Positions 1 to 64,000 of a DNA stretch of 64,000 nucleotides are shown one piece after another. A program made the position numbers and the translations under genes. The DNA comes from Symsagittifera roscoffensis (taxonomy: Eukaryota). Position 1 is the stretch's first letter; each line of letters opens with the position of its first letter. The stretch spans positions 32,809,028 through 32,873,027 of the forward strand of contig NC_087064.1 of assembly GCF_963678635.1 (NCBI RefSeq), in the 5' to 3' direction. Below the pieces are notes generated by a model. That model did not search any database. It worked only from the letters and a program-made list of their open reading frames with translations, and had not been told where the DNA came from.

Positions 1-821
1 TTCCTTCCAACCGGGTTAAAGGAAGAGTTGTCATCAGTGAACTTGGAATTCAATAATTGAACAGTTCTTCGTGGGCGAGCTGTGGGATTGTGGAAAGGGT
101 GTGTGAGTTATGGGCGAGTGAAGAATTCAAACTTATAAATGAATCGTCTTGTGAAAAGGTTAGTTTTACTCAATTTATTTGCAGCTTTTCATGAAATTAC
201 TACATAGAAGTTTGAATTTACTGCTATGGAATTTTAACTTTATGAATATACTGCCTTTTGAACAAAAAAAAATATTACTTCAATTACATACTGCGATTGT
301 TAAATTGAATTTTGAAAAATTTATAGAAAAGAGTTTACAATTTTTATTTAGTTTTATTTGTTTTGGAAGAATGAATGTTGAAATCTAATGAAGAAAACTG
401 ACACAAATATGAAGAACGGTTGGTCTGCGTTTGAATTTATTAGATAATTTTAGTGCGAATAGTGGAAATTTTAGTGGAAAATTAGTGCGAATAGTGTCTG
501 ATGATAAGAGGAGTTTGGCAAGCATGCGGATGATATATTTACTTTGAAGGAGTGGCCACAGAAGCTCGAGTGTTCGGATGATAATGGGCTCTTCACTATT
601 GAGTGAGAATTCATGCGATGTATTTTGGCTTAGGTTTTTTAACTTATGATTTTATTTAGTATTGTGAATGTATTCCAGAATAAGGATTTCGATCGGCTGT
701 ATATGTTTCTGGGCGATGACTACTTAGTGGGCGGGAATCTTCAATATCGAAGAATTTGGTTAGTGGGCAGAGTATATACATTTGTTTTATGGGATCATAG
801 TTACGGAGGATGCTGTGTATG

Positions 822-1495
822 TTAGTAATTTTTTTTACAATAAGTGAGGTTTAGAAATAAAAGTGTTGTGTATTTGGAGTAAATGAATGTATATTTGTGC
901 TGCGGGTTTCGTGATGGTGCGTTAGTTATGTAGTGGTGCTGAATAAATTTATAATAGGCGTATGTGAGGGTTAATTTATTTTGTAACATTATCTCGTGTG
1001 AGCAGTGCAAGTCACATTCCTTTGGTGTTAGAAAAAGAAAAGTTAGTAAAAAGTGATTAAATTTGTTGAAATTAGAATCATAAGCTTTGGTGTCTCGGAG
1101 TGCCGTACAAACAATATTATCATAATTTTTATTCATGCTGTTAATTACAAGTACATATTCTGATTTTTTAATAAAAAAGTTTCTCAGTTATTTGGAGGTT
1201 AGTAATTTCATCTTCTTCTATGACTGTATCTTCCAAATATTGTGCAATAGCGTGATTGTAGTTGTTAATTGAAAATCTGTTAGCTTTTTGTGCAACAAAT
1301 CTATTTAATGTTTGTTTCAGTCCGATGGTTGTCATTTTTTTCATGCAGCGCTGTAGTTAGTTGGCGTAGTCGAGATTGACCGATTTCAATGTCGGCTGGG
1401 TTATTGTACAAAAAGAGTGATAGTGGGTTTGTGAAGTAATGGTGAGATGTCCATGATAAGGTGGGAAGCAGGCTATATTCGTCTTCAAAATTCAT
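822..1495 (-). pseudogene. Remnants of the element's third ORF (ORF3 homolog).
   Basis: ORFs 822-1136 and 1301-1495 translate to sequences matching ORF3 residues ...FLAPHERDLHCSHDIMLRTKQTHTYSYYRFIQNH... and ...VDEYVLMPTLSWTSYYHFTNPLCLPL... Interrupted by stops. Confidence 0.8.
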
Positions 1496-2465
1496 CTTTG
1501 GTCATTATTGTGATAGTTGGTTTATTGTGGAATAAAGGTAAAACTAATTTTGAGGAATTTTTTAATATTAGTGTGCTGTGGGTGAAAGGAAAACAGTCGT
1601 GGTGGTCGAGGGTGGTGAAGTATTTTGGTATTGGGGTGCTTTCGCTTGAATACTCGGTGGGCTCGGGTTTCTTCTACTGTGGAGGCTGGGTCGGAGGGTT
1701 CGGAGGAGGAAATGGATTGTGATAACTGATGAATTGGTAATGTGTTATTCTTTGAGGCTGTTGTTGTAAAGTGATGAAAAGGTCAAGTTCGCACTCTAAT
1801 TCTTCATTTACGGGGCTAGGGGCTAAAAATAAATGGTTGTTCTGAGAACGAAATCTAGTGGTGTGTGGTTGTTCTACGATTTGCTAATATGTGTCGTCTA
1901 TATGCGGTTGATTGACTACTATATGAGAAACTGGGCTTTGTGGGTAGCTATGACTTGGAGAGATGTGCTCTGTTATTTTTAGATGTGCTCTGTTATGTGC
2001 TCAGTTTCGTGGTACTAAAGTTAATGGATGATTAATATGAAAATTTGGTAATTGTGCTGCAGTAGGTGTTGTGTTTTTGTTGTCTTGTGAAGTATCGTAT
2101 GCATTTGGTGTGGTTGATAATTTTTAATTGCATTCACTTATTTGAGCCTCTAAAAATTTTTATTAATTGAGTTTGAAAAAGTTCCAAAAAATCCTGCAAA
2201 CAATCTTGCTAATAATATGCGTGCTACACTTGCTTGTTTGTTGTCTTGTGTGTGTACTGCGCATGTGTTTTAGATTCCTTTTAATATTGAGAAAAAAATT
2301 ACAAAAAGATGACCATGGCGGATAAACTACTCAAGCTTTCTAAGATGTAATTGGGTCATCCTAGAAAGGCGAGAAGTTCGTTTTTTAGGTTTACAAATCT
2401 AAAAATATTAAAAGATGAAATATCTTGTGGACGGTATTTTTCAACGTTTAGTCATATGTAACCTT

Positions 2466-5446
2466 TTATATCTCTAATGTATCCGCTAATGTGTCTTGTG
2501 CATAGATGTCTGAAAATCTTGCGGTTCCGGCAAGTTTTCTTAAATTTTGATCTTTTGATTGTCTTCGGGTTGTGTCCATTTTTGTAAGAAAATCTTGAAA
2601 TTGTTGTGTGCGAATGTGATTTTGTATATCAGATCTGGAGTATATACCTATTGATTGTAAATCTATTTTGGGGTTACGAGCAGTAGCTTTTATACTTTCT
2701 GGTGAAAATTTGTTTAATGGTGGCATAAGTGTGGGGTATGGGTAAGAAGATAGTATTTGTCTTCATTCGGCTTTAGCTGTACAACATTGTGGCTATTTTC
2801 AGATACACATGGGACGGCTGTACCTCAAAAATATATTCGTCTAGAAAGTTTATCGACAACATATACTTTATTTTTGTAGAATGTAGGGATTCTCCTATAA
2901 CATCGTTTTTCTTCAAAAACATTTAGTAGAAATTGTGTTCGTTCAAGTCACATAAGTGATGGAGTGTTTCTAAATCTGATAAAGACATTTCTTGAAAAAT
3001 TCTGCTTGTTGAGTCATCCAATTTCATATTTAATGGGTTGTCATAGTGGGATGCGCCAAAATAAATATTGTTCATGAGTGATAGTTCTTGTAAACGTGTG
3101 CTACCTTCATCTTGTGGGCAAAATTGTCCACCAGTATCTCCTGTATTTTTCAAAAACGTTACTAGAATGGATGAGTTTTCGTCACTGTTACTGTGGTACG
3201 TTTAAATTGGGTTAATTTTTAATTTTTCTGTTTTCATGTCGAAACCTTTTTTGTAATCGATGAGATTTTTTGAATATTGTGATTTGTAAAGTGGAGTATT
3301 ATATTTGCAAGGTGAGTTCTGTTTCGGGATAGATCTGAAAACTTGTTAATTTATTTTCTATTTCATCGACATTTTCATAACGATTTCTGTTAGGTCTTAT
3401 TTTATCAGGGTTTAATTGTTCAAAGTAATTTGATTCAATGAAAGTTTTTTGATGAAAATTAATCATTCTTGCGTGAATTCTTGCTAATAAAATGTGGTAC
3501 ATGTGTCTTCAGGGAACCAAGCGATGGTTGCCTGTGTTTGATGGTAGGATCGCAATGACCTTAGTCATTTTTGCAAGCTGAGCGTTTTCCTTGATATTTT
3601 ATTGTGTAATCTTTTAAATCTCCTGTTATTTGTTCTTTTTCTAATTGAACTTTCTAATCAAAAAAACATTATTTCTTGATTTCCTTTATTTTTTTTGTGT
3701 GTGCTTTACAATTAGAAGGGCTATTTATTTTGATGTTTTGTATCCAATTTTTATTGTGTAGGTCATGCTTCAATCGTCCGTGAAACGGATATTTTTTGTC
3801 TATTTTTATATGACCTTGGTATCTTTCAAGTTCTGATTGATGTGAAGAGTCTGGAAAACCCTGAAATTTTACCAAATTTTGTTTTATGCCTTTGTTCGTC
3901 TTTAATTTTAATCGTTTGAGTTCGTTTTTATAGTCGTCACGATTAAGACGTAAAAGTCTTTCAATGTTGCTTTGATAGGAAGATTCGTGATCGAGTCTAT
4001 TTTGGTTTCCATTTGAGACTTGGGAACAATGTGCTTTTTTCTCTGGAAGTTTCGCTGTGAATTTATATCCTGTTAAGGTTGTGGCTCAGGTTTATGAATA
4101 AAATGTCGCTACTATATTTTTTGTTTCTATTTCTTGTTGTTCTGATTCGTATTGAGTTACTTAATTTATTGCGTATTTACGTAGTGTTTTTTCGTTCTTT
4201 TTCTTCATAATCATAATGTGTAACTAATAAGTCTTGTGGTCCTGTTCGAGGGGAGGGATTTTGATTGGATGTTAGTAGAAGAACACGAGGAGAATGGGTT
4301 TGTAGGAAAAAAACTAATAAAAGATACATGTGTAGGATACTCCTGAATATGGGTTATAGAATGTGATATATCCAAGTGTCTTTTTTGTATGTCGATCGTT
4401 TTTATAGACAGTTTCTGTTGTGATAAATGCGGGAGGTACAGATTGAGCTGTTACAATTGGTGCAACTAGGGCTAGAGAGTGATGTACTAAATTTTTTTAA
4501 AATTATTGTTATTTCAAATTTTAGTATTAAAAAGTCTTGTGTAAGGTTCTGTATTTTGTGTTCTTGTATGTCTTTATGAATATCGTGTCTGTATCGTAAC
4601 CTGTTGAGTGACCAATTCTGTATTCTTTCGCTATCAAGATGTTGACCAAGTAAGAGAGGGGTGCTACGAATGTATTGCAATCTAGTCGTAAAAGAATATT
4701 GTTGGTTAAGAGATCTATCATCTAAATTTGTAGAAAAATTTAGTGGAAATGTTGTAGTTGGATTTTGACTTATTATTGAAGGGGTTGTGTAATAAGGTTT
4801 TTGGTAGTGACAAAGATGTATCGGATGAGATATCTATAGGGTCAGTTACTAAATTTGGCTCACCTTGAGTGAAAGCTTGTGTCAGCCAATGTGGGAGACG
4901 TTGTGCTGAAGTTGAAGGTTAAAGGGATTTTCACGAACTTGTTCGGATGTGGGGGTTGATCCTGAGTAATCCAGTGGTATGTTTGAAGTACTTCAATGTG
5001 AAATTGTTTGTAATGGTGGGGGTAGGGTACTTAAAATTGTACTAATGGAAAGATCCAGAGGATTTGGGGATGGTGATGAGGGTATAATAAAATGAACTCT
5101 GGGCGTAAGATTTCTATTTCGTCTTGGATGGATTATTTGTCTATCTTTTGTAGATGTTTGATTTTGGTTTTGACTGCGATATTTTGTTCTATTAATGTCT
5201 CGTTGAAGAGAAGGGTAGGTGTTGTATGTTGGTTCGTATTGCCGTTCGCTTAGAGGTGCATGGCGAACTACGGATATTAAAATTCTGATAGTAACGCGTG
5301 TCTTTCTTCAAATGTATAGGAATCTTCTTGAAATGAAATGCCTGGGGATAATTAGGGTTGAATTTTTTGACTGGACTTTGGTGTTGTTGGAAGTTCCTGG
5401 GATGTCGTAGTCGGTGGGGATTGCTGTGTTGGTTGTTGATTAGCAA
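2466..5446 (-). pseudogene. Remnants of env-like ORF2 and the upstream ATG-less ORFx.
   Basis: ORF 2466-2726 matches env-like LKKFSPESIRAIARNPNIDLQSIGIYSKSDIQHHIRTQQFQELL. ORFs 2923-3153, 3299-3502 and 3669-3875 match successive env segments. ORF 4402-4680 matches the ORFx C-terminus (LFGQHQESNRLHNWALNRLQYRQDIHNDIRDHNIQ...). Confidence 0.8.
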
Positions 5447-6380
5447 TTTTGAAATATTTGAATTGTTTGTTTCTTATGAACGAAATCTATGTAGTTTATA
5501 ATATGCTTCTATGAAAATGATTAAGAGGACTGTTGCTAGTGCAAAGGTGATCATTGCCTTTTTTATACAGTTACAAGTTACAGATTGTCAAAAGTAGGGA
5601 AACTAGAAAGGTGACGAAAGTTACTAAAAAAAGAAGGATGTCTTATCATTTAGATAGTTGTTGAATTATCGTACTTGAGGAGGTGGTCAAAAAGTTTTGA
5701 GAAATTGAGATAGGTTTTTAAGAGGGAATGAAAAATTACGAAAAAACTGCAGTAAATAATGATGAGGAGGAATATTTCAAGGGTGTCTACGATAAAAAAA
5801 TTTTATGGGTTGAAAAAAAATTGAGAAGAATGAACAGGTTTTGAAATTATTTTCCGCATCAAAAATTGAGTAGGGTTGGATTGTTTATTGATTTTTGACA
5901 AGTGGATTGGATATGGACAATTCCTGGTGAGGGCAAACCTGAAGGTCTAGGAATGAGCTTCCTAGTTTTGGTTTTATTCATTGAATGTTTTATTCAAAAG
6001 TTTTATCTACTTTAGGCTAAATGATCATTTCGAATTTTTTCTTCAGGCTTTTTAAATATTTTTCATTGATTGATATGTGCAGTGTAAGTTGAGACAATAT
6101 TGTTGATTTGTGTACTGGTTGTTAAGGGAGTGTTCTAACATTTAGATTTTGTTTATTTCAGTTTTCAAATATAGGCGTGTTGCTTTTTTACCTGGAGGGT
6201 TTTAAGCTATAGTTTCATATGTGTTTGAAGTCAGTAAAGTGTCGCTTAATGAAGTCGTATCAGATGGAGTGATGTTTATATAGATTCTGATTGGTTGAAA
6301 TTGAACTTTTTAATTAAGAGTGTTAACATTAAATATAGAAAGGAGAAGAAAGTTTGCTGTATTTGAAATGTTTAAAACCC

Positions 6381-7578
6381 TTAATTAAATGGAATGTGAT
6401 TTTTGACATTCAACTTTTTTAGTTCTTCAGAGTATGGCATGAAAGTTTTGTGATCTTTCCGTGGTTGGTTTTCCAAGTCGTGATGATTGTAGTTGTTGAG
6501 ATTTTTCTTTTGTTCTTGTGATAAAAATTGTACTTCCGATTTTCGATTTTTTAATTTGGTTTTGAGGTATTTGTTCATTGCTGATTTCTTAAGATTTTGG
6601 GTGGGTCATTTAAATTTCTTTATTTTTTTATGCTAATAATTGTGTTGAACAACAATTTAAATCTTGATTTTGTTGATGATTATCATCTGAGGTGTCGTGG
6701 ACAACTATTAGTCCTGTAGACGAATGTGACTACGTTAGTTCGCGAGGAGCGAATTGTTTTGGGTAATATGGTAAAAGATTGTTTCGGTGTTGAACTATTT
6801 CCTTTTTATTTAAATCAATAAGTTTGTATGTTACAACAGTGGATTTGTCAATTATCTGAAATGGTCTTTTTCGGATTGGTTGTATTTTTTAGATATTCCT
6901 TTTTGTGTTACAAGTTTTGGTATTAAGACATATGTTCCGGTTTTTAAGTTTGTAGCTGGTGTGAATCGTGGATTAATTTGCGATTGAATATTTTGTCTTT
7001 GTAAAAGTTTCTTGGCGATTTTTTGATAACCTTCGTTGTGTTTTTTATCCCTATGCGACATGAGAAGTTCGGGATTTGTTTTTACTGTTATAAAGATGGC
7101 CTAATGTAATGTTTTCATCATTTTTGAATTCAGTGCCCTTATCTGTGAAAAATATTTTTGGTAATCTAAATTTTGCTATCCAGTATTCATAGAGTGTTGT
7201 ATATGGGTAATAAGCATTACAATGAGGTACAAGGTTGAGTGCTACATAGTGTGTAAATGCATCAACTAAAGCGATAATATATGCGTTTCTTTCTGAGGAG
7301 GGTGATATCTGTGATATCGGTCCTTTTGTATCAAATGAGAATCTGTGGTTGAAACATAAACATTGTCCTTTGAATTCTTGTTTTTCTTCTATTTGTTTTT
7401 GATGTGGGTATGGTTTATTTATTTGGCATGTAATGCAATCGTTACGTAATACTTCAACCCGAATTTTTGCATTTAGAAAGTAAAAGTTTTGGATAAAATT
7501 TGAGTAGGTTTTTACTGATCCTGCCTGTCCTTTTGTAATTAAGGAGTGTGAAGTGTGAAAAGCTAGGAGTATCATCAT
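6381..7578 (-). pseudogene. Integrase remnants (DDE core and C-terminal region).
   Basis: ORF 7051-7578 matches ISPSSEGNSYIMVIVDAFTHYVALNPVPHCNAYYAYTTLYEHWIAKFGLPEILVTDNGTEF of the intact polyprotein. ORF 6852-7061 matches NSRFTPASDLKIGTFVLIPNFNTQKGISKK. Confidence 0.85.
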
Positions 7579-7850
7579 TAAAGGTCGTCAGGGTACTTTT
7601 AATCCAAATGTTTGGTTTTCCAAAATATCGGTGTTCTCGTCTATGAATGTGTTATTTAATTTTCTGAAGTATCTAAGAGGTGTTTTGTTTCCTAGATTTT
7701 TGATATCTGCCCCTTTACGGGTTTTGTTTTATATTTCTGCCAAGACTTAAGTTGTCTAATGACTGGGTCAAGGTTTTGTTTTTTTCTGTAGTAGTTCCAG
7801 TGTCATTTTTTTCTGTGGCTGGAAAAAAGTGTTTTCAGTTTCTGTTTTTA

Positions 7851-10800
7851 AGAGAGGTATATCATCTGGAGGGTCATGTAGATTAAAAACTTGATTTTTT
7901 TGTGTATTTTGAGTCTAAATCTGGGGGTCCTGAAAAATTTATTTTTTCAGTTAAGGTTTCTTTTTCTACTAAAGGAAATAAGTCTGTCCTATGCATTTTT
8001 TGTTGAGGTGGTTTTTGTTTTGTATTGTTTTTGATCCATGATGAATATGGTATCACTTTAAATGTAGAGTTTCCTAACAAATCTACTTCGTAATGATTAT
8101 TTTGGCGATCTTAAAATAATGAAAAATGTTGTAAGTTATTTAATTGTGCATTATCAAGATCGGTTTTTAGTGCCTTTTTACATTCTAATCGTGGTGATAT
8201 TTCGTCTTTTGCAAGGAAAAGTTTCGTATTTTGCGGTATTGCTAACGTAGTTTTTCTTGATATCAGTTCATGTGGTGTATTTCGACTGAATGTATCTGGT
8301 AATGCAAAATTTTTTCCTGCAGTCCAGACTATATGTAAGTTTGGGAATTTCATTTAAAATAATTGAAATATATAAAGTTTATCGTTTGGTTTTGATTTTT
8401 GTGTAAATAGGAAAAATATAGGTTTATGATCTGTAAACAAAAATGTTGGATGTTTTGATCTAAGTAATAAAAACTCATATTCTGTGAGAGTATATATTAT
8501 AGCTGTACTTTCTCTCATAAGTGTAGAGAGTCTAAGGTCTAACTCGGCTTGAGTAAATAGTCTTGAGTTTGCTCAGATGAGATTCATTTTGTTGGTTCCT
8601 TTGTGTGATTGTAATAATGCTGCGCCAATTCCCAAATTTGAGGCGTCGCAAATGGCACAAAATGGTTGATCTGGATCCGGGATCGTATTTGATATTTGTT
8701 CAGTGAGAAGTTTTTTTATTCCTTCAATTCGTTTTTGATCTTCTGTCATCCATTCAAAATTATTTTGTTGTCTGAGAATATTATAAAATGGTTCTAAGTA
8801 TAATTGCATTTTATAGACATATTTACTTAAAATTTTAACATTCCGAGTATTTCTTGAATTTTTTTTTATTTGATGGAGGTTAAAGTTTCATGATTGCGTC
8901 GATGCGAGATTTTAATGGAGTGATTGTCTTTCCTTCAGGAATTTAACACGGATAGGGAAGAAATGTGATTTATCTGGGCTGTTTTCATGCTTTCCTTAAG
9001 TAGTTTTTGGTGATACTTTTCCAATACATTAAACACTACGTGTTTCGTCTGTGATTGCATGAAAACATCGTCTAAATATTTAAAAGAATTCATTATTCTA
9101 TATGCTGTTTCTACTGTGGGATAAATTGTTGCATTGGTTTCACAAAATCCTAACATTCCTAGGGGTAGCGCTATTTTATATGGGGATTTATTGTATATGT
9201 GAAAAGAATTTATATCTGAACTAGTTTTTTTTGTGTATTTGATTGATGAGATTGTTACTCGAAAAATTTTATGGATTGATTTGAATTCAAGGTCGGACAT
9301 ATGGTGGTTGTTTATTTTGATCTATCTTATTTTGATGGACTTTACCTATTGAGACTCTGTATACATATCCTGATAATGTCTTCAGGTTTTTTCGTTCTTG
9401 ATTGTATATAGAGTAAAAATCGAAAAAAAATGGAGGTTTTTTGTTTAATTTTCGAAAGAATGTCAATGATGTGTTATTCATTCTTGTGTATTTATCCTTC
9501 AAATGTAATTTAATAATTAGGATATTAATAGTGGAGATATATTCAGTTGTAAATGAAATAAAAACTTTACATCCAAAATTGTTACCTTCACAGACTTCAA
9601 GCAATTTAGCTACAGCACAAGGATCAATTCTGACAAACTATGGAAAAAGTCAATTGCTCCTCGCTTCCACTCGAACAATGGAACAAATTAAACTTAAAAA
9701 TAAAACTTTCAAACAAACATTTCACATCATAGATATAAAAACACATTATCGTTGCGTACCATTTATTACTAAATATATCCCCACTATTAGTATGTGTTTT
9801 CATATCTGTGATGTGAAATGTTTCTTTGAAAAGTTTATTCAAAAGTTTAATTTGTTCCATTGTTCAAGTGGAAGCGAGAAACTATGGATTTTTTTCATAG
9901 TTTGCTAGACCTGATCCTTGTGCTCTACCTAATTTGCTTGAAGTCTGTGAAGATAACAATTTTGGATGTAAAGTTCTTATTTCGTTCCATGTGTGAATTT
10001 TTACAATAATTGAATCTTCTCGTGAGTCTATTATGAAGTCAATTTCGAGGTCTGTTATGTGAAAATCTTTGCTTTTTGGACTTTCTAATAAAAATGAGAT
10101 TGTCCTAATTTTTTCTTTAGGTGGTTGTAATTTATTCGCTGTATTTTGATATATATTATTTGTACTTGAAATTCCTCAAAATTTTTGTTCGGTGTAATCT
10201 GTTATGTTTTGTGTACTGTCTTGATTGTTTTGATGATATCTCGATTCAATTGGTGTTTTGTATTCATTTTCAATCTGAAGCATGTTTATTGAAAGCGTAT
10301 TTTCTGTTTCGCTCTCATCATCTGTGAATTCACAATTTATGTGATTTAGCTGTAATTGTGTTTTATTTCTGTGTGGTGACTGAGAATAATTTATCTGTCG
10401 ATTTGGATAATTAGAATTTCGATTCCTGGAATTTTCAAGTGATCTATTGTGATTATTCTTATAGTTTGATATGCTGTTTGAATAGTTTCGTGATCCAATA
10501 GCAGAGTATTGTCTATTTCTAAGGTTTGAGTAATTCCTGTTTCGATTATATGAGGAGCTTCTGGAACGGTCATTTGAATAATATCTATTTCGAGAGTTTG
10601 AATGAGAAAGATTTGTATTTTAATTTGAGTAAATACTTCTGTTTGGGTTTGATCGTGTATAATTATTTCTATATTGATTATTTTGACTGTTTGAGCCACT
10701 ATATCTATTTTATGAGAAATTTTGTGAATTTCATCGATCTGGAGATCTTGCCCCATAGTTATTTCGATAAGGTGATTGTTGTCTACAAAAAATATAGTTA

Positions 10801-11463
10801 TCTGGGAGTGCTTTTCCCGAACTATTATTACTGCGAATGTTTTTTTTTTGGTAAACTCTGGTCTTCTTTCATGTACTGATAAAAAGTTTTATTTGGTTCT
10901 TTATGTTTCTGTGGTTTTTTAAGATTATCTTGTTGTTTTTGTTTACATTCAGCGATGCTTTGTCCATATTTACGGCAATAGTTACAACATTTTTTGAATG
11001 ACGGTTTTGTTTTAAAATTTGGATTTTTCTTGTAGATATTTAGTAGTTTAGTAATTTTTTCAGCTAGTTCAATGTCGGAGTCATGAATGTTATTCATTTG
11101 TGAAGTAGTGGTATGGATTTTGTTTTCGTGTTGTAATTTTAAATTTTCTCTTTTTTCCCATTTCAGAGTGATTTCAGCTTGTCCAAACTCATCTGCTAGT
11201 TTTCGGAAATCTATATCAGGTTCTTGACTTGAAGATGGATGTGATGCTCTCTTTTTGTTGCTATTTTTGGTAATTGTGGTGTTAGAGTCATCATTAAGAT
11301 TTCTGTCATCTTTTTGTTTTTATAATCAAGCGTATTAGGAGAATATGGTTTCTTACTAATGTTTCAATTCGTACCGCAAGTTGCTTAATTGTTTCATTAG
11401 GGAGTCTACGGAGTCTAGGTTGCATAGAATTCTTTGATGTTGTTTATTTCTTTCAGTGTCGTG
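7851..11463. repeat. Tandem duplication unit 1 (3613 bp) inside the degenerate element.
   Basis: Six-frame ORFs at 7883-8080, 8111-8353, 8573-8809, 8935-9300, 9441-9908 and 10121-10327 recur at +3613 (11496-11693 and onward), some as exact duplicates and some with single substitutions or truncation. The junction gagaggtatatcatctggagggtcatg is present at 7851 and 11464. Confidence 0.9.
9582..9945. repeat. Imperfect palindrome (inverted duplication) inside the degenerate protease region. A second copy lies at about 13198-13565.
   Basis: 9657-9727 is the reverse complement of 9797-9867 around a unique 69-bp centre at 9728-9796. The plus strand (9441-9908) and minus strand (9624-9860) both encode TMEQIKL.NK.FK.TFHI.D.KTH. 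Confidence 0.75.
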
Positions 11464-14400
11464 AGAGAGGTATATCATCTGGAGGGTCATGTAGATTAAA
11501 AACTTGATTTTTTTGTGTATTTTGAGTCTAAATCTGGGGGTCCTGAAAAATTTATTTTTTCAGTTAAGGTTTCTTTTTCTACTAAAGGAAATAAGTCTGT
11601 CCTATGCATTTTTTGTTGAGGTGGTTTTTGTTTTGTATTGTTTTTGATCCATGATGAATATGGTATCACTTTAAATGTAGAGTTTCCTAACAAATCTACT
11701 TCGTAATGATTATTTTGGCGATCTTAATATAGTGAAAAATGTTGTAAGTTATTTAATTGTGCATTATCAAGATCGGTTTTTAGTGCCTTTTTACATTCTA
11801 AGCGTGGTGATATTTCGTCTTTTGCAAAGAAAAGTTTCGTATTTTGCGGTATTGCTAACGTAGTTTTTCTTGATATCAGTTCATGTGGTGTATTTCGACT
11901 GAATGTATCTGGTAATGCAAAATTTTTTCCTGCAGTCCAGACTATATGTAAGTTTGGGAATTTCATTTAAAATAATTGAAATATATAAAGTTTATTGTTT
12001 GGTTTTAATTTTTGTGTAAATACGAAAAATATAGGTTTATGATCTGTAAACAAAAATGTTGGATGTTTTGATCTAAGTAATAAAAACTCATATTCTGTGA
12101 GAGTATATATTATAGCTGTACTTTCTCTCATAAGTGTAGAGAGTCTAAGGTCTAAGTTCGGCTTGAGTAAATAGTCTTGAGTTTGCTCAGATGAGATTCA
12201 TTTTGTTGGTTCCTTTGTGTGATTGTAATAATGCTGCGCCAATTCCCAAATTTGAGGCGTCGCAAATGGCACAAAATGGTTGATCTGGATCCGGGATCGT
12301 ATTTGATATTTGTTCAGTGAGAAGTTTTTTTATTCCTTCAATTCGTTTTTGATCTTCTGTCATCCATTCAAAATTATTTTGTTGTCTGAGAATATTATAA
12401 AATGGTTCTAAGTATAATTGCATTTTATAGACATATTTACTTAAAATTTTAACATTCCGAGTATTTCTTGAATTTTTTTTTATTTGATGGAGGTTAAAGT
12501 TTCATGATTGCGTCGATGCGAGATTTTAATGGAGTGATTGTCTTTCCTTCAGGAATTTAACACGGATAGGGAAGAAATGTGATTTATCTGGGCTGTTTTC
12601 ATGCTTTCCTTAAGTAGTTTTGGGTGATACTTTTCCAATACATTAAACACTACGTGTTTCGTCTGTGATTGCATGAAAACATCGTCTAAATATTTAAAAG
12701 AAGTCATTATTCTATATGCTGTTTCTACTGTGGGATAAATTGTTGCATTGGTTTCACAAAATCCTAACATTCCTAGGGGTAGCGCTATTTTATATGGGGA
12801 TTTATTGTATATGTGCAAAGAATTTATATCTGAACTAGTTTTTTTTGTGTATTTGATTGATGAGATTGTTACTCGAAAAATTTTATGGATTGATTTGAAT
12901 TCAAGGTCGGACATATATGGTGGTTGTTTATTTTGATCTATCTTATTTTGATGGACTTTACCTATTGAGAATTTGTATACATATCCTGATAATGTCTTCA
13001 GGTTTTTTCATTCTTGATTGTATATAGAGTAAAAATCGAAAAAAAATGGAGGTTTTTTGTTTAATTTTCGAAAGAATGTCAATGATGTGTTATTCATTCT
13101 TGTGTATTTATCCTTCAAATGTAATTTAATAATTAGGATATTAATAGTGGAGATATATTCAGTTGTAAATGAAATAAAAACTTTACATCCAAAATTGTTA
13201 CCTTCACAGACTTCAAGCAATTTAGCTACAGCACAAGGATCAATTCTGACAAACTATGGAAAAAGTCAATTGCTCCTCGCTTCCACTCGAACAATGGAAC
13301 AAATTAAACTTAAAAATAAAACTTTCAAACAAACTTTTCACATCATAGATATAAAAACACATTTCGTTGCGTACCATTTATTACTAAATATATACCCACT
13401 ATTAGTATGTGTTTTCATATCTATCTGTGATGTGAAATGTTTCTTTGAAAAGTTTATTCAAAAGTTTAATTTGTTCCATTGTTCAAGTGGAAGCGAGAAA
13501 CTATGGATTTTTTTCATAGTTTGCTAGACCTGATCCTTGTGCTGTACCTAATTTGCTTGAAGTCTGTGAAGATAACAATTTTGGATGTAAAGTTCTTATT
13601 TCGTTCCATGTGTAAATTTTTACAAAAATTGAATCTTCTCGTGAGTCTATTATGAAGTCAATTTCGAGGTCTGTTATGTGAAAATCTTTGCTTTTTGGAC
13701 TTTCTAAGAAAAATGAGATTGTCCTAATTTTTTCTTTAGGTGGTTGTAATTTATTCGCTGTATTTTGATATATATTATTTGTACTTGAAATTCCTCAAAG
13801 TTTTTGTTCGTTGTAATCTGTTATGTTTTGTGTACTGTCTTGATTGTTTTGATGATATCTCGATTCAATTGGTGTTTTGTATTCATTTTCAATCTGAAGC
13901 ATGTTTATTGAAAGCGTATTTTCTGTTTCGCTCTCATCATCTGTGAATTCACAATTTATGTGATTTAGCTGTAATTGTGTTTTATTTCTGTGTGGTGACT
14001 GAGAATAATTTATCTGTCGATTTGGATAATTAGAATTTCGATTCCTGGAATTTTCAAGTGATCTATTGTGTTTATTCTTATAGTTTGATATGCTGTTTGA
14101 ATAGTTTTGTGATCCAATAGCAGAGTATTGTCTATTTCTAAGGTTTGAGTAATTCCTGTTTCGATTATATGAGGAGCTTCTGGAACGGTCATTTGAATAA
14201 TATCTATTTCGAGAGTTTGAATGAGAAAGATTTGTATTTTAATTTGAGTAAATACTTCTGTTTGGGTTTGATCGTGTATAATTATTTTATATTGATTATT
14301 TTGACTGTTTGAGCCACTATATCTATTTTATGAGAAATTTTGTGAATTTCTTCGATCTGGAGATCTTGCCCCATATTTATTTCGATAAGGTGATTATTGT

Positions 14401-15076
14401 CTACAAAAAATATAGTTATCTGGGAGTGCTTTTCCCGAACTATTATTACTGCGAATGTTTTTTTTTGGGTAAACTCTGGTCTTCTTTCATGTACTGATAA
14501 AAAGTTTTATTTAGTTCTTTATGTTTCTGTGGTTTTTTAAGATTATCTTGTTGTTTTTGTTTACATTCAGCGATGCTTTGTCCATATTTACGGCAATAGT
14601 TACAACATTTTTTGAATGACGGTTTTGTTTTAAAATTTGGATTTTTCTTGTAGATATTTAGTAGTTTAGTGATTTTTTTCAGCTAGTTCAATGTCGGAGT
14701 CATGAATGTTATTCATTTGTGAAGTAGTGGTATGGATTTTGTTTTCGTGTTGTAATTTTAAATTTTCTCTTTTTTCCCAATTCAGAGTGATTTCAGCTTG
14801 TCCAAATTCATCTGCTAGTTTTCGGAAATCTATATCAGGTTCTTGACTTGAAGATGGATGTGATGCTCTCTTTTTGTTGCTATTTTTGGTAATTGTGGTG
14901 TTAGAGTCATCATTAAGATTTCTGTCATCTTTTTGTTTTTATAATCAAGCGTATTAGGAGAATATGGTTTCTTACTAATGTTTCAATTCGTACCGCAAGT
15001 TGCTTAATTGTTTCATTAGGGAGTCTACGGAGTCTAGGTTGCATAGAAATTTGATGTTGTTTATTTCTTTCAGTGT
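11464..15076. repeat. Tandem duplication unit 2 (3613 bp).
   Basis: Near-identical to 7851-11463. After ...tttcagtgtcg at about 15076 the sequence continues into a gag-region homolog instead of restarting the unit. Confidence 0.9.
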
Positions 15077-16649
15077 CGAACATTTTCAAAAACTCTTGTG
15101 TGAACCTTTTCCACTCTGGTTTAATGCCTATAGGTAAAACTGAAAACAATTTTCGGCTGCGCCATCAAATGAGGTTTGGATTAGAGTTGTGCTGAAGTAG
15201 CTAATTTTTCTTGAAGTGGCGTATTTACTGGTTCAAGTCCTTTATTTAAAGATAACTTAGCTGTGACTGTTTTTAGTTAATCTTCTAGTGAGTATTCAGG
15301 GTCTGTTTCTGTGATTACCAATAGTAGTTTATTAAAAGTTATGGAAGATCCACCCATGAGGTATGGATTAATAGTCATTTGGAGTGGTTCTGCGGCATTT
15401 GGTATTTGAGAAAAATTAGTAAGTTGTGTTGTTGTTAATTTTTTGGTAATGAGATCTCAATTTGCATTTGCGTTGGTGGATAACTTTGTTTTTTTTTATA
15501 TGATTTAAAGATTCAAAAATTATCACTATTTGATGCTGAGTTTTTTTTGCAGGAAAAGTTTGCCTTGATTGTCGTGTTTGTTCATTTCTTGTATATGGTT
15601 CAAAAGGATCTGGTTGATAAATAGGATCTGGTTGATCAATATTCCAGTTAATGTTTTGTTGATTTGTGTTAAATCGTTATTGGTTTTGGCTAAAATAGTC
15701 TACATCTTCTGAATAATGTGTTTGATTTATTGTAAGATGTTTATTAGTTAAATTTTTATTTTGTTGAGAGAACGGGAAGTTTTCGCTATGATCCAAAGTA
15801 TTTCGTTGAAAAAAACTGAGTGAAAGGCTTGTTGTGTTACTTGTTGATTGTACTTTTGTGCCTATGGCTTGTTTTGATTGATCATAAAGGAGTATTTGTT
15901 ATTTTAAAAATTGTTTCAGTTAGACGTTTTTTGTTTATTTGTTTGTCGTGATGTCGTTGCGGGTCTAAATTTTTGATAACCCATTTATGAGTTGATAACG
16001 AGATATAAAAACACATTTCGTTGCGTACCATTTATTACTAAATATATCCCCACTATTAGTATGTGTTTTCATAAATGATTTAAGTTTTTTGAGTTTTTGA
16101 TGTTATGTTTTAGGTGATAAAGCTGGGATGAAAAAACAAAGATGATGCTTGTGAATTTATGAAACTAACAAAACATTTAATACAAACTATTTTATGTATT
16201 TTTTTTTCAAAAATTCATTTGTTCAAAAGTTTTGATTTACTGCAGATTTTGGGGGGAACGACTTGTGTTCTTTTTATCAGTCGTTATTGTTTAAATATTA
16301 GGTTTAGCACCAAATGAGTTGTTGAAGAATTATTCTTCAAATAACTTTGATGTCAATAAATGAAAATATAAATTTGCTGCATAAAGTATTATTCGTCGTA
16401 CCGGTTTTCGTCGTACTATCATGTAGTAAATTGGTCTGTTTCCTGATTGTTGTTCACACCTTGATCTTGGTCTTCTTACAACACTTAGTATCTCTCGTAT
16501 TGTTTGGAATATTGGCGTAGATTTATTTGAGACGTAAAATATTTAACTCCATCTAACTGTTTTGACGTTTTGCAATAGTCCAAATCTAAGTTCGGTTATC
16601 TAATTCTAAAACAGTTAAGTTCTTGTTCGAGGCTTATGGTCGCACCTGA

Positions 16650-17051
16650 TGAGTTATGACCTTTGTTCTGTACTCCTAAAAAAATTTCAGATAAGGTGCA
16701 CCGTCTGTTCCTCACACGATCTTAATTTCGGCCGGATAGATTCGTGCAACTTTTTAGTCTAATACCAATCTTAATCTTACACTTATATATCCTAGTCTCA
16801 ACAGATCTAGTGTGTAATGGTTTTCGCGAGTTAGTTTCCGGAGTTTATATAGAAGGAGAGCAACTGTAGTCTATGATTTATTCAAATTGTTCTGGTGCTG
16901 AAACTACAAGTAGTTTCAGCACTTACAAACAATTGTCAATGTTAGAGATGGAATATGATTAGTTAGTTAGTAAAATTTTATATTGATAGTTGTATCAATA
17001 ATGTTATAGTATTTATATCCAATTTTGAATACTAGTTTAGAACTGGTTCCG
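16650..17051 (-). repeat. LTR of the degenerate copy (its 5' LTR), diverged from the intact LTR.
   Basis: Reverse-complement alignment to the intact LTR: ggccggatagattcgtgcaac..., ctggtgctgaaactacaagtagtttcagcacttacaaa, and terminal ggttcc equal to reverse complement of TGGAACC. The adjacent 16622-16649 is the reverse complement of the PBS-like TGCGACCATAAGCCTCGAACAAG. Confidence 0.75.
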
Positions 17052-17150
17052 AAACTACGTCATGAAAAAAATTGCTGAATTTTCAATCAACTTCTGTCTA
17101 AAAGGCTAACCATTATTTTAGTTTTTAATGTAAAAAGAAAATTATATAAG

Positions 17151-17311
17151 GGCCTAGCTTAGATCTTCAGTTTTCCTACAAAATATTTCAAACCCGACGT
17201 TCTAAACTGTTAGGCATTCTCAGTGCCAAAAACAACCCCTAAACAGCAGAAGCAGTTTAAAATTTCGGGCTTGAAATACTTTGTAGGAAAACTGAAGATT
17301 TAAACTAGGCC
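17151..17311. mobile_element. Small foldback/MITE-like element (161 bp) with terminal inverted repeats of about 44 bp.
   Basis: ggcctagcttagatcttcagttttcctacaaaatatttcaa at the left end and ttgaaatactttgtaggaaaactgaagatttaaactaggcc at the right end are near-perfect reverse complements. Confidence 0.6.
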
Positions 17312-18025
17312 AAACCAGACGTTTCCAAATAAAAAACCAAATCACGCCTAGAAAACTACTTGATCCGGATTTGTACATCAAAATTCTGACCGTGAAACGG
17401 CAGAAGCATAAAAAAATTAATACTAGGCAAAACTGTGAACCGGATAAGCGTTCAGTTTGTAAAAAAAATTAACAAAATTTACGTGAATTTCCATTCATTA
17501 ATTGTAATTTAAATTTTGTCGGCATCCTAACTTTTTCGCTGATTGCGCAAGGAGCGAATACCAGCTCGTTGTTTCGGATTCTGCGAACTTTGACGGTTTT
17601 TGAGGATTCTCCTTAATTTTACCGATTCCGCTTAATTTTTTGCAATTCCGATCACAGTTTACGGACTTTCGCGATCCTAATTTTTTTTGGAGATTGAACG
17701 TTTCTTGTTTGAGTTATGTAGGAGGCTCACTTTGATTTAGTTTTGACAGTAATGGATTTTGTAGTTTTGGTGTAACTTTTAATTGACCAAAAAAATTCTA
17801 AATTGACCCATTTTTGGGGTAAAATTTTTAACCCAAATTCCGTAAAACAAATTTTCTTAATAAACCATAATATTTATTAACAAATAAAGCGTAATATTGC
17901 TGCTTAAATTCGAAGCAAGTTTTGTCCTCATCCTTTTTTGTCTTAAGTCAACCCAATTTGATGAAAACTTTTTAAATTTCAATTTTTAATCGTTTTGTCA
18001 GGATAATTTGAATCAGCATTGTACA

Positions 18026-18444
18026 CAGGGGCGGATTTAGGGGTGGGGGGACGCTCTCTTTTTCAGGGATTTGACCCCCTGCCGACCCAAAAGGTATCCC
18101 CTCTGAAATATTTTGAGATATCCCCTTTTTGGCTGACGGAGCCCAAAATTTTTCTAAAAGCGCTTTTGGTGCCAATATATACCAAATTTGAAAGGGAGCG
18201 CGCTCCGATATATCGCGATTTTTTGGTCAACAGTTTCCAAAAAGTGCTTAAAAACGCCTTTTTTTGGCCTGTTTTTTTTCGAAGTTTTGCCTGCGGCGCA
18301 AAAATTGCCTGCCAAAATAGGGTCTTTTTAGTGCTTTGGGAGAGCTCGGAAAATCAAATTGGTCGATCTTAAAAAAATATCGACAAAGTTTTAGAAAACT
18401 TTTTGAAGATCCGCCCCCCTCGAGAAAATCCTAGATTCGCCCTG
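18026..18444 (+). mobile_element. hAT-like MITE copy A (419 bp) with a perfect 8-bp TSD ATTGTACA.
   Basis: Termini are CAGGGGCGGATTTAGG...CCTAGATTCGCCCTG (imperfect TIR). The flanking 8-mers 18018-18025 and 18445-18452 are identical. A CAGGG TIR start plus an 8-bp TSD is typical of hAT. Confidence 0.8.
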
Positions 18445-18912
18445 ATTGTACATGCTACTCTATACAGAAGGTAGTTTTATAATTTTCTCCGAAGTTAATG
18501 ATTTAATACTTACTTTAATTACTATAAAAGTTATATTTTGGCCTTTTTTATCTTCAAGTATTTAATTCAGAAGCAAAAGCATTAATTGCCGATCATTGCT
18601 TTTTCAAATAACGGCTCCAAAACACCTTGATAAATTGAAGTTTAAACTTACTGAACAGAATTTTGAAAACTCGAACAATGCCAGTGTTCAATTCTTATAG
18701 ATTGTAACGAGTTCAAAACTTTGCAGTTCTACAGGACATTGAAGTATAGTGAGGGGATGTCAAATTATTGAAGTTCTACTTGATACGATAGTTCGTGTTG
18801 ATCTTTCCTAGGGTTGTTTAAACCCATAATAACGCTGGTACCTCAATGACATAGCAAACAAAAACAATCGGAACATAATCAAGTTCAAACGTTTTGATCA
18901 TCAATTCGATCA

Positions 18913-19245
18913 GTGTTATCAAGTAGCATAATAATGGGGTTCATCACATTTTCTGTGTGTTTACTATTTTTTTGTCATCAACCTATCATTGGGTCGGCTG
19001 AAAGAGATATCGTTGTCAATTCAACAGTTAACATCGAATGGGCATCTTTGACTTTTATAATTCCAGTCATTGGACCACTGACTCAAACCAGAAAAATCTG
19101 TCGAAATTTCAGCAATTACTATTGTCTAGAAGCTTACGAAGCGATTATAAACAACCCAGTTTTGGCTTTACTTCCTTATGTCAATGTTGAGTTTCCTACT
19201 CACGATGCTCTGAATTATTTTAATTTCTGGCTGGAGCGTTTTGCG
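18913..19245 (+). pseudogene. 5' half of a disrupted paralog of the secreted-protein gene at 49946-50695.
   Basis: ORF 18913-19515 begins with a signal-peptide-like N-terminus. Residues DIVVNSTVNIEWASLTFIIPV...CRNFSNYYCLEAYEAI...ALNYFNFWL align to DLVINSTVDVQWTSLTFTIPV...CSNFSYYYCLDAVEAI...ALAYHNYWL of the intact paralog. Similarity is lost after about 19245 and the ORF tail is MITE-derived. Confidence 0.7.
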
Positions 19246-19424
19246 AGTGGAAAGTTTAGGGCGTTGTTTCTGTCAATGTTCAGGCAAACAGATCAATCAA
19301 ATACTAAGATACCCTCAACTCTGGTTGCCCCTTTTGCTATTTTTTTCCGACATCCGTTTTTAGCTGACTCAGAAACCCTATTTTTCCTAATAACATTGTT
19401 TGCACCAATATACAATAAACTTGA

Positions 19425-19595
19425 GGGGGCGAAAAAAGCGGTTTTTTTTGGTTTTAACATTCAAAAAGTGTCAAAAATAGCGTTTTTTTCAAAAAAAAAT
19501 ACCACTGGCGCCTAAATTTTTTTCCCAAAATAGGTTCTTTATAGAGCTTAAGAGGGATTCAGAAAATCAAATTAGTCAGCCTAAAAAAGCCTTTT
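19425..19595 (+). mobile_element. Internal fragment of the hAT-like MITE family, without TIRs.
   Basis: Matches the internal part of copy A (…aaaatagggtctttttagtgctttgggagagctcggaaaatcaaattggtcg…). Confidence 0.55.
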
Positions 19596-20664
19596 TTGCA
19601 ACCAAGTTTTGCAAGATTCTAGCGAAGAAAAACGAATCTTGCAAGAATTTTTCAAGATTTTGAAAAAATACAAACTTCTCGGTAATTATCTTTTAGATTG
19701 GCAATTTTATCGTGCAGTCCCAAGAAGCTCATCGGAGATCATTATGATTTCAATTTGAAAAAAATTCATCGTGCAGTCCACTCAAAACTTGGCCATTGCA
19801 ACAGGAGGGCCCACTAGATGCATGAATCCAACATCCAGGAGATGAGTCCTCTGAACAATTTTTGGTACCCCATTGTATTGCCCTTGCAAAGTCTGGTACC
19901 CGATTGCATTGCCCTTGCTGATTGTCTACAACATTGAGTCTAATCTAGGATTTTTCTTGGATCATAAATAAACAGTGCAAGACGTTGGTTGCATGAATGT
20001 CAACCAGGGGAACAACAGCGGTTCTCTATCAAGAGCTGAACAGCTCGTAGATTGCGCCTTTACTTTTGAATAAATCGTCTTAAAAGGACTTGAAAAACTT
20101 TTTGGACTCGTACAGCATCCTTATGTATCCTTTGCCTTAACAAAAATCGCTAAAAATTCCAAACATACGAAAAAAAATTTGAAGTAAATTCTTAGCATAA
20201 TGCAGAATGTTGCTCATTTTAGGTGTATGGAATATAAACTTAGCAAAAACCTAGCATTGTGAATGCAAATCTCGCAAGAAATAAGCTAAATTAAGGTATT
20301 TATTTGGAACAATTTTTCAAGATTTGCTTTCATTTGCTTTCTTAAGCTAAACATTTAGAATTTTCTTTTCTTAATTTTTCAACAAAATTGAAAATAGTTT
20401 TAAGCTATATGTGTAATCGTAGTTGAGTATTTTAACTCTCAAAAAGGGGAATGATAAACGAAATCCCCCGAATGCAACATACAAGCTATGAAGAGAAATT
20501 TTTTCTTGAAGACATTTGTGAGCATTTTATCTCTTTAACCGTAACCGGTTTTTGCGGTAGAAATTGATTTAAAACATCTGCATGTATGTGAAAAGTTTTG
20601 GTTTCAGTGAAGAATTGAATATTTTGAACTTTGTTACTTTCCCCGCTCAAAGAGAGTACGTAAG

Positions 20665-20903
20665 CAAGACTGCTCGTATCAGGGTGAAGCCTTAAATGTT
20701 CCGACTGCATTTCAAGGCTTATGAACTAGTGTTTTTTTTGAAGAAAGTAGTGTTTTTTTTAAATAAATTTTGCATCCGTTATTTTCAAGCGAACAATTCT
20801 CGGAAGACTTTAAACGCAGTCGGAACATTCAGGGCTTCGTCCTGATACGAGTAGTCTTGTGACAAGATTACTCGTATCAGGACGAAGCCCTGAATGTTCC
20901 GAC
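20665..20903. mobile_element. Palindromic MITE-like element. It has a 41-bp arm, a 113-bp internal region, then a perfect 41-bp inverted pair with a 3-bp spacer.
   Basis: gtcggaacattcagggcttcgtcctgatacgagtagtcttg (20819-20859), then tga, then the exact reverse complement (20863-20903). A related arm lies at 20665-20705. A truncated family member is at 47198-47340. Confidence 0.7.
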
Positions 20904-20940
20904 CTAACTTTTAAAAGTCTATGTAGGGGTGTTGGGCAGG

Positions 20941-21348
20941 TGGAACCTGATCTAAACTATATTTTATGATTGGATAAATTAAATGTTTTACCAATGTAAA
21001 GTATTTAATATTAACCAATCATGATCCATCTAACTAACAACCCACTTATTTGTAAGTGCTGAAGTTACTTGTAATTTCAGCACCAGAGAGATTTGAATTT
21101 AACTTAGAAATTAGTTGGACTCTCCCGAGCACTTCAGCAGCCGCAATAAACCAGTATACCCTAGATCTATTGAGCCTAGCAGAGACTAGTTAAACAACCT
21201 GAGACTAGATAGTATAAGAGTAAGATTAGGATCGGTATTAGACTAAGAAGTTGCACGAATCTATCCGGCCGAAAATAAGATAGCGTGACGAGCAGACGGT
21301 GTACCCTATCCGAAATTACTCTATGAGTTACACTCCAGTCCAAACTCA
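20941..21348 (+). repeat. 5' LTR (408 bp).
   Basis: Base-for-base identical, by eye, to 39499-39906. Starts TGGAACC and ends AAACTCA. Confidence 0.9.
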
Positions 21349-21350
21349 TC

Positions 21351-21373
21351 TGGTGCGACCATAAGTCTCGAAC
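21351..21373 (+). promoter_or_regulatory. Candidate primer-binding site.
   Basis: TGGTGCGACCATAAGTCTCGAAC begins 2 nt after the LTR end. TGG plus the complement of a tRNA acceptor/T-arm is the usual PBS form. The same motif is conserved next to the LTR of the degenerate copy. Confidence 0.55.
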
Positions 21374-22003
21374 AAGACCTTATTAGATTAGAATTAACCA
21401 AAATTAGATTAGAAATTAGACAAAAACATTTACAAAATGTTATACGACAATAATTTAATTGAAATGTCTCTCCGACTCAATAGATCCGAGCCAATATTCC
21501 GAACCATAATAGAACTACCCGGAATTGGAAGAAGACATCGAACCAAAGACGACATACGACAAAGTAGAAACTTGCCGTATAGTTACATGATAGTTCGGCA
21601 AAAGCCAGAACAAACTTTTATATTTCGAATACTACTTGCAATGAATTTAGATTTCCATTTGCAAACATAAAACCTTGAAGTAAATCTTCAAAATCATTTC
21701 AGGCGCTAAACAAAATTAATATTATACAATAACGATTGATAAAAAGATCTAAGATCGTTTTCCTAAAATTCTGCAGTATTATACAAAACATGTTTGAAAA
21801 ATATTTATTGAAAAAAAAAAAAAAATAAAAATTAGTAGCATGACAATAAATGGTTAGTAATCATAAATCATCCTGTTGTTCCAGCTTCATCACCTAAAAC
21901 ATAACAGCAATCATCAACTCACTAATATCATAAAATACTAAATCTTTCCTTTACACAAATTTAAAACCTCATTAAAACTTAAAGTCACTTAATTTTAAAA
22001 CCA

Positions 22004-22148
22004 GATCATCAAGGCTTATCCTTGGATCTTAAATCATTTTCTACTTCATTACATTTTAAATTTGATCATCAAGGCTTATCCTTGGATCTTAAATCATTTT
22101 CTACTTCATTACATTTTAAATTTGATCATCAAGGCTTATCCTTGGATC
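22004..22148. repeat. Perfect 60-bp tandem repeat, 2.4 copies, in the retroelement leader.
   Basis: Unit gatcatcaaggcttatccttggatcttaaatcattttctacttcattacattttaaattt starts at 22004, 22064 and 22124. Confidence 0.9.
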
Positions 22149-22664
22149 AAACAGAACAACTTTGTTCTCCCCCACCCACTTAATTAGTGTCTAACGACCT
22201 CAAACGTCGATTCACTACCCAACCCTTTCTAAAGACCCAAGACTAATAGAAATTTTTAAACAAAACTAATCATTCAAATTAGGATAAACAGTGAAGAACT
22301 TCGGTTATTCATCCTTCACTTGATCCCCCCTCTTACCAGACCCAGGATAAATCTTAGACTTAGTAAGTTTAAAATAGTATCTAACGAACTACTCGCGTTC
22401 TAATTATACCTGAACCTTGTGGATCGATTTACTATTCTCCAACCCTTGAACACAATCACTACCCCTAAGTAAGATTAAGTAAGTTAACACCTTAGCTTAT
22501 ACTAGTCACGAGAAAGTAAAAATCATTCTTCGGAATCGATATACTTTTCTCTCCAACCCTAAACAAATAGACCCAGGTTAAGCTAACCAAAAAATCGTAA
22601 GAACTAACAGTTTAGGAAAATAGAAATCATTTAACAACCTTTTGCACCCGTCATCCTAAACCTT

Positions 22665-23132
22665 ATGTCATTTAAAAACCTAGGGAATAAACAAACAATC
22701 GTTTTACACAATTGTGAAATAGATAACAAAAAATACGACCTTGTAATCACACCTCATACACAAACAGTTGGATACATTCGAACAAAACGACAAACACTAA
22801 AGAGAAAAATAATCACTAAACAAAGACAAATAACACGAAAAAGATTTTCAAAAAATCGAAACGCATTTTCAGAATCAGAAACCAACAGTTTAGACGAACT
22901 CTACAAACTAAAAGAATCAATAGATAAAAATTACCCACAACACGATCAATTATATTTTTCTGACTCAGAAACAACTTCAAATTCATCACAAAGAGGAAAA
23001 AGAAGAATAAAAAAGCAGTATAAACACAAACCAGTACATCTATACAACTGGAATCAACCAATTCGACACATTAATAATTACATATTAACAGTCATCGAAC
23101 GAAAAAATGAGTTCAACGCACACCCCAGGTGA
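22665..23132 (+). CDS. Leader ORF (155 aa, very basic K/R-rich) that overlaps the gag-pol start by 26 nt in another frame. Coding status is uncertain.
   Basis: ORF-track entry. The stop lies downstream of the polyprotein ATG. A-rich sequence biases toward lysine codons, so this may be spurious. Confidence 0.25.
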   Translation: MSFKNLGNKQTIVLHNCEIDNKKYDLVITPHTQTVGYIRTKRQTLKRKIITKQRQITRKRFSKNRNAFSESETNSLDELYKLKESIDKNYPQHDQLYFSDSETTSNSSQRGKRRIKKQYKHKPVHLYNWNQPIRHINNYILTVIERKNEFNAHPR

Positions 23133-26100
23133 CGAAACTCCAGATGATGATGAAATCTTTCCTTTTATAGTAGATGCAGATACTGATAGAGGACAACACA
23201 TATTTTGTCAAAATTTACTCGTAAATTTATTTGAACCCGGAATCAGTCCATGTAAAACAGAGTTCCCCGATGTAAAAATCAAAAGACAAATCATAGATCA
23301 CTATCTAAAAGATATATGCAACATAACACAACAATATGGAATCTACTCTATAGAATTCACTTCCCCAAACCATAATAATAGAACATACACTATTCAAACA
23401 GACGACCTTGATTTAGAATTTTCAAAAGTTTTTTCAGAATATATAAAAAGCATACAATACCATAACTCACAAAGAGCAAACTCCATTTTCACCAATGAAG
23501 TTTTCGCACTAATATATAGTTATATTTCGATATTAGAAAATGAACTCCCATTAACAAATGTCTCACCGACAGAAACATCTAAACATTTAAGAGTACGACA
23601 TGAAATCACACTACTCTCTAGTTATTTAAACATCATTAAAGAAAATTTCACGAAAGACGACGTTTCACAACATACCAAACACGATTTACAAAAAATTTTA
23701 GCATGGTTCATAATAGATTATTTTACACACAATATTGATTTAATTGCACAAGCAAGAAAAAATTTTAGACCCCAAAACTCGAACGATGATACAGCTATCA
23801 CAGAACAATCAGATTATGTTTGGGACCCCGAATGGTCTCATCCCGTATTTATAAACTTTCCACAATCAATCTCAAGTCAAGCAATAGGTACAATATCTTA
23901 CATAAGAGATTATGTAAGAGTAATACCATTAACAATTGATGCAACACCATTAAACTATAATACATTTTTACCCGATACACAAAATAATAGTTTAAACTCT
24001 ACAGTCATACACAATGAAAACCTCAATGGAACTAGGAATCTTACTCAACAAGATATACAGACACCATCACACTTCATAAATGAAGAAATTGTACACACAA
24101 CAACTACACAACAAAGTATTTCACCAATACGCCCAAATTTAACAACACCAAGAAATACAAATCCTTCACAAACACAGGTAACCTTACAATCAACCGTTAA
24201 ACCTTCGGTTGCCCCTAAATATTCACATATGGATTACCAAACATACAAACCCATGACAATACCATCAAAAACACGCAAAACATTCACTAGAAACAACTTT
24301 GCAGACCATAATTATAATTATACACATCCATCAAAAACAAATTATAAACCACAAAGAAATTTTAATCAATATACAAAACCTCGAAACTGGGATAACCCAA
24401 CGGCCCAATATAATTCCACAAATTTTCAACCAAATCCTCCACAGGATCGCAGTGAAAATTACCCATTTTTTCAACAAAATAAAAATAAAAAACAAACATC
24501 TTATCAAATGGATTATTTATCCTCAGATGAAGATTTCTTACAACCAGATATATTTGCACCAAATACTCAAGAATATCGTAGACAAGGAATACAGAAAACA
24601 CGTACAAACCATAGAAATTTTTCTCCACAATCAATAGATGCACAATATCAACAACCAATTCAACAACCAAATCCAATTAATATACAATCTTTTCAACCAA
24701 TTCAACAACAAAATCCAATGACTACACACTCGTATCAACCATCACAAATGCAAAATGAAATACCACTCCCGTATTATCTTCAACAACATGAAATAACAAG
24801 AAACCAACTTTCAAATTTTTCTCAAATGCCAAATGCAGCTGAATCATTACAAATGACAATGAATCCATACCTTATGGGTGGATCATCAATAACATCAAAT
24901 AAACCCTTAATGGTTTTCACAGGAACAGACCCTGAATACTCTGTAGAAGATTACTTAAATGCAGTAACAGCAAATTTAATTTTAAATATTGGACCTGAAC
25001 CAATTAACACGCCACTACATCAAAACTGGATACATCGACGCACAGCGTTGATACAAACAACCTTAGATGGCGCAGCCCAAAAATGGTTTTCAGTACTACC
25101 TCAAGAAATAAAATCAAACTGGAAAAGATTTACACAAGAATTTTCAAAAATGTTTGACTCCGAAAGAAACAAACAACAACAAAGAGTTTTATGTAATGAA
25201 ATTCGCAGATTACCAAACGAAACCATCAAGCAAATAGCAGTAAGAATCGAAACACTAGTTCGAAAAGCATATTCACTAAATACACATGACTATAAAAACA
25301 CTAAGATGACAGAAATCTTAATGATGACCTTAACACCACAATTAAGGAAAATAGCAATAAAAAAGAGAGCATCACATCCTTCTTCAATTCGAGAACCCGA
25401 TTTAGATTTTAGAAAACTAGTAGACAAACTAGAACAAGCAGAAATCACAATGAAATTAGAAGAAACGGAAAATCTGAAATTACAATACGTTAACAAAATT
25501 GAAACGACTCCCACTAATATTAATAATATACAAGAATCAGAAACAGATCTCGTTGAAAAAATCACTGAAATACTCAATATTTACGAAAAGAACCCGAACT
25601 TTAAAGGCAAACCATCTTTCAAAAAATGGTGTAATTATTGCCGACGATACGGACATAGTATTTCCGAATGTAGACAAAAACAACAAGATAGTCAAAATAA
25701 ACCTCAAAAATACAAAGAACCAAATAAATCATTTTATCAATACATGAAAAAAGATCAAAACCTACCAAACAAAAATGTATACAGCAACAACAGTTCAGGA
25801 AAACCACTCCCAAACAATACAAGCTATACAAGAAATCAATCTCCATATAACTCAAGTTATAGAGGAAGATCACCAGAACGAAGAAACACGTATAATTCAT
25901 CACAAAATCACTACAATAGACCGAATAGTCGAAATAACTACTCCAGATCAAATTCAAATACACAACGATTTGTTTCTAGATCTAATTCTCAATCAAGAAA
26001 TAACTATTATCCAAACAACCAATCACGAAATTCATCATACAATAGGAATAGAAACTACTCCTATAATCGAAATAGAAGTTATTCAAACAACCGAAACCAG

Positions 26101-29100
26101 AATTACCCGAACAATCGATCAAGGAATAACTCATATAATAGATCGAACTATAACAGACCAAACAATAATTACCAAAACAGATCACGAAATAATTCACAAA
26201 ATCGACACTCAAGTTATAATAATCGTTATAGAAATTATTCCCAATCACCACACCGGAATAATAATAACTATAATAATTCTAATAATCGCCACAGAAGTAG
26301 TACACCTAAACATCAAAGACAAATCAATCAAGTACAATCTAATCCAGAAACAACATCAGACCCTCCAGGTATTGATGACACAGTAACTGATACGTTACAA
26401 CTCAATCAAATAAACTGTACATCATCAGATTCAGAAAGTGATACTGAAAACACTCTTTCTATCAATATGATAAAAGTCGAAAATGACTATGAATCTGTCA
26501 TATATGAACAACCCTTTCCATCACACATATATGAAAATCAATCAGAATTTCTTCAAAATTATTACACTACACCCATAAATTCCACACCAACAACGCAAGA
26601 AACAAATGAGATTAACACTACAAATCAAACCAATAAAAACACCAAAACAAAATGCTTGAATACAAACCACATTTATCAAAATATACAAAAAGAACAACCC
26701 AAAGAAAAAATTTGGACAATACCATTTCTCTTAGAAAGCCCAAGAAATAAAGAATTTCAACCACCAGACCTTGAAATAGATTTTTTAATTGATTCAGGAG
26801 CAGAATCAAACATAATAAACATTCCCACATGGAATGAAATAAAAATCTTACACCCAAAGCTAACACCTCTTGAAACCTCCAGCAAACTAGCGACAGCACA
26901 AGGATCAACATTGATAAACTACGGAAAAATCCAATTATTTCTCCTCCCTACCAGAACAATGGAACAAAGTAAAATTTTAAATAAGCCATTTAAACAAATA
27001 TTCCATATCACCGATATTAAATATAATATCATTGGAATACCATTTATTTCAAAGTATATACCAACAATTAACATACTAAATAGTAAAATATTAATCAAAG
27101 ATAAATATACAAAAACAAAAGAAACATCCTTAACATTTTTTCAAAGATTGAATAAACAACCACCATTCTTTTCAAAATTTTATCCGATATTTAACCAACA
27201 AAGAAAACACCTGAAACCACTATCAGGAAACATCTATAATTTTTCAATCAAACAAGTTCACCAATATGATAAAGCACAAAACAAACAAAAATTTTATATG
27301 TCAGATTTTGAATTCAAACCGATTCATAAATTTTTCAAAATCACAATCTCTTCAATAAAATATTTGAAAAATTCGAATTCAGATATCATCTCCTTACATG
27401 TCTATAACAACACACCTTACCAAGTAACATTACCATTAGGAGTTTTAGGATATTGTGAAACCAACGCAACAATATCACCAATACACGAAAAAGCCTATCG
27501 CGTAAATAATATACTCCAATTACTAGATATTTGCCAATCTACAATTCTTAATGAAGAATTATCTATAAATAATATAATAAGTAACGAAAACAGAAATACG
27601 GATTATTTCACAAAAACTCCATATTTCAAACCTACATTCAACATCAGTAACTACACAGAGGACCAACAGAAATTTTTAACAATGTTTAATTTCCAACATT
27701 CACAAATAACACAAGACGAATTTGAAAAGTTAGCCAAACAGCTAATTCAATATTCATCAGTCTATGCAACATCAAAATTCGATGTTGGCAAAATCAGTTC
27801 ATCACTACATCTCCCATTAAAACCAGACGCAGTTTTCAAAAAACAAAGAGCAAGTAAAGTACCAATTCACTTACATGATAAAGTAAACAGATTACTCGAT
27901 ATTTTAGAGCAATACAACATTATATCACCGGTTAATAAAGAAGAACAACCAAAAGGCAACACATTCATCAACCCCGTTATCATTCTAGCTAAAGGAGAAT
28001 CGTTAAAAATCGTTCTCGATGCTAGATACCTCAATTCACTCATAGATGAATCAAAATGTAATTGGCTCATTGAACCAATACAAGTTATTTTAACAAAAAT
28101 AAACGGCAAATACTTCACAACCGCCGACATGAATAGTGCATACAATCAAATGCCACTAGATGAACAATCACGACGTTTAACACAATTTGTTATCGGAAAC
28201 CAACAATATGAATTCAACCGCATATTCTATGGAATATCCATAGGACCAGCAGCATTTTCAGCCTTTATGAGCAAAATTTTTAGACCACTAATACTCAAGA
28301 AAAACGCAATCACCTATTTAGACGATGTTTTTATGCAATCACAAACAAAAGACGAAATGTTCAAAGTTTTAGAAACATATCACCAAATACTTCAGAACGA
28401 AAATCTGAAGGCCGCCCCCGATAAATCACACTTCTTTTTGACTAGAGTTAAATTCTTAGGACATAATATAGAAAGAAAAACAATCACTCCACTGAAATCA
28501 CGCATTGACGCTATTCAAAAACTTCAACCACCAACAAATAAAAAGAAAATCCAAGAGTTCCTTGGAATGTTAAACTTTTTAAGTAAATATGTTTATAAAA
28601 TGCAATTATACCTACGACCATTTTATAACATCCTTAGACAACAAAACAACTTTGAATGGAATACAGAACATCAAACACGATTCGAAGAAATAAAGAAACT
28701 TTTAACTGAACAAATTTCAAACACAATTCCAGACCCTGATCAACCATTTTATGCAATGTGCGATGCTTCGAACTTTGGCATCGGCGCAGCATTATTACAA
28801 TCACATAATGGTACAAATAAAATGAACCTCATATCAGCAAATTCTCGATTATTCACTCAAGCAGAGCTACGACTCTCAACTCTAATGAGAGAATGTACAG
28901 CCATAATATATACACTTACAGAATATGAATTTCTGATACTTGGATCAAAACATCCCACAGTTTTGTTCACAGACCACAAACCAATCATCTTTCTTTTTAC
29001 ACAGAAATCTAACCCAAACCACCGAGTTTACAGATTTCAACTAATTCTAATGAAATTTCCAAACTTACATATAGTTTGGACTGCAGGAAAAAATCTTGCA

Positions 29101-31329
29101 TTACCAGACACCTTAAGTCGAAATACACCACCTGAATTACTTACACGAAAAACAACAGTTGAAATACCCAAAAATATAAAATTCTACCTTGCAGAAAACG
29201 AAACATCACCTCGATTAGAATGCAAATATGCAGTAAAAACTGATATTGAACAATCACAAATAAATAATTTACAACATTTCCCACTTTATTTAGATTGTCA
29301 AAATAATCATTATGAAGTTGACCTACTTGGAACATCAACTTTTAAACCAATTCCATATTCTCAATGGATAAAAAATAACACCCAACAAAAACGAACAAAA
29401 CAACACCTACCTAAAAAAGACCATTTTCCACTAATTGAAAAAGAAGATTTAACTGATAAAATAAATTTATCAGGACCACAAACAAATGATTCAAAATACA
29501 CAATAAATCAAGTTTTTGACCTTCACGACCCACTTGATACAATACCATTATCTAAATTAGAAATCGAAAACATTTTTCTCCCCCCAACAGAAACAATTAC
29601 AATTTCAACACTGAAACAATATCAAAACCTTGACCCAGTAATTCGACAACTAAAATCATGGCACAAATATAAAACTAAACCTATCAAAGCAGATTCAACC
29701 ATTCTAGGAAACAAAACACTCCTCCGATACTTTCGCAAGTTTAACAATACAACAATTAACGAAAATACAGACCTTTTAGAGTACAACCTTAATGAATCTA
29801 CAGTTCCCTGTCTCCCTATAAGTATGATTCTTATAGCTTTTAATATTTCACATACACAAAACATTAAAGGACACTCTGGATCAGAGAAAACATATTCAAA
29901 TTTTATACAAAATTTTTACTTCCCAAATGCACCAATTTGGATAAAAGTACTATGCAATGATTGTATAGTATGTCAATTAAATAAACCTTACCCAAATCAA
30001 AAACAAATAGCACAAAAACAAGATTTTAAAGGACAAAGTTTATACTTTAATCATCGTATCTCATTTGATACTAAAGGACCAATTTCACCCTCATCAGAAG
30101 GAAACTCCTACATTATGGTAATTGTTGACGCATTTACACATTATGTAGCACTTAACCCAGTACCACATTGTAACGCTTATTACGCATACACAACACTTTA
30201 TGAACACTGGATAGCAAAATTTGGACTACCAGAAATTTTAGTCACAGACAATGGTACAGAATTCATAAATAATGAAATAATAACACTATGTCATTTATAC
30301 AACATTAAACACAAACCACGTACATCTCATGCACCTTGGACAAACGGCTTAGTCGAAGGTATGAACCGTTCACTACAAGAATATCTTAGATGTATCATCA
30401 ACGGAAATGATACCAAATATACCGAATGGTCAGCAGATGTAAAATTATTTCCATTAGCATATAATTCACAAATCACGACAACTTTAGGAATGTCACCATA
30501 CGAAATGGTTTTCAACCAAAAGCCACGCAAACCAATAATGTTTACAGCAAATTCCCATAAAAACGCACAAGGTTATTGTCAACCAAATAAAGACTCAATT
30601 TGTTATAACCTACCATTACATACGCACGATGAAGATCATTTTCATCACCCACAAATCCTTAAATTAGCCTCCGGTACACACACCGAATGGATTTTAAATA
30701 GAGATAAGAAACACAATGAAATTTACCAAAAAATAACGAAAAAGTTATTACAAAGACAAAACATAAATGAACAAATCAATTCACGTTTTACACCAGCTTC
30801 CGATTTAAAAATTGGAACATTTGTTTTAATACCTAATTTTAATACTCAAAAAGGAATTTCTAAAAAATTACAACCCCTCCGAAAAGGACCCTATCAAATA
30901 ATTGCAAAACCCACAGATGTCACATATAAAATTATCGACTCAAACAAAAAAGAAATCGTTCAGCATCGAAACAACCTATTACCTTATTACCCAAAAGAAT
31001 ACGCACTCCGCGAATTAACCCAATTATATTCTTTCACAGGATTAAAAATTATTCAAAACGAACCACATCTGAAAAACACAGAACAAAATGATAACCCCAC
31101 CGAAAATCAAAACACAAAACCAATCGCTACCAAAAACAATACACAAAACCATAAAGAATCTCCAAAACAAAGAAAAAATAGAAAAATGACAGAACAAATA
31201 ATACCCCAAGAAGAAATAGACAAATCAGAACATAGAAAGACAACAAGACTCCGAAATCAACCACGTAAAAACTACAAAATGTTCATCCCCCAATCTAAAA
31301 TATTAAAGAAAGTAGAATTTAAAAATTAA
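23107..31329 (+). CDS. gag-pol polyprotein (2740 aa): N-terminal extension, gag-like, CCHC zinc knuckle, Arg/Ser/Asn-rich region, aspartic protease, RT, RNase H, integrase.
   Basis: Uninterrupted 8.2-kb ORF. Motifs CNYCRRYGHSISEC, FLIDSGAESN, TTADMNSAYNQMPLDE, YGISIGPAAFS, ITYLDDVFM, RVYRFQLILMKFPNLHIVWTAGKNLALPDTLSRN, H-x6-H-x29-C-x2-C, VIVDAF...VTDNGTEF...TNGLVEGMN, LRKGPYQI. Confidence 0.93.
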   Translation: MSSTHTPGDETPDDDEIFPFIVDADTDRGQHIFCQNLLVNLFEPGISPCKTEFPDVKIKRQIIDHYLKDICNITQQYGIYSIEFTSPNHNNRTYTIQTDDLDLEFSKVFSEYIKSIQYHNSQRANSIFTNEVFALIYSYISILENELPLTNVSPTETSKHLRVRHEITLLSSYLNIIKENFTKDDVSQHTKHDLQKILAWFIIDYFTHNIDLIAQARKNFRPQNSNDDTAITEQSDYVWDPEWSHPVFINFPQSISSQAIGTISYIRDYVRVIPLTIDATPLNYNTFLPDTQNNSLNSTVIHNENLNGTRNLTQQDIQTPSHFINEEIVHTTTTQQSISPIRPNLTTPRNTNPSQTQVTLQSTVKPSVAPKYSHMDYQTYKPMTIPSKTRKTFTRNNFADHNYNYTHPSKTNYKPQRNFNQYTKPRNWDNPTAQYNSTNFQPNPPQDRSENYPFFQQNKNKKQTSYQMDYLSSDEDFLQPDIFAPNTQEYRRQGIQKTRTNHRNFSPQSIDAQYQQPIQQPNPINIQSFQPIQQQNPMTTHSYQPSQMQNEIPLPYYLQQHEITRNQLSNFSQMPNAAESLQMTMNPYLMGGSSITSNKPLMVFTGTDPEYSVEDYLNAVTANLILNIGPEPINTPLHQNWIHRRTALIQTTLDGAAQKWFSVLPQEIKSNWKRFTQEFSKMFDSERNKQQQRVLCNEIRRLPNETIKQIAVRIETLVRKAYSLNTHDYKNTKMTEILMMTLTPQLRKIAIKKRASHPSSIREPDLDFRKLVDKLEQAEITMKLEETENLKLQYVNKIETTPTNINNIQESETDLVEKITEILNIYEKNPNFKGKPSFKKWCNYCRRYGHSISECRQKQQDSQNKPQKYKEPNKSFYQYMKKDQNLPNKNVYSNNSSGKPLPNNTSYTRNQSPYNSSYRGRSPERRNTYNSSQNHYNRPNSRNNYSRSNSNTQRFVSRSNSQSRNNYYPNNQSRNSSYNRNRNYSYNRNRSYSNNRNQNYPNNRSRNNSYNRSNYNRPNNNYQNRSRNNSQNRHSSYNNRYRNYSQSPHRNNNNYNNSNNRHRSSTPKHQRQINQVQSNPETTSDPPGIDDTVTDTLQLNQINCTSSDSESDTENTLSINMIKVENDYESVIYEQPFPSHIYENQSEFLQNYYTTPINSTPTTQETNEINTTNQTNKNTKTKCLNTNHIYQNIQKEQPKEKIWTIPFLLESPRNKEFQPPDLEIDFLIDSGAESNIINIPTWNEIKILHPKLTPLETSSKLATAQGSTLINYGKIQLFLLPTRTMEQSKILNKPFKQIFHITDIKYNIIGIPFISKYIPTINILNSKILIKDKYTKTKETSLTFFQRLNKQPPFFSKFYPIFNQQRKHLKPLSGNIYNFSIKQVHQYDKAQNKQKFYMSDFEFKPIHKFFKITISSIKYLKNSNSDIISLHVYNNTPYQVTLPLGVLGYCETNATISPIHEKAYRVNNILQLLDICQSTILNEELSINNIISNENRNTDYFTKTPYFKPTFNISNYTEDQQKFLTMFNFQHSQITQDEFEKLAKQLIQYSSVYATSKFDVGKISSSLHLPLKPDAVFKKQRASKVPIHLHDKVNRLLDILEQYNIISPVNKEEQPKGNTFINPVIILAKGESLKIVLDARYLNSLIDESKCNWLIEPIQVILTKINGKYFTTADMNSAYNQMPLDEQSRRLTQFVIGNQQYEFNRIFYGISIGPAAFSAFMSKIFRPLILKKNAITYLDDVFMQSQTKDEMFKVLETYHQILQNENLKAAPDKSHFFLTRVKFLGHNIERKTITPLKSRIDAIQKLQPPTNKKKIQEFLGMLNFLSKYVYKMQLYLRPFYNILRQQNNFEWNTEHQTRFEEIKKLLTEQISNTIPDPDQPFYAMCDASNFGIGAALLQSHNGTNKMNLISANSRLFTQAELRLSTLMRECTAIIYTLTEYEFLILGSKHPTVLFTDHKPIIFLFTQKSNPNHRVYRFQLILMKFPNLHIVWTAGKNLALPDTLSRNTPPELLTRKTTVEIPKNIKFYLAENETSPRLECKYAVKTDIEQSQINNLQHFPLYLDCQNNHYEVDLLGTSTFKPIPYSQWIKNNTQQKRTKQHLPKKDHFPLIEKEDLTDKINLSGPQTNDSKYTINQVFDLHDPLDTIPLSKLEIENIFLPPTETITISTLKQYQNLDPVIRQLKSWHKYKTKPIKADSTILGNKTLLRYFRKFNNTTINENTDLLEYNLNESTVPCLPISMILIAFNISHTQNIKGHSGSEKTYSNFIQNFYFPNAPIWIKVLCNDCIVCQLNKPYPNQKQIAQKQDFKGQSLYFNHRISFDTKGPISPSSEGNSYIMVIVDAFTHYVALNPVPHCNAYYAYTTLYEHWIAKFGLPEILVTDNGTEFINNEIITLCHLYNIKHKPRTSHAPWTNGLVEGMNRSLQEYLRCIINGNDTKYTEWSADVKLFPLAYNSQITTTLGMSPYEMVFNQKPRKPIMFTANSHKNAQGYCQPNKDSICYNLPLHTHDEDHFHHPQILKLASGTHTEWILNRDKKHNEIYQKITKKLLQRQNINEQINSRFTPASDLKIGTFVLIPNFNTQKGISKKLQPLRKGPYQIIAKPTDVTYKIIDSNKKEIVQHRNNLLPYYPKEYALRELTQLYSFTGLKIIQNEPHLKNTEQNDNPTENQNTKPIATKNNTQNHKESPKQRKNRKMTEQIIPQEEIDKSEHRKTTRLRNQPRKNYKMFIPQSKILKKVEFKN
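25630..25671 (+). other. Nucleocapsid CCHC zinc knuckle (C-x2-C-x4-H-x4-C).
   Basis: tgt aat tat tgc cga cga tac gga cat agt att tcc gaa tgt, in frame. Confidence 0.85.
25800..26330 (+). other. Arg/Ser/Asn/Tyr-rich low-complexity domain (RS-like) between the NC and protease.
   Basis: About 175 residues of repeated SRNNYS / NRNRSYS / NRSRNNSYNR motifs. Confidence 0.8.
26740..27080 (+). other. Aspartic protease domain.
   Basis: IDFLIDSGAESNIINIPTW, with DSG at 26791-26799. The matching segment exists in the degenerate copy. Confidence 0.8.
27810..29130 (+). other. Reverse transcriptase plus RNase H.
   Basis: RT motifs A through E, with YLDD at 28324-28335. RNase H CDASNFGIGAALLQ then TDHKPI, and the linker ending NLALPDTLSRN at 29124. 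Confidence 0.85.
29800..30950 (+). other. Integrase: HHCC zinc finger, DDE core and GPY/F-like C-terminus.
   Basis: HTQNIKGH...CNDCIVCQ, D(VIVDAF)...D(VTDNGTEF)...E(LVEGMN), and LRKGPYQIIAKPTDVTYKI. Confidence 0.85.
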
Positions 31330-31929
31330 TTTTAAAATTTTATACTTCACAATCTTGAAACCTCCGTAACATTTTTCATTTCCATTTTTCAAAATAACAT
31401 GCTCACAAGTACGCAATAATTCTAGTTCAAAATAGACCAATAGGATTCATCCAATCCGCCACTTTCTCTAACTCAAACTAAGATCAATTAGACGAATAAT
31501 CTAGAACTCCAGGCACATCTCTAACTATAACTTTACAACCTCCAGGTCAAAAATAAGCAAACCACTCCAACTTGACAGCTAAAATAAATATCACCATAAT
31601 ACCGTACCCCTCCCTTATCTAATAACCCAAAGATCAACAATATTTCCCCAACTCAGACCACGAATACCCCCAAAACAAATTTGATAACTTAGCCTAAAGT
31701 CACAAAATGAAGATTTTAATTAGCCTAAAGTATAAAAATCTCACCATACCCCGGATCATTTGACAAACAAAAATAAAGAAAAAGACGACCTCCCAGTCAC
31801 CATGAAAATTGCCCCCAACAATTTTTTACGAAACTCAACCCACTTGTCAAAAAACTAATAAATAATTCGACCACACTAGAAAATCGCCTCAAACAGCAAA
31901 AAATATTCGACAAAGAGATCATTTCTTAA

Positions 31930-32345
31930 ATGCTTTTCTCTCAAACAGTCGCTCAAATATTTATCAATTTTAAACATTTTTTTTCAATACTTCAAGTCTT
32001 TATAATCTTTCTTTTTGATATCATCGAATCTTTTCTAATAATCATAATAATTTTTTGTAACATTTTTTTAATTTTCTACACAATAATTGAACTATTCCTC
32101 CAACTTTCCAAAACCCTTGAATATATCCACAGGTACGATTTTAACAACTTGTCTAAATGATACGAACAATTTTCAGTAGAACTGATATTTTTTTATTGTT
32201 TGTAATTTTCATAACATTTCTATCATCCCTCATTTTGACAATATGTAAATGTATAAAGAAAGCAATCATTACATTTGCCCTAGCAACAATTTTTCTAATT
32301 CTTTTTTTAGAAGAATATTATAATAAACATAAACCCTCTCACTAA
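31930..32345 (+). CDS. Two short, very hydrophobic ORFs (76 and 62 aa) joined by an ATGA stop-start overlap at 32157. Coding status is uncertain.
   Basis: ORFs 31930-32160 and 32157-32345. T-rich sequence could create them by chance. Confidence 0.2.
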
Positions 32346-32350
32346 AGTAA

Positions 32351-33488
32351 CAATTTAAAAATCCATCAAAAATTGCTACCCAACAGTCACAGAATCAGTC
32401 TTCACCGACATCATCCCAAGATAATCCAACACCACCTTCAACTACTCAAAACCCTCAAACATCTACACGAATTTCTTTTCAAGACAATCCATACACCTTT
32501 GAAGAAAGGCACGCTCGTTTATCTGAACCACTAGAACCAGTTCAACGACAAGCATCCCTAAGTGAACCAACATATAATCTTTACCCAACACTACCACAAG
32601 AACTAAGTAGAATACGAAACCTTAGTCAAAACCAAAACACAGCAGAAATAAATAGACAAATTATACATCCTCGACGAAATAGAAATTTTCAAACTCCCCG
32701 AGTTCATTTTGATATACCTCAATCCCCAACACAAACCACTCCAGAAAACACCACTGGTATCACACCAGAAACTCCTACACTTTTTTCACAACGAAGCACT
32801 TCAAGTCTACCTTCAGACTACTTAGGTTCAACACCAACATCTGAACAGATACGTGAAAATCCCTTTAACCCCCCAAACCTAACATCACGACTGCCATATT
32901 GGACTACAAATTCATTCACACAAGGTGAACCAAATTTAGTCAATGACCCCATAGATATTTCTACGGATACAACAACATCCTCATCACTACCAGAAACATT
33001 ATCACTACCATCAACACCATCAATAAGTCAATTTTCACCACTACCCTTTAACTTAAATTTTCCAAATAATCTCGACGCCAGATATCGAGAACAATCATCA
33101 ATAAATATTCCTTTAAGATTAGATTGGAATACATTCACAGCACCTCCACCACTATTTGGACAACATCAAGAAAGTAACCGCCTTCATAACTGGGCACTTA
33201 ATAGATTACAATATCGCCAAGATATTCACAACGATATCCGTGATCACAATATTCAAATACTCCAACAAAACAGTTTACAATTAAAATTTGAAATCACAGT
33301 TAAGTTAAATAATATTACCCAACATCCCTACCCATTAAATCCACCTAACATAACAGCTCAATCACTACCACCACCGTTTATAACTACTGAAGTAATATAC
33401 AAATACGACAGATACACTAAAAACACAATTGGTTACATTACATTTTATAATCCATACTCAGGATTATCATACACATGTATATTCTAAA
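32351..33488 (+). CDS. ORFx: open reading frame of 378 codons with no in-frame ATG. N-terminus is S/T/P/Q-rich.
   Basis: Stop at 32348-32350, then no stop until taa at 33486-33488, in AT-rich DNA where stops are expected about every 15-20 codons. The C-terminal part is conserved at protein level in the degenerate copy (ORF 4402-4680). It overlaps the env-like ATG (33475) by 14 nt. Confidence 0.6.
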
Positions 33489-36093
33489 ATTATTAATTTT
33501 TCTCCAAACCCTTTTTCTAATAACCTCAAATCAAAATATAAACCCTTCCCCTCGTACAGGACCACAAGATTTATTAGTAACACATTACGATTGCGAAGAA
33601 AATGAACAAAAAACACTACATAAATATGCAATCAATCAGGTATCACAATGTGAAACAGAACCACAAGCTATAGAAACCACAGATATAATAGCAACACTCT
33701 ATTCAAAAGCCCGAGCAACAACAGTTACAGGTTATAAATTCACAGCAACATTTTCCGAAAAGAAAGTACATTGTTCACAAGTCTCGAACGGAAACAAAAA
33801 CCGACTTGACCATGAATCATTCTACCAAAGTAATATAGAACGTCTTTTACATCTCAATCCCGACGATTGTAAAAATGAATTACTTAGACTAAACATCACA
33901 AAAAATAAAAACTCCCAAAGAAAATTAGTTAATTTTCAAGTTTTTTCAGACTCTGTACATCAATCACAACTTGAAAGACACCAAGGACATATAAGACTAG
34001 ACGAAAAATACCCGTATAACGGCGCACACGGACGATTAACCTATGACCTACATGATAAACACTGGATACCACACATTGGTATAAATAACCCATCAAACTG
34101 CAAAGCAGACACAAAAAATAAAGGATACCAAGAAATAATGTTTTTCGATTGGAAAATACAACTCGAAAAAATACAACTCACACGAGATTTATCTGATAAT
34201 ACAATGATCTATCAAGGAATCCGACTACCTTGTAAAAATGATCAAGGATATTGCGACCCTACAACGAGAACACAAGCAACAATTGTTTGGTTCCCCGAAG
34301 ACACATGTACAACATTTCAAGTAGCAAAAATACACGCTCGTATGATAAAATTTCACGAAAAATATTTCATACAATCAATTCCATATGAACAAGTCCATCC
34401 ATCACGCAAACTAAGTTCCGATTTTCGAAACATAGACAATATAGAAAATAAATTGACACGTTTTCAAATATATCAAGAAACAGAACTTGCATGTAAATAC
34501 AGGAATCCACTTCACAGAACACAATACTCTGAAATATTAGTTGAATATGAAAAAGGATTCGACATGACCACTGGTAAAGTAAAAATCGACCCATACGCCA
34601 CAGGTCATCCTCTAAACGAAGGAACATCCTATATACCAGTTAATTTTGAAAAAAGCAACGGACAACCTGGTGGACATCTAAAACCTTATGACACCAGAAG
34701 CACACGCTTACAAGAATTATCACTAATGAATACTACATATTTTGGTAATATCCACTATGATATTCATTTGGATATGAAACTAGACTATACAATTAGCCGC
34801 ATTTTTCAAGAAATGTCACTCTCTGAATTAGAAACACTACATCAACTATGCGAATTAGAACGAACACAAATACTACAATCACTTGCACTAGCAGTATTAA
34901 AAATACCCTACGCAGGATACTTATTATCAGGAAATAGATCAAATTTTTTAGACTACGAAGGAAACATCTTATGGTTTTATACTTGTACTAAAAAAGTATC
35001 ACCACTATACGTTTTTGAAGATAAACGATGTTATAAAAGAATTCCTATCTTTTATAAGAATAAAGTACATTTCGTGGATACACTTTCACGAAGAACATAT
35101 TTCTGGGATACCGCAGTCCCATGTGGATCAGAAAATAGCCACAATGTAGTACAACTAAACCCTGATGAAAACAAATATTATCTTCTCACTCCATATCCCA
35201 CATTAATGCAATCACTCAAAAAATTTTCACCAGAAAGCATTCGCGCTATTGCTCGAAACCCAAATATAGACTTACAATCAATAGGAATCTATTCAAAATC
35301 AGATATTCAACATCACATTAGAACACAACAATTCCAAGAATTATTAACACAAATGGACACTATACAAAGACAATCAATAGACCAAAACTTACGCAAACTT
35401 GCAGAAACCGCAGGATTTGCCGATATCTACACGCAAGACTATAGCGGATATTTTAAAGACATAAAAGATTATATATATCTAAACGGCGAAAAATACCGTC
35501 CCCAAGATATATCACCAATTAACATTTTTAGCTTTGTTACACTCAAAAATGAGATCCTAGATTTTCTAGGATGGCCCTACTACATCTTAGAAAAATTGAC
35601 TATTTTATACGCAATGTTTAACTTTATTGGATTTCTTTTCTCACTCTTAAAAGGAATCTACAATACATGTGCTATACACACACAAGTAAACAGACAAGCA
35701 AGCGTAGCACGCATACTCTTTGCAGGATTTTTTGGAATTTTTTCCACATCTATAAACAAAATTCTTTTAGACGCACAAATAAAAGAATATAACACAAAAA
35801 TAACAACACGACAAAATACATACGACGAAGAACATAACAATGTCGACACACAGCCAACGGCACCACAATTACCACCCCTACCAAATAACCATCCACTATC
35901 CCTAGCCCCGCGAAATTTTAGAAATTTAGCAATCACACATAATCCAAATTTTCGACTCACCACATCACAAAGTCCCGTCCAACATATAATGACACATCCA
36001 TCACAAGATGATAATACTTATGAACAAATTATTGAACAGCCCCATACCACCGCTTTTCAATCTCAAAATAATAATTTTTTTAGCCCACGATGA
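33475..36093 (+). CDS. env-like glycoprotein candidate (872 aa): N-terminal signal peptide, Cys-rich ectodomain, C-terminal hydrophobic anchor.
   Basis: MYILKLLIFLQTLFLITSNQN is a signal-like start. Many Cys and N-x-S/T sites. Hydrophobic segments LTILYAMFNFIGFLFSLLKGIY and ARILFAGFFGIFSTSI near the C-terminus. Homologous fragments are in the degenerate copy. Confidence 0.75.
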   Translation: MYILKLLIFLQTLFLITSNQNINPSPRTGPQDLLVTHYDCEENEQKTLHKYAINQVSQCETEPQAIETTDIIATLYSKARATTVTGYKFTATFSEKKVHCSQVSNGNKNRLDHESFYQSNIERLLHLNPDDCKNELLRLNITKNKNSQRKLVNFQVFSDSVHQSQLERHQGHIRLDEKYPYNGAHGRLTYDLHDKHWIPHIGINNPSNCKADTKNKGYQEIMFFDWKIQLEKIQLTRDLSDNTMIYQGIRLPCKNDQGYCDPTTRTQATIVWFPEDTCTTFQVAKIHARMIKFHEKYFIQSIPYEQVHPSRKLSSDFRNIDNIENKLTRFQIYQETELACKYRNPLHRTQYSEILVEYEKGFDMTTGKVKIDPYATGHPLNEGTSYIPVNFEKSNGQPGGHLKPYDTRSTRLQELSLMNTTYFGNIHYDIHLDMKLDYTISRIFQEMSLSELETLHQLCELERTQILQSLALAVLKIPYAGYLLSGNRSNFLDYEGNILWFYTCTKKVSPLYVFEDKRCYKRIPIFYKNKVHFVDTLSRRTYFWDTAVPCGSENSHNVVQLNPDENKYYLLTPYPTLMQSLKKFSPESIRAIARNPNIDLQSIGIYSKSDIQHHIRTQQFQELLTQMDTIQRQSIDQNLRKLAETAGFADIYTQDYSGYFKDIKDYIYLNGEKYRPQDISPINIFSFVTLKNEILDFLGWPYYILEKLTILYAMFNFIGFLFSLLKGIYNTCAIHTQVNRQASVARILFAGFFGIFSTSINKILLDAQIKEYNTKITTRQNTYDEEHNNVDTQPTAPQLPPLPNNHPLSLAPRNFRNLAITHNPNFRLTTSQSPVQHIMTHPSQDDNTYEQIIEQPHTTAFQSQNNNFFSPR

Positions 36094-37883
36094 GCCGCCA
36101 ACTTGGATCACTCCATCGATCAAATTCCCATCCAACCAACCTTACCTCTTCAATCCCAATAATACCACTTTTTGCTTTTCCGCCACCCGATTTTCCATCT
36201 AGCAATGTAACATCAGGCATGAATTCCGACACTAACTCACAAATTTCAGTTTTATACTCCATTTCACAGCTAAATAACCCGAATATTGAAACCCCCGACG
36301 AATTTGCCGACTCAGAACCATCTCCATCCAATAATTTTCATAACCCTTCTCATTTTTCTCAACCTCCTTTTCAACCCATATTATCAAATAACCCTGACCC
36401 AATCACTCCTACACCCTCTTATGCTTCCCAAGTTACCCCAACCTACTCCTCATACCATTCTGACCAATCATCTCCAGACACCCCCCGAATCTCCCCAGAG
36501 CTAGACAATTTTATTACCCTCCAACAACAACCCTACCACCTTAACACCCCGACCATAAACCAAATCTCCTCCACTACAAATTCATCCAATCCCCCTACAC
36601 CCTCTTCAAATTATACCGAATCATTAGCACCATCATCCACATCAACTGAATCCTCACTCAACACTAATAGAGCTTATCGCACTTTTAAAAGAAAGTTCCC
36701 CAACCATCCTTTCCCAGCAAAACCAGGAACAGCCCGAGAATACATCAACCACCCCCAACATACTAACACTAGAGAATTTTTAGCCATCACTTTACCCTCA
36801 TTTCCACAATACACCTTAAACACCCCTCATGACGCTAACGAAACACGCAACTTTGTAGACGAATACGTTTTAATGCCCACTCTCTCTTGGACCTCATACT
36901 ATCATTTCACTAACCCTCTTTGCTTACCTTTAACTAACACATCCATTGATATAGACCGAAACAAAGACATGCTATATCGACTAACTACACCACTCACCGC
37001 TAGACAATTTACTTACGTTGGATATAAAAAATCACTAAAAATACACACTGCACCTAGAGCTAACGAATACACACTAGAATACTATGATCACAACATCATC
37101 AGAGCTAACCAAGATCAATTCTTAGACGACGATCGCTTCGCTAACCCACAAATCACCGAGAAATTTTTCATCAATACACCATATGTATTTACACTAAACA
37201 TCTTCGACCGAAAGTTTGATCACATTATTTCAGAAGCACTAACAAGCACACAAGCGTACGAAAGTTTTAAAGAACGCTTCCAAATCTTTTCACTAACCTT
37301 TCATTTCCTTGCACCACACGAAAGAGATTTACACTGCTCACACGATATTATGTTGCGAACTAAACAAACACATACATACAGTTACTATCGTTTCATCCAA
37401 AATCACTTTGACCTCCACACACCCTCTAGACAACCACACCATCGCTTTCAATTCATCAATTCAAAATACACTTCACCGTATTTCCTAAATTTCACATATT
37501 GTATTAAAAATACTAACCTTCATGGTATTCTTCGTAATTATGACCCCATAACCCAAATGTATATTTTCTGCCCCATCACCAAGACCTTCAACGCAGAAGA
37601 ATCCCGACCCTTCCTTATCCCGCACGAGTTTGTACAGCCTATAGAAATCCCCATTTTAGAATTCATCCACAACACTAAATTTAACCACAAGTTATATAAC
37701 TTAATCCAAAACACACCTTATGAGTTTGCAGTAGGCACTGAAGAACTAACCACTATTAAGGCACTTCAATTGCTTTGGCCACTACTTCAAACTAAAAATA
37801 TCATCCGCATCTTAGCTAAACTACTAACAACTTCAGAACTAATTCACAATATCTTCCCCCACGGTTTTTTCCCCGACGACTAA
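36090..37883 (+). CDS. ORF3 (597 aa), unknown function. Pro/Ser/Thr-rich N-terminal half and a structured C-terminal half.
   Basis: Its ATG overlaps the env-like stop (cgATGAgc at 36090-36093). It is conserved in the degenerate copy (822-1495, minus strand). No recognisable motif. Confidence 0.7.
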   Translation: MSRQLGSLHRSNSHPTNLTSSIPIIPLFAFPPPDFPSSNVTSGMNSDTNSQISVLYSISQLNNPNIETPDEFADSEPSPSNNFHNPSHFSQPPFQPILSNNPDPITPTPSYASQVTPTYSSYHSDQSSPDTPRISPELDNFITLQQQPYHLNTPTINQISSTTNSSNPPTPSSNYTESLAPSSTSTESSLNTNRAYRTFKRKFPNHPFPAKPGTAREYINHPQHTNTREFLAITLPSFPQYTLNTPHDANETRNFVDEYVLMPTLSWTSYYHFTNPLCLPLTNTSIDIDRNKDMLYRLTTPLTARQFTYVGYKKSLKIHTAPRANEYTLEYYDHNIIRANQDQFLDDDRFANPQITEKFFINTPYVFTLNIFDRKFDHIISEALTSTQAYESFKERFQIFSLTFHFLAPHERDLHCSHDIMLRTKQTHTYSYYRFIQNHFDLHTPSRQPHHRFQFINSKYTSPYFLNFTYCIKNTNLHGILRNYDPITQMYIFCPITKTFNAEESRPFLIPHEFVQPIEIPILEFIHNTKFNHKLYNLIQNTPYEFAVGTEELTTIKALQLLWPLLQTKNIIRILAKLLTTSELIHNIFPHGFFPDD

Positions 37884-37889
37884 CAGGTA

Positions 37890-37965
37890 AGTATGAACTA
37901 AATGAATATTACTAACTAATTAAAATATTGAAAAACTCACCATTCCTTATTCATGTTTTCTTTAG
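37890..37965 (+). other. Intron-like signal immediately after the ORF3 stop: consensus donor, TACTAAC branch point, pyrimidine tract and AG.
   Basis: gactaaCAG|GTAAGTATg ... atTACTAACtaat ... ttcatgttttctttAG|att. Confidence 0.3.
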
Positions 37966-39498
37966 ATTTTTAGCCTTCATCTTCAATCATCTGAAAAATT
38001 CACAAAAGAAAAATAAAAAATAGCAAACTTCTTCAAAACTATTTAAAACCCTATTTAACTTTTGCACCAACAATTAAATAAATATAATACCAATGCAGTA
38101 AATTAATTTATAAAATTTTCCCCTAAAAGCAGTAAATCTACATATGATGAAAATTTGTATCTTAAAATTCCCCCATTACTAGCAGTAAATTTCCAAATTC
38201 TATGCAGTAAATTAATAAAATGCAATTGCAGTACTAACCTTTTGATATTTTCATTCATTCGCACAGAAATTCTATCCACACTCGCACAGCTCGCCCACGA
38301 AGAATTGTTTAAAATAATGAATTTCAGTTTCAAGTTTTCACACTCAACAACTCTAACAAATAATAACAAGTTTCAAACTTTCCTTTAACCCGGTTGGAAA
38401 GGAATCATATACTAAACAAAACTAACCAACGCAGCTTACTAAATACCACAAATCATAAAATAACAGCATGACTAAGAAAAGGAAACCAACGGTACCCAAA
38501 CCGGATTAACCCAGTTTAAAACTGGATAATTTATTCTTTTGAAGACTATTACAAAGTCTTAGAAAGAAATAATAAAACACAAAAAAGTCAAAAGACAAAC
38601 CCATACCACAAACAATTTGCTTTTTGGAAAAAGTACATAACCAACAAAACATAAGTAAAACCACAACAAACCCAACATAAAATGTTGTCACATAACAGGA
38701 CCCCTCATAAAAACCGCATGAAATCATACTCCCACACCTGGCCTAACCCACCAGGAAAGGACGTCCTGAGCATGCTCTATAGCCGGCCTAACCCACCGTG
38801 CTACATCCACGCTTTGTGACCACACCTTTATTTTTAATAAGAGCTACTCAAGGGTGAGTAACTCTTCAAAATAACCGAACTAAAACAAAAAGCTTTTGTG
38901 AAAACAACTAACTAAAATCATAATTAAAAAATATTAAATTAATAAAAGTTTTATAAAATGTAAAATCACATGATGCAATATATAGATCAGAATACAACAC
39001 CAAGGACGAACATCAAAAGACAAGACGACCTCACTACACTCGAGAGAGAATGACCAACTATAATCGATATGCCGCTCACAATCACAACTCAAAGGATTTA
39101 GAGTACGACTTGACCTCGCAGAAAAGGACTTCATTGAACTAGACCAATGACCACCTCGATGTTCAAGTATACGTACAGATCCGAGTAACCAGGCATCCCC
39201 TCCACGCACAATCTCCACGCCATTCCCGAGCTAGATCAAACACAAAAGAAGTTCTCTCCGAAGAACAGAAAAACCTGACATAGCCAACCATTCTGAAACC
39301 AGAATTGATGCTGTTGCAGAGACTCAGTCGTTGTCACAAGAAGAACACAACGTCTTGTGTCCTCAATTCCAGATCCCTGGAACTTCCTTAACAAAAAGGA
39401 AACAAAAGAAAAATGATGTTCGCCAAATACCAACGTCCATCATCCATCCTTGAACTACAAAAGAACTGTTCTAAAAAACTCTGTAAAACCCGGATGGG

Positions 39499-39906
39499 TG
39501 GAACCTGATCTAAACTATATTTTATGATTGGATAAATTAAATGTTTTACCAATGTAAAGTATTTAATATTAACCAATCATGATCCATCTAACTAACAACC
39601 CACTTATTTGTAAGTGCTGAAGTTACTTGTAATTTCAGCACCAGAGAGATTTGAATTTAACTTAGAAATTAGTTGGACTCTCCCGAGCACTTCAGCAGCC
39701 GCAATAAACCAGTATACCCTAGATCTATTGAGCCTAGCAGAGACTAGTTAAACAACCTGAGACTAGATAGTATAAGAGTAAGATTAGGATCGGTATTAGA
39801 CTAAGAAGTTGCACGAATCTATCCGGCCGAAAATAAGATAGCGTGACGAGCAGACGGTGTACCCTATCCGAAATTACTCTATGAGTTACACTCCAGTCCA
39901 AACTCA
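39499..39906 (+). repeat. 3' LTR (408 bp).
   Basis: Identical to 20941-21348. Preceded by a weak purine tract cccGGATGGG. Confidence 0.9.
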
Positions 39907-40335
39907 CAGGGGTGGATCTAGGATTTTCTCGAGGGGGGGGGGCGATTTTTCAAAAATTTTCGAAATTTTTGTCGACCTTTTTTTTTTAGGTCGACCCGAA
40001 TTGATTTTCCGAGCTCTCCCAAAGCACTAAAAAGACCCTGTTTTAGTCAAATTTTCTGCGCCGCAGGCATTTTTTTGGAAAACAGGCCAAAAAAAAGGCG
40101 TTTTTAGTCACTTTTTAAAAAATTTTGACCAAAAAAAATGCGTTTTTTTGGCGCTCGCTCCCCCCTTAGAGTAAGTATATATTGGCGCCTAAGGCGCCTT
40201 TAGAAAATTTTTAGGGTCCGTCACCAAATATGGATATCTTAAAATAGTACAAAGGGGGGACCCTTTGGGTCGGCAGGGGGCCGAATCCCTGAGGGAGGGG
40301 GAGGGGAGCGTCCGCCCCCCCTAAATCCGCCCCTG
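39907..40335 (-). mobile_element. hAT-like MITE copy B (429 bp). It is the target of the retroelement insertion.
   Basis: Begins CAGGGGTGGATCTAGGATTTTCTCGAG and ends CCCTAAATCCGCCCCTG, the reverse complement of copy A's organisation. The 5' flank at 20937-20940 (CAGG) equals the first 4 bases of this MITE. Confidence 0.8.
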
Positions 40336-40639
40336 GTCTTGTCAATTTGTGTCAATTTAATGCAGCATGCAGTGTTTGAGGATCTAATTTTTTCGGGTCG
40401 GTTATTATTTACCATTCTAACGTTGATTGATCCCAGACGACAAAATCATTTCATTGACCATGAGGGGTGCTGTTTTAGTCAGTATCACAGTTACTCTTTT
40501 TGGGGATACCAGAGACTACTTATGACGGCTGAGGAGTACATAGCCAAACTAACTGGTACATGTATGATAAATGCGTTCCTGTAAGAGCTATTTTGGTATT
40601 AGTCAGAATCCCCGCGCCATTTTGAGTCCTTCTCATTTT

Positions 40640-41110
40640 AGCCCTCCAGCTCGGGTCTACGATTTTCTCGGAGGACGGAGGTTTAAAAAAATCAAAAAAT
40701 TTTAGATCGACCAAAATGATTTTCTGAGCTTTCCCATTTTGAATGGTGGCGCAGGATATTTTTAGGCTTGTGGCAGAGGAGAAAATTTTCTGTGGCGTTG
40801 GAAATTTTTTTTAAAAAGGCCAAAAAAGTCCCCCCTTTGGTACTATTTTACATTTATTGTTGGCTGACCGAGCATCAAATTTTTCTAAAGGCGCCAATAT
40901 ATATTAATTTTGAGGGGAAGTGCGCGCCAAGAAAAATACGCAATTTTTTGGTCAAAACTTTCCAAAAAGGACTTAAAAACCCTTTTTGGCTTGTTTTTTC
41001 AAAAAATTGCGGTTCTGAAAAATTAGGTCGAAATAGGGTTCTTGATATTGATTTGGGAGAGCTCGGAAAGACAATTTGGTTGACCATAAAAAAGGCCAAA
41101 ATCTTCAAAA
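40640..41110 (+). mobile_element. Diverged member of the same MITE family.
   Basis: cagctcgggtctacgattttctcggagg at the start. Internal ggcgccaatatatattaattttgagggg block in the opposite orientation to copy B. ORF 40768-41118 within it is spurious. Confidence 0.5.
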
Positions 41111-41384
41111 GTGGATGATGTCGCGCTGTTTATATGGAACTCCGAGGCACCCCAAACGAGTTTTTAGCCACTGTTTCTCAAACTTTTTCCTGTTGCTCAA
41201 AAAAAATAGCGCAGCAAATTTTGCCTGTTGCTAAACTATTTAGGATAAATGAGATCTGACAGTATCAATGGAAGATGGTTAAATCAGATTGGTCGGTCTA
41301 AAGAAACAACTTTTCAAAATTCCCTTCCCTCCCCGCGAGAAACAGAAAACCTTTGCACCAACTGTCTTCATCTATCATACTTGT

Positions 41385-41680
41385 ACCACTTCACAGATTA
41401 TAGCGAGGAGCATTAACAACTTAATTACATTCAAGCTTTTCACTTACCAGTTTGTCAAGTGAACGTAATTAGCAAACTGGGTTATGGATTGGGGCCTTTG
41501 AGACGGACCAATCACATTGCAGGAGTGAGGAGACAACTTCCAGGAGTTCCGTATCAATTGAAAGTTGGCTCGGAGTGGAGTGAACAAATACCCTATGACA
41601 ACCCTGAAGACTTTCTCACTTTCAGATGGTTCAAACAAAATGTCATGTGCAAGGAGCAACCCTGGATTTGTAAATGACAC
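41385..41680 (+). pseudogene. 3' portion of the disrupted secreted-protein paralog. It pairs with 18913-19245.
   Basis: HFTDYSEEH then a stop, then ORF 41459-41677 NVISKLGYGLGPLRRTNHIAGVRRQLPGVPYQLKVGSEWSEQIPYDNPEDFLTFRWFKQNVMCKEQPWIC. This aligns to the C-terminus of the 49946-50695 protein. Confidence 0.7.
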
Positions 41681-41745
41681 ACTCTCTCTGAAATGAAGGG
41701 AAATAGCGAATGCATTGACTTAAGGTCACGTGAATTATTGTATAT

Positions 41746-42148
41746 CAGGGATGGATCTAGAATTTGTCCACATTTTTGTCCACATTTGTCGCAAATTTTG
41801 TCCACATTTTTTTAGGTCGACCAAATTGATTTTCCGAGCTCTACCAAAGCACTAAAAAGACCCTTTTTGGCCAACTTTTCTGGGTCGCTATCAAAATTTT
41901 GAAAAACCAGACCAAAGAGGCGTTTTTAGGCAATTTGGAAAAATTTAACTGAAAAACATGCGTTTTTTGGCGCGCGCTCCCCCCTCAAATTTAGTATATA
42001 TTGACGCCAGAGGCGCCTTTGAAAAATTTCAGGGCCTGTCGAAAATGGATATCTCTAAATAGTACAAAAGGGGACCTTTGGGTCGGCGGGGGGTCGAATC
42101 TCTGAGGGACGAATTGCCCCCGCCCCTTCCACCCTAAATCCGCCCCTG
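41746..42148 (-). mobile_element. hAT-like MITE copy C (403 bp) with a perfect 8-bp TSD TTGTATAT.
   Basis: CAGGGATGGATCTAGAATT...CCCTAAATCCGCCCCTG. The flanking 8-mers 41738-41745 and 42149-42156 are identical. Confidence 0.8.
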
Positions 42149-43299
42149 TTGTATATGAATAGTTTTCAAATCAAGATAGTTCTCTCAATCTTTAGTTTAA
42201 AAATTTGGGAGTCAGATGGTTCCATTTAAAAATCATCTGCACAATCTTCCATTTTGAGTTAGGTTGCTTGCAGTTTTTAGAAAAAGGGAGGTTTGAAAAA
42301 CAATCCTAGGAAACCTCTAGTTTAGCTACTCGTTTTTAGTAACAATTAATGCAATTGTTTCCAATTTTTATTAGAATTTTCTTTTTGTCCATTTGAAATT
42401 TCGGCCCATGTGAACCATCTACCCCTTGATTAGACCAAGTTAACAAGCTTCCCCCTAAAATCAAATAGCAAACTCAAAAGCAGTAAGGCTTGCATGTACT
42501 ATACTCGAACCTGATTGGCTGAAAATAATTACTTTTCACCAAGTGATTGATTTGCTCCTTAGTTTTTTTTGGAGGGGGGGGGGGGGGGGGAGATGGTTCA
42601 CTTCGTCTTAAATTTCGATAACCTGAGTCCATAAGTTTCCATAATGCATTAACCAATGTTCTTTTTTCGCTCACAATTATTGTTCTAACCGGAGTGAGAA
42701 AAACTCATTACTCTTCTTAATTTTATACTGTTAAAGCGGAAAAACGCTGTGACAACTTTTATTTAATTACGACACCACACTTAAGATGCCTAATTTTGGG
42801 CGGAAATTGGGCGGAAATCCAAAATTCGTGAAGTTGTCGGAACAGTAGAACCAGATCAGGAGATCACCCCTTTTCATTTAGTCAACTCAACGGCAGAGCA
42901 ACATGAACTGCAATTTTTTTGTCAAGACAGTTTTTCAACTCAATTTGAAAATCGCTTTAATTCCATCTGGTACGTGCTCCTATGCATTGCATAAGAAACC
43001 GCGTGAAAAACAACCTGAGATCCTTCCAAATACTTGAAGGTGGACGGAGGAGAAAGTTTCATCTTTGAAGAAAATGTTAGTTCAGCCACTGTCAAATCTC
43101 AAAAAGATCTCAGGTTGTTGTTGTTTGAATAGTGCCCAATTGAAACCGGGTGATTTATTATTTCATCTTGATGAAAATTATTTATGATTAAATATGAAAT
43201 ACACTAAGCTAATCGCGAGTGCAGTAAAAATGATTTAAAATTAAACTAACAAGCCCGTTTCGAATATTCCATCGGCTCGCACAAAGTCAGTTGTTGTTC

Positions 43300-44720
43300 T
43301 GATCAAGCTGTTCAAGCAAAAAATTTTAGAAAACTCAAATGAATCCAAGTCGTGAATCAGTTTGAAAAGTTTTGAAATTCAAAGAACGAATCGATTCGCG
43401 ATAAGTTAACGTTTTCAACGCGAACTCATCAAGCTATGAAACTAGGAGATATTTCTAATTTTCTAAATACGCTATTCAAGCTGTAAAACTTTGAAGTATT
43501 TCAAATTCTTTCATATAGCCAATCAGATGGGGAGATTTTTAAGTTTTTCAATTGAAGTCGTTCAAGCGAAACAATTTTGAACTATTTTTTAGAAGTTATT
43601 TCAAGTTTAAGTTTCTTACCGAGCTATTCAAGCTATGAAACAATGAAACTTTTCAAGTTTATTTGATGAAGCTGCTCGTATGGCAAAGACTTTGAAAATT
43701 TATATTGAAGCCATTCAATTTCAAGCTTTTTTGTTTTTCCGAGTCGGTTTGCTAAAAACTCAAGTTTCCCTATCCAAGCAATGAGACTTTCACGAACCGA
43801 ATCTGTAAGTTTTTCATAGGCAAGGTTTTTAAGTTACAAAATAGTTAATGCATAGACTGACACACTTCGTGAAAAGTCACGTTTATGTAAGGGAGCTATT
43901 TGAGCTATGAATATTATAAATATTCCAAGTTATTTCATATACCGAATACGGTTGGCGAAAAGCTACGGTTTCTAAGCAAGCTTTTCAAGCTATGAAAATT
44001 TGCATTATTTCAAGTTAATTCATAAACTGAATTGATTGGTGAAAACTTAAAGTTTTTCCAAGCAAGGAAATTAAGCTATGAAACTTTGAAACATATCAAG
44101 TTATTTCATAGACTAAATCGGTTTCCACAATGTTTGAGTTTTTGTAAGCAAGCTATTCATGTTATGAAATTTTGAAATTTCTCAAATTATTTCAAAGATC
44201 GAATCGGTTTGCAGAAAAATCAAGTTTTCTAAGCAAGCTTTTCAATCGATGAAATTCTGAGTTATTTCAAATTCTTTTCAGAGCGCGAATCAGTTCGTGA
44301 AAAGTTTTTTTAAGCAAGCTGAAAAAAATTTGTCAAAAACTTTTTAAAGCAAACTAATCAAGTTGAAGTAGTTCAAGTTATGTCATGTTCAAAAGGGTTT
44401 GCTATAAAACCAAGTTTTTTAAGTATGAAGTTACTGTTAAAAGTTGATTCGTTCCAGACTAAAATGCATCCGTGAACGCGAAATTTTGAAAATAAAGCGG
44501 ACAGGCACTTAATGTTTCAAGTTATTCAATAGACCTAATCGCTCGTGAAAAATCTAAAATTTGTAACCAAGCAAGCTATTCAAGCAAAGAAAAACAAAAT
44601 ATTTCCAGTCATTTCATAAAAAATCAGTTTCTCAAAGGTTCGTGAAAATATTTTGAGTTTTTTCAAGCAATTTATTCAAATCATGAAACTTTAAAAAATT
44701 TAACATTATTTTTTAGCGGG
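43300..44720. repeat. Decayed tandem satellite, about 15 monomers of about 90-100 bp.
   Basis: Recurrent …aagcaagctattcaagctatgaaactttgaaa.atttcaagttatttcatagac..aatcggtt.g.gaaaa..caagtttt… at about 95-bp spacing, with progressive divergence. Confidence 0.7.
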
Positions 44721-45049
44721 AATCGGTTCCTGAAAAGTATAGGTGATTCCAATCATACAGATTGCCAAATTTAGTTGATTCGTTACAGACTAAAATGAAT
44801 CTGTAAAGGCAAAATTTTGTTTAAATAGTTTCGGACTTTTTTCAAAAAAAATCTAGAACGTTCTAGACTGAATAATTCTTAGACTTTCTGATCTAAGTGT
44901 TTTAAACCTTGCACTGGATAGCCCTTTAAACATTAGGCTTTATGCTGAAAAGATATCAATCATTTAATATATACGATATGAAACACAGAAGCGAAGCTTC
45001 GCTTTGCAAACACTTGCGAGAATACGACAAAAAGCAGCTCTATAAAGTG

Positions 45050-45130
45050 CAATAAGTAAAAGTAAGAATAGGCTTCCGATTACTAGAAAATCGTCAACGT
45101 CTAAGATTCGTACCTGCGACTTAGAATTTA
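45050..45130 (-). other. tRNA-derived relic (SINE head or tRNA pseudogene). It does not fold into a clean tRNA.
   Basis: Minus strand reads gtggccgagtggttaatg (A-box-like) and cgcaggtacgaatct (B-box-like). Confidence 0.25.
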
Positions 45131-46035
45131 GGAGTTGCCAACATTAACCACTCGGCCACGGACGCTTGATAGTCACCAAACACAAGCCACAAGTAAAACA
45201 GAGAACAGATGCTATGCAATTTCCAATGTTACAGTGAAACTTTCAAATAAATGAACACTTTTAAAGAACACGTAAATTTGCGAGTTTGGTTAGAAAAAAA
45301 CAGAAGGTTCGTAATATTACACTGAGCAAAAGCAATGTAAAAGTAAGACTTCTTAAGCACAAAAAAAGATCTTTTTTTTCTTAGAGAAATAAAATCACCC
45401 CAAAACTACGGTTCCATTGCTGACAAAACTATATGAAAACTAGCAAAATAACCTTCTCAATTTTATAATCACATTTATGTTCGTTTCATAACGAAAAAAT
45501 GTCATTTTTATGATAAAAAATACCAATTTTAATTGAAAACAATTTTTGAACATTGGGAGATTATATTTTTCTTAAACTTTGTTGGGCTTAATACAAGGCT
45601 CATTTTGATATAGCTCTGTCAGAAATTGAACTGATAGTTTTGACTTTGGCGTGACTTTTGATTTTCTTTAAAAAACAAAAAAGATCCCTTTTGGGGTAAG
45701 ACTTTTTCTCAATATCAGGCCCAATTTTGCTATATAAGTTGCACCATATTTATTTTGCTAAAGCTCTGAGCAAAATATGTCTTCTTTTTCTGTCTGAACT
45801 CAACTCATTTTTAGAAAAATCAACTGTGAATAAATCTTTTACCTACTTTTAGCTTTCTATCTTTGTTTTTTTTTAAAGTTTTAGATGGAATTCCAAGCCC
45901 ATAGATTGTTGTCAACAAACTTAAAAATATTCAAAAAGAAAACTGTATTTGTTTTTTCAAAATAGTTTTCAAATCTTACCAAGTTTCCCCTTGTTGCTTT
46001 TGTTCCAGTAAAGATAAATAGAAATAATTTAGTAA

Positions 46036-46330
46036 GGCAAAAATTAGCTGCAAAATGACATTGCGACCATTTGTTCCAATTGCTCTTCATCGAAATAATA
46101 ATTAAAAACTTCAATATGATAACTCATTTAACCTCCTTAGAGTTTTCTTTGATGTACTCAAATTAGACGGAAAAACACTAGATCATCAATTTTTCATATC
46201 CGTAACTGGCTAAAGGTGGCCTAGACAAAAGCAGGCAAAAAATTCTGTTATTTCATCGGATCTTGTTAACTAATCTCCCCTATTGCCATTCGGGAAAATT
46301 GACAAGGTACACAATTCGTAAATGCTTAAC
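46036..46330 (+). repeat. About 300-bp dispersed repeat, copy 1 of 2.
   Basis: About 85% identical to 48070-48368, including …ctcatttaacctccttagagttttc.ttgatgtactcaaatt.gacgga.aaaacactagatcatcaatttttcat… and the ending aaggtacacaattcgta.atgcttaac. Confidence 0.7.
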
Positions 46331-47197
46331 TGTTTAATGCTTTCTTTATAGGGGGGATTTTTTACAAGGTACCACAGGCGGGGAATAGTTAATAAGATCC
46401 ATTTCATCAACATACTGTATATAAAAAACATTTGATATAGTCAATAACTCATGAACCTTGCTATAGTGAGATGAATTTTGTGCTATTGAGAAATTTGGGT
46501 TCAAGTGCTGAAGCAAAAAAATGGTTCAAATAAAGCTGTTTCAATAACACGGCATTTGTTGCTGATTTCATTTTTCTTCAAGTTATATAATTAGAGACAA
46601 AATTCTCAGTCAAGATGTTTTAATTTCCAATGATTGCATTTTTCTATGCTTTATACACCTGGATGGTTTCTGTATTTTTCTTCAACGCTTATATCACATG
46701 TTTGTTTTCAATATTAGTTAAGTTTCTTCATTTGCAAGATTTCGCGGTAAAAATTTTTGGATCCGTCAATGAAATTCTCAGATTCAGTTGCACTACCGGA
46801 ATTCTGATCATTCAATTATGACGTCCAGATTGATTATCACAGACTTCCAAGGATTTGAACACCTCACCAACCAAAGGGTACCCTTATGTTATTAATTGAG
46901 GCGCAATTTATGTAATTTGTAGCTAAAAACCATTAAGTGGCAAAGAATTATGGGCAAATCAGACGCAATGATATATACGTGAGTTCGAAATATTTGTTAT
47001 TCTGTGAATTCCATCAAAAGTTGCTGAATTCCAAATTTAATCTGAAGATTCCTGAGTAATTTTGCTATTTTTGGTATCCTGATTGTGCAATTTTTCAGCG
47101 GTTTCAGCACTGTGTCATTGACTTCTGCATTTTGGCACTAGATTCCACTAGTTGTCATTGATTTTCACAATTGGTCTTCCAACATGAAAAAGCCTGC

Positions 47198-47340
47198 TTG
47201 TATCAGGGTAAAGCCCTGAATGTTTTGACTACCTTTTGACGATCTATGGAGTAGTTTTAACTTTTTAAAAAATTGGAAAAATGTTTTCTTTAAAAAGAAA
47301 AAATAGTTGTTTTTTTTCCGAGATGTTTTTAGAAACATCT
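47198..47340. mobile_element. Truncated member of the palindromic MITE family of 20665-20903.
   Basis: ctgcttgtatcagggtaaagccctgaatgttttgac arm followed by related internal sequence. The second arm is missing. Confidence 0.5.
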
Positions 47341-47366
47341 CCCCACGCACGGCATGATAAAAGTTG

Positions 47367-48050
47367 GAGCCAGTTGGAGCAAAAAAATTCTTACCGAAAT
47401 CCGAAAATGTTCTTGACTTTTAGGTTGTTTCAAAACAATTGTAATGTGTAGAGAAGAACCGTGCATTTCTTTAACAACCTAATGTGCAATTTTCTATGGA
47501 TGAATATTTTTCCATCTAGTAAATCTCAAAACAGTCCATCCAAAAACAAAGATATCTTTCGTTTACTTATCGAAATAAAAGATATTCTTTGAAAAGCATT
47601 CGCGCATGTTACCAAAAGAAAACGAAAAATATCATTGCTTTATGTTTGGAAAAGTAAGCTAAACTATAATTGCATATCTAGAACTTTACTAGATAGAAAA
47701 CAACCCTGGATAGAAAGTTTCATTCCATACAAACGATTTGTCTAATGCTTTCAATTAGGAACAAATATTTGAAAGTAATCAAAACTCGAATTTTCTTTTA
47801 AAGAAATTACTTTTACAAATATATAAGGCTCGCAAGAGCAAAGCAAAATCAAAGAGGCAATCTTGTTGCAAGGGCTGCTGACATTAAACAAAATACACAA
47901 TTTGATCTCGTAATGATAAAAATTTCAATCATTGAGAGCTTTGACTTCGGAAATGGTTTGAAAACTTGCCAAATAAACAATCAAAACGGTTAAAAACAAA
48001 TTAGAAAAAGATGTGCAGTTTTTGTAATTAACTGCATACTTGATTTTATA
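47367..48050 (+). pseudogene. Segmental duplicate of the last 35 codons plus about 600 bp downstream of the secreted-protein gene at 49946-50695.
   Basis: ggagccagttggagc...gttcttgacttttag...caaaacaattgtaatgtgta... aligns to 50578-51290 at about 85-90% identity through ctgcatacttgatttt. The coding part carries a frameshift. Confidence 0.75.
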
Positions 48051-48069
48051 ATTTATTAAAAAATGATCA

Positions 48070-48368
48070 ATTAGCTACAAAACGACTTTGCGACCGTTTG
48101 TTCCCATTTTTCTTTATCGAAATAAGATTAAAAACTATTGGACTTCAATATAATAACTCATTTAACCTCCTTAGAGTTTTCATTGATGTACTCAAATTGG
48201 ACGGATAAAAACTAGATCATCAATTTTTCATGTCCTTAACTGGTGCAACCAGGCCTGGACAAAAGCCGGCAAAAGTTTCTGTTATTTCATCTGATCTTTT
48301 TATTTATTTCCCCCCTATTGCAATAGGGGGATAGTTAACAAGGTACACAATTCGTATATGCTTAACGA
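48070..48368 (+). repeat. About 300-bp dispersed repeat, copy 2 of 2.
   Basis: See 46036-46330. It abuts the end of the gene-fragment duplicate. Confidence 0.7.
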
Positions 48369-49945
48369 ATTGCACTACCGGACGCCTTTACTTTTATCTG
48401 GACGCCATGATAAAAGTAAAGTGATAAATATTCGCATATGGCTAAGTATTAAAAACAGCGAATGGCATACCTCAATTCAATTTGGGACGATTTCTAAGAC
48501 AGAATAAACCTCATATATTTTTAATTTGAGTTCAGGGCAACAACTTTTGAATGATATTTAGAAAATCTCATGAAACATTGCAATTTAAAAATGTCGAAAC
48601 TTGTCAGGAGAAAAGAAACTACCCCGAGAAAAAATGTTCCGTCACTTCCTTCGAAAGTCAGAACAATGAACTTAACTGCAGAATCTAGGACAAAATCTGG
48701 AAACCAGCAATATTCAAAAGAATTTGCTAACTGTCAAGTCCAAAAGACGCACGAGTAAGCAATTGTTTGTAAGCTGCATATTTTCACTGGCGTCCAGATA
48801 TTTCTCGCCAGCCAAAATCTACCTAGTGCTTAATCATTCGTCTGTGGAGTACAGTATTGGATATTTTATGGAATCCCATCCAAATTTAATGGAATCTATC
48901 GATATTTGTATGGAGTCTTAACTACTACCAATGATCCGACCTGATGTCATAACGATAGCTCGCGCCAATTTGTCAATCAGAAATAACGCCCAATCCATAG
49001 AACTAAACATCAATGAAAAATTAACGCAGAATCCTAATTTAGTGTATTTTTAAGATTAGAAAAATTCAGTCTGTGAAGATACAGATGCAATTTAGTGCTT
49101 CTACTGAGCAAAATGACCCACGTCTACTTTCATGCGCCGTTCATACAAAAATTCTGCATACTGGTAAGTTTGCACGAGCGGAGGCAAAAACTCTTTTTTC
49201 TGTATCTTTCAAAGCAAATATACCAGCAATAATATTTTCCAAACGATAAGTTTTGGTGTTGACTTGAATATTCATTAAGAAACACGGCAGTATCATTAAA
49301 ACTGACTATCTACAAGGGAACTGGCTAACATCTACGAGTTGTTCAGCTCTTCACGGAGAACCGCTGTTGTGCCACTGTTTGAGATCTACATGCAATTTTT
49401 TGGTTATTTTTCTGTGCTGGGTAATGTTGCCCCACCCTCAAGCAACGAGCACGGACCATGATGAACATTCGAGCTTTCATCTGATCTTTCCATCCAACCT
49501 TTCCGGAACCATAAGACCTTTCCGGAACATCCGACATTTCCAATGAGAGGCGGAAGGAGACGCAACCACTTCACCACCGCTCCCCAATCGAAACATTATT
49601 GATTGCTTTCGAACTAGCAAGTCGTTTTGAAAAGTTTTAAAGTACCTCAAATGTGCACTAAGGATAATACATGTGAAATGAACGTGAACTCGCTCTTGGT
49701 TAATTTTTTGAATATCAAAATACGGCTGTCCCCTCAAATACGTCATGAACGTGAAGATGAGATGAAAACCTTCATCTTGTTGTTTTTCTTTATCTTTTGG
49801 TAGAATTTTCCAGAAAACTGAACATCAATTCTTGAACTATCTGATCTCTGTTTCTGCTGAACTTTTACCAAGAAGACAGTAAATTGATTTTTGTTTAATT
49901 ATTAAGTTCAAGTTCAACAAATATTTGGCGAACTTATTTAACTAA

Positions 49946-50695
49946 GTGAAGCAATACTTATTAAAACATGTTGTAGTACAAATGATTATGTCAAAAATCA
50001 TTCTCGAATTTTTGTTTTTTGTTGTTCTATCTCAAGGTTTCGATACGAACGACCTTGTAATTAATTCAACGGTCGATGTTCAATGGACATCTCTGACTTT
50101 TACAATACCCGTGCACGAAGCAAAATCTTGCAGTAATTTTAGTTACTATTACTGTCTCGACGCTGTTGAAGCCATTAACTCGAACAGAGTTCCAGTTATG
50201 ACTCCATTTGCTGGTTTATTGCATACAACTGCTCTGGCTTATCATAACTATTGGTTGTGGCACTCTGCCGATGCTGAAGTTATGAACGTCTATTCAGCAC
50301 TAGTTGCTGAGAAACATAACCATTTCATCGATCAAACTTTTTATTATTTCATACACGGATACCATCATATGTTTATTACACCAAAAGAGTATCTCCACCT
50401 CCTCACAGATTACAGCGAGAATGGAAAAGAGTTGAACCTTATTCACGCGTATTACTATCCGGATTGCCACGTGAATATAATTAGCAAATTGGGTTTTGGA
50501 TCTGGTACACTAAGAAGGAAAAATCACTTGAGCGAAGAAAGGAAACAGCACCGAGGAATTCCATATCAGTTAAAAATCGGAGCCAGTTGGAGCGAAAAAA
50601 TTCCGTACCAGAATCCGGAAACGTTCTTGACTTTTAAGTGGTTCAAAACAATTGTAATGTGTAAAGAACAACCCTGGATTTGTTTGACAACTTAA
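49946..50695 (+). CDS. Small secreted protein of unknown function (249 aa, single exon). Intact member of a local gene family.
   Basis: Continuous ORF with a hydrophobic signal-like N-terminus (MIMSKIILEFLFFVVLSQG), conserved Cys residues and N-x-T sites. Paralogous fragments in this window conserve both its N- and C-terminal blocks. Confidence 0.7.
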   Translation: MKQYLLKHVVVQMIMSKIILEFLFFVVLSQGFDTNDLVINSTVDVQWTSLTFTIPVHEAKSCSNFSYYYCLDAVEAINSNRVPVMTPFAGLLHTTALAYHNYWLWHSADAEVMNVYSALVAEKHNHFIDQTFYYFIHGYHHMFITPKEYLHLLTDYSENGKELNLIHAYYYPDCHVNIISKLGFGSGTLRRKNHLSEERKQHRGIPYQLKIGASWSEKIPYQNPETFLTFKWFKTIVMCKEQPWICLTT

Positions 50696-53600
50696 TGTGC
50701 AATTTTTCTATCGAGGAGTATTTTTTCCTTGAGTAAATATCAAAACAGTCCATCCAGAAGCAATGATATATTTCGTTTACTTATCGAAATAAAAGAGGTT
50801 CTTTGCAAAAGCACCCGCGTATGTAACCAAAAATAAACGAAATATATCATAGCTTTATGTTTCGAAAAGTACGCTAAATATATCATTGCATATCTTGATC
50901 TTTACTAAATGGAAAACACCTCTCGATAGAAAAATTACTTGCACCCTTCATTAAAAAAGTATCCTTCTATAGAAACGATTTTTTTAACGCTTTCATTTAG
51001 TAACAAATGTTTTCAAAAAATAAAAATTCTAACTTTCATTCTCAAGAAATTACTTTTACAAACACATAAGACTCACAAGAACAAAAAAAATCAAGAAGGG
51101 CAATCTTGTTGCAAGAACTGCTGACATTACACAAAATACACAATTTGATCTCGTAATGTTAAAAATGTCATTCATTGAGAGCTTTGACTTCGGAAATGTT
51201 TTGAAAACTTGCCAAATAAACAATCAAAACGGTAAAAAATTTAAAACATGTGAAGCTTTTCGTAATTAGCTGCATACTTGATTTTTTTAAAACTTATGTT
51301 TTTTAAAAAAAAATTCAATTTCAATTATCTTTTACTAATTCAAACCGTTAGTAATTTCTTTGCAACAAAAATTAGGAAAACGAGATTCAGCATATCCCAC
51401 ATTGGTAGCTTTTGAGTGTTTTTGTGAGAGAATATATATTTTAAAAAGGTGCCTCTCATTTTATAGTTCCTGAGCAATTACGACATATCCTTCGGACCAG
51501 ATTATTCATTTATTAACATGAAAAAAACTCATGGCAACTTTTGGATTTTTTGTTAGATTTCTGTCGATTTCCATCCTAAATGAGAAGATTGAATATAGAG
51601 TCGAAGCTGAGCTTCGCACTAAATGAATTACAAGAAGCATAGGATTAAAACAGCAAGACACACAAAAACTATCAAAGAGGACTTCGGAAGTTGTAACCGT
51701 AGAAGAAACAACTAGAAAAATAAAATAATAATAACTTTTTTTTCATGTTCAAATGTATTTAAATTTTTTTCAGAGTTCCAAGTGGGGTTGAAATTGAGCA
51801 TTAGAAAACCAAAAACTGAGGCCATAGTCTTAATGACCTCATAAATCAAATTAGAAAATTGTAGGAAACAAAAAATTAGGTGAATAAGCTGACAGAATGA
51901 GAGCTGACAGCCAATCAGCTGAAAATCAACCAAAATTGTTAGACAAAATCGTATTGGAACATACAATTATACTGCCCAAAAAGTATCCACGAAAACCATA
52001 TAGCTGCTGAAATCAAGGTGGTATGTACAATTCGGAAACTAAACTGGAAGCCAAATCTGAAGCCGAAAAATCATTAGCCACAAATTCTAATCGCTGTTTT
52101 ATAGCTATATATACAACCAATCTATCAAGATGAATGCAAGACAATAGAATTTAAAATTAGCATCGGAACCAAACTTACCAAGCGGTAACAAAGCAAAAAA
52201 AAACCTCAACAGAAGCCCTTCAAAAAATTTAATAATAAAAATTTTGAGTCCCCTTCCTCTCAGAACACACACGCACACCAAAACTTTTCTCGGTCATCAA
52301 ACAATGCAATAAGTAGCCACTTAGTAACTATAAAACAGAGGTAAAGCGGAGCTTCGCAATACCTGCGATACAACACAATAATAAAAAAACTAGGTAAACC
52401 AAAATGAAGGACACCTAAACTTGATAGGTGTACAATTTAAGAAAATTCTTGCCGAAAGCAAGTTGTAGCCGCTTGAGCAGAAGAAATCCAAATACTGGGT
52501 TTTCGATTGAGCACAACTTGTGAATCGGCACGGTAGTTTTCGAGTAAAGTCGAACTATTTCCAAAAAACTATCGAAGCTTCAAAACTTTTATTAGTTATA
52601 AGGCCAAAACTTCTTAAGCACATTGAACATAGCTCACTAAAACGGTACGTGAGCAACAACCTGTTAAATCGATAGCCTATAATATTAGATTTGGCAGGAT
52701 ATTTGGCAAAAAAAGACCAAAAAACGGTCAATAAATCAAAAATGTGACATTTACGAGAACCATAGCTTTTTGTGTCAAAGAATTTGGGTGTAGCAGCTAT
52801 TGCAGAACAATTTCGCTCAAATTTTCATTCAGATTGAAACCAAAAACTCAGGTTTGGCATGGTTATTCTCAAGCAAAGTACAAAAAAAATGGTAGAAAAA
52901 AAAACGAAACCTTGACTTTTCTGAGGGCCAGTGTTTTGTGTCAGAAAAATTTGGGCGTAATCTCGAAAGCAAAGGAGTTTTTCACAAAGTTTTTGTGTAA
53001 AAAAAACGTGTAAGGGCCGCTAATTCAGGGTAGTTTTCCACTACCCATTATCTTCTTTAAACCAAAAATTCCGGGTTTTGGTTGGGAAAACAAAAAAAAA
53101 ACATCGGTCAAATCCCCCCAGACAGACTTTGCGAAGGCTGTAAGCGAAGAAGTCAAAAAGAGACCACAGGATTATGCAAACACACAAGGGTGTAGGCGGA
53201 CTTTCTATGGGCATCCATTTTTGAAAACCGGTAAAAAGCGTTTACGAAAGAAACTAAAAAATTTCCCAAGCTTTAAAAAACGCAATCCCATACATTTTCA
53301 TATAACTGTTTTTTATCAAACAAGAATTCTAGACAAACAAGCCAAGCAAGACATTTGAAATTCAAATTAGCAATTGAACAAAACTTACGATGCGGAAACA
53401 AGGCCGATAATCTTTGAGCAGATCAAGTCCCCCGGAATTTACCCTGACTTATATAGTACCCGCCCAGTAGTTAAATTTGAATTTTCATGAGATAAAGATT
53501 TCAGCTGAATAGTAAAATGTGATTCAACTGATTTCGCTCAACTAGTGTTTAACCCACAAAAGTCTACATTTTGATTAAATTAAGCTTGCTAATTGCAAAC

Positions 53601-55199
53601 GTAAAAAGTCGATACCGAATTAGTTTAAAAAAAAAACACAAAAAAAAGTTTAAAAAAAACGAAATTTGAACAACTCGAGTCGGTAAAATACAACTAAGGT
53701 AAAAAACAAATTTCGATTCGGCCGAAGTGTTTAAATGCTAAGACACTTTAAAATATTTAAGCGAAATTTGTTTGCACAAAAAACAAATGATTCTTAGATC
53801 CTGCAACTGAGCGGACAACATAGAAGCAGACAAATTATATAACAAAAAATTTTTTTGAGCCGGAATTTTAACTGTTTGAAAAAAATCAGGTCCGGGTAAG
53901 ATTCGAACCTATGCCCTTTGCCTTTGCAGGTGTAATCGTTACCTCATAGATAAGGGTGCAGGAGACAATACGAAAACCAAAGTATCACCAGGAATCGATG
54001 AGTCCTGAGAACAAAATTATTTACAGAAAAGGAAAAGTCTAGTAACCGAATGCAATACCCTTGATTATCCAAAAAGTAAAAAAAATGTCCTGCCAAAAAA
54101 AACAATAAAAATGGCTAAAATAATATAGTAATATCAAATTGAGAAAATCAATATTCACATTCAAATTTATATCCATTTGCTGTTTTGATCCCTGAATTTT
54201 GCAATTTGTCTTTTTTCAGACGCAAACAAAAGCGCCACAACAAAGAATGATAATTGTACGAAAACATTGTATTTCTTCTTTCTCGTGTTTAGTCGAGTTA
54301 TTTTTGATTTTTTTTACAAAAAAAACAGAGGCGAAGCAGAGTTTTGCGCCACATTATATACTAAATAAAACAAATGAAAACTACATTAAAAAGACAATAA
54401 ATAAATGAGAATTTAAAAACAAAATTTCCTCCATTTGGTGTTAAAAACCAAATCAAAAATTCCACGCAGCAGTAAGACTGAAGTAGAAGTAAAAACAACT
54501 TAAAACAAATGATCAAAAAATTCAACGCATACTTCAAAAATTTTATTACAGAGGCATAAAGAAGTTTCGCGCCAATTGTGATTCAACAAAAATAGCATGG
54601 TTAGCTAGCTGGATTTAAGTGAGGCGACAAAAACCACAACGAAAAAGTTGTTTGAAAAAGGTACAATACTATCTGAAATTTTATCAACTCCTAAATAGAG
54701 CTCAGTTTAAAAAAAAAACTACTAGGAACGCATTGCTAGCATTCAATTAGCTTTCAAAAAAAAGCTAAAATTTATTTGCTAAAAATTCAGGGCGGACGCT
54801 TGTCGAGGCAGAAACAAAATTGTCATCAACAAAAGTACCTACAAGATTTCTAAACTAGATTTTAGAGAATAAACACACACAAAATTTATTAGCGCGATGT
54901 GGAGCACATTAACAGATATCATATAAGCTCTAGAACATTCAAGCGGCCAATTTCATTTGAAGAACAAAAATACAATTTTTATGAAACAGCAGGTTACAAT
55001 TTCCAATGATAGAAGTAAAAATGATGATCGATTCGCTGATGTTAAACACAAAACATTGGATATGACGTCTGAGCCAAACTCTGTTGTCATGATTTACAAA
55101 TTTCGAAAAAAGCTCTAGCAAGGGCATCAGAGCTTAAAACAAACAACAGAGTCAATGGACGCAAGGATACAAAAAAAAATACTCACTTGCTTCTTGCTT

Positions 55200-55635
55200 T
55201 TTCGAAAAATTTCAACTTTCGATTTTCAAAAAAAATGCATATGGGATTTTCGAAAATTTTGACGACCTTTTTTTTAGGTCCACCAAATTGATTTTCCGAG
55301 CTCTCCTAAAGCACTATAAAAACCGTAGATAGACCAAACTTTTTGCACCGCAGGCAAATTTTTGAAAAAACAGGTCAAAAAAGCCGTTTTTGTGCACTTT
55401 TGGAAAATTTTGACAAAAAAATCGCGTTTTTTTTGGCGCGCGCTCCCCCTGAAAGTTAGTATATATTGGCGCCGAAGGCGCCTTTAGAACAACTTAAGGG
55501 TCGGTCGGCCAAAGTTGGCTTTCTTAAAAAGTACCAAAGGGTTTCTTAAAAAGTACCAATTTGGTGGACCTAAAAAAAAGGTCGTCAAAATTTTCGAAAA
55601 TCCCCCCCCCCGAGAATATCCTAGATCCGCCCCTG
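55200..55635 (-). mobile_element. hAT-like MITE copy D. The 5' end is degenerate. It has a 48-bp internal inverted repeat.
   Basis: Ends CGAGAATATCCTAGATCCGCCCCTG at 55635. 55244-55291 is the reverse complement of 55556-55603. It shares the ggcgccgaaggcgcc and gagctctcc internal blocks with copies A to C. Confidence 0.65.
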
Positions 55636-56481
55636 TGTTCTTCCAAATGGTGCATTGGTTCTTAATCATCCAGCAATCTCGAGGCAAATTATCCCTGTTT
55701 CCATTCTTTAAAACAATATCCACAAAACTGAATTGATTAGTATTCAAACAATAGAAATCATCACGGTTATTGATTTGCGACAGCAGCATTTTTCATACCG
55801 ATCATAACAAATAAATTTATTCACATGTGACAAACAAATCCAAGAAAGCGTTGAAAAAGCATTACTGAACTAAAGAGTAACAAGGACGAAATTCATGCTA
55901 TAGTTCCGGAAACTCGTTTAGAAAAACTTAGACAACGTTTATTCTTAATAACCAAGACCATTAAGCATATTTCTGTTTCTAATCCGCTGGGAATTCTAAA
56001 AATAAAATTTACTTTAAAACTGTTCAGGGCGAATTTTTGAGCAATATTGATTTTAGTTTTTGGAGAGCTCAAATTTAGCTTCACTTAGAACATGAAGTTG
56101 AAAAACCGGCTAGAATAGTCAACTACCCAGCCAAAATAAATGCGACCCTTGTTTCAGCAACACTGAAGAAATTGGGAAAAATCAATTAAAGAGGAAAATG
56201 ACCAACAAACACGAAACTAAACAAATTGAAATCTAAGTTTTCATTATTACGGTTTAATATACATTTATTTTGCCTTCCAAAATTTCAAATGAATTTTTCA
56301 CCAGCAATGAATACTAGACAAATCTTAAATACTTTTTAATATAGTCAGCAATGTTCCGAACAGTTTGTATTTTTTATTGGTATTTCACGCGTTAGTAATA
56401 CGAACACTGGTTTAACATCAATCGTGCCACGACTCGGATCGTATGTAGTTCCCATCTTTCAAATCGAGTCGGTTTTCGTAT

Positions 56482-56647
56482 CTACATAGTGAAGTAGTCG
56501 CCTCTGATTCTCCTTGCCAGTTGCATATCGCGTGGCATGATAGTGACTCGTTTAGCATGTATGGAACAGAGATTGGTGTCTTCGAACAGACCGACTAGAT
56601 ATGCCTCTGCTGCCTCTTGAAGCGCTCCGATTGCTCCTGTCTGGAAT
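56482..56647 (-). CDS. Histone H3 variant, exon 2 (histone fold alpha2-alpha3, including the stop).
   Basis: Translates to [55 protein letters not shown] followed by a stop. Preceded by the acceptor tttag. Compare H3 [53 protein letters not shown]. Confidence 0.8.
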
Positions 56648-58799
56648 CTAAATATGGTTTCTTATTTATCACCAAGATATAAATATCCTCAATTAATATT
56701 GACTCTTTTCTATTATCGAAACCTTCCCAAAATAAAACATAGCCAATAGACAGTTAGAACAAAGTCAATGAATGCAAGGAAATAGAAAAAAAATTGGCCT
56801 GTGCATAACTTCGGCTTTCGAACTTACATGGCCGTAAAGCTTTTTCAATTTCAAAAAAATTAAGCACGGGAAATCGTGAAGCCCCCATTTCAATTTCAAT
56901 AGATTTCAAACTAAGAAACCGATGACGACTTTTGTGATTTTTACACTTTTGACACTAGATAATGGATTTTGCCTTCCTTTCAACAAAATAAATGAGCTCA
57001 ACTTAAATTGATGAAATCGTGCAGTTTCTAAATGAAATGTTTTTTTTTGCAGACGATACAAAGTTATCGTGTGATTCCTGAAATTCCCATGACTTTCAAT
57101 TAGATTCGACAAATATTTCCACCTGGTTTTTCTTAAATAAGTTTACTCTACACTCAGATAAAACTAACCAAATAAGTTTAGAAAAAAATTAAGGCTTCCA
57201 ATTTTTGCGTCAAAATTTATTATTATAAAGCTGAACCCTCTTGTATGTACCATGATGTCATTGAGGCGACAATACGATATAACTTCAAAAATGAGATACT
57301 ATGTACCATCTTCAACCTTGCTCAAAGACTATCAGTCGTATATAAAGCCAAGTATACAATAACATTACGCGGCCAAACTGTGCACTGGATAGGCGCACAA
57401 TTTTGTGTCTGTATTTCCTGGATTCCGGAGACAAGTCTTTAAACATGTTAAAATTTTGTCGGAACAATCAAAGGAAAGTAAAGAACGAAAGAAGAACAAA
57501 GGGAGCGTCCTTGTTGCGGAATCCGCTTACAATGCACAAAATGCACAGTTTGGCCTCGTAATGAAGATTAGCTCTGCTCTTCTATGGTGGCACAAATTTT
57601 TTGAACCAAATTTTAAAATTTTAAAGTTGCAGTGAAAAATTATTCGCAAGATTCATTTCAAAAGGAAATAAGATACAAAAAAAATAAACTTTTTTAAACA
57701 ACAAAATAGCAACAGTGCATGAAGTATACGTGTACGATTTGTTAAAAATCAGTTTTCGATTGTTGAATTTAGGACTTTGCACAAATTTCTCAAATTTTTT
57801 TCTCTATACAAAGTTTTGCTTCAAAAACAAAAAATTCAATATGTAAAACATTCATTCAACCATTCTGTACAAAAAATCGTTCATGATTAACAGAGCGAAA
57901 ATACTTTTAAAAAAATATTACCGGAGAAAATCAGAAAAAAGCAGTAAATTAAGAAATTGTTTTCGTCGGTAAATTCAAAAGCAATTTTTTACTCGGAAAT
58001 AATGAAATGATGCATCACATATTTCATTAGATAATCACTTTTTAAGGAGATAGTCATTTTAGGGTTGCGAATCTAGCCTGAAACAAATAAACCTCCAAAT
58101 CATTGTAGTTTTCAAGATATCGCGTTTACTTCCAAAAATTACGCAGAGGCGAAGTTGCACTTCGCATACACAAGCAAAAATATGACCGACAACGCTACTG
58201 GGAAACACTGAATGAGTAAAACTTTGAGTCTACAAAATTTCTTAAGTGACGCACGAGAACTATGAGTCTATATAATTGCTAAGTGACGCAAGCCAATTAT
58301 GACACATTAGCACTACCAGTCAATTTGAAAAGAAATTTACCAACTAACATGCCTCAATTTATAGAGCGGACGCATTTTAACTAGTATACGAAAAAGTTCA
58401 TTAAAAACATGCGACCCTGCTGAGGTTCGAACACTCTTTTTTGCTGCTGGTCTCATTCCCTACCTCTACGCTACCGAACTATAACACCTTGAAGCTAAAG
58501 TGCTATTCGTAATACAATGGTGTGAGTTAATATCCTTAGCATTTGCTGTACTTAATCGCTGGTTATTGATCTTATGCATATAATGCAATAAAAGAGCACT
58601 TTCAAAAAGAGCACTAATATTTGCGAGACTTAAGTTGGAAACAAAAGTGAGTTCGTAATATCACACAAGCTTTGCTTGTGTAATCAACAACACTGAAGAA
58701 TTTTTATGCAAAAATAAATATCATTTTAGCGCATATTTTCTTGCTAGATGACTATCAATGTACGTGTGCTCATCTAACCGCAAATTTTAACCCCTATTT

Positions 58800-59125
58800 T
58801 TCAGTTTTAGAATAATCGATCGGAACAATTTTTGAATGAAACTGGATCAATAAGTGAACTTTTTATTCAGCTGGAAATCTGAAGAACAAAGCCAATTTTC
58901 AAAACTAGAAGTCAATCACGTTTTTCGTGACCTAAAACTTTTGCTAATATATAGGTGAGCTTGCCTTCCTTCTTACAAAGGAAAGAAAATGATCTTCACA
59001 AATCAAGTCAAACCGCGAAAAATCCAATTTTAACGTGAACAAACTATTCCGGAAAAAAAAACTTAAAATTCTCAAGACCTACATACGAGTATTCTAGGTT
59101 CATGACTCAAATAAATTTTTAATAT
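58800..59125 (+). repeat. About 300-bp repeat family (Y), the copy inside the H3-variant intron. A partial copy lies at 59330-59460.
   Basis: Shared blocks gaaaactggatcaat..tttattc.gctgg.aatctga...gatcacg.ttt.cgtgacct..acat..ttgcc..aacaaagg.aa...gtcaaaccgcgaaaaatc... with copies at 60722-61330 and 62350-62665. Confidence 0.65.
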
Positions 59126-59588
59126 TAATTAACTATTAATAACTAAAATTAATATTGCTTGACTAGCGGTTAGACCTAAGTAGGCACGCAATGCGCCTTT
59201 CGTCAATCCATTCCAATTTCATGTTCTGAGTTGACTATTTTGATATAAATTGTTTGTAACTAGTTGAAAACACATTGATGATTATTGCTAGATTCGACAT
59301 GATTTTTCGTCTTCTAAGTAAAAAGAAATAAAAAATGAAGTAGCGCAAAAAATCAAATTTGAGCGTGAACTTTTCCTAAAAAATAAAAACTCGTCAGGAC
59401 CTACGTAAGAAGCTTCACTACGTTCATCGACTTCGCTATAATTTTGTCATTGAGATCGGATGTTAAGAAGTCACATACGTGGAGAAATGTTAAACCTTCG
59501 ACGTACAAAAAGCCACAAGCTATTTTGAACCTAATGACGATATAGCTAGACGGTGGAATTATAAGCAAATCGATCTTAAAAATATTAC

Positions 59589-59803
59589 CTCAAATCTGCG
59601 CTTCCGTACACATCCATTGCAATTTCTCTGACCAATCTCTGGAAAGGTAGCTTCCTAATGAGCAACTCCGTGCTCTTCTGGTAGCGCTTGATCTCAGACA
59701 GGGCCACAACTCCCTTCCTCCTCGGCCTCCTCTTCCTCTTGTTCGCCCTCACTTGAGAAGCAGAGTATCTTGGCTGCTTTGTTGGTAGAGACTTCTTCGC
59801 CAT
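59589..59803 (-). CDS. Histone H3 variant, exon 1 (divergent N-tail plus alphaN/alpha1/loop1). It ends at a GTAATA donor in phase 2.
   Basis: [71 protein letters not shown] then AG|gtaata. Splicing to 56647 gives ...[19 protein letters not shown]..., an in-frame continuation of the H3 fold (126 aa). Confidence 0.8.
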
Positions 59804-60721
59804 AACCTTTAAAGTGATTTCAAATATTGACTAATTCTATACTTTTATTTGTCAGAAAAATAATATTCGGTTACTACTTTTAACTTAATCAGACTGCCAA
59901 AGAATTTGTGAACTTTTTAAACTAATTATGTAAACTACTTACTATTTCACTTTTTTTAAACAAGGTCTTTGAGAATCGTTAATTGATTCAAATTAAACAA
60001 ACTACGTTATGTGGCTAAGAAACACTGATAATGGAATGCAGCTGAAATAATTGATACCTTTTATAAATCACTTTTTATTTAACTTACAGTCAAACCTATC
60101 AACAAACTGATTCCAAACGATATATATCATTTCTACCAACTGATGCGATGCCAATTGAAATCTAACTGAGAAAACGCCGAAGGTTTTTACGATGAAAATA
60201 TTATTATCAATTTTAACTTCAATAATTGAGATTCCGACAACGAATTAATTGAGTTGCACGAAACCATTCAAATGTTTCAACAGCGTCAATTAGATCCAGA
60301 AAGTGTCGACATTCGAATTTTTTTGAGCTTTACCTCCAGTACAACTTCAGCCTTTTTTCGTCATTATAGATACAAACAATATTCTTATTTTCACATCGGC
60401 AGATGCAGAAGCGAATCTTCACTTCGCAACCGCCAACAAAAAACGACAAAATTAGGCAAAAAAAACGGCCGAAATTTTGAGAGCAAAATAAATTTAAAAA
60501 TATGTCTCTAAAGAATATAAATTTTGAAAAAAAAAATAAACATAGCCAACATAAAGTTTGAGGAGTCAATGAACACAAGGAAACAGAAAAAACTGACTAG
60601 TTTTTTGGAAAAAAAAACTTCAATTTTTGAATATTAAAGAAAAAAAACATATGCCCTTAAAGCTATTTAAGTTAACATCTTCTTTGAATTTCTTCGAACA
60701 GTCTATGAATGCTGATTGGTG

Positions 60722-61330
60722 TTTGATTAATTAACCCAAATTGAGAAAACTGGATCAATGGGTAAAAACTTTATTTCGCTGAAAAATCTGATAATTGAAT
60801 TCCATTTTCGATATTAGAACTTGATTACGTTTTCCGTGACCTTTACATGTTTGCCTTCTTTTTAACAAAGGAAATGAAGTGAGCATAGGAAAAAACCAGA
60901 AGTCAAACAGCGAAAAATAAAAAATGATCGTGCACAAATTTTAAGACTTTTCCTAAAAAAACCGCAAAAAAAATCACATACCTATATAGAGTACTCACTA
61001 CGTTGATTGCTCTAAATAAAACTAACCCAATTTGAGGAAACTGGATCGGGTAAATTTTTTATTCCGCTGGTAAATTTAAAAATGAAAATCCAATTACGAA
61101 ACTAGAATTCGATCACGCTTTTTGTAGCCTTTACATTTTTGCTGTTTAATAGTGGAGTTTGCCTTCCTTTTAACAAAGAAAAATAACTGAACTGAAAAAG
61201 AAGTCGAAAGTCAAACCGCGAAAAATCAACTTGGCCTGAAAGATTTGAATGCTCTTTTAAGCGGACATAGATCAAAGTGCGGAAAAAATATATACTCGGA
61301 ACGTTCTGTTTCCCAGATAATTCTAGCAGA
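60722..61330 (+). repeat. Two tandem copies of the Y repeat.
   Basis: Units start near 60722 and 61021 (aacccaaattgag.aaactggatc...). Confidence 0.65.
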
Positions 61331-61345
61331 AAGCCTTATAACGCT

Positions 61346-61858
61346 CCTTTTACATATAAAGTTTTGAGTAAAGCGGAGATTAAATTACACTGCGTGCATA
61401 AATATTTAAAATGAACTAGCGGGTGAATCCCACATACGGTGCATCAAAGAGATCGATCAAATAGGAAACTTCATCCTAAATATCATTGGATGAACTAGCG
61501 GGTGAATCCCACATACGGTGCATCAAAGAGATCGCTCAAATAGGAAACTTCATCCTAAATATCATTGAGACCTTTTACATATAAAGTTTTGAGTAAAGCG
61601 GAGATTAAATTACACTGCGTGCATAAATATTTAAAATGAACTAGCGGGTGAATCCCACATACGGTGCATCAAAGAGATCGCTCAAATAGGAAACTTCGTC
61701 CTAAATATCATTGAGACCTTTTACATATAAAGTTTTGAGTAAAGCGGAGATTAAATTACACTGCGTGCATAAATATTTAAAATGAACTAGCGGGTGAATC
61801 CCACATACGGTGCATCAAAGAGATCGCTCAAATAAGAAACTTCATCCTAAATATCCTT
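61346..61858. repeat. Tandem array, period about 146 bp and about 3.5 copies, with an extra internal 79-bp sub-repeat duplication.
   Basis: Unit ccttttacatataaagttttgagtaaagcggagattaaattacactgcgtgcataaatatttaaaatgaactagcgggtgaatcccacatacggtgcatcaaagagatcgctcaaataggaaacttcatcctaaatatcattgaga repeats at 61346, 61571 and 61717. The 79-bp sub-repeat occupies 61413-61491 and 61492-61570. Confidence 0.85.
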
Positions 61859-62349
61859 GGCAAAAATTGATTGCCAAAAAAGCGATCTGCAATACAACCG
61901 TAAAACAGGCTGATAATCCAGAAATGTTACAGCTTTCCGATTTTCCGTCTTGTCTGCAGTGAAAATAGTTGATAGATGAAGACTAAATGAAATTGCACTT
62001 CACACATTCCTAACATGAGAAAAGAAACGCTTTAAAAAACGAAGCGATTATTTTGAACTTATTTGAATTATTTGAAACTTGAATTGTTTCCAGCACAAAC
62101 AGTAACGAAAAAGTACTATCACCCTTCAAATGAAGCAATATGAGGCAACCATGCCGATAATGGATGAGCCAAAAACCTTTTCTTCCGAATAAACTTTTGT
62201 TGCGGAAAAATACAAAAAGAAAATATTAAAAACACTGAAACAGTTTTCAACTAACAAATATGGCCACCATACAGCTGGAGAAGAGCTGATGAGCGCAAGG
62301 AAAAAATGACTTCTTTTTTATCGACACTTTTTTTAAAATAAAAATAACC

Positions 62350-62665
62350 TTTTAAATAAAAATTTTAGAAAACTGGATCAATACGTAAGTTTTTATTCTG
62401 CTGGGAAATCTGAACATCAAAATCTACTTTCGAAAACAGATGTCGATCACGGTGTTCGTGACCTTGACAATTTGGGGCTCGATGCAACGAAACAATGGAA
62501 ATGAACTGATTTAAAACAAATCAAACGTCAAACCGCGAAAAGTCAAAATTGAGCCTAAAAGATTTGAGTAAAGCGGAGCCTGAAAAAAAAACTTTTTCCT
62601 GAAAAAAAAAATCACTATAGACTTATATAAGAGTCTTCACTAAGTTCATTGCTCTTTATAAAAGG
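62350..62665 (+). repeat. Y repeat copy.
   Basis: agaaaactggatcaatacgtaag ... gtcaaaccgcgaaaagtc ... tcactaagttcattgctctttataaaa. Confidence 0.6.
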
Positions 62666-63332
62666 CATATTTAGAATAAGAAGGATATTTAAAATTCTAA
62701 CAAGTTAAAAATACGTCTGTTTGAGTACTTCCAACAGAGAGGACCAAAATTTTTTTACGATGCCCATTAGCACTTGAACCAAAATAAATCCCGTTGGCTA
62801 GCAGAACCAACTCACTACTGATGCAGCAAAATTTTTGAATCCGAATCACGACTGAAAGGGCTTTAATATGATACTGAACTCGAAATATTTGAACTCGAAA
62901 TAAACATGAGATCAAGTGGATTAAAATCATGCTAGCTCATAGTTCCTTCCCACTTCTCGAAGGTATCGGTGCACTTGACAATCGAAAATTCAGTTTCAAA
63001 AAAACAAATTCTTACCTGTCGTTTAGTCATCAGTCGGCCCATGCCAGCTGTCGGTACCTCTCCTCGTTGACTCTTTCGAGCCGTTTGTTTAGTTGTTCCC
63101 ATCTTTTAATTAAGGCTATAGAGTCTGAAAATGAACACATTCACAACCACATAATTTTACGCCAAAATCATTTTGAGATCACAGTAAAAAAGATAGTGGT
63201 TATCATAAATAATCAATTGATAAAAATATACAATTTTAGTTGAAATTACTTTAACTCAGTCAATTTTAATTTGTGCATTTTTTCCTTTTTTTTTTTAAAT
63301 TTTCTGGATTAATTTTCAAGAGCCTTTAAGGT

Positions 63333-64000
63333 AATTCATTCGTTATCACTGGAACTGGAATCAGCCAGTTCTGTTAATTCCATTTCCAGCTGAGTTTGAA
63401 CACATGCATCAATCGCGTTCAAGTGTATCGCGTATTGTTGATCTAGTCCCAAATACGAATCGCTCATAGCGTACAATGTATAAATACATTTTCCTTTTTC
63501 TTCCGGAGAGAAAAACGATAACGAAATCGCTTGTTTGGGTCTCAAACTAGTCAGTCTTTTCAGCGCCAGTAGCTCCTGGTTTTCAATATCGCCCAAAATG
63601 AAAAACCAGCCGGCTGGTTTTGGCTTCGGGAACTTAGGCGCATACGCATTTCTCGGACACCTATTTAACTTCCTCAAATCCAGTTCAACTAAATACTCTT
63701 GGTCAGCGTGTACGTCAATCCAAATATCAGATTTGTTCAAATTAGATTTTGCAGGGTCGACTATGATAACCGGCTTTTGTTTTCTGGTTCCTGGGTCGTC
63801 CTCCCAAAAACCAGAAATTGCCAAATTCATTTTTAGAATCGGGAGAACTTGCAATGCTTTAAAAAACTGCTCTAGTTCGTACTCTTTCATTTGAGGTTGT
63901 AATATCTCTTTCAAAGAGACGTAGTTTTCACGACAATACATCATCAATTCAGGAAGAGATCGTGCGAAGTTAAGGTTTGACTGGTTTCTGTTTTGATTCC
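63333..64000 (-). CDS. C-terminal exon of a Sec63-domain protein (Brr2/ASCC3/SEC63-type C-terminal fold with an acidic Ser-rich tail). It is partial and continues beyond the window.
   Basis: ...PAGWFFILGDIENQELLALKRLTSLRPKQAISLSFFSPEEKGKCIYTLYAMSDSYLGLDQQYAIHLNAIDA...ELADSSSSDNE then a stop. The GW.(L/I)GD...KR...YTLY.MSD.YLG.DQ.Y pattern and acidic tail are characteristic of the last Sec63 unit. The frame is open to the window edge. Confidence 0.6.

Follow-up and report, generated by a model that had tools for sequence, protein, structure and literature searches.

An acoel family of putatively secreted proteins with a small cluster in Symsagittifera roscoffensis, most likely including a three-exon gene with transposon-collecting introns

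The closest described relatives of the genes considered here are proteins annotated as uncharacterized in two acoel worms, Symsagittifera roscoffensis and Convolutriloba macropyga (e.g., XP_063712940.1 and XP_075265059.1). Their homology is genuine, with profile E-values from 1e-36 to 1e-10, and they share the length, the cysteine pattern and the C-terminal motif of the family, but are only about 21–33% identical to the intact gene of the locus, here called gene B. The enzyme family with which the predicted fold can be compared is RNase T2 (PF00445; human RNASET2 3t0o, plant S- and S-like RNases, RNase Rh, E. coli RNase I, and the pestivirus Erns 4dvl), whose catalytic histidines lie in the CAS I (..HGLWP) and CAS II (..HEWxKHGTC) motifs. 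CalsepRRP (1jy5), a catalytically inactive RNase-related protein of Calystegia sepium, still shows its kinship with T2 enzymes at the sequence level (E 1e-13 against human RNASET2), which the acoel family does not. Two kinds of known mobile elements also have counterparts at the locus: Ty3/gypsy retroelements with a captured viral env gene, characterised by TG...CA LTRs, a 4-bp target duplication, the gag-PR-RT-RNaseH-IN order and an env-like ORF, and hAT-type MITEs, with terminal inverted repeats (TIRs) and an 8-bp duplication. The S. roscoffensis genome is about one half LTR elements, and its mean intron length is 2.5 kb (PMC9911081).

The DNA analysed is a stretch of 64,000 nucleotides from S. 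roscoffensis, referred to below as the window, in which parts of one protein family are encoded at four places (Table 1). The locus is a small cluster within a large uncharacterised family of predicted secreted proteins known only from acoel worms. The original prediction of a secreted, cysteine-containing gene family proved to be real, secretion being read from the hydrophobic N-termini. An exhaustive HMM search (E<=1e-3) yielded 242 cluster representatives of the family, as against three relatives from an earlier word-indexed protein search. The 24 named clusters that were checked all carry the title 'uncharacterized protein' and come from S. roscoffensis or C. macropyga, and the family appears restricted to acoels as far as the databases show. 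Its members, of about 230–280 aa, are predicted to be secreted, contain disulfides and evolve fast; M1, C50, C58, G173, C227, and C234 are invariant across an alignment of 53 sequences. No Pfam domain was detected at E<=0.01 for the 53 members, at E<=1 for gene B, or for the exon-1 ORF of the upstream gene, gene A, and the PDB sequences gave no match with the single protein and none with the profile at E<=10. The literature, searched for such an acoel family and for RNase T2 in Xenacoelomorpha, yielded nothing of relevance on either. A second ORF of 285 aa in L003, considered as a candidate member, does not belong to the family. Across the whole window, neither Rfam (gathering thresholds) nor a tRNA search gave a match.

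Table 1. Features of the locus, in window coordinates.
Feature	Position	Strand	Description
Gene A	18934-41677	+	Putative three-exon family member
Gene A exon 1	18934..19271	+	Signal peptide to ...FRALFL; tblastn E 1e-17; 3' end ambiguous
MITE-a	19281..19610	-	End approximate; degenerate, putatively hAT-like copy; aligned with four other copies; repeat family D2
Left target-site duplication	20937..20940	.	CAGG; 4-bp overlap of empty sites in L006 and L002
LTR retroelement	20941..39906	+	Ty3/gypsy-type, 18,966 bp, in predicted intron 1 of gene A
LTRs	20941-21348 and 39499-39906	+	408 bp, TG...CA, 100% identical (self-BLAST)
gag-pol ORF	23107-31329		Of the LTR element
env-like ORF	33475-36093		Of the LTR element
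Unknown ORF	36090-37883		Of the LTR element
MITE-b	39907..40335	+	TIRs CAGGGGTGGATCTAGG / CCTAAATCCGCCCCTG
Intron 1, 3' end	40336..40436	+	101 bp, neither MITE nor coding; identical in three haplotypes
Gene A exon 2	40437..40555	+	RQNHFIDHEGCCFSQYHSYSFWGYQRLLMTAEEYIAKLT; carries the family CC pair
Intron 2 (predicted)	40556..41396	+	841 bp, GTACATG...TTCACAG, phase 1; rearranged MITE inside
Rearranged MITE	~40648-41110		In intron 2; copy alignment
Gene A exon 3	41397..41677	+	DYSEEH(stop)QLNY...QPWICK, stop TGA; tblastn E 2e-40
MITE-d	41746..42148	+	Immediately 3' of gene A; copy alignment
Pseudogene fragment	47358..48047	+	Gene B 3' end: final 41 codons, with a frameshift and a stop, and ~570 bp of 3' flank
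Gene B (P0001)	49982..50695	+	237 aa from ATG; open from GTG 49946; intact ORF
Gene B 3' flank	50696..51285	+	Co-duplicated with the fragment

Gene A had been described as a paralog whose N- and C-terminal blocks are collinear. This holds for what are now exons 1 and 3, the start being moved from 18913 to the ATG at 18934; exon 2, overlooked in that description, is a third collinear piece bridging the two blocks. When the 249-aa ORF containing gene B is compared with the window by tblastn, it matches 18991-19491 from aa 31 onward (32% identity, E 1e-17) and 41378-41671 with aa 149-246 (63% identity, E 2e-40, one in-frame stop). Its match to the exon 2 region, 40438-40554, is weak (E 0.23); this exon is found with E 8e-6 by the paralog P0002 (tblastn) and is matched by 31 family proteins, at best with E 5e-9. 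The three pieces tile the family profile once, and the collinear reconstruction thus succeeds. The conceptually spliced product of 245 aa reaches 219.9 bits against the family HMM (E 4e-69), aligning to positions 6-225 of 248, and keeps every invariant and near-invariant family residue except for a conservative change, F172->Y, which also occurs in some other family members.

Both discontinuities of gene A can be read as GT...AG introns that would restore the reading frame when spliced. At intron 1 the candidate in-frame donors, GTCAAT at 19272 and GTTCAG at 19278, are weak and ambiguous, the former giving the canonical family spacing; the acceptor, as read from the sequence, has a CTAAC branch-point motif, a pyrimidine tract and CCCAG before A, with the AG at 40435-40436. 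The junctions of intron 2, of phase 1, are G/GTACATG...CTTCACAG/AT, with the GT at 40556 and the AG at 41396. In the paralog L007 an interruption falls at the codon, and in the phase, of intron 2 of gene A; an in-frame TGA lies just upstream of it, and L007 shares the acceptor without a clean in-phase GT donor that could be paired with it. The family member L004 likewise divides cleanly into three exons, its GT...AG introns lying at positions that differ from those of gene A; a MITE is located inside one of its introns, and the MITE ends do not coincide with the exon boundaries. In RefSeq several splice isoforms are given for Convolutriloba family members. The starts of ORF fragments in the database, used as a proxy for conserved intron positions, are scattered, with many internal Met codons (as in L009).

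The largest insertion in gene A is an LTR element, assigned to Ty3/gypsy by its identical TG...CA LTRs, the CAGG duplication, and the gag-RT-RNase H-integrase order; gag, RVT_1, RNase H, integrase and Monjiviricetes_fusion domains were recognised in it by Pfam. It is like the known env-carrying elements in its LTRs, 4-bp duplication, gene order and env-like ORF, and differs in its unusual length of 19 kb; the env-like ORF matches the class III fusion glycoprotein model of negative-strand RNA viruses. It was inserted into the first 4 bases of MITE-b. The haplotypes compared are the window, L002 (from the same sample) and L006 (from another sample). In both L002 and L006 the site is empty, with window position 20940 joined to 39907 and a 4-bp overlap, CAGG. 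Since these two haplotypes lack it, the element is a polymorphic and very recent insertion into intron 1, and it is not the original cause of the gene A split.

The same comparison reveals a nonsense codon that had gone unmentioned in the original prediction and is the sole clear lesion of the window allele: TAA at 41414-41416 in exon 3, where L002 and L006 both have AAA, encoding a conserved Lys (three-haplotype alignment). Because of this mutation the window allele of gene A is probably null, whereas its alleles in the other two assemblies, conceptually spliced, would encode an intact 245-aa protein, with exon 1 unread in L002.

At least three MITE copies, like the retroelement, lie between the N- and C-terminal blocks, as had been proposed and as self-BLAST, repeat families and copy alignment agree. 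The elements are about 400-430 bp long with TIRs CAGGGGYGGATCTAGG, and no transposase was found. A perfect 8-bp duplication, TTGTATAT, flanks one copy only, MITE-d (41738-41745 and 42149-42156). The MITEs thereby resemble hAT-type elements in having TIRs and, in this one copy, an 8-bp duplication, and may be termed hAT-like, a superfamily placement read solely from the duplication length. Insertion of a MITE as the event that created intron 1 was also considered; the 8-bp duplication sought around MITE-a and MITE-b, or around the pair as a composite, was represented only by an imperfect 'TGTCAAT' similarity, judged unconvincing.

The gene had been described as split by transposons. That transposons lie between the blocks stands; the breaks themselves behave as introns, and the transposons probably did not break the gene. 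It could be argued that gene A was once a single contiguous exon, like the intronless paralogs P0001 and P0002, and was turned into a pseudogene in pieces first by the MITEs and then by the retroelement. The in-frame stop of the window allele would fit such a history, as would the weak donor of intron 1 and the position of MITE-a, which begins 3-9 nt beyond the end of the exon 1 homology; given these, a MITE may indeed have inserted into the last part of exon 1 or directly beside it. MITE-a is, however, the exception: the others sit within the introns and not at their edges, being separated from exons 2 and 3 by sequence that is neither MITE nor coding (101 bp at 40336-40436, and 92 + 286 bp). 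The junctions are of the GT...AG type and of compatible phases, the site of one interruption is shared with L007, and the retroelement is missing from the other haplotypes. The MITEs are moreover old, and yet the conceptually spliced ORF is intact in two haplotypes (exon 1 unread in L002) and the conserved residues are kept apart from F172->Y. In simulation, a 246-codon ORF of this composition subjected to 10% neutral substitution has a chance of only ~1% of staying stop-free; as the MITE copies are 72-81% identical to one another, selection most likely still acted on the ORF of gene A once the MITEs were in place. The gene broken by transposons is accordingly a rather unlikely history, and the seemingly broken copy is, most likely, a normal gene of three exons with transposon-collecting introns.

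Gene B, located 8.3 kb downstream of gene A, is intronless. The original prediction presented it as an intact 249-aa gene at 49946-50695, a span that opens with GTG; in a eukaryote the ATG at 49982 is the likely start, giving 237 aa. The ORF is indeed intact, but it belongs to an atypical paralog in which a 7-residue deletion has removed the near-invariant CC pair. Its synonymous sites are saturated relative to the paralogs (pS 0.77-0.89, pN 0.36-0.44), owing to which dN/dS between paralogs is uninformative on recent constraint, and any traces of an origin of gene B itself as a retrocopy would be erased.

The copy lying between the two genes was correctly recognised as a duplicate of the last codons of gene B, 41 in number, together with ~600 bp of its 3' flank (blastn). 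It is a decaying partial duplicate made at the DNA level. The 249-aa ORF matches it at 47357-47479 with aa 209-249 (51% identity, E 1e-7, disrupted; tblastn), and at the DNA level 47358-48047 and 50571-51285 are 82% identical over ~720 columns (blastn). It had been taken to imply that the 3' flank is part of the transcription unit; on this point it carries no information, the coding part being no better conserved than the flank (86.3% versus 85.5% identity to gene B). A copy limited to the last part of the coding region and what follows it is also what 5'-truncated reverse transcription of a gene B mRNA would leave, with the 600-bp flank as its 3' UTR, and this genome has reverse transcriptase in abundance. 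Such a processed retrocopy should carry marks of its own, and for 47358-48047 both a copy-specific poly(A) tail and target-site duplications were sought and neither was found. A similar short A-run ends both copies, the homology extends ~90 bp beyond the last AATAAA (51215), and it fades by 48072, where another repeat, R1' (48069-48366), begins. A retrocopy is therefore quite improbable here.

The fold predicted for the family resembles that of RNase T2 and Erns weakly but consistently (Foldseek E 0.02-0.1, TM 0.3-0.49); the AF2 model of gene B has a pLDDT of 88.3. By sequence no similarity to RNase T2 is detectable: membership in PF00445 is not supported, and hhalign against a five-sequence T2 profile gives a probability of 0.1%. 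The acoel family also differs in an additional C-terminal segment with the W-F-K...C...QPWIC motif. Both catalytic histidines of CAS I and CAS II are missing as conserved positions, as no His or Glu is found among the invariant and near-invariant residues of the 53-sequence alignment. The models thus weakly suggest a non-catalytic T2/Erns-like scaffold, on which the protein would act by binding and not by RNA cleavage. A broader picture, which we hold only tentatively and somewhat doubt, is that of an acoel-expanded secreted family with hundreds of divergent members, a lineage-specific 'dead RNase' on a T2/Erns-type fold without both catalytic His, reused for binding (e.g., in mucus, defence or symbiont handling) and subject to rapid birth and death, with intron positions varying among paralogs. 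Weaker still is the suggestion that some of the introns arose from the MITEs now filling them.

Pestivirus Erns and large proteins from invertebrate RNA viruses are among the best structural neighbours, and the locus is rich in transposons, which brings to mind a viral or transposon origin, e.g., by domestication or endogenisation of an Erns-like glycoprotein. The structural scores are weak, though, and cellular T2 RNases score equal to Erns. The genes stand alone with signal peptides of their own, transposon domains being neither fused to them nor consistently adjacent; they are in place in the haplotypes without the retroelement, and their RefSeq models are ordinary loci with isoforms in two acoels. 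An origin of this kind is highly improbable. As for the blocks of gene A being remnants of two independently truncated paralogs, tandem clusters of the family do include pseudogenes (L010), but the three pieces are non-overlapping, ordered and on one strand, tile the profile once with frame-preserving junctions, lie only 2.2 kb and 0.84 kb apart without the retroelement (three haplotypes), and have no leftover duplicated family sequence between them (164 family proteins against the window), so that this can be set aside as scarcely credible.

Taken as a whole, the following account is probable. The window would be a local cluster of a fast-evolving acoel family of secreted proteins, in which gene A, with three exons, would have accumulated hAT-like MITEs in its introns. 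In this haplotype only, the env-carrying Ty3/gypsy element would have entered intron 1 very recently, and exon 3 would have acquired its nonsense mutation too. Gene B would be an intronless paralog that has lost the Cys-Cys pair, and the partial duplicate of its 3' end would be decaying between the two genes.

The locus would show gene-family turnover at three stages at once, with a functioning gene of several exons next to a derived paralog without introns and a fragment in decay. The presence of a 19-kb env-bearing element in one haplotype and its absence from two others implies current mobility. There is also a lesson for annotation, as genuine genes seem to lie in pieces in raw sequence when transposons fill their introns, and prokaryote-style gene calls on such "metagenome" assemblies present these genes only as fragments. 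Acoels are relevant to early bilaterian evolution, regeneration and photosymbiosis, and the fold assignment, if true, would offer a first structural starting point for a large orphan family whose members carry only the RefSeq name "uncharacterized protein" in these worms.

The window, AT-rich (~33% GC) and dense in repeats, carries several pieces of one protein family, as had been noticed from the sequence, and the resemblance is well beyond chance. With the ORF of gene B (49946-50695) as the tblastn query against the whole window, four other matches were obtained, and at the DNA level 50571-51285 and 47358-48047 are ~82% identical. Within the weak match, 40438-40554 is recovered at E 8e-6 with P0002, a more typical family member, and this piece is matched by 31 family proteins (best E 5e-9). 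No further copy was found when 164 family proteins were searched against the window.

Family matches (tblastn with the 249-aa ORF) and repetitive elements in the window
Feature	Position	Remarks
Family match	18991-19491	same strand as query; from aa 31, 32% identity, E 1e-17
Family match, weak	40405-40554	same strand as query
Family match	41378-41671	same strand as query; aa 149-246, 63% identity, E 2e-40, one in-frame stop
Family match	47357-47479	same strand as query; aa 209-249, 51% identity, disrupted
LTR, 5' and 3'	20941-21348, 39499-39906	direct repeats of 408 bp
LTR element ORF 1		2,740 aa; gag-protease-RT-RNaseH-integrase
LTR element ORF 2	33475-36093	872 aa, after gag-pol; Pfam Monjiviricetes_fusion (viral fusion glycoprotein model), E 3.9e-11
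LTR element ORF 3	36090-37883	597 aa; without match
MITE copy	18020-18447	
MITE copy	19281-~19610	
MITE copy (MITE-b)	39907-40335	
MITE copy	40648-41110	
MITE copy	41746-42148	perfect 8-bp duplication TTGTATAT
MITE copy	55246-55541	
Tandem array	43894-44306	86-bp unit, 4.8 copies, 71% matches
Tandem array	61346-61860	146-bp unit, 2.5 copies, 98% matches

Gene A (18934-41677), originally predicted to be a paralog split by transposable elements, is, with predicted splicing, most likely a normal gene of several exons whose introns are loaded with transposons. The elements do lie between its blocks, but the breaks behave as introns in their GT...AG borders, their phase, and a spliced ORF that is intact elsewhere. 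Exon 2 runs into predicted intron 2 at AAA CTA ACT G/GTACATG, the intron would end at CTTCACAG/AT TAT AGC GAG, and exons 2 and 3 joined in phase 1 give K-L-T-D-Y-S-E, a conserved family sequence. The sequence before exon 2, ttCTAACgttgattgatcccAG/A, combines an acceptor with a pyrimidine tract and a branch-point motif; it falls within 101 bp that are neither MITE nor coding. The exon 1 donor is ambiguous, an in-frame GT at 19272 or 19278; the former places the F-x-P and N-x-F motifs at their canonical distance from each other. The conceptual spliced protein of 245 aa matches positions 6-225 of the 248 in the family-wide profile (219.9 bits, E 4e-69), which bears out that both halves belong to one gene. 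It retains all the invariant and near-invariant residues, including a Cys-Cys pair, except for F172->Y, a conservative change shared by other family members.

The retroelement and MITEs between the N- and C-terminal blocks were confirmed by self-comparison and Pfam domains. The 18,966-bp retroelement is bounded by 100% identical direct repeats and contains three ORFs; its coding strand is strongly skewed in composition (GC skew -0.3 to -0.5). The MITEs form a single family with copies of ~400-430 bp and terminal inverted repeats CAGGGGYGGATCTAGG. The copies are old (72-81% identical to one another) and common to all haplotypes. A palindromic hairpin-forming element in intron 1 of gene A (20665-20903, arms 86-98% complementary), with a related piece at 47196-47225, which ends ~130 bp before the pseudogene fragment starts, may represent a second MITE family. 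An older relative of the retroelement, inverted, rearranged and ~68-77% identical, occupies the minus strand of window 1-17000 and contains an internal 3.6-kb tandem duplication (7851-11461 versus 11464-15078, 98.8%).

Public assemblies were looked up with the gene B protein and the exon-1 ORF as queries. Across 20.6 kb, a single 1-bp indel distinguishes the window from ENA contig ctg23342l: at window 25371 (L005 16438) the contig has one extra C (GAGAGCC versus GAGAGC), so that its gag-pol ORF, 2,740 aa in the window, is broken into pieces of 768 and 1,959 aa that lie in different frames. Over another 20.7 kb, identity is 99.80% (L001 versus window, 11 mismatches, 5 gaps). The window thus derives from an assembly that closely resembles this one without being the same. 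In L002, a second contig from the same ENA sample, and in L006, an 840-kb contig from another sample, window position 20940 abuts 39907, the two sides overlapping by 4 bp; therefore, both contigs lack the LTR element, and its target-site duplication is CAGG. Within gene A's intron 1, the element landed in the first bases of MITE-b. Because of the identical LTRs and the presence/absence polymorphism, the insertion is judged very recent, and the element has the appearance of an endogenous retrovirus-like element, env-bearing and still active, in an acoel. In L006 a segment matching window 41723-44269 is apparently present in an extra duplicate (86% identity).

The TAA at 41414-41416 of the window is AAA, the conserved Lys, in both L002 and L006, and the spliced gene A ORF is therefore open in them, exon 1 being checkable only in L006. 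In simulated neutral evolution of an ORF of gene A's length and composition, ~10% of trials were still stop-free at 5% substitution and ~1% at 10%. Since such survival is rare and the MITEs are old, the ORF has most likely been under selection since their arrival, which fits MITEs residing in introns and does not fit MITEs in a dead exon. The allele of the window haplotype, with a nonsense codon and a fresh 19-kb insertion, is probably null.

Intron presence and positions vary among the compared paralogs. P0001, the gene B product, and P0002 are intronless. Among other family loci of the same species, L004 (5870-10453, encoding P0003) is a clean three-exon member (272 aa, 219 bits) with introns GTACAAG...CGTAG and GTGAAGG...TCAAG at positions different from those of gene A, the second containing a member of gene A's MITE family. 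L007 (1530-6291) is interrupted at the identical codon and phase as gene A intron 2 (ACAG/AT TAC TCG), with an in-frame TGA immediately upstream; a clean in-phase donor for this interruption was sought in L007 and not found. L009 reads through the site uninterrupted, and L010 (4650-7247) is a tandem pair with an intron at another position and a frameshifted pseudogene. Several splice isoforms are recorded in RefSeq for Convolutriloba members.

Gene B, described as an intact 249-aa gene, indeed has an ORF open in both haplotypes, but for a eukaryote its start is most likely ATG 49982, giving 237 aa identical to P0001, and the Cys-Cys pair, >90% conserved in a 53-sequence alignment, is missing through a 7-residue deletion. 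About 250 bp upstream of the ATG, a 311-bp stretch (49415-49726), bounded by CTGT microhomology and with no repeat copy elsewhere in the window or the compared contigs, occurs in the window haplotype but is missing from L002; it was either inserted in the one or lost from the other by microhomology-mediated deletion.

The fourth copy does consist of the last codons of gene B and its downstream flank. It begins inside codon 207-209, has a stop and a frameshift, and is decaying neutrally, because its coding part and flank are equally similar to gene B (86.3% and 85.5%). Homology extends ~90 bp past the last AATAAA, stopping where the repeat at 48069-48366 starts, and no copy-specific poly(A) tail was found at the fragment. 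Partial duplication at the DNA level fits best, implying nothing about the extent of the transcription unit. Direct repeats (46042-46330 and 48069-48366, 83% identical) flanking this region may be copies of a transposon or mark where an old tandem duplication ended.

Homology searches of the product gave no Pfam or PDB sequence match for gene B, and a word-indexed search gave three relatives, which share one ENA sample as their source; when 1.84 billion cluster representatives were searched exhaustively with a profile, 242 matched at E<=1e-3 (141 at E<=1e-10). The closest relatives are proteins from ENA assemblies, and all 24 named clusters looked up, out of 30, are "uncharacterized protein" of the acoels Symsagittifera roscoffensis or Convolutriloba macropyga. 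The predicted signal peptide is in keeping with the hydrophobic N-termini of the members, and the conserved Cys are borne out in the 53-sequence alignment by C50, C58 and the Cys-Cys pair, alongside G-F-G-x-G and the C-terminal motif W-F-K-x-N-x-x-C-x-x-Q-P-W-I-C.

An AlphaFold2 model from this alignment is confident (pLDDT 88.3, pTM 0.80). All of its top 17 Foldseek matches are RNase T2 or the pestivirus glycoprotein Erns of that family, with weak scores (E 0.02-0.1, TM 0.3-0.49), and matches in a viral library (E 4e-3 to 0.1) are pestivirus Erns and large proteins of invertebrate RNA viruses, among them one of the nido-like Fuefuki virus (PMC5888908). The likeness lies in the predicted fold, with no sequence-profile relationship to RNase T2 (hhalign probability 0.1%), and the model somewhat favors a T2-like scaffold. 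Unlike RNase T2, the family has no conserved histidine in the alignment; that T2-type catalysis is absent is held with greater confidence than the scaffold itself, and a dead-RNase fold is possible.

In the published acoel genome, which has 36.7% GC, about half of the sequence is LTR elements and introns average 2.5 kb (PMC9911081); the window agrees with it in GC, LTR elements and long introns, consistent with an acoel origin. The transposon history at the locus is typical of an acoel genome; the more interesting part is the protein family, which is large, unannotated and, among its named members, acoel-only.

Follow-up and report, generated by a model that had tools for sequence, protein, structure and literature searches.

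The 64,000-nt window of the Symsagittifera roscoffensis genome analysed here carries a plus-strand LTR retroelement of 18,966 bp, which is very probably a full-length provirus, integrated very recently, of a Ty3/gypsy family that is abundant and is active now or was until very recently, and whose accessory genes are constrained. The host is a marine acoel worm. Its env ORF has the sequence hallmarks of a class III (chuvirus/gB-like) viral fusion glycoprotein. The novelty of the element lies in its host phylum, its size, the number of its accessory genes and its expression strategy. A preliminary description had recognised an endogenous-retrovirus-like lineage with uncharacterised accessory genes, and that reading holds; the novelty is nonetheless narrower than it implied, since Ty3/gypsy elements with gB-type env have already been surveyed across Metazoa (Chary and Hayashi, eLife 2026, PMC13524379; cited throughout for the parts available to us).

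Element structure and family placement

Features of the element are collected in Table 1. Both LTRs proved identical base for base, as first described; the exact direct repeat spans 410 nt (20939-21348 and 39497-39906), or 408 nt when read as LTRs with TG..CA ends, and an AATAAA lies at position 205 of the 5' LTR. The CAGG target-site duplication is present on both sides, and the PBS-like motif is kept in two diverged related families, represented by a decayed copy in the window and by copy L003, although their LTRs are only about 74-78% identical. The leader, put at 1.76 kb in the preliminary description, measures 1758 nt, and its tandem repeat has one unit less in other copies. At the opposite end, the purine patch before the 3' LTR constitutes a weak polypurine tract, and the 3' untranslated region differs from that of L001, a 95% copy, at 7.8% of aligned positions.

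Table 1. Features of the element and its target site, in window coordinates
Feature	Position	Strand	Basis or remark
Target-site duplication CAGG, left copy	20937..20940	+	Read straight from sequence
5' LTR, 408 bp, TG..CA ends	20941..21348	+	408/408 identical to 3' LTR
PBS-like TGGTGCGACCATAAGTCTCGAAC	21351-21373	+	Begins 2 nt past 5' LTR
60-nt tandem repeat, 2.4 copies	22004..22148	+	Leader
Two GTAAGT, candidate major 5' splice donors (inferred)	22363 and 22479 (22363..22484)	+	Leader
ORF0, 155 aa, basic (K/R-rich)	22665..23132	+	dN/dS
gag-pol, single uninterrupted 2740-aa ORF	23107..31329	+	
s1, 76 aa, strongly hydrophobic with two helix-like stretches	31930..32160	+	
s2, 62 aa, two predicted transmembrane helices	32157..32345	+	dN/dS, hydropathy
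ORFx, no ATG	32351..33487 (378 codons stop-to-stop, 32351-33484)	+	dN/dS, open frame
env, 872 aa	33475..36093	+	PF24664, dN/dS 0.10-0.19
ORF3, 597 aa	36090..37883	+	dN/dS 0.09-0.27
3' untranslated region	37884..39498	+	Ends in purine patch GGATGGG abutting LTR
3' LTR, 408 bp	39499..39906	+	
Target-site duplication CAGG, right copy	39907..39910	+	

The gag-pol ORF has no internal stop in the window sequence. Its product begins with a domain at residues 1-290 and a low-complexity stretch at 291-600, followed by capsid (about 600-790), a CCHC knuckle at 842, an N/S/R-rich stretch, a protease with DSGA at 1229, a segment of roughly 250 aa, reverse transcriptase with YLDD at 1737, RNase H, a bridge, and an integrase with HHCC, DDE and GPY/F motifs; Pfam detected no chromodomain in gag-pol. 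The sequence places the element in Ty3/gypsy (Metaviridae), because its Pfam domains (gag, CCHC knuckle, RVT_1, RT_RNaseH, Integrase_H2C2 and rve) fall in gypsy order and Ty3 Gag-Pol is the best hit among solved structures (E 1e-45). A BEL/Pao (Belpaoviridae) placement, which the preliminary description had left to profile searches and an RT phylogeny, is rejected on the same evidence.

Copies, youth and integrity

The suggestion that the element is very young and potentially active is borne out by other copies as well as by its LTRs. Five copies in unrelated flanks are 99.5-99.7% identical to it, with LTRs 99.3-99.8% identical to its 5' LTR; the cluster of env sequences at 90% identity has 4561 members, and ORF3 is represented by at least 120 distinct full-length sequences that are 98-100% identical. 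These counts describe an abundant young family, in a genome of which about half is LTR retrotransposons. Intactness is supported by L004 and L007, which share the same open 2740-aa gag-pol ORF; the term 'intact' applies to the window sequence as given, because L009, the same locus in an independent assembly, has three 1-nt insertions that would break gag-pol and ORFx. In the flank, a Na/Ca-exchanger ORF clusters at at least 90% identity with S. roscoffensis XP_063714616.1, which identifies this acoel as the host.

The window also holds a decayed copy on its minus strand, between the first position and about 17036. The preliminary description took it for an older copy with all of the extra ORFs conserved. 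ORFx, env and ORF3 do have recognisable homologues there, but these are broken, and the copy is assigned to a diverged, related family because it is only 68-77% identical to the element in DNA.

An element of about 19 kb, two to three times longer than env-carrying errantiviruses, might be a composite, namely a standard gag-pol gypsy element whose 3' half contains host genes that it captured or some unrelated insertion, or it might be an assembly chimera. Its unusual size, and the lack of a match between ORFx or ORF3 and known families, are compatible with such an origin, which we nevertheless regard as extremely improbable: gene order is collinear among L001, the more diverged and decayed L010-L012 and the decayed window copy, a single identical LTR pair and a single target-site duplication enclose the whole element, base composition is uniform through coding and non-coding parts (A.41, G.11), and there is no internal LTR-like repeat.

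A class III fusion glycoprotein

The ORF first described as env-like appears to encode a true viral fusion glycoprotein. It matches Pfam PF24664 (chuvirus-type, gB-like class III fusogens) at E 3.9e-11, and a relative does so at 5e-37; its sequence features comprise a signal peptide, a 13-Cys ectodomain, a transmembrane segment at about 707-728, another hydrophobic stretch (747-765), and a tail of roughly 100 aa with a PTAP motif. Foldseek searches returned as top PDB matches exclusively gB, GP64 and Dhori GP, and in BFVD chu-like virus glycoproteins (E 6e-12); this fold evidence is supportive only, because the AlphaFold model is poor (pLDDT 36). The chuvirus-type glycoprotein is itself structurally gB-like according to Chary and Hayashi (PMC13524379).

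Env-mediated infectivity is a tentative proposition. The family may instead be a purely intracellular, efficient retrotransposon, whose env and accessory ORFs serve non-infection roles such as host manipulation or evasion of silencing. Germline retrotransposition alone can yield thousands of copies, no exogenous relative of the element was found in IMG/VR or JGI metagenomes, and infectivity is demonstrated for no gB-type errantivirus in those parts of the literature on them that were available to us. However, decay would be expected of a fusogen that plays no part in fusion, and env retains its signal peptide, Cys-rich ectodomain, membrane anchor and tail at dN/dS 0.10-0.19 across lineages some 30% apart in DNA; we consider a wholly intracellular existence unlikely.

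Accessory genes under constraint

The leader and the 1-kb gap after pol are not empty: they contain three further conserved or constrained ORFs (ORF0, s1 and s2), which the preliminary description had missed. ORFx and ORF3 were confirmed at the lengths first given, the former with no Met in its 378 codons. The dN/dS values indicate clear purifying selection on ORF0 (0.21-0.39, vs 0.81-0.86 in adjacent non-coding control sequence), s2 (0.04-0.10 vs L001, L010 and L012), ORFx (0.11-0.21) and ORF3, as on env, and range from 0.05 to 0.47 by segment in gag-pol and from 0.45 to 2.3 in non-coding or out-of-frame controls; for ORFx, env and ORF3 they lie at about 0.1-0.2, vs 0.45-0.86 in non-coding controls. 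Since the values come from comparisons between transposon copies, not all of them undecayed, neutral post-insertion decay is blended into the signal of selection on the active lineage; this biases the values upward, not downward. The s1 ORF is conserved across sublineages without clear purifying selection: five lineages share its start region, an intact ORF is present in the window, L001 and L011, and its dN/dS of 0.32, obtained against L001 only, gives it weak support.

The exact ORF0 protein was found in 59 index blocks, and its basic character makes an RNA-binding regulator our best guess at its function. The s2 product is a small membrane protein whose gene lies shortly before env, a Vpu-like position. 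Our best guess for s1 and s2 is that they are Vpu-like or viroporin-like envelope helpers. ORFx is Pro/Ser/Thr-rich with a conserved C-terminal third, and matches nothing in Pfam or PDB; its frame is open across the same 378 codons in L001. In ORF3, the N-terminal 200 aa are disordered and rich in Pro/Ser/Thr and are followed by a C-terminal domain of roughly 400 aa; the protein finds relatives only among fragments of related elements, and gave no Pfam, PDB or fold match (AlphaFold model, pLDDT 49). Both ORFs are genuine genes under purifying selection. The YPxL motif of ORFx and the PTAP of the env tail would, as a best guess, suit budding or tegument-type adaptors.

Proposed expression strategy

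Several features of the sequence suggest expression by leaky scanning. Across the ORFx body, ATGs in all three frames number 1, 1, 1, 3, 3 and 2 in six lineages, vs about 10 +/- 2.8 expected, and env and ORF3 controls show no such depletion. The sole in-frame near-cognate codon within the first 24 codons of ORFx is an ATT (32372-32374) in the context AAA-ATT-G; the codon and its A at -3 and G at +4 are conserved, and L012 has ATG at that position. Because of this depletion and the conserved context, we infer that ORFx may start at AUU while other ribosomes scan on to env, a model to which we give about an even chance.

In Drosophila gypsy, Tom and ZAM, env is expressed through cis-splicing from an upstream exon, and the ORFx Met might likewise be donated, within an otherwise unchanged architecture; for example, the first seven gag codons could be joined from a donor-like CAG/GTGACG (23128/23129) to TCCCAAG/AT at ORFx codon 24. 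The donor-like CAG/GT at gag codon 8, the in-phase AG in ORFx and the lack of an ORFx ATG in the window lineage all accommodate such splicing. It is improbable, however, given that protein conservation between lineages begins at ORFx codon 6-8, upstream of the acceptor, that all-frame ATG depletion is predicted by scanning and not required by a donated AUG, and that the ATT is an ATG in one lineage.

Under the leaky-scanning model, genomic RNA would yield both ORF0 and gag-pol: ORF0, which overlaps the gag ATG, starts in a weak context, and the stretch between the two start codons contains no further ATG. The ORFs s1, s2, ORFx and env would share a subgenomic RNA, produced either by splicing at a leader GTAAGT donor or from an internal promoter. 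GTAAGT occurs only five times in the whole element and never in the 14.7 kb of coding sequence; L010 keeps both leader sites and L012 keeps one. Ribosomes would skip the weak AUGs of s1 and of s2, which overlaps the s1 TGA stop (ATGA), a minority would start ORFx at AUU 32372, and the remainder would scan through 1.1 kb devoid of AUG until they reach the start codon of env. ORF3, whose ATG overlaps the env stop (ATGA), might be reached by termination-reinitiation, or have its own mRNA through the T-run and AG 6 nt upstream (a junction conserved in five copies), either in cis or by spliced-leader trans-splicing, which S. roscoffensis uses. Leader ATGs are likewise few (8 vs 22 +/- 4.4 expected); since seven AUGs lie early in the leader and the env AUG is in weak context (C at -3), simple cap-dependent scanning is not the whole story.

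Precedents for this model are RTBV, in which ORF I starts at AUU and ORFs I-II are AUG-free, and the vpu- or rev-env dicistronic mRNAs of HIV/SIV (PMC5902531). RTBV and the badnaviruses (Caulimoviridae) also share with the element reverse transcription, successive ORFs with short overlaps or ATGA junctions, and scanning through AUG-free upstream ORFs. RTBV is, however, a plant pararetrovirus without LTRs, integrase or env; the likeness is one of mechanism only, which in the element is deduced from sequence statistics.

Relation to known elements

The closest comparison is with errantiviruses carrying gB/chuvirus-type env (PMC13524379), which share the order LTR-PBS-gag-pol(PR-RT-RH-IN)-env, a pol of Ty3/gypsy type, a class III envelope that has both a signal peptide and a membrane anchor, and several near-identical copies indicating recent activity; the prototypes, Drosophila gypsy and ZAM, have F-type env. 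The present element differs in its length, in its single gag-pol ORF with an extra N-terminal region of roughly 600 aa, in its five further ORFs, constrained or (s1) conserved, and in its host phylum, Xenacoelomorpha, which is absent from the list of phyla of that survey; nor do the parts of the survey available to us describe a comparable accessory set or ATG-less ORF. Anakin of mosquitoes (Dezordi et al., 2020, PMC7642597, in the parts available to us) likewise has a captured chuvirus-like, gB-like glycoprotein downstream of pol and inside the LTRs, but on a BEL/Pao rather than a Ty3/gypsy backbone, and accessory genes comparable to ORFx or ORF3 are not described there. Planarian Burro/GYPSM1 (Grohme 2018; Arkhipova and Yushenova 2019, PMC6431247) is also a giant gypsy-like LTR element of a flatworm-like marine or freshwater worm. 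It too is present in thousands of copies, codes for additional products and has a fusion glycoprotein of mononegavirus-like type. Burro, however, exceeds 30 kb, has its env in frame between gag and pol, and carries BIR, MATH, ankyrin and BCL2-like domains within one 4.9-kaa polyprotein, whereas here, in another host phylum, env is a separate ORF after pol and the extras are separate ORFs without recognisable domains.

In the life cycle we propose, LTR-driven transcription would be followed by tRNA-primed reverse transcription and insertion by integrase, and Env would pass particles between cells, for instance from somatic cells into the germline in the manner of Drosophila gypsy. Complex retroviruses (HIV/SIV and foamy viruses) resemble the element in having a small membrane protein directly upstream of env, probably expressed with env from one mRNA via leaky scanning, several accessory ORFs, and an A-rich, G-poor plus strand. 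There is no sequence homology between them, their Env is class I rather than class III, and the element's pol belongs to Metaviridae, not Retroviridae. In its organisation, the element resembles a 'complex' retrovirus and may be seen as the invertebrate equivalent of one.

Structure, Classification and Age of the Element

A repeat scan with exact extension recovered a perfect direct repeat of 410 nt (20939-21348 and 39497-39906), delimiting a young element of 18,966 bp. The identical LTRs, 2740-aa gag-pol, ATG-less ORFx, env and ORF3 claimed in the preliminary description are confirmed exactly, as is the target-site duplication on both sides; the LTRs have TG..CA termini. The PBS-like motif proposed there is retained in two related families that have diverged to an LTR identity of only ~74-78%, which is the behaviour expected of a primer-binding site. 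No tRNA gene was found, and no Rfam family matched, in the window or the related loci scanned; the polypurine tract beside the 3' LTR amounts to a short GGATGGG patch.

Features of the young element, with dN/dS of coding regions and controls
Feature	Position	Strand	Description	dN/dS
Target-site duplication	20937-20940 and 39907-39910		CAGG, 4 bp, adjoining each LTR	
5' LTR	20941-21348	+	408 nt, TG..CA, 408/408 identical to 3' LTR	
Candidate PBS	begins 2 nt past 5' LTR		TGGTGCGACCATAAGTCTCGAAC, TGG-initiated, 18-23 nt	
Candidate major splice donors	22363 and 22479		GTAAGT, leader	
ORF0	22665-23132		155 aa, basic	0.21-0.39 (adjacent non-coding control 0.81-0.86)
gag-pol	23107-31329	+	2740 aa	
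Protease motif	aa 1229 of gag-pol		DSGA	
RVT_1	aa 1665-1788		Pfam; YLDD at 1737	
RT_RNaseH	aa 1876-1984		Pfam	
Integrase_H2C2	aa 2244-2294		Pfam	
rve	aa 2315-2406		Pfam	
Integrase				0.05-0.36
s1	31930-32160		76 aa, very hydrophobic	0.32 (weak support)
s2	32157-32345		62 aa, two predicted transmembrane helices	0.04-0.10
ORFx	32351-33484	+	378 codons stop-to-stop, without Met	0.11-0.21
env	33475-36093	+	872 aa	0.10-0.19
ORF3	36090-37883	+	597 aa	0.09-0.27
3' LTR	39499-39906	+	408 nt, TG..CA, 408/408 identical to 5' LTR	
Extra bases in L009	25371, 32480, 32649		each would frameshift gag-pol or ORFx	
Control, non-coding, arbitrary frame				0.45-0.86
Control, PR-RT-RH out of frame				0.8-2.3

The polyprotein contains, in order, a Retrotrans_gag capsid, one CCHC knuckle, protease, RVT_1, RT_RNaseH, Integrase_H2C2, rve and a p58 C-terminal (GPY/F) region, and its closest solved structure is the Ty3 Gag-Pol (PDB search, E 1.2e-45). 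Only gypsy-type Pfam profiles matched, and there was no match to the BEL/Pao profiles Peptidase_A17, DUF1758 or DUF1759. Together, these profile and structure-sequence matches place the element in Ty3/gypsy (Metaviridae) rather than in Belpaoviridae, the two families named in the preliminary description. Three polyprotein segments, namely the gag N-terminus, the protease-RT linker and the RNase H-integrase bridge, matched no Pfam family even at lenient thresholds. The N-terminal 290 aa contain no recognisable domain yet are constrained (dN/dS 0.2-0.5); dN/dS in the domainless ~250-aa protease-RT segment is 0.07-0.18 (L001, L010, L011) and 0.52 (older copy), and in the bridge 0.08-0.12 (L001, L010, L012, L011) and 0.24 (older copy).

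All database relatives of the element derive from ENA long-read metagenome assemblies; a Na/Ca-exchanger ORF beside one such copy falls in a cluster of at least 90% identity with XP_063714616.1 of S. roscoffensis, which marks this acoel as the host. Five other copies, all with unrelated flanks, share 99.5-99.7% identity with the window copy, and two of these five retain the open 2740-aa frame. Clustering at 90% identity places Env in a group of 4561 members, and ORF3 is represented by no fewer than 120 distinct full-length sequences that are 98-100% identical. The family is very young and high in copy number, and the extreme youth first suggested from the LTRs is upheld by the near-identical copies at unrelated sites. 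In an independent metagenome assembly the window insertion itself (L009) carries three additional single nucleotides that would break gag-pol and ORFx, two of them at short homopolymer runs, so that the intactness of the window copy hinges on which assembly is correct.

The preliminary description also held that the accessory ORFs are conserved in an older copy. Broken homologues of ORFx, env and ORF3 are indeed present in the decayed minus-strand neighbour, but at only 68-77% DNA identity it represents a related family. This older element (1-17036) contains a 3.6-kb tandem duplication (7851-11354 and 11464-14973), the 98-100% identical halves of which point to a recent segmental duplication inside an old, dead element.

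Several further observations concern composition and surroundings. The plus strand of the young element, coding and non-coding, is 41% A, 22% C, 11% G and 26% T (flanks: A 35%, G 16.5%), a skew that is mirrored in window 1-16000. This G-poor, A-rich strand resembles that of lentiviruses, and may reflect G-to-A editing of cDNA, or RT/dNTP bias. Within the leader, a 60-nt unit is perfectly repeated in tandem (22004-22148), with 2.4 copies in the window element and approximately one unit fewer in five other family copies (a 64-nt length difference). Inverted-repeat arms of ~79% identity lie on both sides of the insertion site (18026-18436 and 39916-40335), and the element therefore seems to have inserted within another repeat. 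A tandem array of a 146-nt unit occupies 61411-61927, its two central copies 99-100% identical and the outer ones ~61-62%. The minus strand is open at 63339-63998 and encodes a Sec63 Brl domain there (E 2e-10), probably representing one exon of a host helicase gene of the Brr2/ASCC3 type.

A Chuvirus-Type Envelope

The 'env-like' designation proved apt. The protein matches PF24664 'Monjiviricetes_fusion' at 42.1 bits, above the curated gathering score of 27, and a distant relative of Env matches this family at 5e-37. The architecture further comprises a signal peptide, an ectodomain with 13 cysteines, a membrane anchor at ~707-728 and a tail of ~100 aa bearing PTAP. A PDB search with env and the env profile gave no meaningful match. 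An AlphaFold (AF2) model built on a 12-sequence alignment is of low confidence (pLDDT 36) and is used here as weak support through Foldseek, in which the best 34 PDB matches of this low-confidence model were all class III fusogens, namely herpesvirus gB, baculovirus GP64 and Dhori virus GP, and its best BFVD matches were chu-like virus glycoproteins (E down to 6e-12). Chary and Hayashi (PMC13524379) describe the chuvirus-type glycoprotein of retroelements as structurally gB-like. Membership of PF24664, with weak support from the predicted fold, argues for a chuvirus-type class III fusion glycoprotein.

No relatives emerged when the env alignment was scanned against IMG/VR and the JGI metagenomes. 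A 7.9-kb contig (L002, ERZ25071281) encodes an env homologue of 27% identity beside a gypsy integrase, with the motif LLVTHYDCE in common; its base composition shows no skew between strands, and it lacks homologues of ORFx and ORF3. If this contig derives from another host, as it may, the envelope lineage would appear to be wider than that of the accessory genes. A further locus (L003), from the same metagenome sample as L009, holds a different, decayed env-bearing gypsy family with a 23% identical env, and several small, cysteine-rich, RING-like ORFs (CPICxxxC...CPICRQ) 3' of env at 14382-15637, which may constitute a different accessory-gene set.

Accessory Genes Under Purifying Selection

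Selection was assessed by comparing the window copy with a 95% identical copy (L001), with two to three copies that are more diverged and decayed (L010 and L012, joined in some regions by L011) and with the older copy. The preliminary description's claim of uncharacterised accessory genes withstands this analysis: dN/dS of ORFx and ORF3 (0.09-0.27) is below that of the controls (0.45-2.3), and neither protein has a Pfam or PDB match. Its account of the intervening regions requires amendment, as the 1-kb stretch that follows pol holds s1 and s2, and the leader holds ORF0, all three of which had been overlooked. On these codon-level comparisons ORF0, s2, ORFx and ORF3 are demonstrably genes under purifying selection, and five lineages share a conserved s1 start.

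No Pfam family matched ORFx, ORF3, ORF0, s1 or s2, and lenient thresholds were also blank for ORF0, s1, ORFx and the C-terminal part of ORF3. PDB searches with ORFx and ORF3 returned nothing meaningful among solved structures. An exhaustive search with ORF3 found only fragments of related elements among the best 150 matches listed, and its structure model was poor, with no fold match. From composition, position and short motifs, we might guess that ORF0 is an RNA-binding regulator, that s1 and s2 are Vpu-like membrane helpers, and that ORFx and the Env tail act as ESCRT-recruiting adaptors via YPxL and PTAP, respectively.

A Proposed Leaky-Scanning Cassette

From s1 to ORF3, each ORF lies in the -1 frame relative to the preceding one. 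The junctions between s1 and s2 and between env and ORF3 read ATGA, s2 ends 6 nt ahead of the ORFx opening, and the env ATG lies 10 nt upstream of the ORFx stop. Across all three frames, the 1.1-kb body of ORFx contains 1, 1, 1, 3, 3 and 2 ATGs in six lineages with a divergence of up to ~30%, against an expectation from composition of ~10 +/- 2.8; control pieces of env and ORF3 of equal size are not depleted. Methionine is absent from ORFx, versus 0.6-1.6% in the other proteins of the element. The sole in-frame near-cognate codon in ORFx codons 1-24 is an ATT at 32372, which reads AAA-ATT-G with its flanks and thus has A at -3 and G at +4. It is retained across the lineages, one of which has ATG at this site. 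The AUGs of s1 and s2 both have weak contexts, as does that of ORF0, between which and the gag AUG no ATG is observed where 4.5 are expected.

The all-frame ATG depletion and the conserved AAA-ATT-G lead us to propose that s1, s2, ORFx and env would be carried on a single subgenomic RNA and read by leaky scanning, with ORFx starting at AUU 32372. In rice tungro bacilliform virus (RTBV), ORF I begins at AUU, and ORFs I-II are AUG-free, such that ribosomes scan ~900 nt onward (PMC5902531). As a signature of sequence, the ORFx cassette fits this type in its putative non-AUG first ORF and its AUG depletion, and the postulated RNA recalls the dicistronic vpu-env and rev-env mRNAs of lentiviruses (PMC5902531). 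On the genomic RNA, leaky scanning past the weak ORF0 AUG would give access to the gag AUG.

Several other routes to these ORFs were considered and ruled out. A -1 frameshift from s2 into ORFx would need a window open in both frames, and there is none; from ORFx into env there is no slippery heptamer, and the Env signal peptide sits at its own ATG. An AUG donated to ORFx by the spliced leader (SL) is excluded by the published S. roscoffensis SL, which contains no ATG. A T7AG at ~32300 fails as an ORFx acceptor in that its AG is not conserved, and N-terminal extensions of ORFx homologues are discounted as true starts, their frames differing between copies.

The leader GTAAGT motifs would be the major splice donors: both are kept in L010, one also in L012, and the motif is absent from the 14.7 kb of coding sequence. 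GTAAGT occurs five times in the element in total, the others being at 37887, 4 nt past the ORF3 stop codon, and in the LTRs (21052 and 39610). As env contains 39 ATGs, ORF3 is out of reach of scanning, and two routes to it may be envisaged: termination-reinitiation at the AUGA, or an mRNA of its own via a conserved T-run/AG that lies 6 nt 5' of the ORF3 ATG. Since spliced-leader trans-splicing is reported in the literature to cover 30% of S. roscoffensis genes, the latter could be an SL trans-splice. We consider that this scheme probably describes expression from s1 to ORF3.

Between the pol stop and s1, conserved non-coding blocks (31690-31880) stand out among lineages otherwise ~30% diverged. 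The motif TTAGCCTAAAGT is present twice, and CAACCCACTTGTCAAAAAA..AATAAATAAT includes an AATAAA; the blocks could act as an internal promoter, direct polyadenylation or signal RNA export.

Relation to Known Elements and Significance

The features assembled here describe an errantivirus-like Ty3/gypsy provirus, of unusually large size and gene content, with a distinctive putative translation strategy; its errantivirus-like trait is an ORF for a viral-type fusion glycoprotein within the LTRs. Env-bearing gypsy elements are widespread, and are usually described with three genes. Here, instead, intact near-identical copies carry at least four extra constrained genes (ORF0, s2, ORFx and ORF3), none of known family. 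The Chary and Hayashi survey reports env-carrying Ty3/gypsy elements with F-type or gB-type Env from the majority of metazoan phyla, frequently in several near-identical copies; Xenacoelomorpha is absent from its phylum list, and no comparable accessory-gene set was found in the sections consulted (PMC13524379). Chuvirus-type glycoproteins were first linked to retroelements in mosquito BEL/Pao (PMC7642597). In the giant planarian Burro elements an in-frame env separates gag from pol, and host-like domains are recognisable (PMC6431247), whereas the env described here is a separate ORF 3' of pol, and the polyprotein is devoid of BIR, MATH, ankyrin and BCL2-like domains. Literature searches gave no account of acoel LTR elements that are env-bearing or complex, and in the literature searched such elements have not previously been described in Xenacoelomorpha.

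The overall picture in the preliminary description, of a young, potentially active, endogenous-retrovirus-like element with uncharacterised accessory genes, is supported with the corrections outlined. On a bolder reading, which we regard as doubtful, the element is a currently active, possibly infectious, complex invertebrate retrovirus. Its seven genes would then be gag-pol, a chuvirus-type Env of class III, a pair of small Vpu-like membrane proteins, the basic protein of the leader and two large proteins restricted to this group of elements, and its AUU-initiated, AUG-depleted leaky-scanning cassette would be convergent with plant pararetroviruses and lentiviruses. If so, accessory-gene complexity would not be limited to vertebrate retroviruses, and the element could serve as a natural gene-delivery vector for acoels. 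For annotation, prokaryote-style or ATG-dependent gene callers will overlook ORFx in this family. The host phylum is important to animal phylogeny and regeneration research, and approximately half of the S. roscoffensis genome consists of LTR elements, according to the literature. Should the family be active, it would offer a tractable system for dissecting the roles of accessory genes in invertebrate retroviruses, a candidate explanation of the LTR load of acoels, and a possible basis for transgenesis tools.

Follow-up and report, generated by a model that had tools for sequence, protein, structure and literature searches.

The window, the whole 64,000-nucleotide stretch of DNA analysed, contains an env-carrying retroelement of the Ty3/gypsy type. 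The element is 18,966 bp long (20941-39906), its LTRs are 100% identical, and it is flanked by a 4-bp target duplication, CAGG (Table 1). We found hundreds of near-identical copies outside the window. The retroelement is young, highly amplified and retrovirus-like, at 19 kb.

The complement of the putative primer-binding site (TGGTGCGACCATAAGTCTCGAAC) terminates in a T-arm-like GTTCGAG. The leader is long and bears short ORFs and hairpins, and no stretch of the window's + strand is free of ATG for longer than its AUG-free part. gag-pol, whose AUG has A at -3, matched PF03732, PF00078, PF17917/17919, PF17921 and PF00665. The 5' end mirrors the 3' layout described below: ORF0, which has a weak AUG and lacks further ATGs inside it, precedes the gag-pol AUG.

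Table 1. Position of the retroelement's features in the window.
Feature	Position	Strand	Remarks
5' LTR	20941..21348	+	408 bp, TG...CA; 100% identity to 39499-39906
Putative primer-binding site, TGGTGCGACCATAAGTCTCGAAC	21351..21373	+	Begins TGG, 2 nt past 5' LTR
AUG-free leader part	21853..22664	+	812 nt between ATGs 21850 and 22665; 4.5 expected, P=0.011
ORF0	22665..23132	+	155 aa, basic; weak AUG; no internal ATG, any frame, before gag-pol ATG
gag-pol	23107..31329	+	One 2740-aa ORF: gag, zinc knuckle, RT, RNase H, integrase
ORFa	31930..32160	+	76 aa, very hydrophobic; weak AUG context, T at -3, C at +4
Candidate intron	32133..32176	+	44 nt, CAG/GTACGA...TTTTCAG/T; would join ORFa and ORFb in frame; weak, not conserved
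ATGA overlap 1, ORFb start/ORFa stop	32157..32160	+	Within TAAATGA, closing two frames
ORFb	32157..32345	+	62 aa, two hydrophobic segments; dN/dS 0.04-0.06
ORFb/ORFx linker	32343..32365	+	Stops in all three frames (32343, 32348, 32356); indel-prone
ORFx	32351..33487	+	378 codons, no AUG; open 32351-33484, stop TAA 33485-33487; dN/dS about 0.1
ORFx end/env start overlap	33475..33487	+	13 nt; kept in all copies
env-like glycoprotein	33475..36093	+	872 aa; PF24664 Monjiviricetes_fusion, E=3.9e-11
T7 run then AG, acceptor-like	36075..36083	+	TAG 36081-36083 closes ORF3 frame 2 codons before ATG
ATGA overlap 2, ORF3 start/env stop	36090..36093	+	A at -3
ORF3	36090..37883	+	597 aa; P/S/T-rich N-terminal part, conserved C-terminal part; dN/dS 0.05-0.16
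3' LTR	39499..39906	+	Identical to 5' LTR

Five conserved genes and their junctions

Five conserved genes (ORFa, ORFb, ORFx, env and ORF3) are packed tightly 3' of pol. Their dN/dS values were 0.04-0.36, compared to 0.5-1.1 in non-coding controls, so that the overlaps sit between genuine coding sequences. Purifying selection is clear for ORFb (the most constrained small ORF), ORFx, env and ORF3, and weaker for ORFa, which is fast-evolving (dN/dS about 0.3) and intact in copies L001 and L002. The env-like protein carries a signal peptide as well as a C-terminal membrane segment, and its tail spans about 230 aa; it is of the Monjiviricetes/gB type. ORF3 matched no known family in Pfam. It had 594 homology matches, and the best 120 of these 594 were full-length (597 aa; two of 599 aa) with identity of at least 98%. 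Matches to env and ORF3 came exclusively from ENA genome or metagenome assemblies.

We found that two of the junctions are exact ATGA overlaps, as the first-pass annotation had claimed. The ORFa TGA (32158-32160) overlaps the ORFb ATG (32157-32159), and the env TGA (36091-36093) overlaps the ORF3 ATG (36090-36092; cgATGAgc). The overlap between ORFx and env, given there as 14 nt, is actually 13 nt. No other ATGA-linked pair of ORFs of at least 60 codons each was found on either strand of the window (128 kb).

The junctions are preserved in other members of the family. Both were unchanged in 11 further full copies (94.5-99.9% identity), and junction sequences were kept in copies as low as about 65-75% identity. 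The env/ORF3 ATGA was retained in three diverged copies (95, 81 and 73% identity), while two dead copies carry the mutated forms ATGG and ATTA. Together with its flanks (TTTTTAGCCCACGATGAGCCG) it is conserved in L001, L003 and L004f and is the ancestral state for L018 and L019. The ORFa/ORFb junction does not conserve the exact ATGA: the ORFa stop alternates between an overlapping TGA and a TAA that abuts the ATG, the latter in five copies. Whatever the frame of ORFa, its stop was located at the ORFb AUG in 7/8 copies (L018 was ambiguous). In this active env-carrying Ty3/gypsy element, the genes of the 3' half are packed to an extreme degree, and the ATGA overlaps are a real, selected trait of that packing; the earlier view that such packing is unusual for an LTR element is upheld.

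AUG depletion upstream of env

AUG depletion across ORFb-ORFx is significant and family-wide, and was seen in four lineages. In the 1.3 kb that separates the ORFb AUG from the env AUG, the window has 3 ATGs in all frames, compared to 9.9 expected. The same interval had 5 (8.5 expected) in L019 and 6 (11.5 expected) in L018, and the ORFx-like frame of the distant copy L007 had 4 (9.8 expected). At the same loci, ATGs in env and pol were near expectation (observed/expected 37/33.9, 34/30.3, 31/33.0, 43/39.6 and 63/64.0). Between 32250 and 33474 there was one ATG each in the window, L001 and L002, and there were 2-3 in dead copies. The ORFs that open at the ATGs lying between the starts of ORFb and env have 1, 24 and 3 codons.

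Not one of the 378 ORFx codons is Met (P=0.005, given the 1.4% Met frequency of the element), and the ORFx-like frame of L007 likewise lacks Met over 373 codons. Codon shuffles of ORFx gave 7.3 out-of-frame ATGs, whereas the real sequence has 2 (P=0.01), the env start being one of them. Part of the AUG scarcity in ORFx is due to its disordered, S/P/T/Q/N-rich composition. Joining of ORFx to ORFb by frameshifting or readthrough is ruled out by stops that close every frame between 32343 and 32358. The frame relation of the two ORFs is -1 in the window and L001, +1 in L002 and L003, and a single fused frame in L019, indicating that ORFx is independent of the ORFb frame.

The pattern of start codons suggests that scanning ribosomes reach several 3' genes on one mRNA. 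The AUGs of ORFa and ORFb both have T at -3, and no ATG lies between them in 6/6 copies. We tentatively favor, at somewhat less than even odds, the notion that a single subgenomic mRNA serves ORFa, ORFb, ORFx and env through scanning-dependent polycistronic translation. In this model, 40S subunits would bypass the weak-context AUGs of ORFa and ORFb by leaky scanning, or resume scanning past these short ORFs, then traverse the AUG-depleted ORFx region and initiate at the env AUG. We infer that ORFx would initiate, inefficiently, at a non-AUG codon; the best candidate is the AUU at 32372 (context AAAAUUG), within a conserved AAAATTG at 32369-32375. The ATGA at ORFa/ORFb would be the tightest way to end one ORF at the start of the next, and not itself a reinitiation signal. 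The context of the env AUG is also weak (C at -3, T at +4), which counts against this model.

Other routes to the 3' genes

Alternatively, splicing from a leader donor to acceptors immediately 5' of the AUGs might give each 3' ORF, or at least ORF3, a separate subgenomic mRNA, in which case the overlaps would reflect compaction only. We regard this as possible but less likely than not. Drosophila gypsy and all retroviruses are known to express env by splicing. Some subgenomic mRNA is needed regardless, because ribosomes cannot scan the 8.2-kb gag-pol with its 130 internal ATGs. The element has three GTAAGT sites (1.1 expected), all of them outside coding sequence and two of them in the leader (22363 and 22479); this confinement fits separately spliced, retrovirus-like mRNAs and counts against the scanning model. 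A conserved T7-AG finishes 6 nt before the ORF3 ATG, and ACTCAG/G lies 13 nt upstream of the env ATG. However, the acceptor-like site before ORF3, being one of 13 matches to TTTT[TC]AG in the element, is not special and is weak evidence, and the sites before env and ORF3 were outside the top 40 of 796 AG dinucleotides by a generic 3' splice-site score. Separate mRNAs would also leave the selection against AUGs over ORFb-ORFx unexplained. None of the 19 loci was a copy derived from spliced RNA; deletion derivatives had non-splice junctions.

Termination-reinitiation, the mechanism proposed in the first-pass annotation, is known for the non-LTR element SART1 and caliciviruses (PMC5902531). Ribosomes that have completed ORFa or the 872-codon env would remain attached at the UGA and begin again at the AUG that overlaps it, producing ORFb and ORF3. 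The overlaps to which the proposal points are real and lie between coding ORFs, and the check that the annotation named, preservation in other copies of the family, came out in its favor. The exact AUGA at both junctions and the conserved flanks at env/ORF3 also favor it. Coupling likewise predicts that the ORFa/ORFb juxtaposition should survive frame changes, as TGA overlap or TAA abutment, and this counts against the scanning model. The expected signals were absent: we found no UGGGA or GGGA within 120 nt upstream of any junction, and these regions were G-poor (7-14 G per 120 nt) and over 60-120 nt folded no better than shuffles (z -1.95 to +1.44). Nor were the 80 nt that follow the ORF3 AUG predicted to form a strong hairpin (-3.3 kcal/mol). 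Reinitiation past a long ORF without such elements is usually very inefficient. For ORFa to ORFb to env, scanning fits better than termination-reinitiation, given the weak ORFa and ORFb AUGs with none between them (which already explain ORFb translation), the AUG depletion of ORFb-ORFx and the unconserved ORFa/ORFb ATGA. We consider reinitiation at both junctions unlikely.

Termination-reinitiation is a live candidate only for env to ORF3. The 37 internal ATGs of env make leaky scanning to ORF3 impossible, which leaves termination-reinitiation or a separate mRNA for ORF3, and a frameshift fusion with env is excluded by the TAG at 36081-36083. The chances are about even that ORF3 is expressed from its own spliced or internally initiated mRNA. 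Its translation by termination-reinitiation after env, with A at -3 of the ORF3 AUG in its favor, is conceivable but not the likelier outcome.

It is quite improbable that a single small membrane protein is encoded by ORFa and ORFb as separate exons, with the ATGA intronic and irrelevant. Removal of the candidate intron (CAG/GTACGA ... TTAAC ... TTTTCAG/T) yields an in-frame fusion. Both ends are present in L001, L002, L003 and L019 and partly in L004f, with 1-2 nt indels in the interior, and the segment is more conserved than the body of ORFa. However, L018 has neither GT nor AG at the homologous positions yet keeps TAA-ATG, and 44 nt is short compared to most animal introns. In addition, the seven would-be intronic codons (MIRTIFS) have solely synonymous changes in L002 and L003, and distant copies retain the pattern M-[IFL]-[RQ]-x-[ILF]-F-[SN]. 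Least credible of all is that the overlaps are functionless accidents of A-rich sequence in which A often follows ATG: the coding strand is 41% A, so that ATGA is expected at about 4/10 start codons, and the gag-pol start is likewise ATGA without being an overlap, but two linked pairs of long ORFs in 128 kb compare to 0.013 expected per Markov-simulated 18-kb sequence, and both sites lie between constrained ORFs and are retained in diverged copies.

Comparison with known systems

Other metazoan Ty3/gypsy elements with a gB/Chuviridae-like envelope (Chary & Hayashi, PMC13524379) and Drosophila gypsy-type errantiviruses share the LTR-gag-pol-env order, a class III-type Monjiviricetes/gB-like env and many near-identical genomic copies. 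Unlike these, the element described here is 19 kb and has ATGA junctions, an AUG-less ORF, the constrained ORFa, ORFb, ORFx and ORF3, and ORF0 upstream of gag. Other ORF arrangements and expression were outside the scope of that survey (PMC13524379).

The AUGA or UAAUG-type overlap of two long ORFs also occurs in caliciviruses, influenza B (TURBS-dependent) and victoriviruses (AUGA). In contrast, the present element has no UGGGA motif 1 or upstream structure, and the ORF before its junction codes for a membrane glycoprotein of 872 aa. Among retroelements, termination-coupled restart is proposed for the downstream ORF in SART1 (UAAUG coupling) and in human L1 (ORF2) (PMC5902531). They belong to another element class and involve the ORF1/ORF2 junction, whereas here the junction joins env to an accessory gene; SART1 depends on a stable hairpin that lies about 34 nt downstream, and none is predicted here. 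The vpu-env and rev-env bicistronic mRNAs of HIV-1/SIV likewise have a small weak-AUG membrane-protein ORF before env, which is reached through leaky scanning or reinitiation (PMC5902531), but in the present element env is preceded by about 1.5 kb and three ORFs, one of them AUG-less.

Rice tungro bacilliform virus (RTBV) and the badnaviruses (Caulimoviridae), in which ORFs I-III of the pregenomic RNA are translated by leaky scanning, are also reverse-transcribing and have fused stop/start codons, upstream ORFs that are AUG-free in all frames (ORFs I-II), weak or non-AUG upstream starts (AUU for RTBV ORF I) and a long leader bearing short ORFs and hairpins (PMC5902531). They are plant pararetroviruses, whereas the present LTR element is of animal origin and has LTRs, integrase and env. 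Its AUG-depleted block is downstream of pol, so that, unlike RTBV and the badnaviruses, it would need a subgenomic mRNA. The combination of AUG depletion and weak upstream AUGs matches the arrangement that plant pararetroviruses use for leaky scanning.

Stop-start overlaps and the genes that they join

Five ORFs (ORFa, ORFb, ORFx, env and ORF3) lie 3' of pol in the intact LTR retroelement. The first-pass annotation described two of their junctions as exact ATGA stop-start overlaps and read them as possible termination-reinitiation. We found that both overlaps are present, ORFa/ORFb at 32157-32160 and env/ORF3 at 36090-36093. At each, the stop codon overlaps the restart AUG, as in sites of the TURBS type (the upstream signal type of termination-reinitiation in caliciviruses and influenza B). 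The overlap of ORFx with env, put at 14 nt, measured 13 nt. No other ORFs of at least 60 codons, on either strand of the window, are paired through ATGA; the chance expectation for such long-ORF pairs, from Markov simulations, was 0.013 per 18 kb.

We compared the junctions with those of other copies of the family. The env/ORF3 junction (TTTTTAGCCCACGATGAGCCG), including its ATGA, was kept in copies L001, L003 and L004f. The segment was deleted in L002 and L004r, and the ATGA was mutated in two dead copies (ATGG in L019, ATTA in L018). This pattern indicates that ATGA is ancestral at env/ORF3 for lineages down to ~65-75% nucleotide identity. At ORFa/ORFb, close juxtaposition of the two ORFs is conserved but the exact ATGA is not. 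The core TAAATG was kept in every copy. In the window copy, L001 and L002, ORFa stops at the overlapping TGA; in L003, L004f, L019 and copy B (a degenerate copy inside the window) there is a 1-2 nt indel upstream and the ORFa stop is the TAA immediately before the ATG. The ORFa-homologous frame of L018 appears to continue ~20 nt beyond the ATG. The 13-nt ORFx/env overlap was kept in all copies.

We calculated dN/dS from alignments of the window copy to L001 (95%), L002 (90%), L003 (81%), L004 (73%) and copy B (Table). ORFa is fast-evolving, yet L001 and L002 have it intact and at unchanged length. The genes that the overlaps join are real, and the overlaps themselves are conserved. A further frame, ORFz (31777-31926; in frame with ORFa, with one TAA between them), was rejected as coding, with dN/dS of 0.4-0.9, no better than other frames.

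Neither ORFx nor ORF3 had a match in Pfam or a sequence match in the PDB. The confident part of the predicted ORFx structure is only a C-terminal helix and a 5-stranded sheet, and the model had no fold match in BFVD or the PDB. A single-sequence model of ORF3 (pLDDT 30) gave no usable fold. Four accessory proteins of no known function (ORFa, ORFb, ORFx and ORF3) accompany a gB/chuvirus-type env.

This is a young and abundant family. Database relatives of ORF3 number 594, and of these the best 120 are full-length (597 aa; two of 599 aa) with at least 98% identity. At ten further loci there are full copies, 99.5-99.9% identical to the window copy and of unchanged geometry.

Features of the retroelement in the window (dN/dS from alignments of the window copy to other copies)
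Feature	Position	Strand	Size	Description	dN/dS
Element	20941-39906	+	18,966 bp	LTR retroelement	
LTRs	20941-21348 and 39499-39906	+	408 bp each	100% identical, TG...CA ends	
ORF0	22665-23132	+	155 aa	basic; after 1.3-kb leader	
gag-pol	23107-31329	+	2740 aa	single ORF; gag, zinc knuckle, RT, RNase H, integrase; Ty3/gypsy order	
RVT_1 (Pfam)	aa 1665-1788			gag-pol domain	
RT_RNaseH (Pfam)	aa 1876-1984			gag-pol domain	
Integrase_H2C2 (Pfam)	aa 2244-2294			gag-pol domain	
rve (Pfam)	aa 2315-2406			gag-pol domain	
pol-ORFa spacer		+	600 nt	between gag-pol and five packed ORFs	
ORFa	31930-32160	+			~0.3
ORFb	32157-32345	+			0.04-0.06 vs three closest copies; 0.13-0.26 vs most diverged
ORFx	32351-33487	+			0.09-0.21
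env	33475-36093	+			0.06-0.19
ORF3	36090-37883	+			0.05-0.16
Spacer, 3' UTR, off-frame controls					0.5-1.1
ATG-free gap			about 812-815 nt	leader before ORF0	
ATG-free gaps			694 and 532 nt	across ORFx	
ATG-free gap			442 nt	across ORF0 to gag-pol ATG	

AUG depletion and the translation of ORFa to env

All of the longest + strand stretches without ATG in the window are inside the element (Table). ORFx has no Met in 378 codons (P=0.005), and its out-of-frame ATGs number 2, one of them the env start, versus 7.3 in codon shuffles (P=0.01). Between the start codons of ORFb and env lie 3 ATGs versus 9.9 expected, opening ORFs of 1, 24 and 3 codons; the same span has 5 versus 8.5 in L019 and 6 versus 11.5 in L018. 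Active-lineage copies have one ATG in the ORFx region, at a variable position. The ORFx-like frame of L007, a distant relative (pol ~40% amino-acid identity), has 4 ATGs versus 9.8 expected and no Met in 373 codons. ATG counts in env and pol of the same loci were at expectation.

In rice tungro bacilliform virus (RTBV) and badnaviruses, fused stop/start codons join ORFs, AUG has been purged from the upstream ORFs, and translation of the first ORF begins at AUU (PMC5902531). The layout of the element is like this leaky-scanning layout. Counted in all frames, ATGs upstream number 0 in ORFa, 0 in ORF0 and 3 in ORFb-ORFx, and the upstream starts are weak or non-AUG: position -3 is C in ORF0 and T in both ORFa and ORFb, so that none has a purine there, and ORFa also has C at +4. 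The AUGs of gag-pol and ORF3 have A at -3. We propose that ORFa, ORFb, ORFx and env could be translated from one polycistronic RNA by scanning, a model that the sequence supports better than termination-reinitiation for this block.

ORFx would need a start of its own. Between 32343 and 32358, stops close every frame of the window copy and, together with a frame relation that varies among active-lineage copies, rule out frameshifting or readthrough from ORFb. ORFb and ORFx form one continuous ORF in L019 (7025-8311) and are in frame with one TGA between them in L018 (10001-11221). In the window copy, L001 and L002, a common TAA ends ORFb, and the frame offset beyond it, with an indel, is -1 (window, L001) or +1 (L002). 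Purifying selection on ORFx persisted after the ORFb-ending stop arose, and ORFx must therefore start independently, without an AUG, in the active lineage. As a non-AUG start, the best candidate is AAAATTG (32369-32375), which is conserved and has A at -3 and G at +4. Separately, database protein P0373 (L018 10001-10666) has no standard-code translation from its locus; the gene caller read the in-frame TGA as Trp, giving a false ORFb-ORFx fusion.

Splicing could also supply a start for ORFx. Joining a leader ATG/GTTAGT (21850/21853) to CAG acceptors at 32386, 32392 or 32398 would be in frame with ORFx; the leader ATG is not conserved in copy B, and we regard this route as speculative. GT-AG pairs joining ORFa or ORFb to ORFx offered many in-frame combinations, none compelling, and the gag AUG with the donor at 23129 gave the wrong phase. 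At ORFa/ORFb, a 44-nt GT...AG segment (32133-32176) whose removal would fuse the two ORFs in frame has ends conserved in several copies, but L018 lacks both ends and seven would-be intronic codons show only synonymous changes in L002 and L003, which makes such an intron very unlikely.

The pol-ORFa spacer is otherwise poorly conserved, but even copy B retains a block at 31845-31870 (CCACTTGTCAAAAAACTAATAAATAAT). This block may be a cis element, e.g., an internal promoter or acceptor region.

Within 21353-23132, the leader, very long at 1.3 kb, contains a 77-codon ORF (21437-21669) with four ATGs in its frame. Three short upstream ORFs and an ATG-free stretch of 812 nt come next, followed by ORF0, a layout resembling that of a pararetrovirus leader. 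The leader also contains a perfect 60-nt tandem repeat (22004-22148; 2.4 copies), each unit of which carries a GATCATCAAGG-CTTAT-CCTTGGATC hairpin (fold z -3.1). The repeat may be a packaging or dimerisation signal.

Routes to ORF3

Scanning would not extend to ORF3. Unlike the ORFs upstream of it, env contains 37 internal ATGs, which exclude leaky scanning through it. An env-ORF3 frameshift fusion also fails: slippage on the classical U7 heptamer of the env frame (36075-36081) would run directly into TAG (36081-36083) in the -1 frame. With scanning and frameshifting excluded, ORF3 would be reached by termination-reinitiation or from a separate mRNA.

We rate a separate mRNA, whether spliced or transcribed from an internal promoter, as about as likely as not. 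The Env of Drosophila gypsy is made from a spliced subgenomic RNA. For such splicing in this element there are hints at the level of motifs. GTAAGT is present at three places, all of them non-coding: 22363 and 22479 in the leader and 37887, just past the ORF3 stop. A conserved T7-AG (36075-36083), ending 6 nt 5' of the ORF3 ATG, resembles a 3' splice site. Against splicing, the element has 13 occurrences of TTTT(T/C)AG, and the sites before env or ORF3 do not stand out by a generic acceptor score.

The GTAAGT at 37887 (CAG/GTAAGT) is 4 nt 3' of the ORF3 stop, and T-rich AG acceptor-like sites lie 80-87 nt downstream (37964-37973). This arrangement suggests a possible short intron in the 3' UTR.

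Internal-deletion derivatives are common in the family (P0002, P0005, P0023-P0027, L002, L018), and their chimeric ORFs are in frame. The types are env-ORF3, pol-env and internally deleted env, and in L018 the leader is joined to the gag zinc knuckle. Their junctions lack GT/AG and look like template-switch deletions. We rejected an origin of copies from spliced RNA, as the chimeric pol-env and env-ORF3 proteins and the L018 leader-gag deletion have non-splice junctions.

Termination-reinitiation after env is a possible but rather unlikely route to ORF3. In TURBS, motif 1 (UGGGA, complementary to 18S rRNA helix 26) lies ~40-90 nt upstream and is displayed by a motif 2/2* structure. UGGGA, GGGA and UGGG were all absent from the 120 nt that precede each junction. 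In the 60-120 nt upstream there are 7-14 G, and the minimum free energies are -3.1 to -11.1 kcal/mol, no more structured than shuffles (z -1.95 to +1.44). Coupling at UAAUG of the SART1 type uses a stable hairpin ~30-40 nt downstream of the stop-start; no such hairpin lies 3' of the ORF3 AUG (-3.3 kcal/mol for the 80 nt after 36090). The value downstream of 32157 was -11.7 kcal/mol, as a raw figure uncompared with shuffles. Absence of the known cis-signals lowers the claim that these junctions are of the TURBS or SART1 type; termination-reinitiation by a mechanism peculiar to the element would be compatible with it. The original reading survives as a live option at env/ORF3, with every known signal missing, and has been displaced for the ORFa-ORFb-ORFx-env block.

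In L007 (13359-13882), at the place expected for env/ORF3, the TGA of a 92-codon ORF overlaps the ATG of an 83-codon P/S/T-rich ORF (AAAATGAAC). No homology of this pair to env/ORF3 emerged; it resembled the tail of env and the N-terminus of ORF3 no more than shuffles did. Two distant env relatives, L005 and L006, have neither ORFx nor ORF3 and carry no information on the junctions.

Classification, surroundings and comparison with known systems

From its sequence, we place the element among the env-carrying Ty3/gypsy elements; its gene layout is pararetrovirus-like. Its pol order is RT, RNase H, integrase, the integrase having an H2C2 zinc domain. It has TG...CA LTRs, a target-site duplication (CAGG on both flanks) and a tRNA-type PBS (TGGTGCGACC...) that begins 2 nt 3' of the 5' LTR, and an ORF 3' of pol encodes a viral fusion glycoprotein. 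This env matches PF24664 Monjiviricetes_fusion (chuvirus/rhabdovirus-type; E=3.9e-11, 42.1 bits vs the 27-bit cutoff), and its sequence reads as having a signal-like N-terminal segment and a hydrophobic C-terminal segment. The coding strand is strongly A/C-rich and G-poor. Membership of Caulimoviridae (episomal, no LTRs or integrase, a movement protein) is ruled out by the identical LTRs, the target-site duplication and the integrase core domain. Env-carrying Ty3/gypsy elements with gB/Chuviridae-like envelopes are already known and widespread in animals (PMC13524379), so the element as such belongs to a known kind.

Copy B (1-17060, - strand; ~70-77% identity) lies head-to-head with the intact element and is truncated where the window begins. 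Inside it is a tandem duplication of 3.6 kb (~7851-11354 vs 11464-14973, 98-100% identical). Dispersed repeats of ~100 nt, 66-75% identical (40161-40257, 55445-55541, 39981-40095, 41806-41920 and 55268-55382), adjoin the 3' side of the element and recur 15 kb away; these and a 146-nt tandem array (61411-61927) are unrelated to the retroelement. At 63336-64000 (- strand) a host gene is represented by the C-terminal Sec63-domain exon of an ASCC3-like helicase, with 39-52% identity to named proteins from fish, hemichordates and molluscs. The window had no match in Rfam or tRNA scans. Another locus, L011, has an uninterrupted 1302-aa ULK4-like ORF (14338-18246), also a host gene.

All the mechanisms discussed here we infer from sequence. 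Taken jointly, they would make the five genes after pol a cassette of an animal LTR element expressed by leaky scanning over an AUG-purged 1.3 kb, a non-AUG start for the AUG-less ORFx, and non-TURBS termination-reinitiation after the 872-codon env for ORF3. We consider it unlikely that this whole combination holds, and we know of none like it described for Metaviridae or Retroviridae. The element would be a natural and abundant test system, with hundreds of intact copies, and would show how a captured envelope and accessory genes join a retroelement without new splice sites.

LTR retroelements and retroviruses are thought to express genes 3' of pol through splicing and gag-pol through frameshifting or readthrough. 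Polycistronic translation by scanning is the hallmark of plant pararetroviruses, as termination-reinitiation is of some RNA viruses and non-LTR elements. A signature of AUG purging, a constrained ORF without AUG and conserved AUGA junctions, together in an active animal Ty3/gypsy element, would bring pararetrovirus and RNA-virus strategies to Metaviridae.

Follow-up and report, generated by a model that had tools for sequence, protein, structure and literature searches.

Env-bearing Ty3/gypsy elements are widespread in animals and are described as gag-pol-env machines. To the best of the authors' knowledge, a coding sequence that is kept free of AUG for ribosomes to pass through has been proven experimentally only in plant pararetroviruses and, in a weaker form, in HIV-1. 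ORF I of RTBV (Caulimoviridae) starts at AUU, where approximately 10% of ribosomes initiate while the rest scan 900 nt that are free of AUG (PMC5902531). In HIV-1, vpu and env share a bicistronic leaky-scanning mRNA; there is no separate mRNA for Env, and ribosomes get to its start codon by scanning across a weak start that precedes it (PMC6337239). A different solution is used by the Ty3/gypsy element Cer1 of C. elegans, where a 5-exon spliced mRNA encodes the protein CERV, whose C-terminal half comes from the ORF 3' of pol (PMC10309623). As a whole, the element described here fits among the metazoan errantiviruses, Ty3/gypsy elements that carry an env with a class III fusogen of gB/G type, with which it shares LTRs, a gag-pol in Ty3/gypsy order, a class III fusogen 3' of pol, and many near-identical copies (PMC13524379). 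The text of that survey, searched for accessory genes and for splicing, mentions neither, and its list of phyla lacks Xenacoelomorpha. Here, a 378-codon open reading frame with no ATG (ORFx), located between pol and env of an element of Symsagittifera roscoffensis, is examined. The reading favored, at a probability of about 0.45, is that ORFx is a functional accessory gene and a separate cistron that would be initiated at AUU, with leaky scanning to env.

The window, i.e., the whole 64,000-nucleotide stretch of DNA that was analyzed (NC_087064.1, positions 32,809,028 to 32,873,027), contains a Ty3/gypsy-type element with env that spans positions 20939-39906 (~19 kb), as delimited by self-blastn of the window. 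Its main features are as follows:

20939-21348, plus strand: 5' LTR, 410 bp, identified by self-blastn
23107-31329, plus strand: gag-pol polyprotein of Ty3/gypsy type, 2740 aa, identified with Pfam
33475-36093, plus strand: env, class III fusion glycoprotein, 872 aa, identified by PF24664
36090-37883, plus strand: ORF4, 597 aa, with its own ATG overlapping the env stop (ATGA)
37887-37965, plus strand: canonical 79-nt intron, CAG/GTAAGT ... ACTAAC ... TTTAG, directly 3' of the ORF4 stop

The 3' LTR (39497-39906) is 100% identical to the 5' LTR, and a putative primer-binding site, TGGTGCGACC, lies directly 3' of the latter. Pfam domains in the 2740-aa ORF occur in the order gag (648-734), RVT_1 (1665-1788), and RT_RNaseH (1876-1984), followed on the C-terminal side by Integrase_H2C2 (2244-2294) and then rve (2315-2406). 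Env matched PF24664 (Monjiviricetes_fusion) with E=3.9e-11 and 42 bits (cut-off 27), and inspection of its sequence indicated a signal-peptide-like N-terminus and a hydrophobic segment near the C-terminus. All three characters that mark Metaviridae with env, namely LTRs with a putative primer-binding site, the domain order, and a fusogen gene 3' of pol, are thus present. The element is a young Ty3/gypsy-type endogenous retrovirus with identical LTRs, and it is active, its near-identical copies numbering well over a hundred. Gag-pol-env is supplemented by no fewer than four further coding segments, namely ORF155, ORF-a/b, ORFx, and ORF4. A Pfam domain search with ORF4 returned no known domain; more than 120 full-length variants of ORF4 exist, and the best 120 matches are all 98-100% identical copies. 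A T-run followed by YAG, TTTTTTTAG, sits 6 nt upstream of the ORF4 ATG, and this arrangement (the ATGA overlap together with TTTTTTTAG) is conserved in 10 of 10 aligned sequences. Both the donor and the acceptor of the intron at 37887-37965 are conserved, and the lengths of its internal indels are not divisible by 3. Scanning the 64-kb window for Rfam families and tRNAs gave no matches. A Na/Ca-exchanger gene flanks the element; among named invertebrates its top-ranked matches, at ~40% identity, are from the acoels Convolutriloba and Symsagittifera, with a fish match scoring slightly higher.

Between pol and env, and in a second copy of the element, the following features were delimited:

32351-33487, plus strand: ORFx, 378 sense codons and a TAA stop (33485-33487), defined by translation
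4320-5450, minus strand: decayed ORFx homologue in a second, diverged element copy, found by tblastn

An initial sequence-only reading of this DNA had proposed a long frame without ATG between pol and env that was very unlikely to be open by chance, and these claims were borne out. Translation of 32351-33490 yields 378 codons without Met, placed between gag-pol (23107-31329) and env (33475-36093), and in 2000 shuffles of the region the longest open run had a mean length of 80 codons and was in no case longer than 184. Across the same region, 19 and 30 stops occur in the remaining two frames. Two coordinates needed correction: the end had been set at 33488, one base too far, and the overlap with env is 13 nt (env ATG at 33475) rather than 14 nt. 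The -1 relation of env to ORFx was correct, since the codon phase of ORFx is 2 and that of env is 1 (mod 3). GTG and TTG are also absent from the ORFx frame over most of its length, which is why an ORF listing based on start codons missed it.

A total of 233 ORFx homologues was found. The same reading had suggested that several copies be compared by dN/dS. When ORFx was compared with 12 other copies, among them 3 that had not been chosen for having this frame open, Nei-Gojobori dN/dS came to 0.09-0.22 in its own frame, as against 0.87-2.1 in the two shifted ones; it should be noted that the copies compared belong to one family from one or two assemblies, and that conservation at the nucleotide level hence rests on few independent lineages. 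The purifying constraint on ORFx equals that on the N-terminus of env. Moreover, of 10 copies that were fetched solely for an identical env protein, 8 carry the same 378-codon ATG-less ORF (5 identical, 3 with one residue changed), contrary to the scattered stops without conservation that a decayed region would have displayed. Within this env-identical subfamily dN/dS is 0.12-0.16 at a dS of ~0.19, and indels in ORFx among copies with an open frame are almost all multiples of 3. The degenerate minus-strand copy had been placed at 4402-4680; it is indeed a homologue with conservation at the amino acid level, while its extent is that of the whole ORF (5450 to 4320). Although stops and frame changes interrupt this copy, most of its substitutions are still synonymous, with a dN/dS of 0.21 overall and 0.12 in the C-terminal third, versus 0.9-1.5 in shifted frames. 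Together, these observations strongly support ORFx as a real protein-coding gene that is under purifying selection and has no AUG of its own.

Upstream of ORFx lie further coding segments:

31930-32132, plus strand: ORF-a, hydrophobic coding segment from a conserved ATG, supported by dN/dS
32133-32176, plus strand: candidate intron of 44 nt, GTACGA...TTTTCAG, whose removal would fuse ORF-a to ORF-b in frame
32177-32345, plus strand: ORF-b, two hydrophobic stretches, ending in EEYYNKHKPSH and TAA (32343-32345)
32346-32371, plus strand: A-rich spacer from the ORF-b stop to the proposed ORFx start, with a length that is not a multiple of 3

In-frame dN/dS of ORF-a is 0.2-0.5 in 9 of 12 comparisons, and 10 of 13 copies retain its ATG at 31930; the segment possibly represents exon 1 of a small membrane protein. 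The GT and the AG of the candidate intron are each found in 12 of 13 copies, with intron lengths of 44, 45, or 48 nt. Alternatively, ORF-b could start at a conserved ATG (32157) inside the candidate intron. ORF-b is strongly constrained, with a dN/dS of 0.05-0.09 in 10 of 12 comparisons, and the position of its stop is kept in 7 of 13 copies. The spacer is 25-31 nt long in the 8 copies with an intact ORF-b, and copies differ in the frame that ORFx has relative to ORF-b. The stop of ORF-b and a spacer of varying phase make ORF-b and ORFx separate cistrons, and ORFx is neither part of env nor a continuation of the upstream membrane-protein ORF. Three ways of connecting the segments were rejected. 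In the active subfamily, cis-splicing of ORF-b to ORFx finds no GT in 32253-32346, and the sole later GT (32347) follows the ORF-b stop. A -1 or +1 frameshift from ORF-b into ORFx is impossible because the last stop of the ORFx frame (32348-32350) follows the ORF-b stop. Finally, a database protein in which ORF-a is fused to ORFx (P0096) is not a retro-copied spliced RNA, given that its junction is a CCCT microhomology deletion rather than GT..AG.

The distribution of ATG across the element bears on how ORFx could be expressed, and involves these features:

32943-32954, plus strand: the only ATG within the ORFx region, a mini-ORF of 3 codons (ATG ACC CCA TAG) that is not in the ORFx frame
21853-22664, plus strand: ATG-free part of the 5' leader, in the longest ATG-free gap of the element (815 nt), which ends at the ORF155 ATG
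22665-23132, plus strand: ORF155, 155 codons, overlapping gag-pol by 26 nt

Counting all three frames, the ORFx region has 1 ATG in 1124 nt versus 7.5±2.0 expected, and none of 500 dinucleotide shuffles was that low; by the same measure, pol, env, ORF4, and an upstream non-coding stretch are not depleted. When codon order was shuffled instead, 2 out-of-frame ATGs (one being the env ATG) were found versus 7.3±2.2 (P=0.009). The depletion is conserved in 13 copies, in which extra ATGs are scattered singletons, and the frequency of internal Met in 120 ORFx homologues is 0.07%. That the depletion holds in all three frames ties expression of ORFx to translation of env. The ATG-free gaps run from 32249 to 32943 to 33475 and end exactly at the env ATG. 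Other long ATG-free gaps run from 21850 to 22665 to 23107 and end at the ATG of ORF155 and then at that of gag-pol; from the start of ORF155 to that of gag-pol, no frame contains another ATG (codon-shuffle P=0.045). The exact ORF155 protein is indexed in 59 blocks of the collection. Since the gaps at both sites end at start codons, the same design appears to be used twice. Within the leader there is no ATG after 21850, the frame opened at 21850 stops after ~15 codons, and GTAAGT donor-like sites at 22363 and 22479 are conserved in the L002, L007, and L030 copies, that at 22363 also in L005.

Of the routes of expression that the sequence-only reading had named, a non-AUG start is the best supported, whereas an AUG supplied by an upstream exon is possible with little in its favor, and a frameshift fusion to env is not supported. 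The proposed start and a possible acceptor are:

32372-32374, plus strand: proposed near-cognate start AUU, in the context AAAAUUG (32369-32375) with A at -3 and G at +4
32302-32310, plus strand: possible 3' splice site TTTTTTTAG for an ORFx/env mRNA, a T-run followed by YAG

The AUU at 32372 is, by reading of the sequence, the first near-cognate codon in the ORFx frame. Its AAAAUUG context, wobble positions included, is kept in 11 of 13 copies, and L005 has ATG at this position; in L007 the G at +4 is retained though the rest of the following codon has changed. In 4 copies the ORFx frame closes 5-7 codons upstream of the AUU. Initiation at AUU 32372 is the most likely mechanism. The mRNA would take its leader from the 5' UTR, in the part free of ATG, and one of the GTAAGT donors (22363 or 22479) would probably be spliced to an acceptor located a short way 5' of ORFx. 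One candidate acceptor, the TTTTTTTAG motif at 32302-32310, is among 6 sites in the element that combine a T-run and YAG; its AG (32310) is kept in 7 of 13 copies, and conservation is uninformative here as the motif lies within the constrained coding sequence of ORF-b. Most scanning ribosomes would then bypass the AUU, because it is weak and because 1.1 kb has been cleared of ATGs in three frames, and would initiate at the env AUG (33475), which is conserved in 12 of 12 copies covering the site and preceded by 13 nt that are almost invariant. A single mRNA would yield little ORFx protein and much Env, an arrangement with which the ATG-free leader (21853-22664) and the conserved donors are compatible. 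The ORFx region is unstructured by folding energy (-2.3 kcal/mol, z=0.3), and no start-enhancing hairpin was found downstream of the AUU.

Several observations stand against this model. AUU is a weak near-cognate codon, and ATGs that are conserved just upstream of ORFx (31930, 32157, 32243, and 32249) would intercept ribosomes on an mRNA starting farther upstream. In addition, there is a well-conserved CAG/GA whose AG (33460-33461) lies 13 nt 5' of the env ATG and which might be an acceptor for env alone; if it is used, scanning through ORFx would be unnecessary.

The proposed arrangement resembles that of RTBV ORF I-II-III in that a weak non-AUG start in good context would serve an upstream ORF (PMC5902531), and in that the absence of AUG from every frame of ~1 kb of coding sequence would let ribosomes through to the ORF that follows. 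As in RTBV, the upstream ORF is nearly AUG-free in three frames up to the AUG of the next ORF, with 1 ATG left. ORF overlaps are short and a small internal uORF is tolerated in both systems, and both are reverse-transcribing. However, RTBV is a plant pararetrovirus without LTRs or integrase, and in RTBV leaky scanning takes place on the pregenomic RNA, following a ribosome shunt, to express the main polyprotein, whereas here it would serve env on an mRNA that is probably subgenomic. Similarly, HIV-1 vpu is an accessory ORF immediately 5' of env that overlaps the env start in a different frame, and the start-stop uORF AUGUAAUG at the vpu start has a counterpart in ATGTAAATG at 32243-32251. Vpu differs in having an AUG and in being an 81-aa membrane protein, while ORFx is AUG-less with 378 codons and the membrane protein is encoded separately by ORF-a/b; no sequence similarity was found between ORFx and Vpu.

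The alternative that survives best, though it is unlikely, is that an upstream exon supplies the AUG, with a donor in the leader or gag joined to an acceptor at the 5' end of ORFx, e.g., between 32398 and 32399, at the following codon:

32396-32398, plus strand: conserved CAG codon and possible phase-0 3' splice site CAG/TCT, with CAG in 11 of 13 copies

This CAG, which hints at a splice acceptor within the 5' end of ORFx and thereby counts against the AUU start, is the sole conserved CAG among the 33 Gln codons (29 CAA versus 4 CAG) and is in phase 0. A branch-point-like GCTAAC motif occurs ~20 nt upstream of the AG at 32398 in most subfamilies, but the active subfamily has CTACC there and not CTAAC. 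The AG at 32397-32398 is also not preceded by a T-run, unlike the two best-supported acceptors, and KIANQ, encoded upstream of it, remains in the ORFx frame in 11 of 13 copies. Spliceosomal signals as such exist in the element (the intron at 37887-37965 and the conserved GTAAGT donors); no ATG-initiated frame, however, is open at the conserved leader donors 22363 and 22479. An ATG/GTTAGT at 21850 would yield an exon ending in AUG, and the CAG acceptors at 32386, 32392, and 32398 are all in phase with it; as an AUG-donating exon end it was nonetheless rejected, being unconserved and absent from L002b, L005, and W2. Phase-0 donor-like sites also occur in gag-pol, at 24178 and 30118. A precedent is offered by Cer1, whose ORF 3' of pol is translated as part of a spliced product. 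Like CERV, ORFx is lineage-restricted, has no known homologues, lies 3' of pol, and is untranslatable alone, and both have a predicted helix or zipper and basic motifs. CERV differs in that its 5-exon mRNA borrows gag exons and in that Cer1 has no env (PMC10309623), and for ORFx no in-frame donor and no similarity to gag were found.

Termination-reinitiation, in which ribosomes restart ~26 nt after the ORF-b stop (32343-32345) with no need for an AUG, is less probable still. Calicivirus restart sites tolerate non-AUG codons, the spacer is held at 25-31 nt while its phase varies, and tight stop/start layouts recur in the element (ATGA at env/ORF4 and the overlap of ORF155 with gag-pol). Yet 26 nt from the stop is far for a tethered restart, no motif complementary to 18S was found on reading the sequence, and the upstream ORF, at 62-123 codons, is long for unaided reinitiation (PMC5902531). 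Reinitiation also leaves the ATG depletion across ORFx unexplained.

It is highly improbable that ORF-b and ORFx are one gene, which a stop or frameshift in the linker would have disabled in the copy in the window and in the relatives of that copy. A membrane anchor with a long disordered tail is a plausible protein, and EEYYNKHK runs in frame into ORFx in P0011/L001, P0003/L003, P0007, and P0118; but these are 4 of 14 extended matches, the other 10 being in the +1 frame, and most copies have the ORF-b stop at CAC TAA. The separated arrangement is present in 8 of 10 young copies that were not selected on ORFx, purifying selection on ORFx persists within the subfamily that has it, and an intron in the linker would lack a donor, there being no GT in 32253-32346.

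A programmed -1 frameshift near the overlap, resulting in an ORFx-Env fusion, has next to no likelihood. The 13-nt overlap is in the required -1 frame, and one database protein (P0058) is an ORFx-env fusion, but this only example found is an indel mutant. Env has its own conserved ATG and signal-peptide-like start, and a signal peptide 378 residues into a fusion would not function. Moreover, the env frame is closed by TAA at 33448-33450, so that a productive slip is limited to the 34 nt of 33451-33484, in which no slippery heptamer (X XXY YYZ) was seen on reading. That ORFx is no gene, i.e., a chance frame in T-poor low-complexity DNA or a decaying remnant, would suit a G- and T-poor strand and a low-complexity product with a pLDDT of 42 and no homologues outside the family, yet it has a negligible chance of being right; the shuffles and the multiple-of-3 indels of open copies speak against it, and the frame-specific dN/dS and the retention in unselected copies effectively refute it.

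The product of ORFx is rich in Pro, Ser, Thr, Gln, and Asn and predicted to be largely disordered, with a C-terminal helix and a small beta-sheet. The AlphaFold model has a pLDDT of 42, and only a helix (273-304) and three strands (344-377) reach 56-71. ORFx has no hydrophobic segment, did not match Pfam, and had no match at E≤1 in a profile search of the PDB; a paralogous relationship to ORF4 or to the gag N-terminus was rejected (BLASTP E>1). Searching 1.84 billion representatives returned 256 matches, and the 150 listed are all fragments of ≤308 aa, which we interpret as probable decayed copies of the same element family. On these searches ORFx appears to be a family-restricted orphan. The ORFx of young copies is absent from a database of 5.8 billion proteins because gene callers based on start codons cannot see such ORFs. 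It would be a guess that the protein serves as an adaptor or regulator together with Env or genomic RNA. Short motifs include LYPTL, ENPFNPP, HPRRNRNFQTPR, and LPETLSLP, and are too weak for assigning a function.

A wider reading, offered tentatively and with more doubt than the AUU start, is that this is a complex invertebrate endogenous retrovirus that uses a pararetrovirus-type strategy twice, from ORF155 to gag-pol and from ORFx to env, with ORFx as a new kind of accessory protein. Its cassette would comprise a small multi-pass membrane protein, the AUG-less disordered ORFx, a class III fusogen, and ORF4, and ORFx might be a matrix- or adaptor-like partner of Env or an RNA regulator like Rev or CERV, the latter with a function in genomic RNA export. 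If the proposed mechanism is true, ORFx would be a conserved AUG-less gene of an animal LTR retroelement that is shaped in every frame for the passage of ribosomes to env, and gene regulation of the "complex retrovirus" kind would have arisen independently outside vertebrates. ORFs of this kind would then escape gene callers that depend on start codons, and hidden cistrons in other retroelements could be sought computationally by the simple signature of an ATG-free zone.

Self-comparison of the window identified two 410-bp direct repeats, 20939-21348 and 39497-39906, with 100% identity; the element that they delimit measures 18,968 bp. It is a member of the env-bearing Ty3/gypsy elements that a recent survey describes across animals (PMC13524379); in the searched text of the survey, accessory genes and splicing are not mentioned, and Xenacoelomorpha is not among its listed phyla.

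Features of the element (window coordinates; a slash in a motif marks the junction)
22665-23132, plus strand: ORF155, 155 codons
23107-31329, plus strand: gag-pol, 2740 codons, with Retrotrans_gag, RVT_1, RT_RNaseH, Integrase_H2C2 and rve in Ty3/gypsy order
31930-32132: ORF-a, conserved ATG start, dN/dS 0.2-0.5 in 9 of 12 comparisons
32177-32345: ORF-b, dN/dS 0.05-0.09 in 10 of 12 comparisons
32351-33487, plus strand: ORFx, stop included
33475-36093, plus strand: env, 872 codons, PF24664 Monjiviricetes_fusion (E=3.9e-11, 42 bits against a cut-off of 27)
36090-37883, plus strand: ORF4, 597 codons, without a known domain
37887-37965: intron, 79 nt, canonical CAG/GTAAGT..ACTAAC..TTTAG, beginning 3 nt past the ORF4 stop codon

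Translation confirmed the claim of the sequence-only reading that a 378-codon frame without an ATG lies between gag-pol upstream and env downstream (32351-33484, then TAA at 33485-33487); its coordinates were correct to within one base, whereas the overlap with env, which is in the -1 frame relative to ORFx, is 13 nt. The translation holds no Met codon, and GTG and TTG are absent in frame over most of its length, which is why a start-codon ORF listing missed it. In base shuffles of the region, open runs averaged 80 codons and never exceeded 184, against 378, in agreement with the earlier judgment that a chance origin is very unlikely; the other two frames contain 19 and 30 stops. Substitutions were counted in all three frames by the Nei-Gojobori method across 12 further copies, of which nine came from contigs found via ORFx-like proteins, two chanced to lie in those loci, and one is the diverged second copy on the minus strand of the window. 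This comparison, which the sequence-only reading had proposed, gave dN/dS values of 0.09-0.22 in the ORFx frame versus 0.87-2.1 in the two shifted frames, with 0.14-0.28 for the low-complexity N-terminal two thirds and 0.00-0.13 for the C-terminal third. The N-terminus of env gave 0.09-0.41 in its own frame, and the non-coding stretch 31400-31900 gave ~0.5-0.9 in most comparisons with no frame preference. The protein-level conservation claimed for the degenerate copy also held, as its ORFx has a dN/dS of 0.21 despite stops and frame changes. Because the first loci had been chosen via open ORFs, 10 more copies were fetched by identical env protein alone; the same 378-codon ATG-less ORF is present in eight (five identical, three with one residue changed), while of the other two, one is frameshifted and one has a 1-nt insertion. 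The absence of an ATG thus represents the master configuration of the active subfamily, as opposed to a defect private to one copy, and dN/dS among its members remains at 0.12-0.16 (dS ~0.19). The best database match to ORFx reaches only 95% identity and derives from the insertion variant, because gene callers based on start codons overlook these young copies. A chance open frame or decay is excluded by the shuffle maximum, the frame-specific dN/dS and the env-selected copies. ORFx is a functional gene, with a probability of roughly 0.95.

In four copies the ORFx frame closes 5-7 codons upstream of a K-I-A motif, which places the start no further upstream than this closure. Reading on from there, the earliest near-cognate codon in frame is an ATT at 32372, within AAAATTG (A at -3 and G at +4). 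Eleven of 13 copies retain this context, down to three wobble positions, at a dS between subfamilies of up to ~1. One decayed copy has an ATG exactly at this codon, another (L007) retains the G at +4 though the remainder of the next codon has changed, and the surrounding region is unstructured. AUU 32372 is thus put forward tentatively as the start, at odds appreciably short of even. The main alternative is that an upstream exon supplies the AUG, and an 'ATG/GTTAGT' at 21850 is indeed in phase with CAG/ sites at 32386, 32392 and 32398; it is, however, missing from three diverged copies. An acceptor inside the 5' end of ORFx would fit the CAG at 32396-32398, the sole conserved CAG of 33 Gln codons (29 CAA, 4 CAG), but this site lacks the T-run found at well-supported acceptors. 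Further, no ATG follows 21850 ahead of the leader donors at 22363 and 22479 and the frame opened at 21850 stops after ~15 codons, so neither donor can supply an AUG in frame.

A composite model, in which ORFx has a non-AUG start and ribosomes scan on to env, stands at just under even odds. The ORFx region has one ATG in 1124 nt, at 32943, opening a 3-codon mini-ORF, versus 7.5±2.0 expected from dinucleotide-preserving shuffles (0 of 500 as low); such shuffles revealed no depletion in pol, env, ORF4 or upstream non-coding DNA. With codon order shuffled and codon usage fixed, the two out-of-frame ATGs in ORFx, one being the env start, compare with 7.3±2.2 (P=0.009). The depletion is seen in 13 of 13 copies, where the recurrent ATGs are those at 31930, 32157, 32243/32249, 32943 and 33475 and the others are scattered singletons in decayed copies, and internal Met amounts to 0.07% in 120 ORFx homologues. 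ATG-free gaps run from 32249 to 32943 and from 32943 to 33475, the env ATG; from 21850 to 22665 (815 nt), the ORF155 ATG; and from 22665 to 23107, ORF155 having no further ATG in any frame before that of gag-pol. A 600-nt gap inside gag-pol (25775 to 26375) is also among the longest in the element. The ORF155 pattern is conserved in other copies, and ORF155 overlaps gag-pol by 26 nt. An ATG-cleared upstream ORF whose end overlaps the beginning of a major gene (13-26 nt) is, to all appearance, a design used twice and a leaky-scanning signature, and the ATG-free zone rather likely reflects scanning to env.

The element also carries real spliceosomal signals. Donor and acceptor of the intron at 37887-37965 are conserved, and its internal indels are not multiples of three. 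Two perfect, conserved GTAAGT donor-like sites (22363 and 22479) lie in a leader block (22300-22665) whose conservation between subfamilies far exceeds that of coding DNA; the block likely contains the major 5' splice donor along with other cis elements. A foreign insertion lies exactly at the second site in locus L005, and a ~60-bp tandem repeat occupies 22000-22150, where copies otherwise 99% identical (L010-L019) differ by ~60 bp, or one unit. At the ORF4 start (36075-36093), TTTTTTTAG/CCCACGATGA places a T-run and TAG 6 nt before the ATG in 10 of 10 aligned sequences, and this ATG shares bases with the env stop (ATGA), an arrangement that points to stop-start coupling or to an acceptor dedicated to ORF4. 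TTTTTTTAG recurs at 32302-32310, 61 nt before the AUU of ORFx, and comparable sites with a T-run and YAG number only six in 19 kb. Splicing of the leader donors (22363/22479) to 32310/32311 would yield an mRNA with no AUG from 21853 to the env start, the mini-ORF at 32943 aside, and with ORFx as the first, weak start. However, only 7 of 13 copies preserve the AG at 32310, and env could have an acceptor of its own in a conserved CAG/GA (AG 33460-33461) immediately ahead of its ATG.

Upstream of ORFx, ORF-a and ORF-b are both conserved and hydrophobic. Removal of a candidate intron between them (32133-32176, a 44-nt GT..AG interval) would join them in frame; the GT of this interval is preserved in 12 of 13 copies, as is the AG, and its length is 44, 45 or 48 nt. 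The spliced product would be a ~123-aa multi-pass membrane protein and could represent a viroporin-like accessory gene; alternatively, ORF-b may start at the conserved ATG 32157. ORF-b ends in a conserved 'CAC TAA', and an A-rich spacer of 25-31 nt separates its stop from the first conserved ORFx codons, S-K-I-A-N/T-Q. Since the spacer length is not divisible by three and copies differ in how the two frames are related (10 of the 14 database proteins extending upstream of ORFx are in the +1 frame and 4 in frame, the window being +2), the two ORFs are separate cistrons and in-frame fusions such as protein P0011 are mutants. The positions of the stops and the lack of a GT exclude a frameshift or an intron that would lead from ORF-b into ORFx. 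The frameshift fusion of ORFx to env suggested earlier fails for three reasons: the ATG and signal peptide of env are conserved, the stretch available for slippage spans only 34 nt with no slippery heptamer, and the single fusion protein observed, P0058, derives from an indel. ORFx is very probably a cistron separate from both ORF-b and env.

Between pol and ORF-a, otherwise neutral DNA contains conserved islands at 31520-31580 and 31721-31745. One includes TCTAAC..CCTCCAG/GTCAAAAATAAGCAAAC, resembling a 3' splice site; the other has a duplicated TAGCCTAAAGT motif with TATA-box-like GTATAAAAATC and could mark an internal promoter.

By analogy, the expression logic proposed for ORFx and env matches that of RTBV, in which ORF I has an AUU start used by ~10% of ribosomes and the remainder scan 900 nt of AUG-free coding sequence, a short internal uORF being tolerated (PMC5902531). 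The likeness lies in the candidate AUU start of ORFx and its ~1.1-kb near-ATG-free region with a 3-codon mini-ORF. The ORFx/env arrangement also resembles HIV-1 vpu/env, and ATGTAAATG at 32243-32251 recalls the leader AUGUAAUG at the vpu start (PMC6337239). This motif lies inside ORF-b as a start-stop mini-ORF directly followed by another ATG and is kept in 10-12 of 13 copies; it may merely reflect Cys-Lys-Cys codons. The position and missing start of ORFx recall CERV of Cer1, which is produced by splicing (PMC10309623).

The ORFx product matched nothing in Pfam or PDB, and among 1.84 billion representatives it had no relative outside the family (256 matches, the 150 listed all being short fragments). 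It has neither a signal peptide nor a hydrophobic segment. The AlphaFold model (pLDDT 42) is essentially disordered over residues 1-270, with a helix at 273-304 and three strands at 344-377 predicted at pLDDT 56-71. Conservation falls in short blocks along the chain: RISFQDNPYTFEERHARLSEP, LYPTL, NRQIIHPRRNRNFQTPRVHF, ENPFNPP, LPETLSLPSTPS and LRLDWNTF.APPPLFGQ. The most that can be said is that the product may be a disordered adaptor or regulator. The position of the gene and its probable co-expression with Env suggest a role tied to Env or to the assembly of particles; by analogy, an RNA function like that of CERV or Rev is just as possible.

The element family is very active. Within the assembly collection, identical ORF155 protein occurs in 59 blocks and identical env in 27, and ORF4 has more than 120 distinct full-length database variants at 98-100% identity, all relatives being drawn from two ENA assemblies. 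In ORF4 (597 aa), which gave no match in Pfam or PDB, the N-terminal half is rich in Pro, Ser and Thr and the C-terminal half is probably folded. Derivatives include a deletion joining ORF-a to ORFx through CCCT microhomology (P0096/L030), a fusion of ORFx to the ORF4 C-terminus with env lost (P0034) and an internal duplication in ORFx (P0041). The coding strand is A/C-rich with only ~9% G; this extreme asymmetry (A ~40%, GC skew -0.3 to -0.5) spans the whole plus strand of the element and is mirrored in the inverted second copy. That copy (~512-16800, minus strand) is decayed, with 72-79% nucleotide identity to the element, and contains a 3.6-kb tandem duplication inside its pol region (7851-11461 and 11464-15078, 98.8% identical). 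One further copy adjoins a single-exon Na/Ca exchanger gene (L013:514-1839, minus strand, 441 aa) that gives a weak pointer to an acoel-like host: two acoels, Convolutriloba macropyga and Symsagittifera roscoffensis, supply its best-ranking named invertebrate matches (~40% identity), with a fish match (Coregonus) scoring slightly higher.

Follow-up and report, generated by a model that had tools for sequence, protein, structure and literature searches.

Introduction

Can an LTR retroelement of an invertebrate maintain a large gene of its own downstream of env, and what might the product of such a gene do? The question is raised by an open reading frame, termed ORF3 here, in a stretch of 64,000 nt (the window) from the acoel Symsagittifera roscoffensis, about half of whose genome consists of LTR retroelements (PMC9911081). 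The answer also has a wider bearing: the env-bearing Ty3/gypsy elements of invertebrates can, like the complex retroviruses of vertebrates, be "complex," with several accessory genes under selection. Acoels lie outside the coverage of a recent metazoan survey of such elements (PMC13524379). Clearly selected, without detectable relatives and without a fold that can be predicted, ORF3 is a well-defined target for learning what an element of this kind needs besides Gag, Pol and Env, and it offers a test case for the expression of a downstream cistron in a trans-splicing animal.

The Element That Carries ORF3

ORF3 belongs to an LTR retroelement of 18,966 bp, flanked by a 4-bp target duplication (Table 1). 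A sequence-only reading of the locus had claimed a large, intact ORF of 597 aa 3' of env in such an element, and the coordinates, the Pfam match of env and the LTRs all agree with it; comparison of positions 20939-21348 with 39497-39906 by BLAST returned 410 nt at 100% identity. The host element is Ty3/gypsy (Metaviridae-type), having LTRs, a target-site duplication, gag, and reverse transcriptase, RNase H and integrase in that order. Within the fused Gag-Pol product, Retrotrans_gag spans aa 648-734, RVT_1 1665-1788, RT_RNaseH 1876-1984, Integrase_H2C2 2244-2294 and rve 2315-2406; no protease was detected in it by Pfam, and Gag has a very large N-terminal extension. Env combines an N-terminal signal-like segment with C-terminal transmembrane segments (hydrophobic at aa ~707-728 and ~747), and its conserved tail includes YEQI, a YxxPhi motif. 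The coding strand is G-poor (~8-11% G). Scans of the window with Rfam and for tRNAs gave no hits, and an ORF upstream of gag (22665-23132) showed no conservation in the sister copy. A ULK4-like gene adjoins one copy of the element; its product is 100% identical to the S. roscoffensis protein at NCBI, which is found in both ENA assemblies.

Table 1. Features of the element and of the related sister copy, in window coordinates.
Feature	Position	Strand	Remarks
Decayed ORF3 homologue, older sister element	466..1817	-	52-69% aa identity in C-terminal part
5' target-site duplication	20937..20940	+	CAGG; same 4 nt at 39907-39910
5' LTR	20941..21348	+	TG...CA; AATAAA at 21145; ends read directly
Putative tRNA primer binding site	21351..21368	+	TGGTGCGACC...; begins TGG, 2 nt past 5' LTR
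Fused gag-pol ORF, 2740 aa	23107..31329	+	Ordered Pfam matches Retrotrans_gag, RVT_1, RT_RNaseH, Integrase_H2C2, rve
sORFa	31930-32160	+	Small, hydrophobic
sORFb	32157-32345	+	Small, hydrophobic; ATGA overlap with sORFa
ORFx, 378-codon open frame	32351..33487	+	Conserved; ends 12 nt past env ATG
env, 872 aa	33475..36093	+	Fusion glycoprotein; Pfam PF24664 Monjiviricetes_fusion, E=3.9e-11, above gathering score
env/ORF3 junction	36074..36096	+	T-tract + AG, A at -3, ATGA stop/start overlap
ORF3, 597 aa	36090..37883	+	ATG at 36090, TAA 37881-37883; directly 3' of env
ORF3 N-terminal S/P/T/N-rich region, aa 1-195	36090..36674	+	Defined by composition and conservation; pN 0.235
ORF3 C-terminal region, aa 196-597	36675..37880	+	Last third most constrained; aa 401-597 pN 0.079
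Non-coding 3' region	37884..39498	+	Before 3' LTR; no open frame >=100 codons
3' LTR	39499..39906	+	408 nt, TG...CA ends, 100% identical to 5' LTR

Judging from conservation, ORF3 is not the sole extra gene, as sORFa, sORFb and ORFx, between pol and env, are also conserved. At the protein level, sORFb shows 57-67% conservation relative to the sister copy and to an older lineage, L007. ORFx had no match in Pfam; compared with the same two relatives it gives pN of 0.25-0.32 and pS of 0.64-0.67, and no open frame longer than 181 codons arose in 500 shuffles. It contains no ATG, GTG or TTG, and the lack of an AUG would require non-standard expression. A -1 frameshift linking sORFb to ORFx is ruled out by the order of stop codons. 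The element packs at least six ORFs tightly together, with ATGA overlaps at sORFa/sORFb and env/ORF3 and a 12-nt overlap of ORFx and env. The best reading is a complex endogenous retrovirus-like element of the Ty3/gypsy type that carries env; in S. roscoffensis it is young and has been highly amplified.

Conservation and Selection

Stop codons in most genomic copies would speak against a gene, but ORF3 was intact in all 10 copies sampled by exact env protein identity alone, and full-length ORF3 occurs in at least 120 distinct variants, which share 98-100% identity and are spread over ~226 contigs. Hundreds of copies are intact, and the family looks active at present. Given identical LTRs, however, intactness is expected even without selection, and the case for ORF3 function therefore rests on dN/dS.

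Among young copies, four nonsynonymous variants of ORF3 were counted against 10 synonymous ones, over 1391 and 400 sites, respectively (binomial p=1.3e-4). A second family carries an intact version of 598 aa that is 69% identical, and full-length comparison of the two intact families gave pN 0.174 and pS 0.663 for ORF3 (dN/dS ~0.12), as against 0.091 and 0.538 for env and 0.084 and 0.578 for gag-pol. These values point clearly to purifying selection on ORF3, of about the strength seen for env and pol. In L007, where the order pol-env-ORF3 is the same and identity falls to ~41% for ORF3, 47% for env and 51% for pol, pN of ORF3 is again far below pS. More divergent, decayed lineages (~41%) still have ORF3 after env, as do all related lineages examined, and many of them have kept the start codon and the N-terminal motifs. 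The degenerate minus-strand copy noticed earlier at 822-1495 does hold ORF3 homology, but over a wider span than was claimed (Table 1); this homologue is broken by frameshifts and in-frame stops and lacks its first ~125 codons.

In every comparison nonsynonymous divergence is much lower than synonymous divergence, and ORF3 is therefore not a chance product. Like accessory genes of the retroviral type, it is an ORF beyond gag, pol and env under purifying selection in the lineage of its element, and it is a real gene that very probably serves the element encoding it as a functional accessory gene.

The ORF3 Protein and Its Relatives

The N-terminus of ORF3 had been described as disordered and rich in P, S and T. 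Its composition (S 20%, P 14.5%, N 10.5% and T 10.5% in the first 200 aa) bears this out, and AlphaFold2 predicted no secondary structure there; yet "disordered" is only partly right, since the region also carries motifs that rank among the best conserved in the protein, MSRQxGSLHRSxSHP, PLFAFPPP and ETPDEFAxSEPSPS. The conserved C-terminal motifs are FKRKFPNHP, YDHNI, ERDLHCSH, NSKYTSPYFLNF and LRNYDPI. ORF3 also has a basic KRK patch and a predicted Leu-rich C-terminal helix; sequence analysis found no signal peptide and no transmembrane segment, and the protein is predicted to be soluble. The structured C-terminal half that had been proposed finds no confident support in the models. Modeling of the full-length protein (129 sequences; pLDDT 48.1, pTM 0.28) and, as had been suggested, of the C-terminal part (aa 251-597, 62 sequences; pLDDT 49.6, pTM 0.25) yielded no usable model, and the two runs differ in secondary structure. 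Fold searches with these low-confidence models returned noise only, the test against BFVD being weak because of the poor model.

The earlier impression that ORF3 has no recognisable motif agrees with the database searches. The single protein matched nothing in Pfam, PHROGs or PDB sequences, nor did a profile of its C-terminal domain match the PDB. A Pfam scan of 55 homologous ORF3 fragments, at E up to 10, found no family common to more than two members, and Cauli_VI (caulimovirus TAV/viroplasmin) was matched neither by ORF3 nor by any of these fragments at that threshold. Against 1.84 billion representative proteins, no known or viral protein appeared among the best 150 of 379 matches; about a dozen of these were traced to their source, all of them S. 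roscoffensis assemblies, and env lies upstream at the ORF3-homologue loci inspected (about a dozen). Among the best 150 of 379 representative clusters, the family of ORF3 itself is the only one at full length; the others are fragments of at most 375 aa, and no full-length homologue was found outside the context of the element. No relatives were found in IMG/VR or JGI metagenome contigs. The concern that ORF3 might be an unselected fragment of a host gene is met by the clusters listed, which include no host-gene homologue, and by the clear presence of selection. Comparison with gag-pol and ORFx revealed no relationship, and the idea that ORF3 is a paralogue of either was rejected.

Expression of ORF3

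The ORF3 protein would be made from its own conserved AUG. The junction AGCCCACGATGAGCC is identical in six lineages and differs by one base in a seventh; all seven keep the ATGA overlap of the env stop with the ORF3 ATG, as well as the A at -3 and the Y-tract-AG that lies upstream. The T-tract-AG sits 8 nt upstream of the AUG and is a candidate 3' splice or trans-splice acceptor. In S. roscoffensis, 30% of genes are trans-spliced (PMC9911081). A subgenomic mRNA spliced at this site, in cis or to the host spliced leader, is quite possibly the source of the protein, although we would stop short of calling it probable; termination-reinitiation after env at the AUGA is a somewhat less favored candidate. 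For coupling of the TURBS type, the stop/start overlap is present, but the upstream UGGGA motif is absent within 150 nt in six lineages and no conserved RNA structure precedes the AUGA (RNAalifold -2.0 kcal/mol, no covariation), which weakens reinitiation. In the last codons of env, those synonymous positions that are free to vary are invariant, with only weak significance.

Possible Roles of ORF3

The best reading of ORF3 is as an accessory protein, intracellular and specific to its lineage, of a complex endogenous retrovirus. We tentatively propose that it may act inside the cell during the env-dependent part of the life cycle, as an adaptor or regulator whose N-terminal motifs address host factors and whose C-terminal domain addresses a component of the element. 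Contacts with host factors would be made through RSxSxP, a proline-rich patch and an acidic Ser/Pro cluster, and the binding partner of the constrained C-terminal domain would be, for instance, Gag, the Env tail or RNA; readings of such short motifs, for example of RSxSxP as a site of the 14-3-3 type, amount to no more than pattern matches. It is rather unlikely that ORF3 is instead a structural partner of Env, whether as a matrix- or tegument-like link between the Gag core and the Env tail or as a peripheral component of the virion required alongside the env fusogen. The gene adjoins env, may be linked to it in translation through the ATGA overlap and has co-diverged with it in all lineages seen, and a soluble ORF3 stands beside an Env tail that is conserved including its YxxPhi motif; but Pfam, PDB and fold searches found no similarity to matrix or tegument proteins, the extension of Gag could fill the same role, and the class III fusogens rhabdovirus G and baculovirus GP64 act alone. 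More speculative still is a broader reading in which the element stands for a lineage of complex Metaviridae-like retroviruses of Xenacoelomorpha that is undescribed and may still be infectious, the extra genes of the element would be expressed from polycistronic or multiply (trans-)spliced RNA, and ORF3 would be either a new-fold regulator of expression, analogous to Rev or TAV, or an antagonist of the host piRNA defence.

That ORF3 is simply a regulator of the element's own expression, an analogue of Rev, Tat, Tas or caulimovirus TAV, we consider improbable. Caulimovirus TAV drives reinitiation on a polycistronic RNA with ATGA-type overlaps, and the packed ORFs described above, with two such overlaps and an AUG-less ORFx, invite the analogy; ORF3 is also the 3'-most gene, the 3' end being where complex retroviruses keep their regulatory genes, and the KRK patch and Leu-rich helix fit. 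Against this, no Cauli_VI or other regulator family was matched, 597 aa is much larger than Rev or Tat, and ORF3 has no RNA-binding or zinc-finger signature, which leaves the case purely positional. More doubtful again is an origin of ORF3 in a negative-strand RNA virus of the Monjiviricetes type, from which it would have been captured along with env; it would then be a viral gene, for a nucleoprotein for example, that has diverged strongly. Such an origin would account for the Pfam match of env and for ORF3 following directly, given that N (nucleoprotein) follows G in chuvirus genomes, but no viral match appeared among the best 150 of 379, and Pfam, IMG/VR and BFVD (the last a weak test) gave none. 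Hardly credible, and largely refuted already, is the reading of ORF3 as a captured host-gene fragment or a chance open frame without selected function. A strand so poor in G has few TAG, TGA and ATG, which lengthens random open frames, and the family is young enough for intact ORFs to be expected regardless; yet pN is far below pS everywhere, including between full-length intact copies, the young copies show the 4:10 ratio, the start codon and N-terminal motifs have been kept, and the best 150 of 379 representative clusters hold no full-length homologue elsewhere.

Comparison with Known Systems

Complex retroviruses carry accessory or regulatory genes 3' of env, among them tas/bet of foamy virus, pX of HTLV and nef of HIV. 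ORF3 resembles these in lying 3' of env and overlapping its end, in being a lineage-specific orphan and in being kept by selection. It differs in having no sequence or structural relationship to them, in belonging to a Metaviridae-like element rather than to Retroviridae, and in that its expression from a spliced mRNA is inferred. Stop/start overlaps likewise couple cistrons in other systems, including calicivirus TURBS, the UAAUG of SART1 and of CHV1, and the polycistronic RNA of caulimoviruses. The AUGA at env/ORF3, kept in seven lineages, and the second AUGA at sORFa/sORFb recall these arrangements; unlike them, the element shows no UGGGA and no conserved upstream structure, its upstream ORF is 872 codons long, and the T-tract-AG offers an alternative route.

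Among invertebrate LTR retroelements with ORFs besides gag and pol, those of bdelloid rotifers carry extra "ORF3" genes (Rodriguez, Kenefick & Arkhipova 2017; PMC5408684), and some of their extra ORFs are small, with transmembrane domains. The rotifer ORF3s occupy the env position and encode a GDSL esterase, a DEDDy exonuclease or env, whereas ORF3 of S. roscoffensis is additional to env, follows it and has no recognisable domain. A close comparison is with the "ancient errantiviruses," metazoan env-carrying Ty3/gypsy elements with a gB-type (class III) env (Chary & Hayashi, eLife 2026; PMC13524379). Common to both are the Ty3/gypsy-type RT-RNaseH-IN, the order GAG-POL-ENV, an env of the viral fusion-glycoprotein kind and many copies more than 98% identical, which indicates recent activity; in our element the PF24664 match, putatively class III, lies downstream of pol. 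The survey mentions neither Xenacoelomorpha or acoels nor a conserved ORF downstream of env, and compared with the elements it describes, that of S. roscoffensis is distinguished by its 19 kb and by at least four extra conserved ORFs: sORFa, sORFb, ORFx and ORF3.

ORF3 Is a Selected Gene of the Element

ORF3, the reading frame that follows env, is a selected, element-specific gene for a soluble protein, and it has accompanied env and pol as these elements diversified. The 90%-cluster database yielded 594 matches to it; the best 120, spread over ~226 contigs, all run the full length (597-599 aa) and are 98-100% identical. In a sample of ten copies picked solely by exact identity of the encoded env protein to that of the window, ORF3 is intact at 597 aa in all ten, and the fused gag-pol frame is full length (2740 aa) in only five. 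The sequence-only reading had called ORF3 intact, and its alternative, that most genomic copies carry stop codons, fails in these env-picked copies. Variants within the same sample fall at 4 of 1391 nonsynonymous vs. 10 of 400 synonymous sites (binomial p=1.3e-4); lowering the assumed nonsynonymous fraction to 0.65 still leaves p <0.01.

Selection is also evident over longer divergence. A second family (P0393; 8 cluster members) has an intact ORF3 of 598 aa that is 69% identical to that of the window. When the window and a copy of this family were compared codon by codon over their full length, pN and pS were 0.174 and 0.663 for ORF3 (dN/dS ~0.12), 0.091 and 0.538 for env (~0.10), and 0.084 and 0.578 for gag-pol (~0.08). 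The ORF3 protein therefore changes ~2x faster than env and pol, yet is clearly constrained, most strongly in its last third (pN 0.079). An older divergent locus, L007, keeps the order pol-env-ORF3 at identities of ~41% for ORF3, 47% for env and 51% for pol; in older lineages, ORF3 has pN 0.27-0.37 vs. a saturated pS of ~0.7. In one copy of the 69%-identical family (L026:10001-11797; ENA ERZ25878734 ctg23814l), ORF3 is an intact 598-aa frame although pol and env are in several pieces; this is not statistically unusual (P ~0.15-0.25 by rough expectation), but makes the copy a possible candidate for co-option by the host.

Anatomy of the Element and Its Surroundings

The element is complete at 18,966 bp. 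Its gag-pol frame matches, in order, Retrotrans_gag, RVT_1, RT_RNaseH, Integrase_H2C2 and rve in Pfam, which by domain order is the Ty3/gypsy arrangement. There are also ~640 unannotated residues ahead of the capsid-like domain and a long N/S/R/Y-rich low-complexity tract past the zinc knuckle (~aa 880-1070). The N-terminus of Env is signal-like, and hydrophobic segments lie towards its C-terminus. In its cytoplasmic tail (within 35800-36093, plus strand), DDTYEQIIEQPH, with a YxxPhi sorting signal inside it, and a terminal SPR are kept across lineages; the sister copy does not preserve the PTAP present at aa ~794 of the window copy.

Features of the element and of its surroundings in the window
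Feature	Position	Strand	Description
5' LTR	20941-21348	+	100% identical to 3' LTR; TG start, CA end
Putative primer binding site			Starts with TGG, 2 nt past 5' LTR
Leader ORF	22665-23132	+	155 aa; 26-nt overlap with gag ATG; no Pfam match; no counterpart in sister element
gag-pol	23107-31329	+	Single ORF, 2740 aa
sORFa	31930-32160	+	Small, hydrophobic, 76 aa
sORFb	32157-32345	+	Small, hydrophobic, 62 aa; two transmembrane-like helices
ORFx	32351-33487	+	378-codon stop-to-stop frame without ATG, GTG or TTG
env	33475-36093	+	872 aa; PF24664 Monjiviricetes_fusion, E=3.9e-11
ORF3	36090-37883	+	ATG to TAA, 597 aa, intact
3' LTR	39499-39906	+	100% identical to 5' LTR; TG start, CA end
Target-site duplication			4 bp, CAGG, both flanks of the element
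ORF3 remnant, sister element	466-1817	-	Frameshifts, stops; first ~125 codons lost
Tandem duplication, sister element	7851-14973	-	~3.6 kb of gag-pol region; pair 97-100% identical, spaced 3613-3619 bp
Inverted repeats, sister element	9552-9986		Internal
Sec63 Brl-domain ORF	63336-63947	-	Pfam E=2e-10; at the window edge, a probable exon of a host Brr2/Sec63-like gene

On the minus strand, from ~17,000 to the window start, lies a sister element that is older and rearranged. Its ORF3 remnant had been rightly recognised from sequence but placed at 822-1495 instead of 466-1817. In both elements the coding strand shows a GC skew of -0.3 to -0.54, with G at only ~8-11% (20939-39906 compared with the rest of the window), and this extreme asymmetry leads to P/T/S/N/Q-rich proteins and to scarce ATG, TAG and TGA.

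Repeats constitute 61% of the published S. roscoffensis genome, and LTR retrotransposons about half of it (PMC9911081). The ULK4-like gene adjoining one copy is 100% identical to an NCBI S. roscoffensis protein and 81% identical to one from Convolutriloba macropyga. ENA assemblies ERZ25071366 and ERZ25878734, both of which hold ORF3 homologues, have this ULK4-like protein and an allelic locus in common, and thus represent one species.

Coding Frames Between pol and env

Pol and env are separated by a 2.1-kb "spacer" that is itself coding. Two small frames, sORFa and sORFb, are joined by an ATGA overlap, the second in the element; in two other lineages, conservation of sORFb is 57-67%. A conserved CAG/GTACGA near the end of sORFa resembles a splice donor. 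The frame that follows, ORFx, ends 12 nt past the env ATG and far exceeds the longest frame in 500 shuffles (181 codons); against L007 and the sister copy its pN is 0.25-0.32 and its pS 0.64-0.67. ORFx has no match in Pfam; it probably represents one more gene, whose expression would involve splicing or non-AUG initiation. At its 5' end, a conserved TCAAAATTGCTA includes an AUU flanked by A(-3) and G(+4). Its at least six coding regions in tight succession make this a "complex" retroelement, with a layout that implies non-standard expression by splicing or coupled translation.

Candidate Routes of ORF3 Expression

The env stop and the ORF3 start overlap as ATGA. The 15 nt of this junction, AGCCCACGATGAGCC, are identical in six lineages and one base off in a seventh. 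Common to all seven are the overlap, A at position -3 and a pyrimidine-rich tract whose closing AG stands 8 nt ahead of the AUG. Much of this conservation results from dual coding; the last env codons do not vary at their free synonymous positions, but this is only weakly significant vs. a ~29% background. A calicivirus-type reinitiation element is not supported, since no UGGGA motif lies within 150 nt upstream of the ORF3 AUG and no conserved RNA structure precedes the AUGA (RNAalifold -2.0 kcal/mol, no covariation). Two routes remain, which sequence alone cannot separate. Splicing at the T-tract-AG may give ORF3 a subgenomic mRNA, whether in cis or with the host's spliced leader GCCTAATTGTTGTGATAAACTTATTAAATAGA, which would join at 36084 after a candidate acceptor AG at 36082-36083; alternatively, ORF3 could be reached by structure-independent termination-reinitiation at the AUGA.

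The ORF3 Protein

Residues 1-200 of ORF3 are S/P/N/T-rich, in part because the coding strand is A/C-rich and G-poor. The P/S/T-rich composition noted by the sequence-only reading was borne out, but the disorder it ascribed to the N-terminus holds only in part, as some of the best-conserved motifs of the protein lie there (MSRQxGSLHRSxSHP, PLFAFPPP and ETPDEFAxSEPSPS). Conserved blocks of the C-terminal 400 residues comprise FKRKFPNHP, YDHNI, ERDLHCSH, NSKYTSPYFLNF, LRNYDPI and a terminal Leu-rich helix. As that reading anticipated, no known motif was recognisable: single-sequence and profile searches of Pfam, PHROGs and PDB found no match, and ORF3 has no similarity to gag-pol or ORFx. The AlphaFold check it had suggested yielded no usable fold, the two AlphaFold2 models being mutually discordant (pLDDT 48 and 50) and fold searches with them returning noise alone.

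Possible Functions and Comparison With Known Elements

On our best reading, the ORF3 protein serves an endogenous retrovirus-like element as an accessory factor inside the cell. The protein lacks a signal peptide and a transmembrane segment (maximum 19-residue hydropathy 1.13). It may, tentatively, act as an adaptor or regulator in the env-dependent phase, and a role as a structural partner of Env is somewhat less probable. That ORF3 regulates the element's own expression appears unlikely. Less likely still, it is an RNA-virus gene that was captured together with env and has since diverged; env matches the Monjiviricetes_fusion family, and no relatives of ORF3 were found in IMG/VR or the JGI metagenomes.

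A non-functional frame or host fragment is essentially excluded. The proposal that ORF3 might be a piece of a captured host gene under no selection fails, as pN is far below pS and, among the 379 clusters found by searching 1.84 billion representative proteins, those outside its own family are fragments only (<=375 aa). Every cluster looked up (about a dozen of 150 listed, of 379 in all) derives from S. roscoffensis contigs.

Complex vertebrate retroviruses typically have genes 3' of env. Across metazoans, env-carrying Ty3/gypsy elements of the gB type are known from a survey that mentions neither acoels nor any ORF after env (PMC13524379). Bdelloid LTR elements carry extra ORFs in the env position with recognisable domains (PMC5408684), whereas ORF3 lies after env and has none. 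What chiefly stands out in the element is its orphan, well-selected protein, together with the complexity of its gene layout in an animal that trans-splices.
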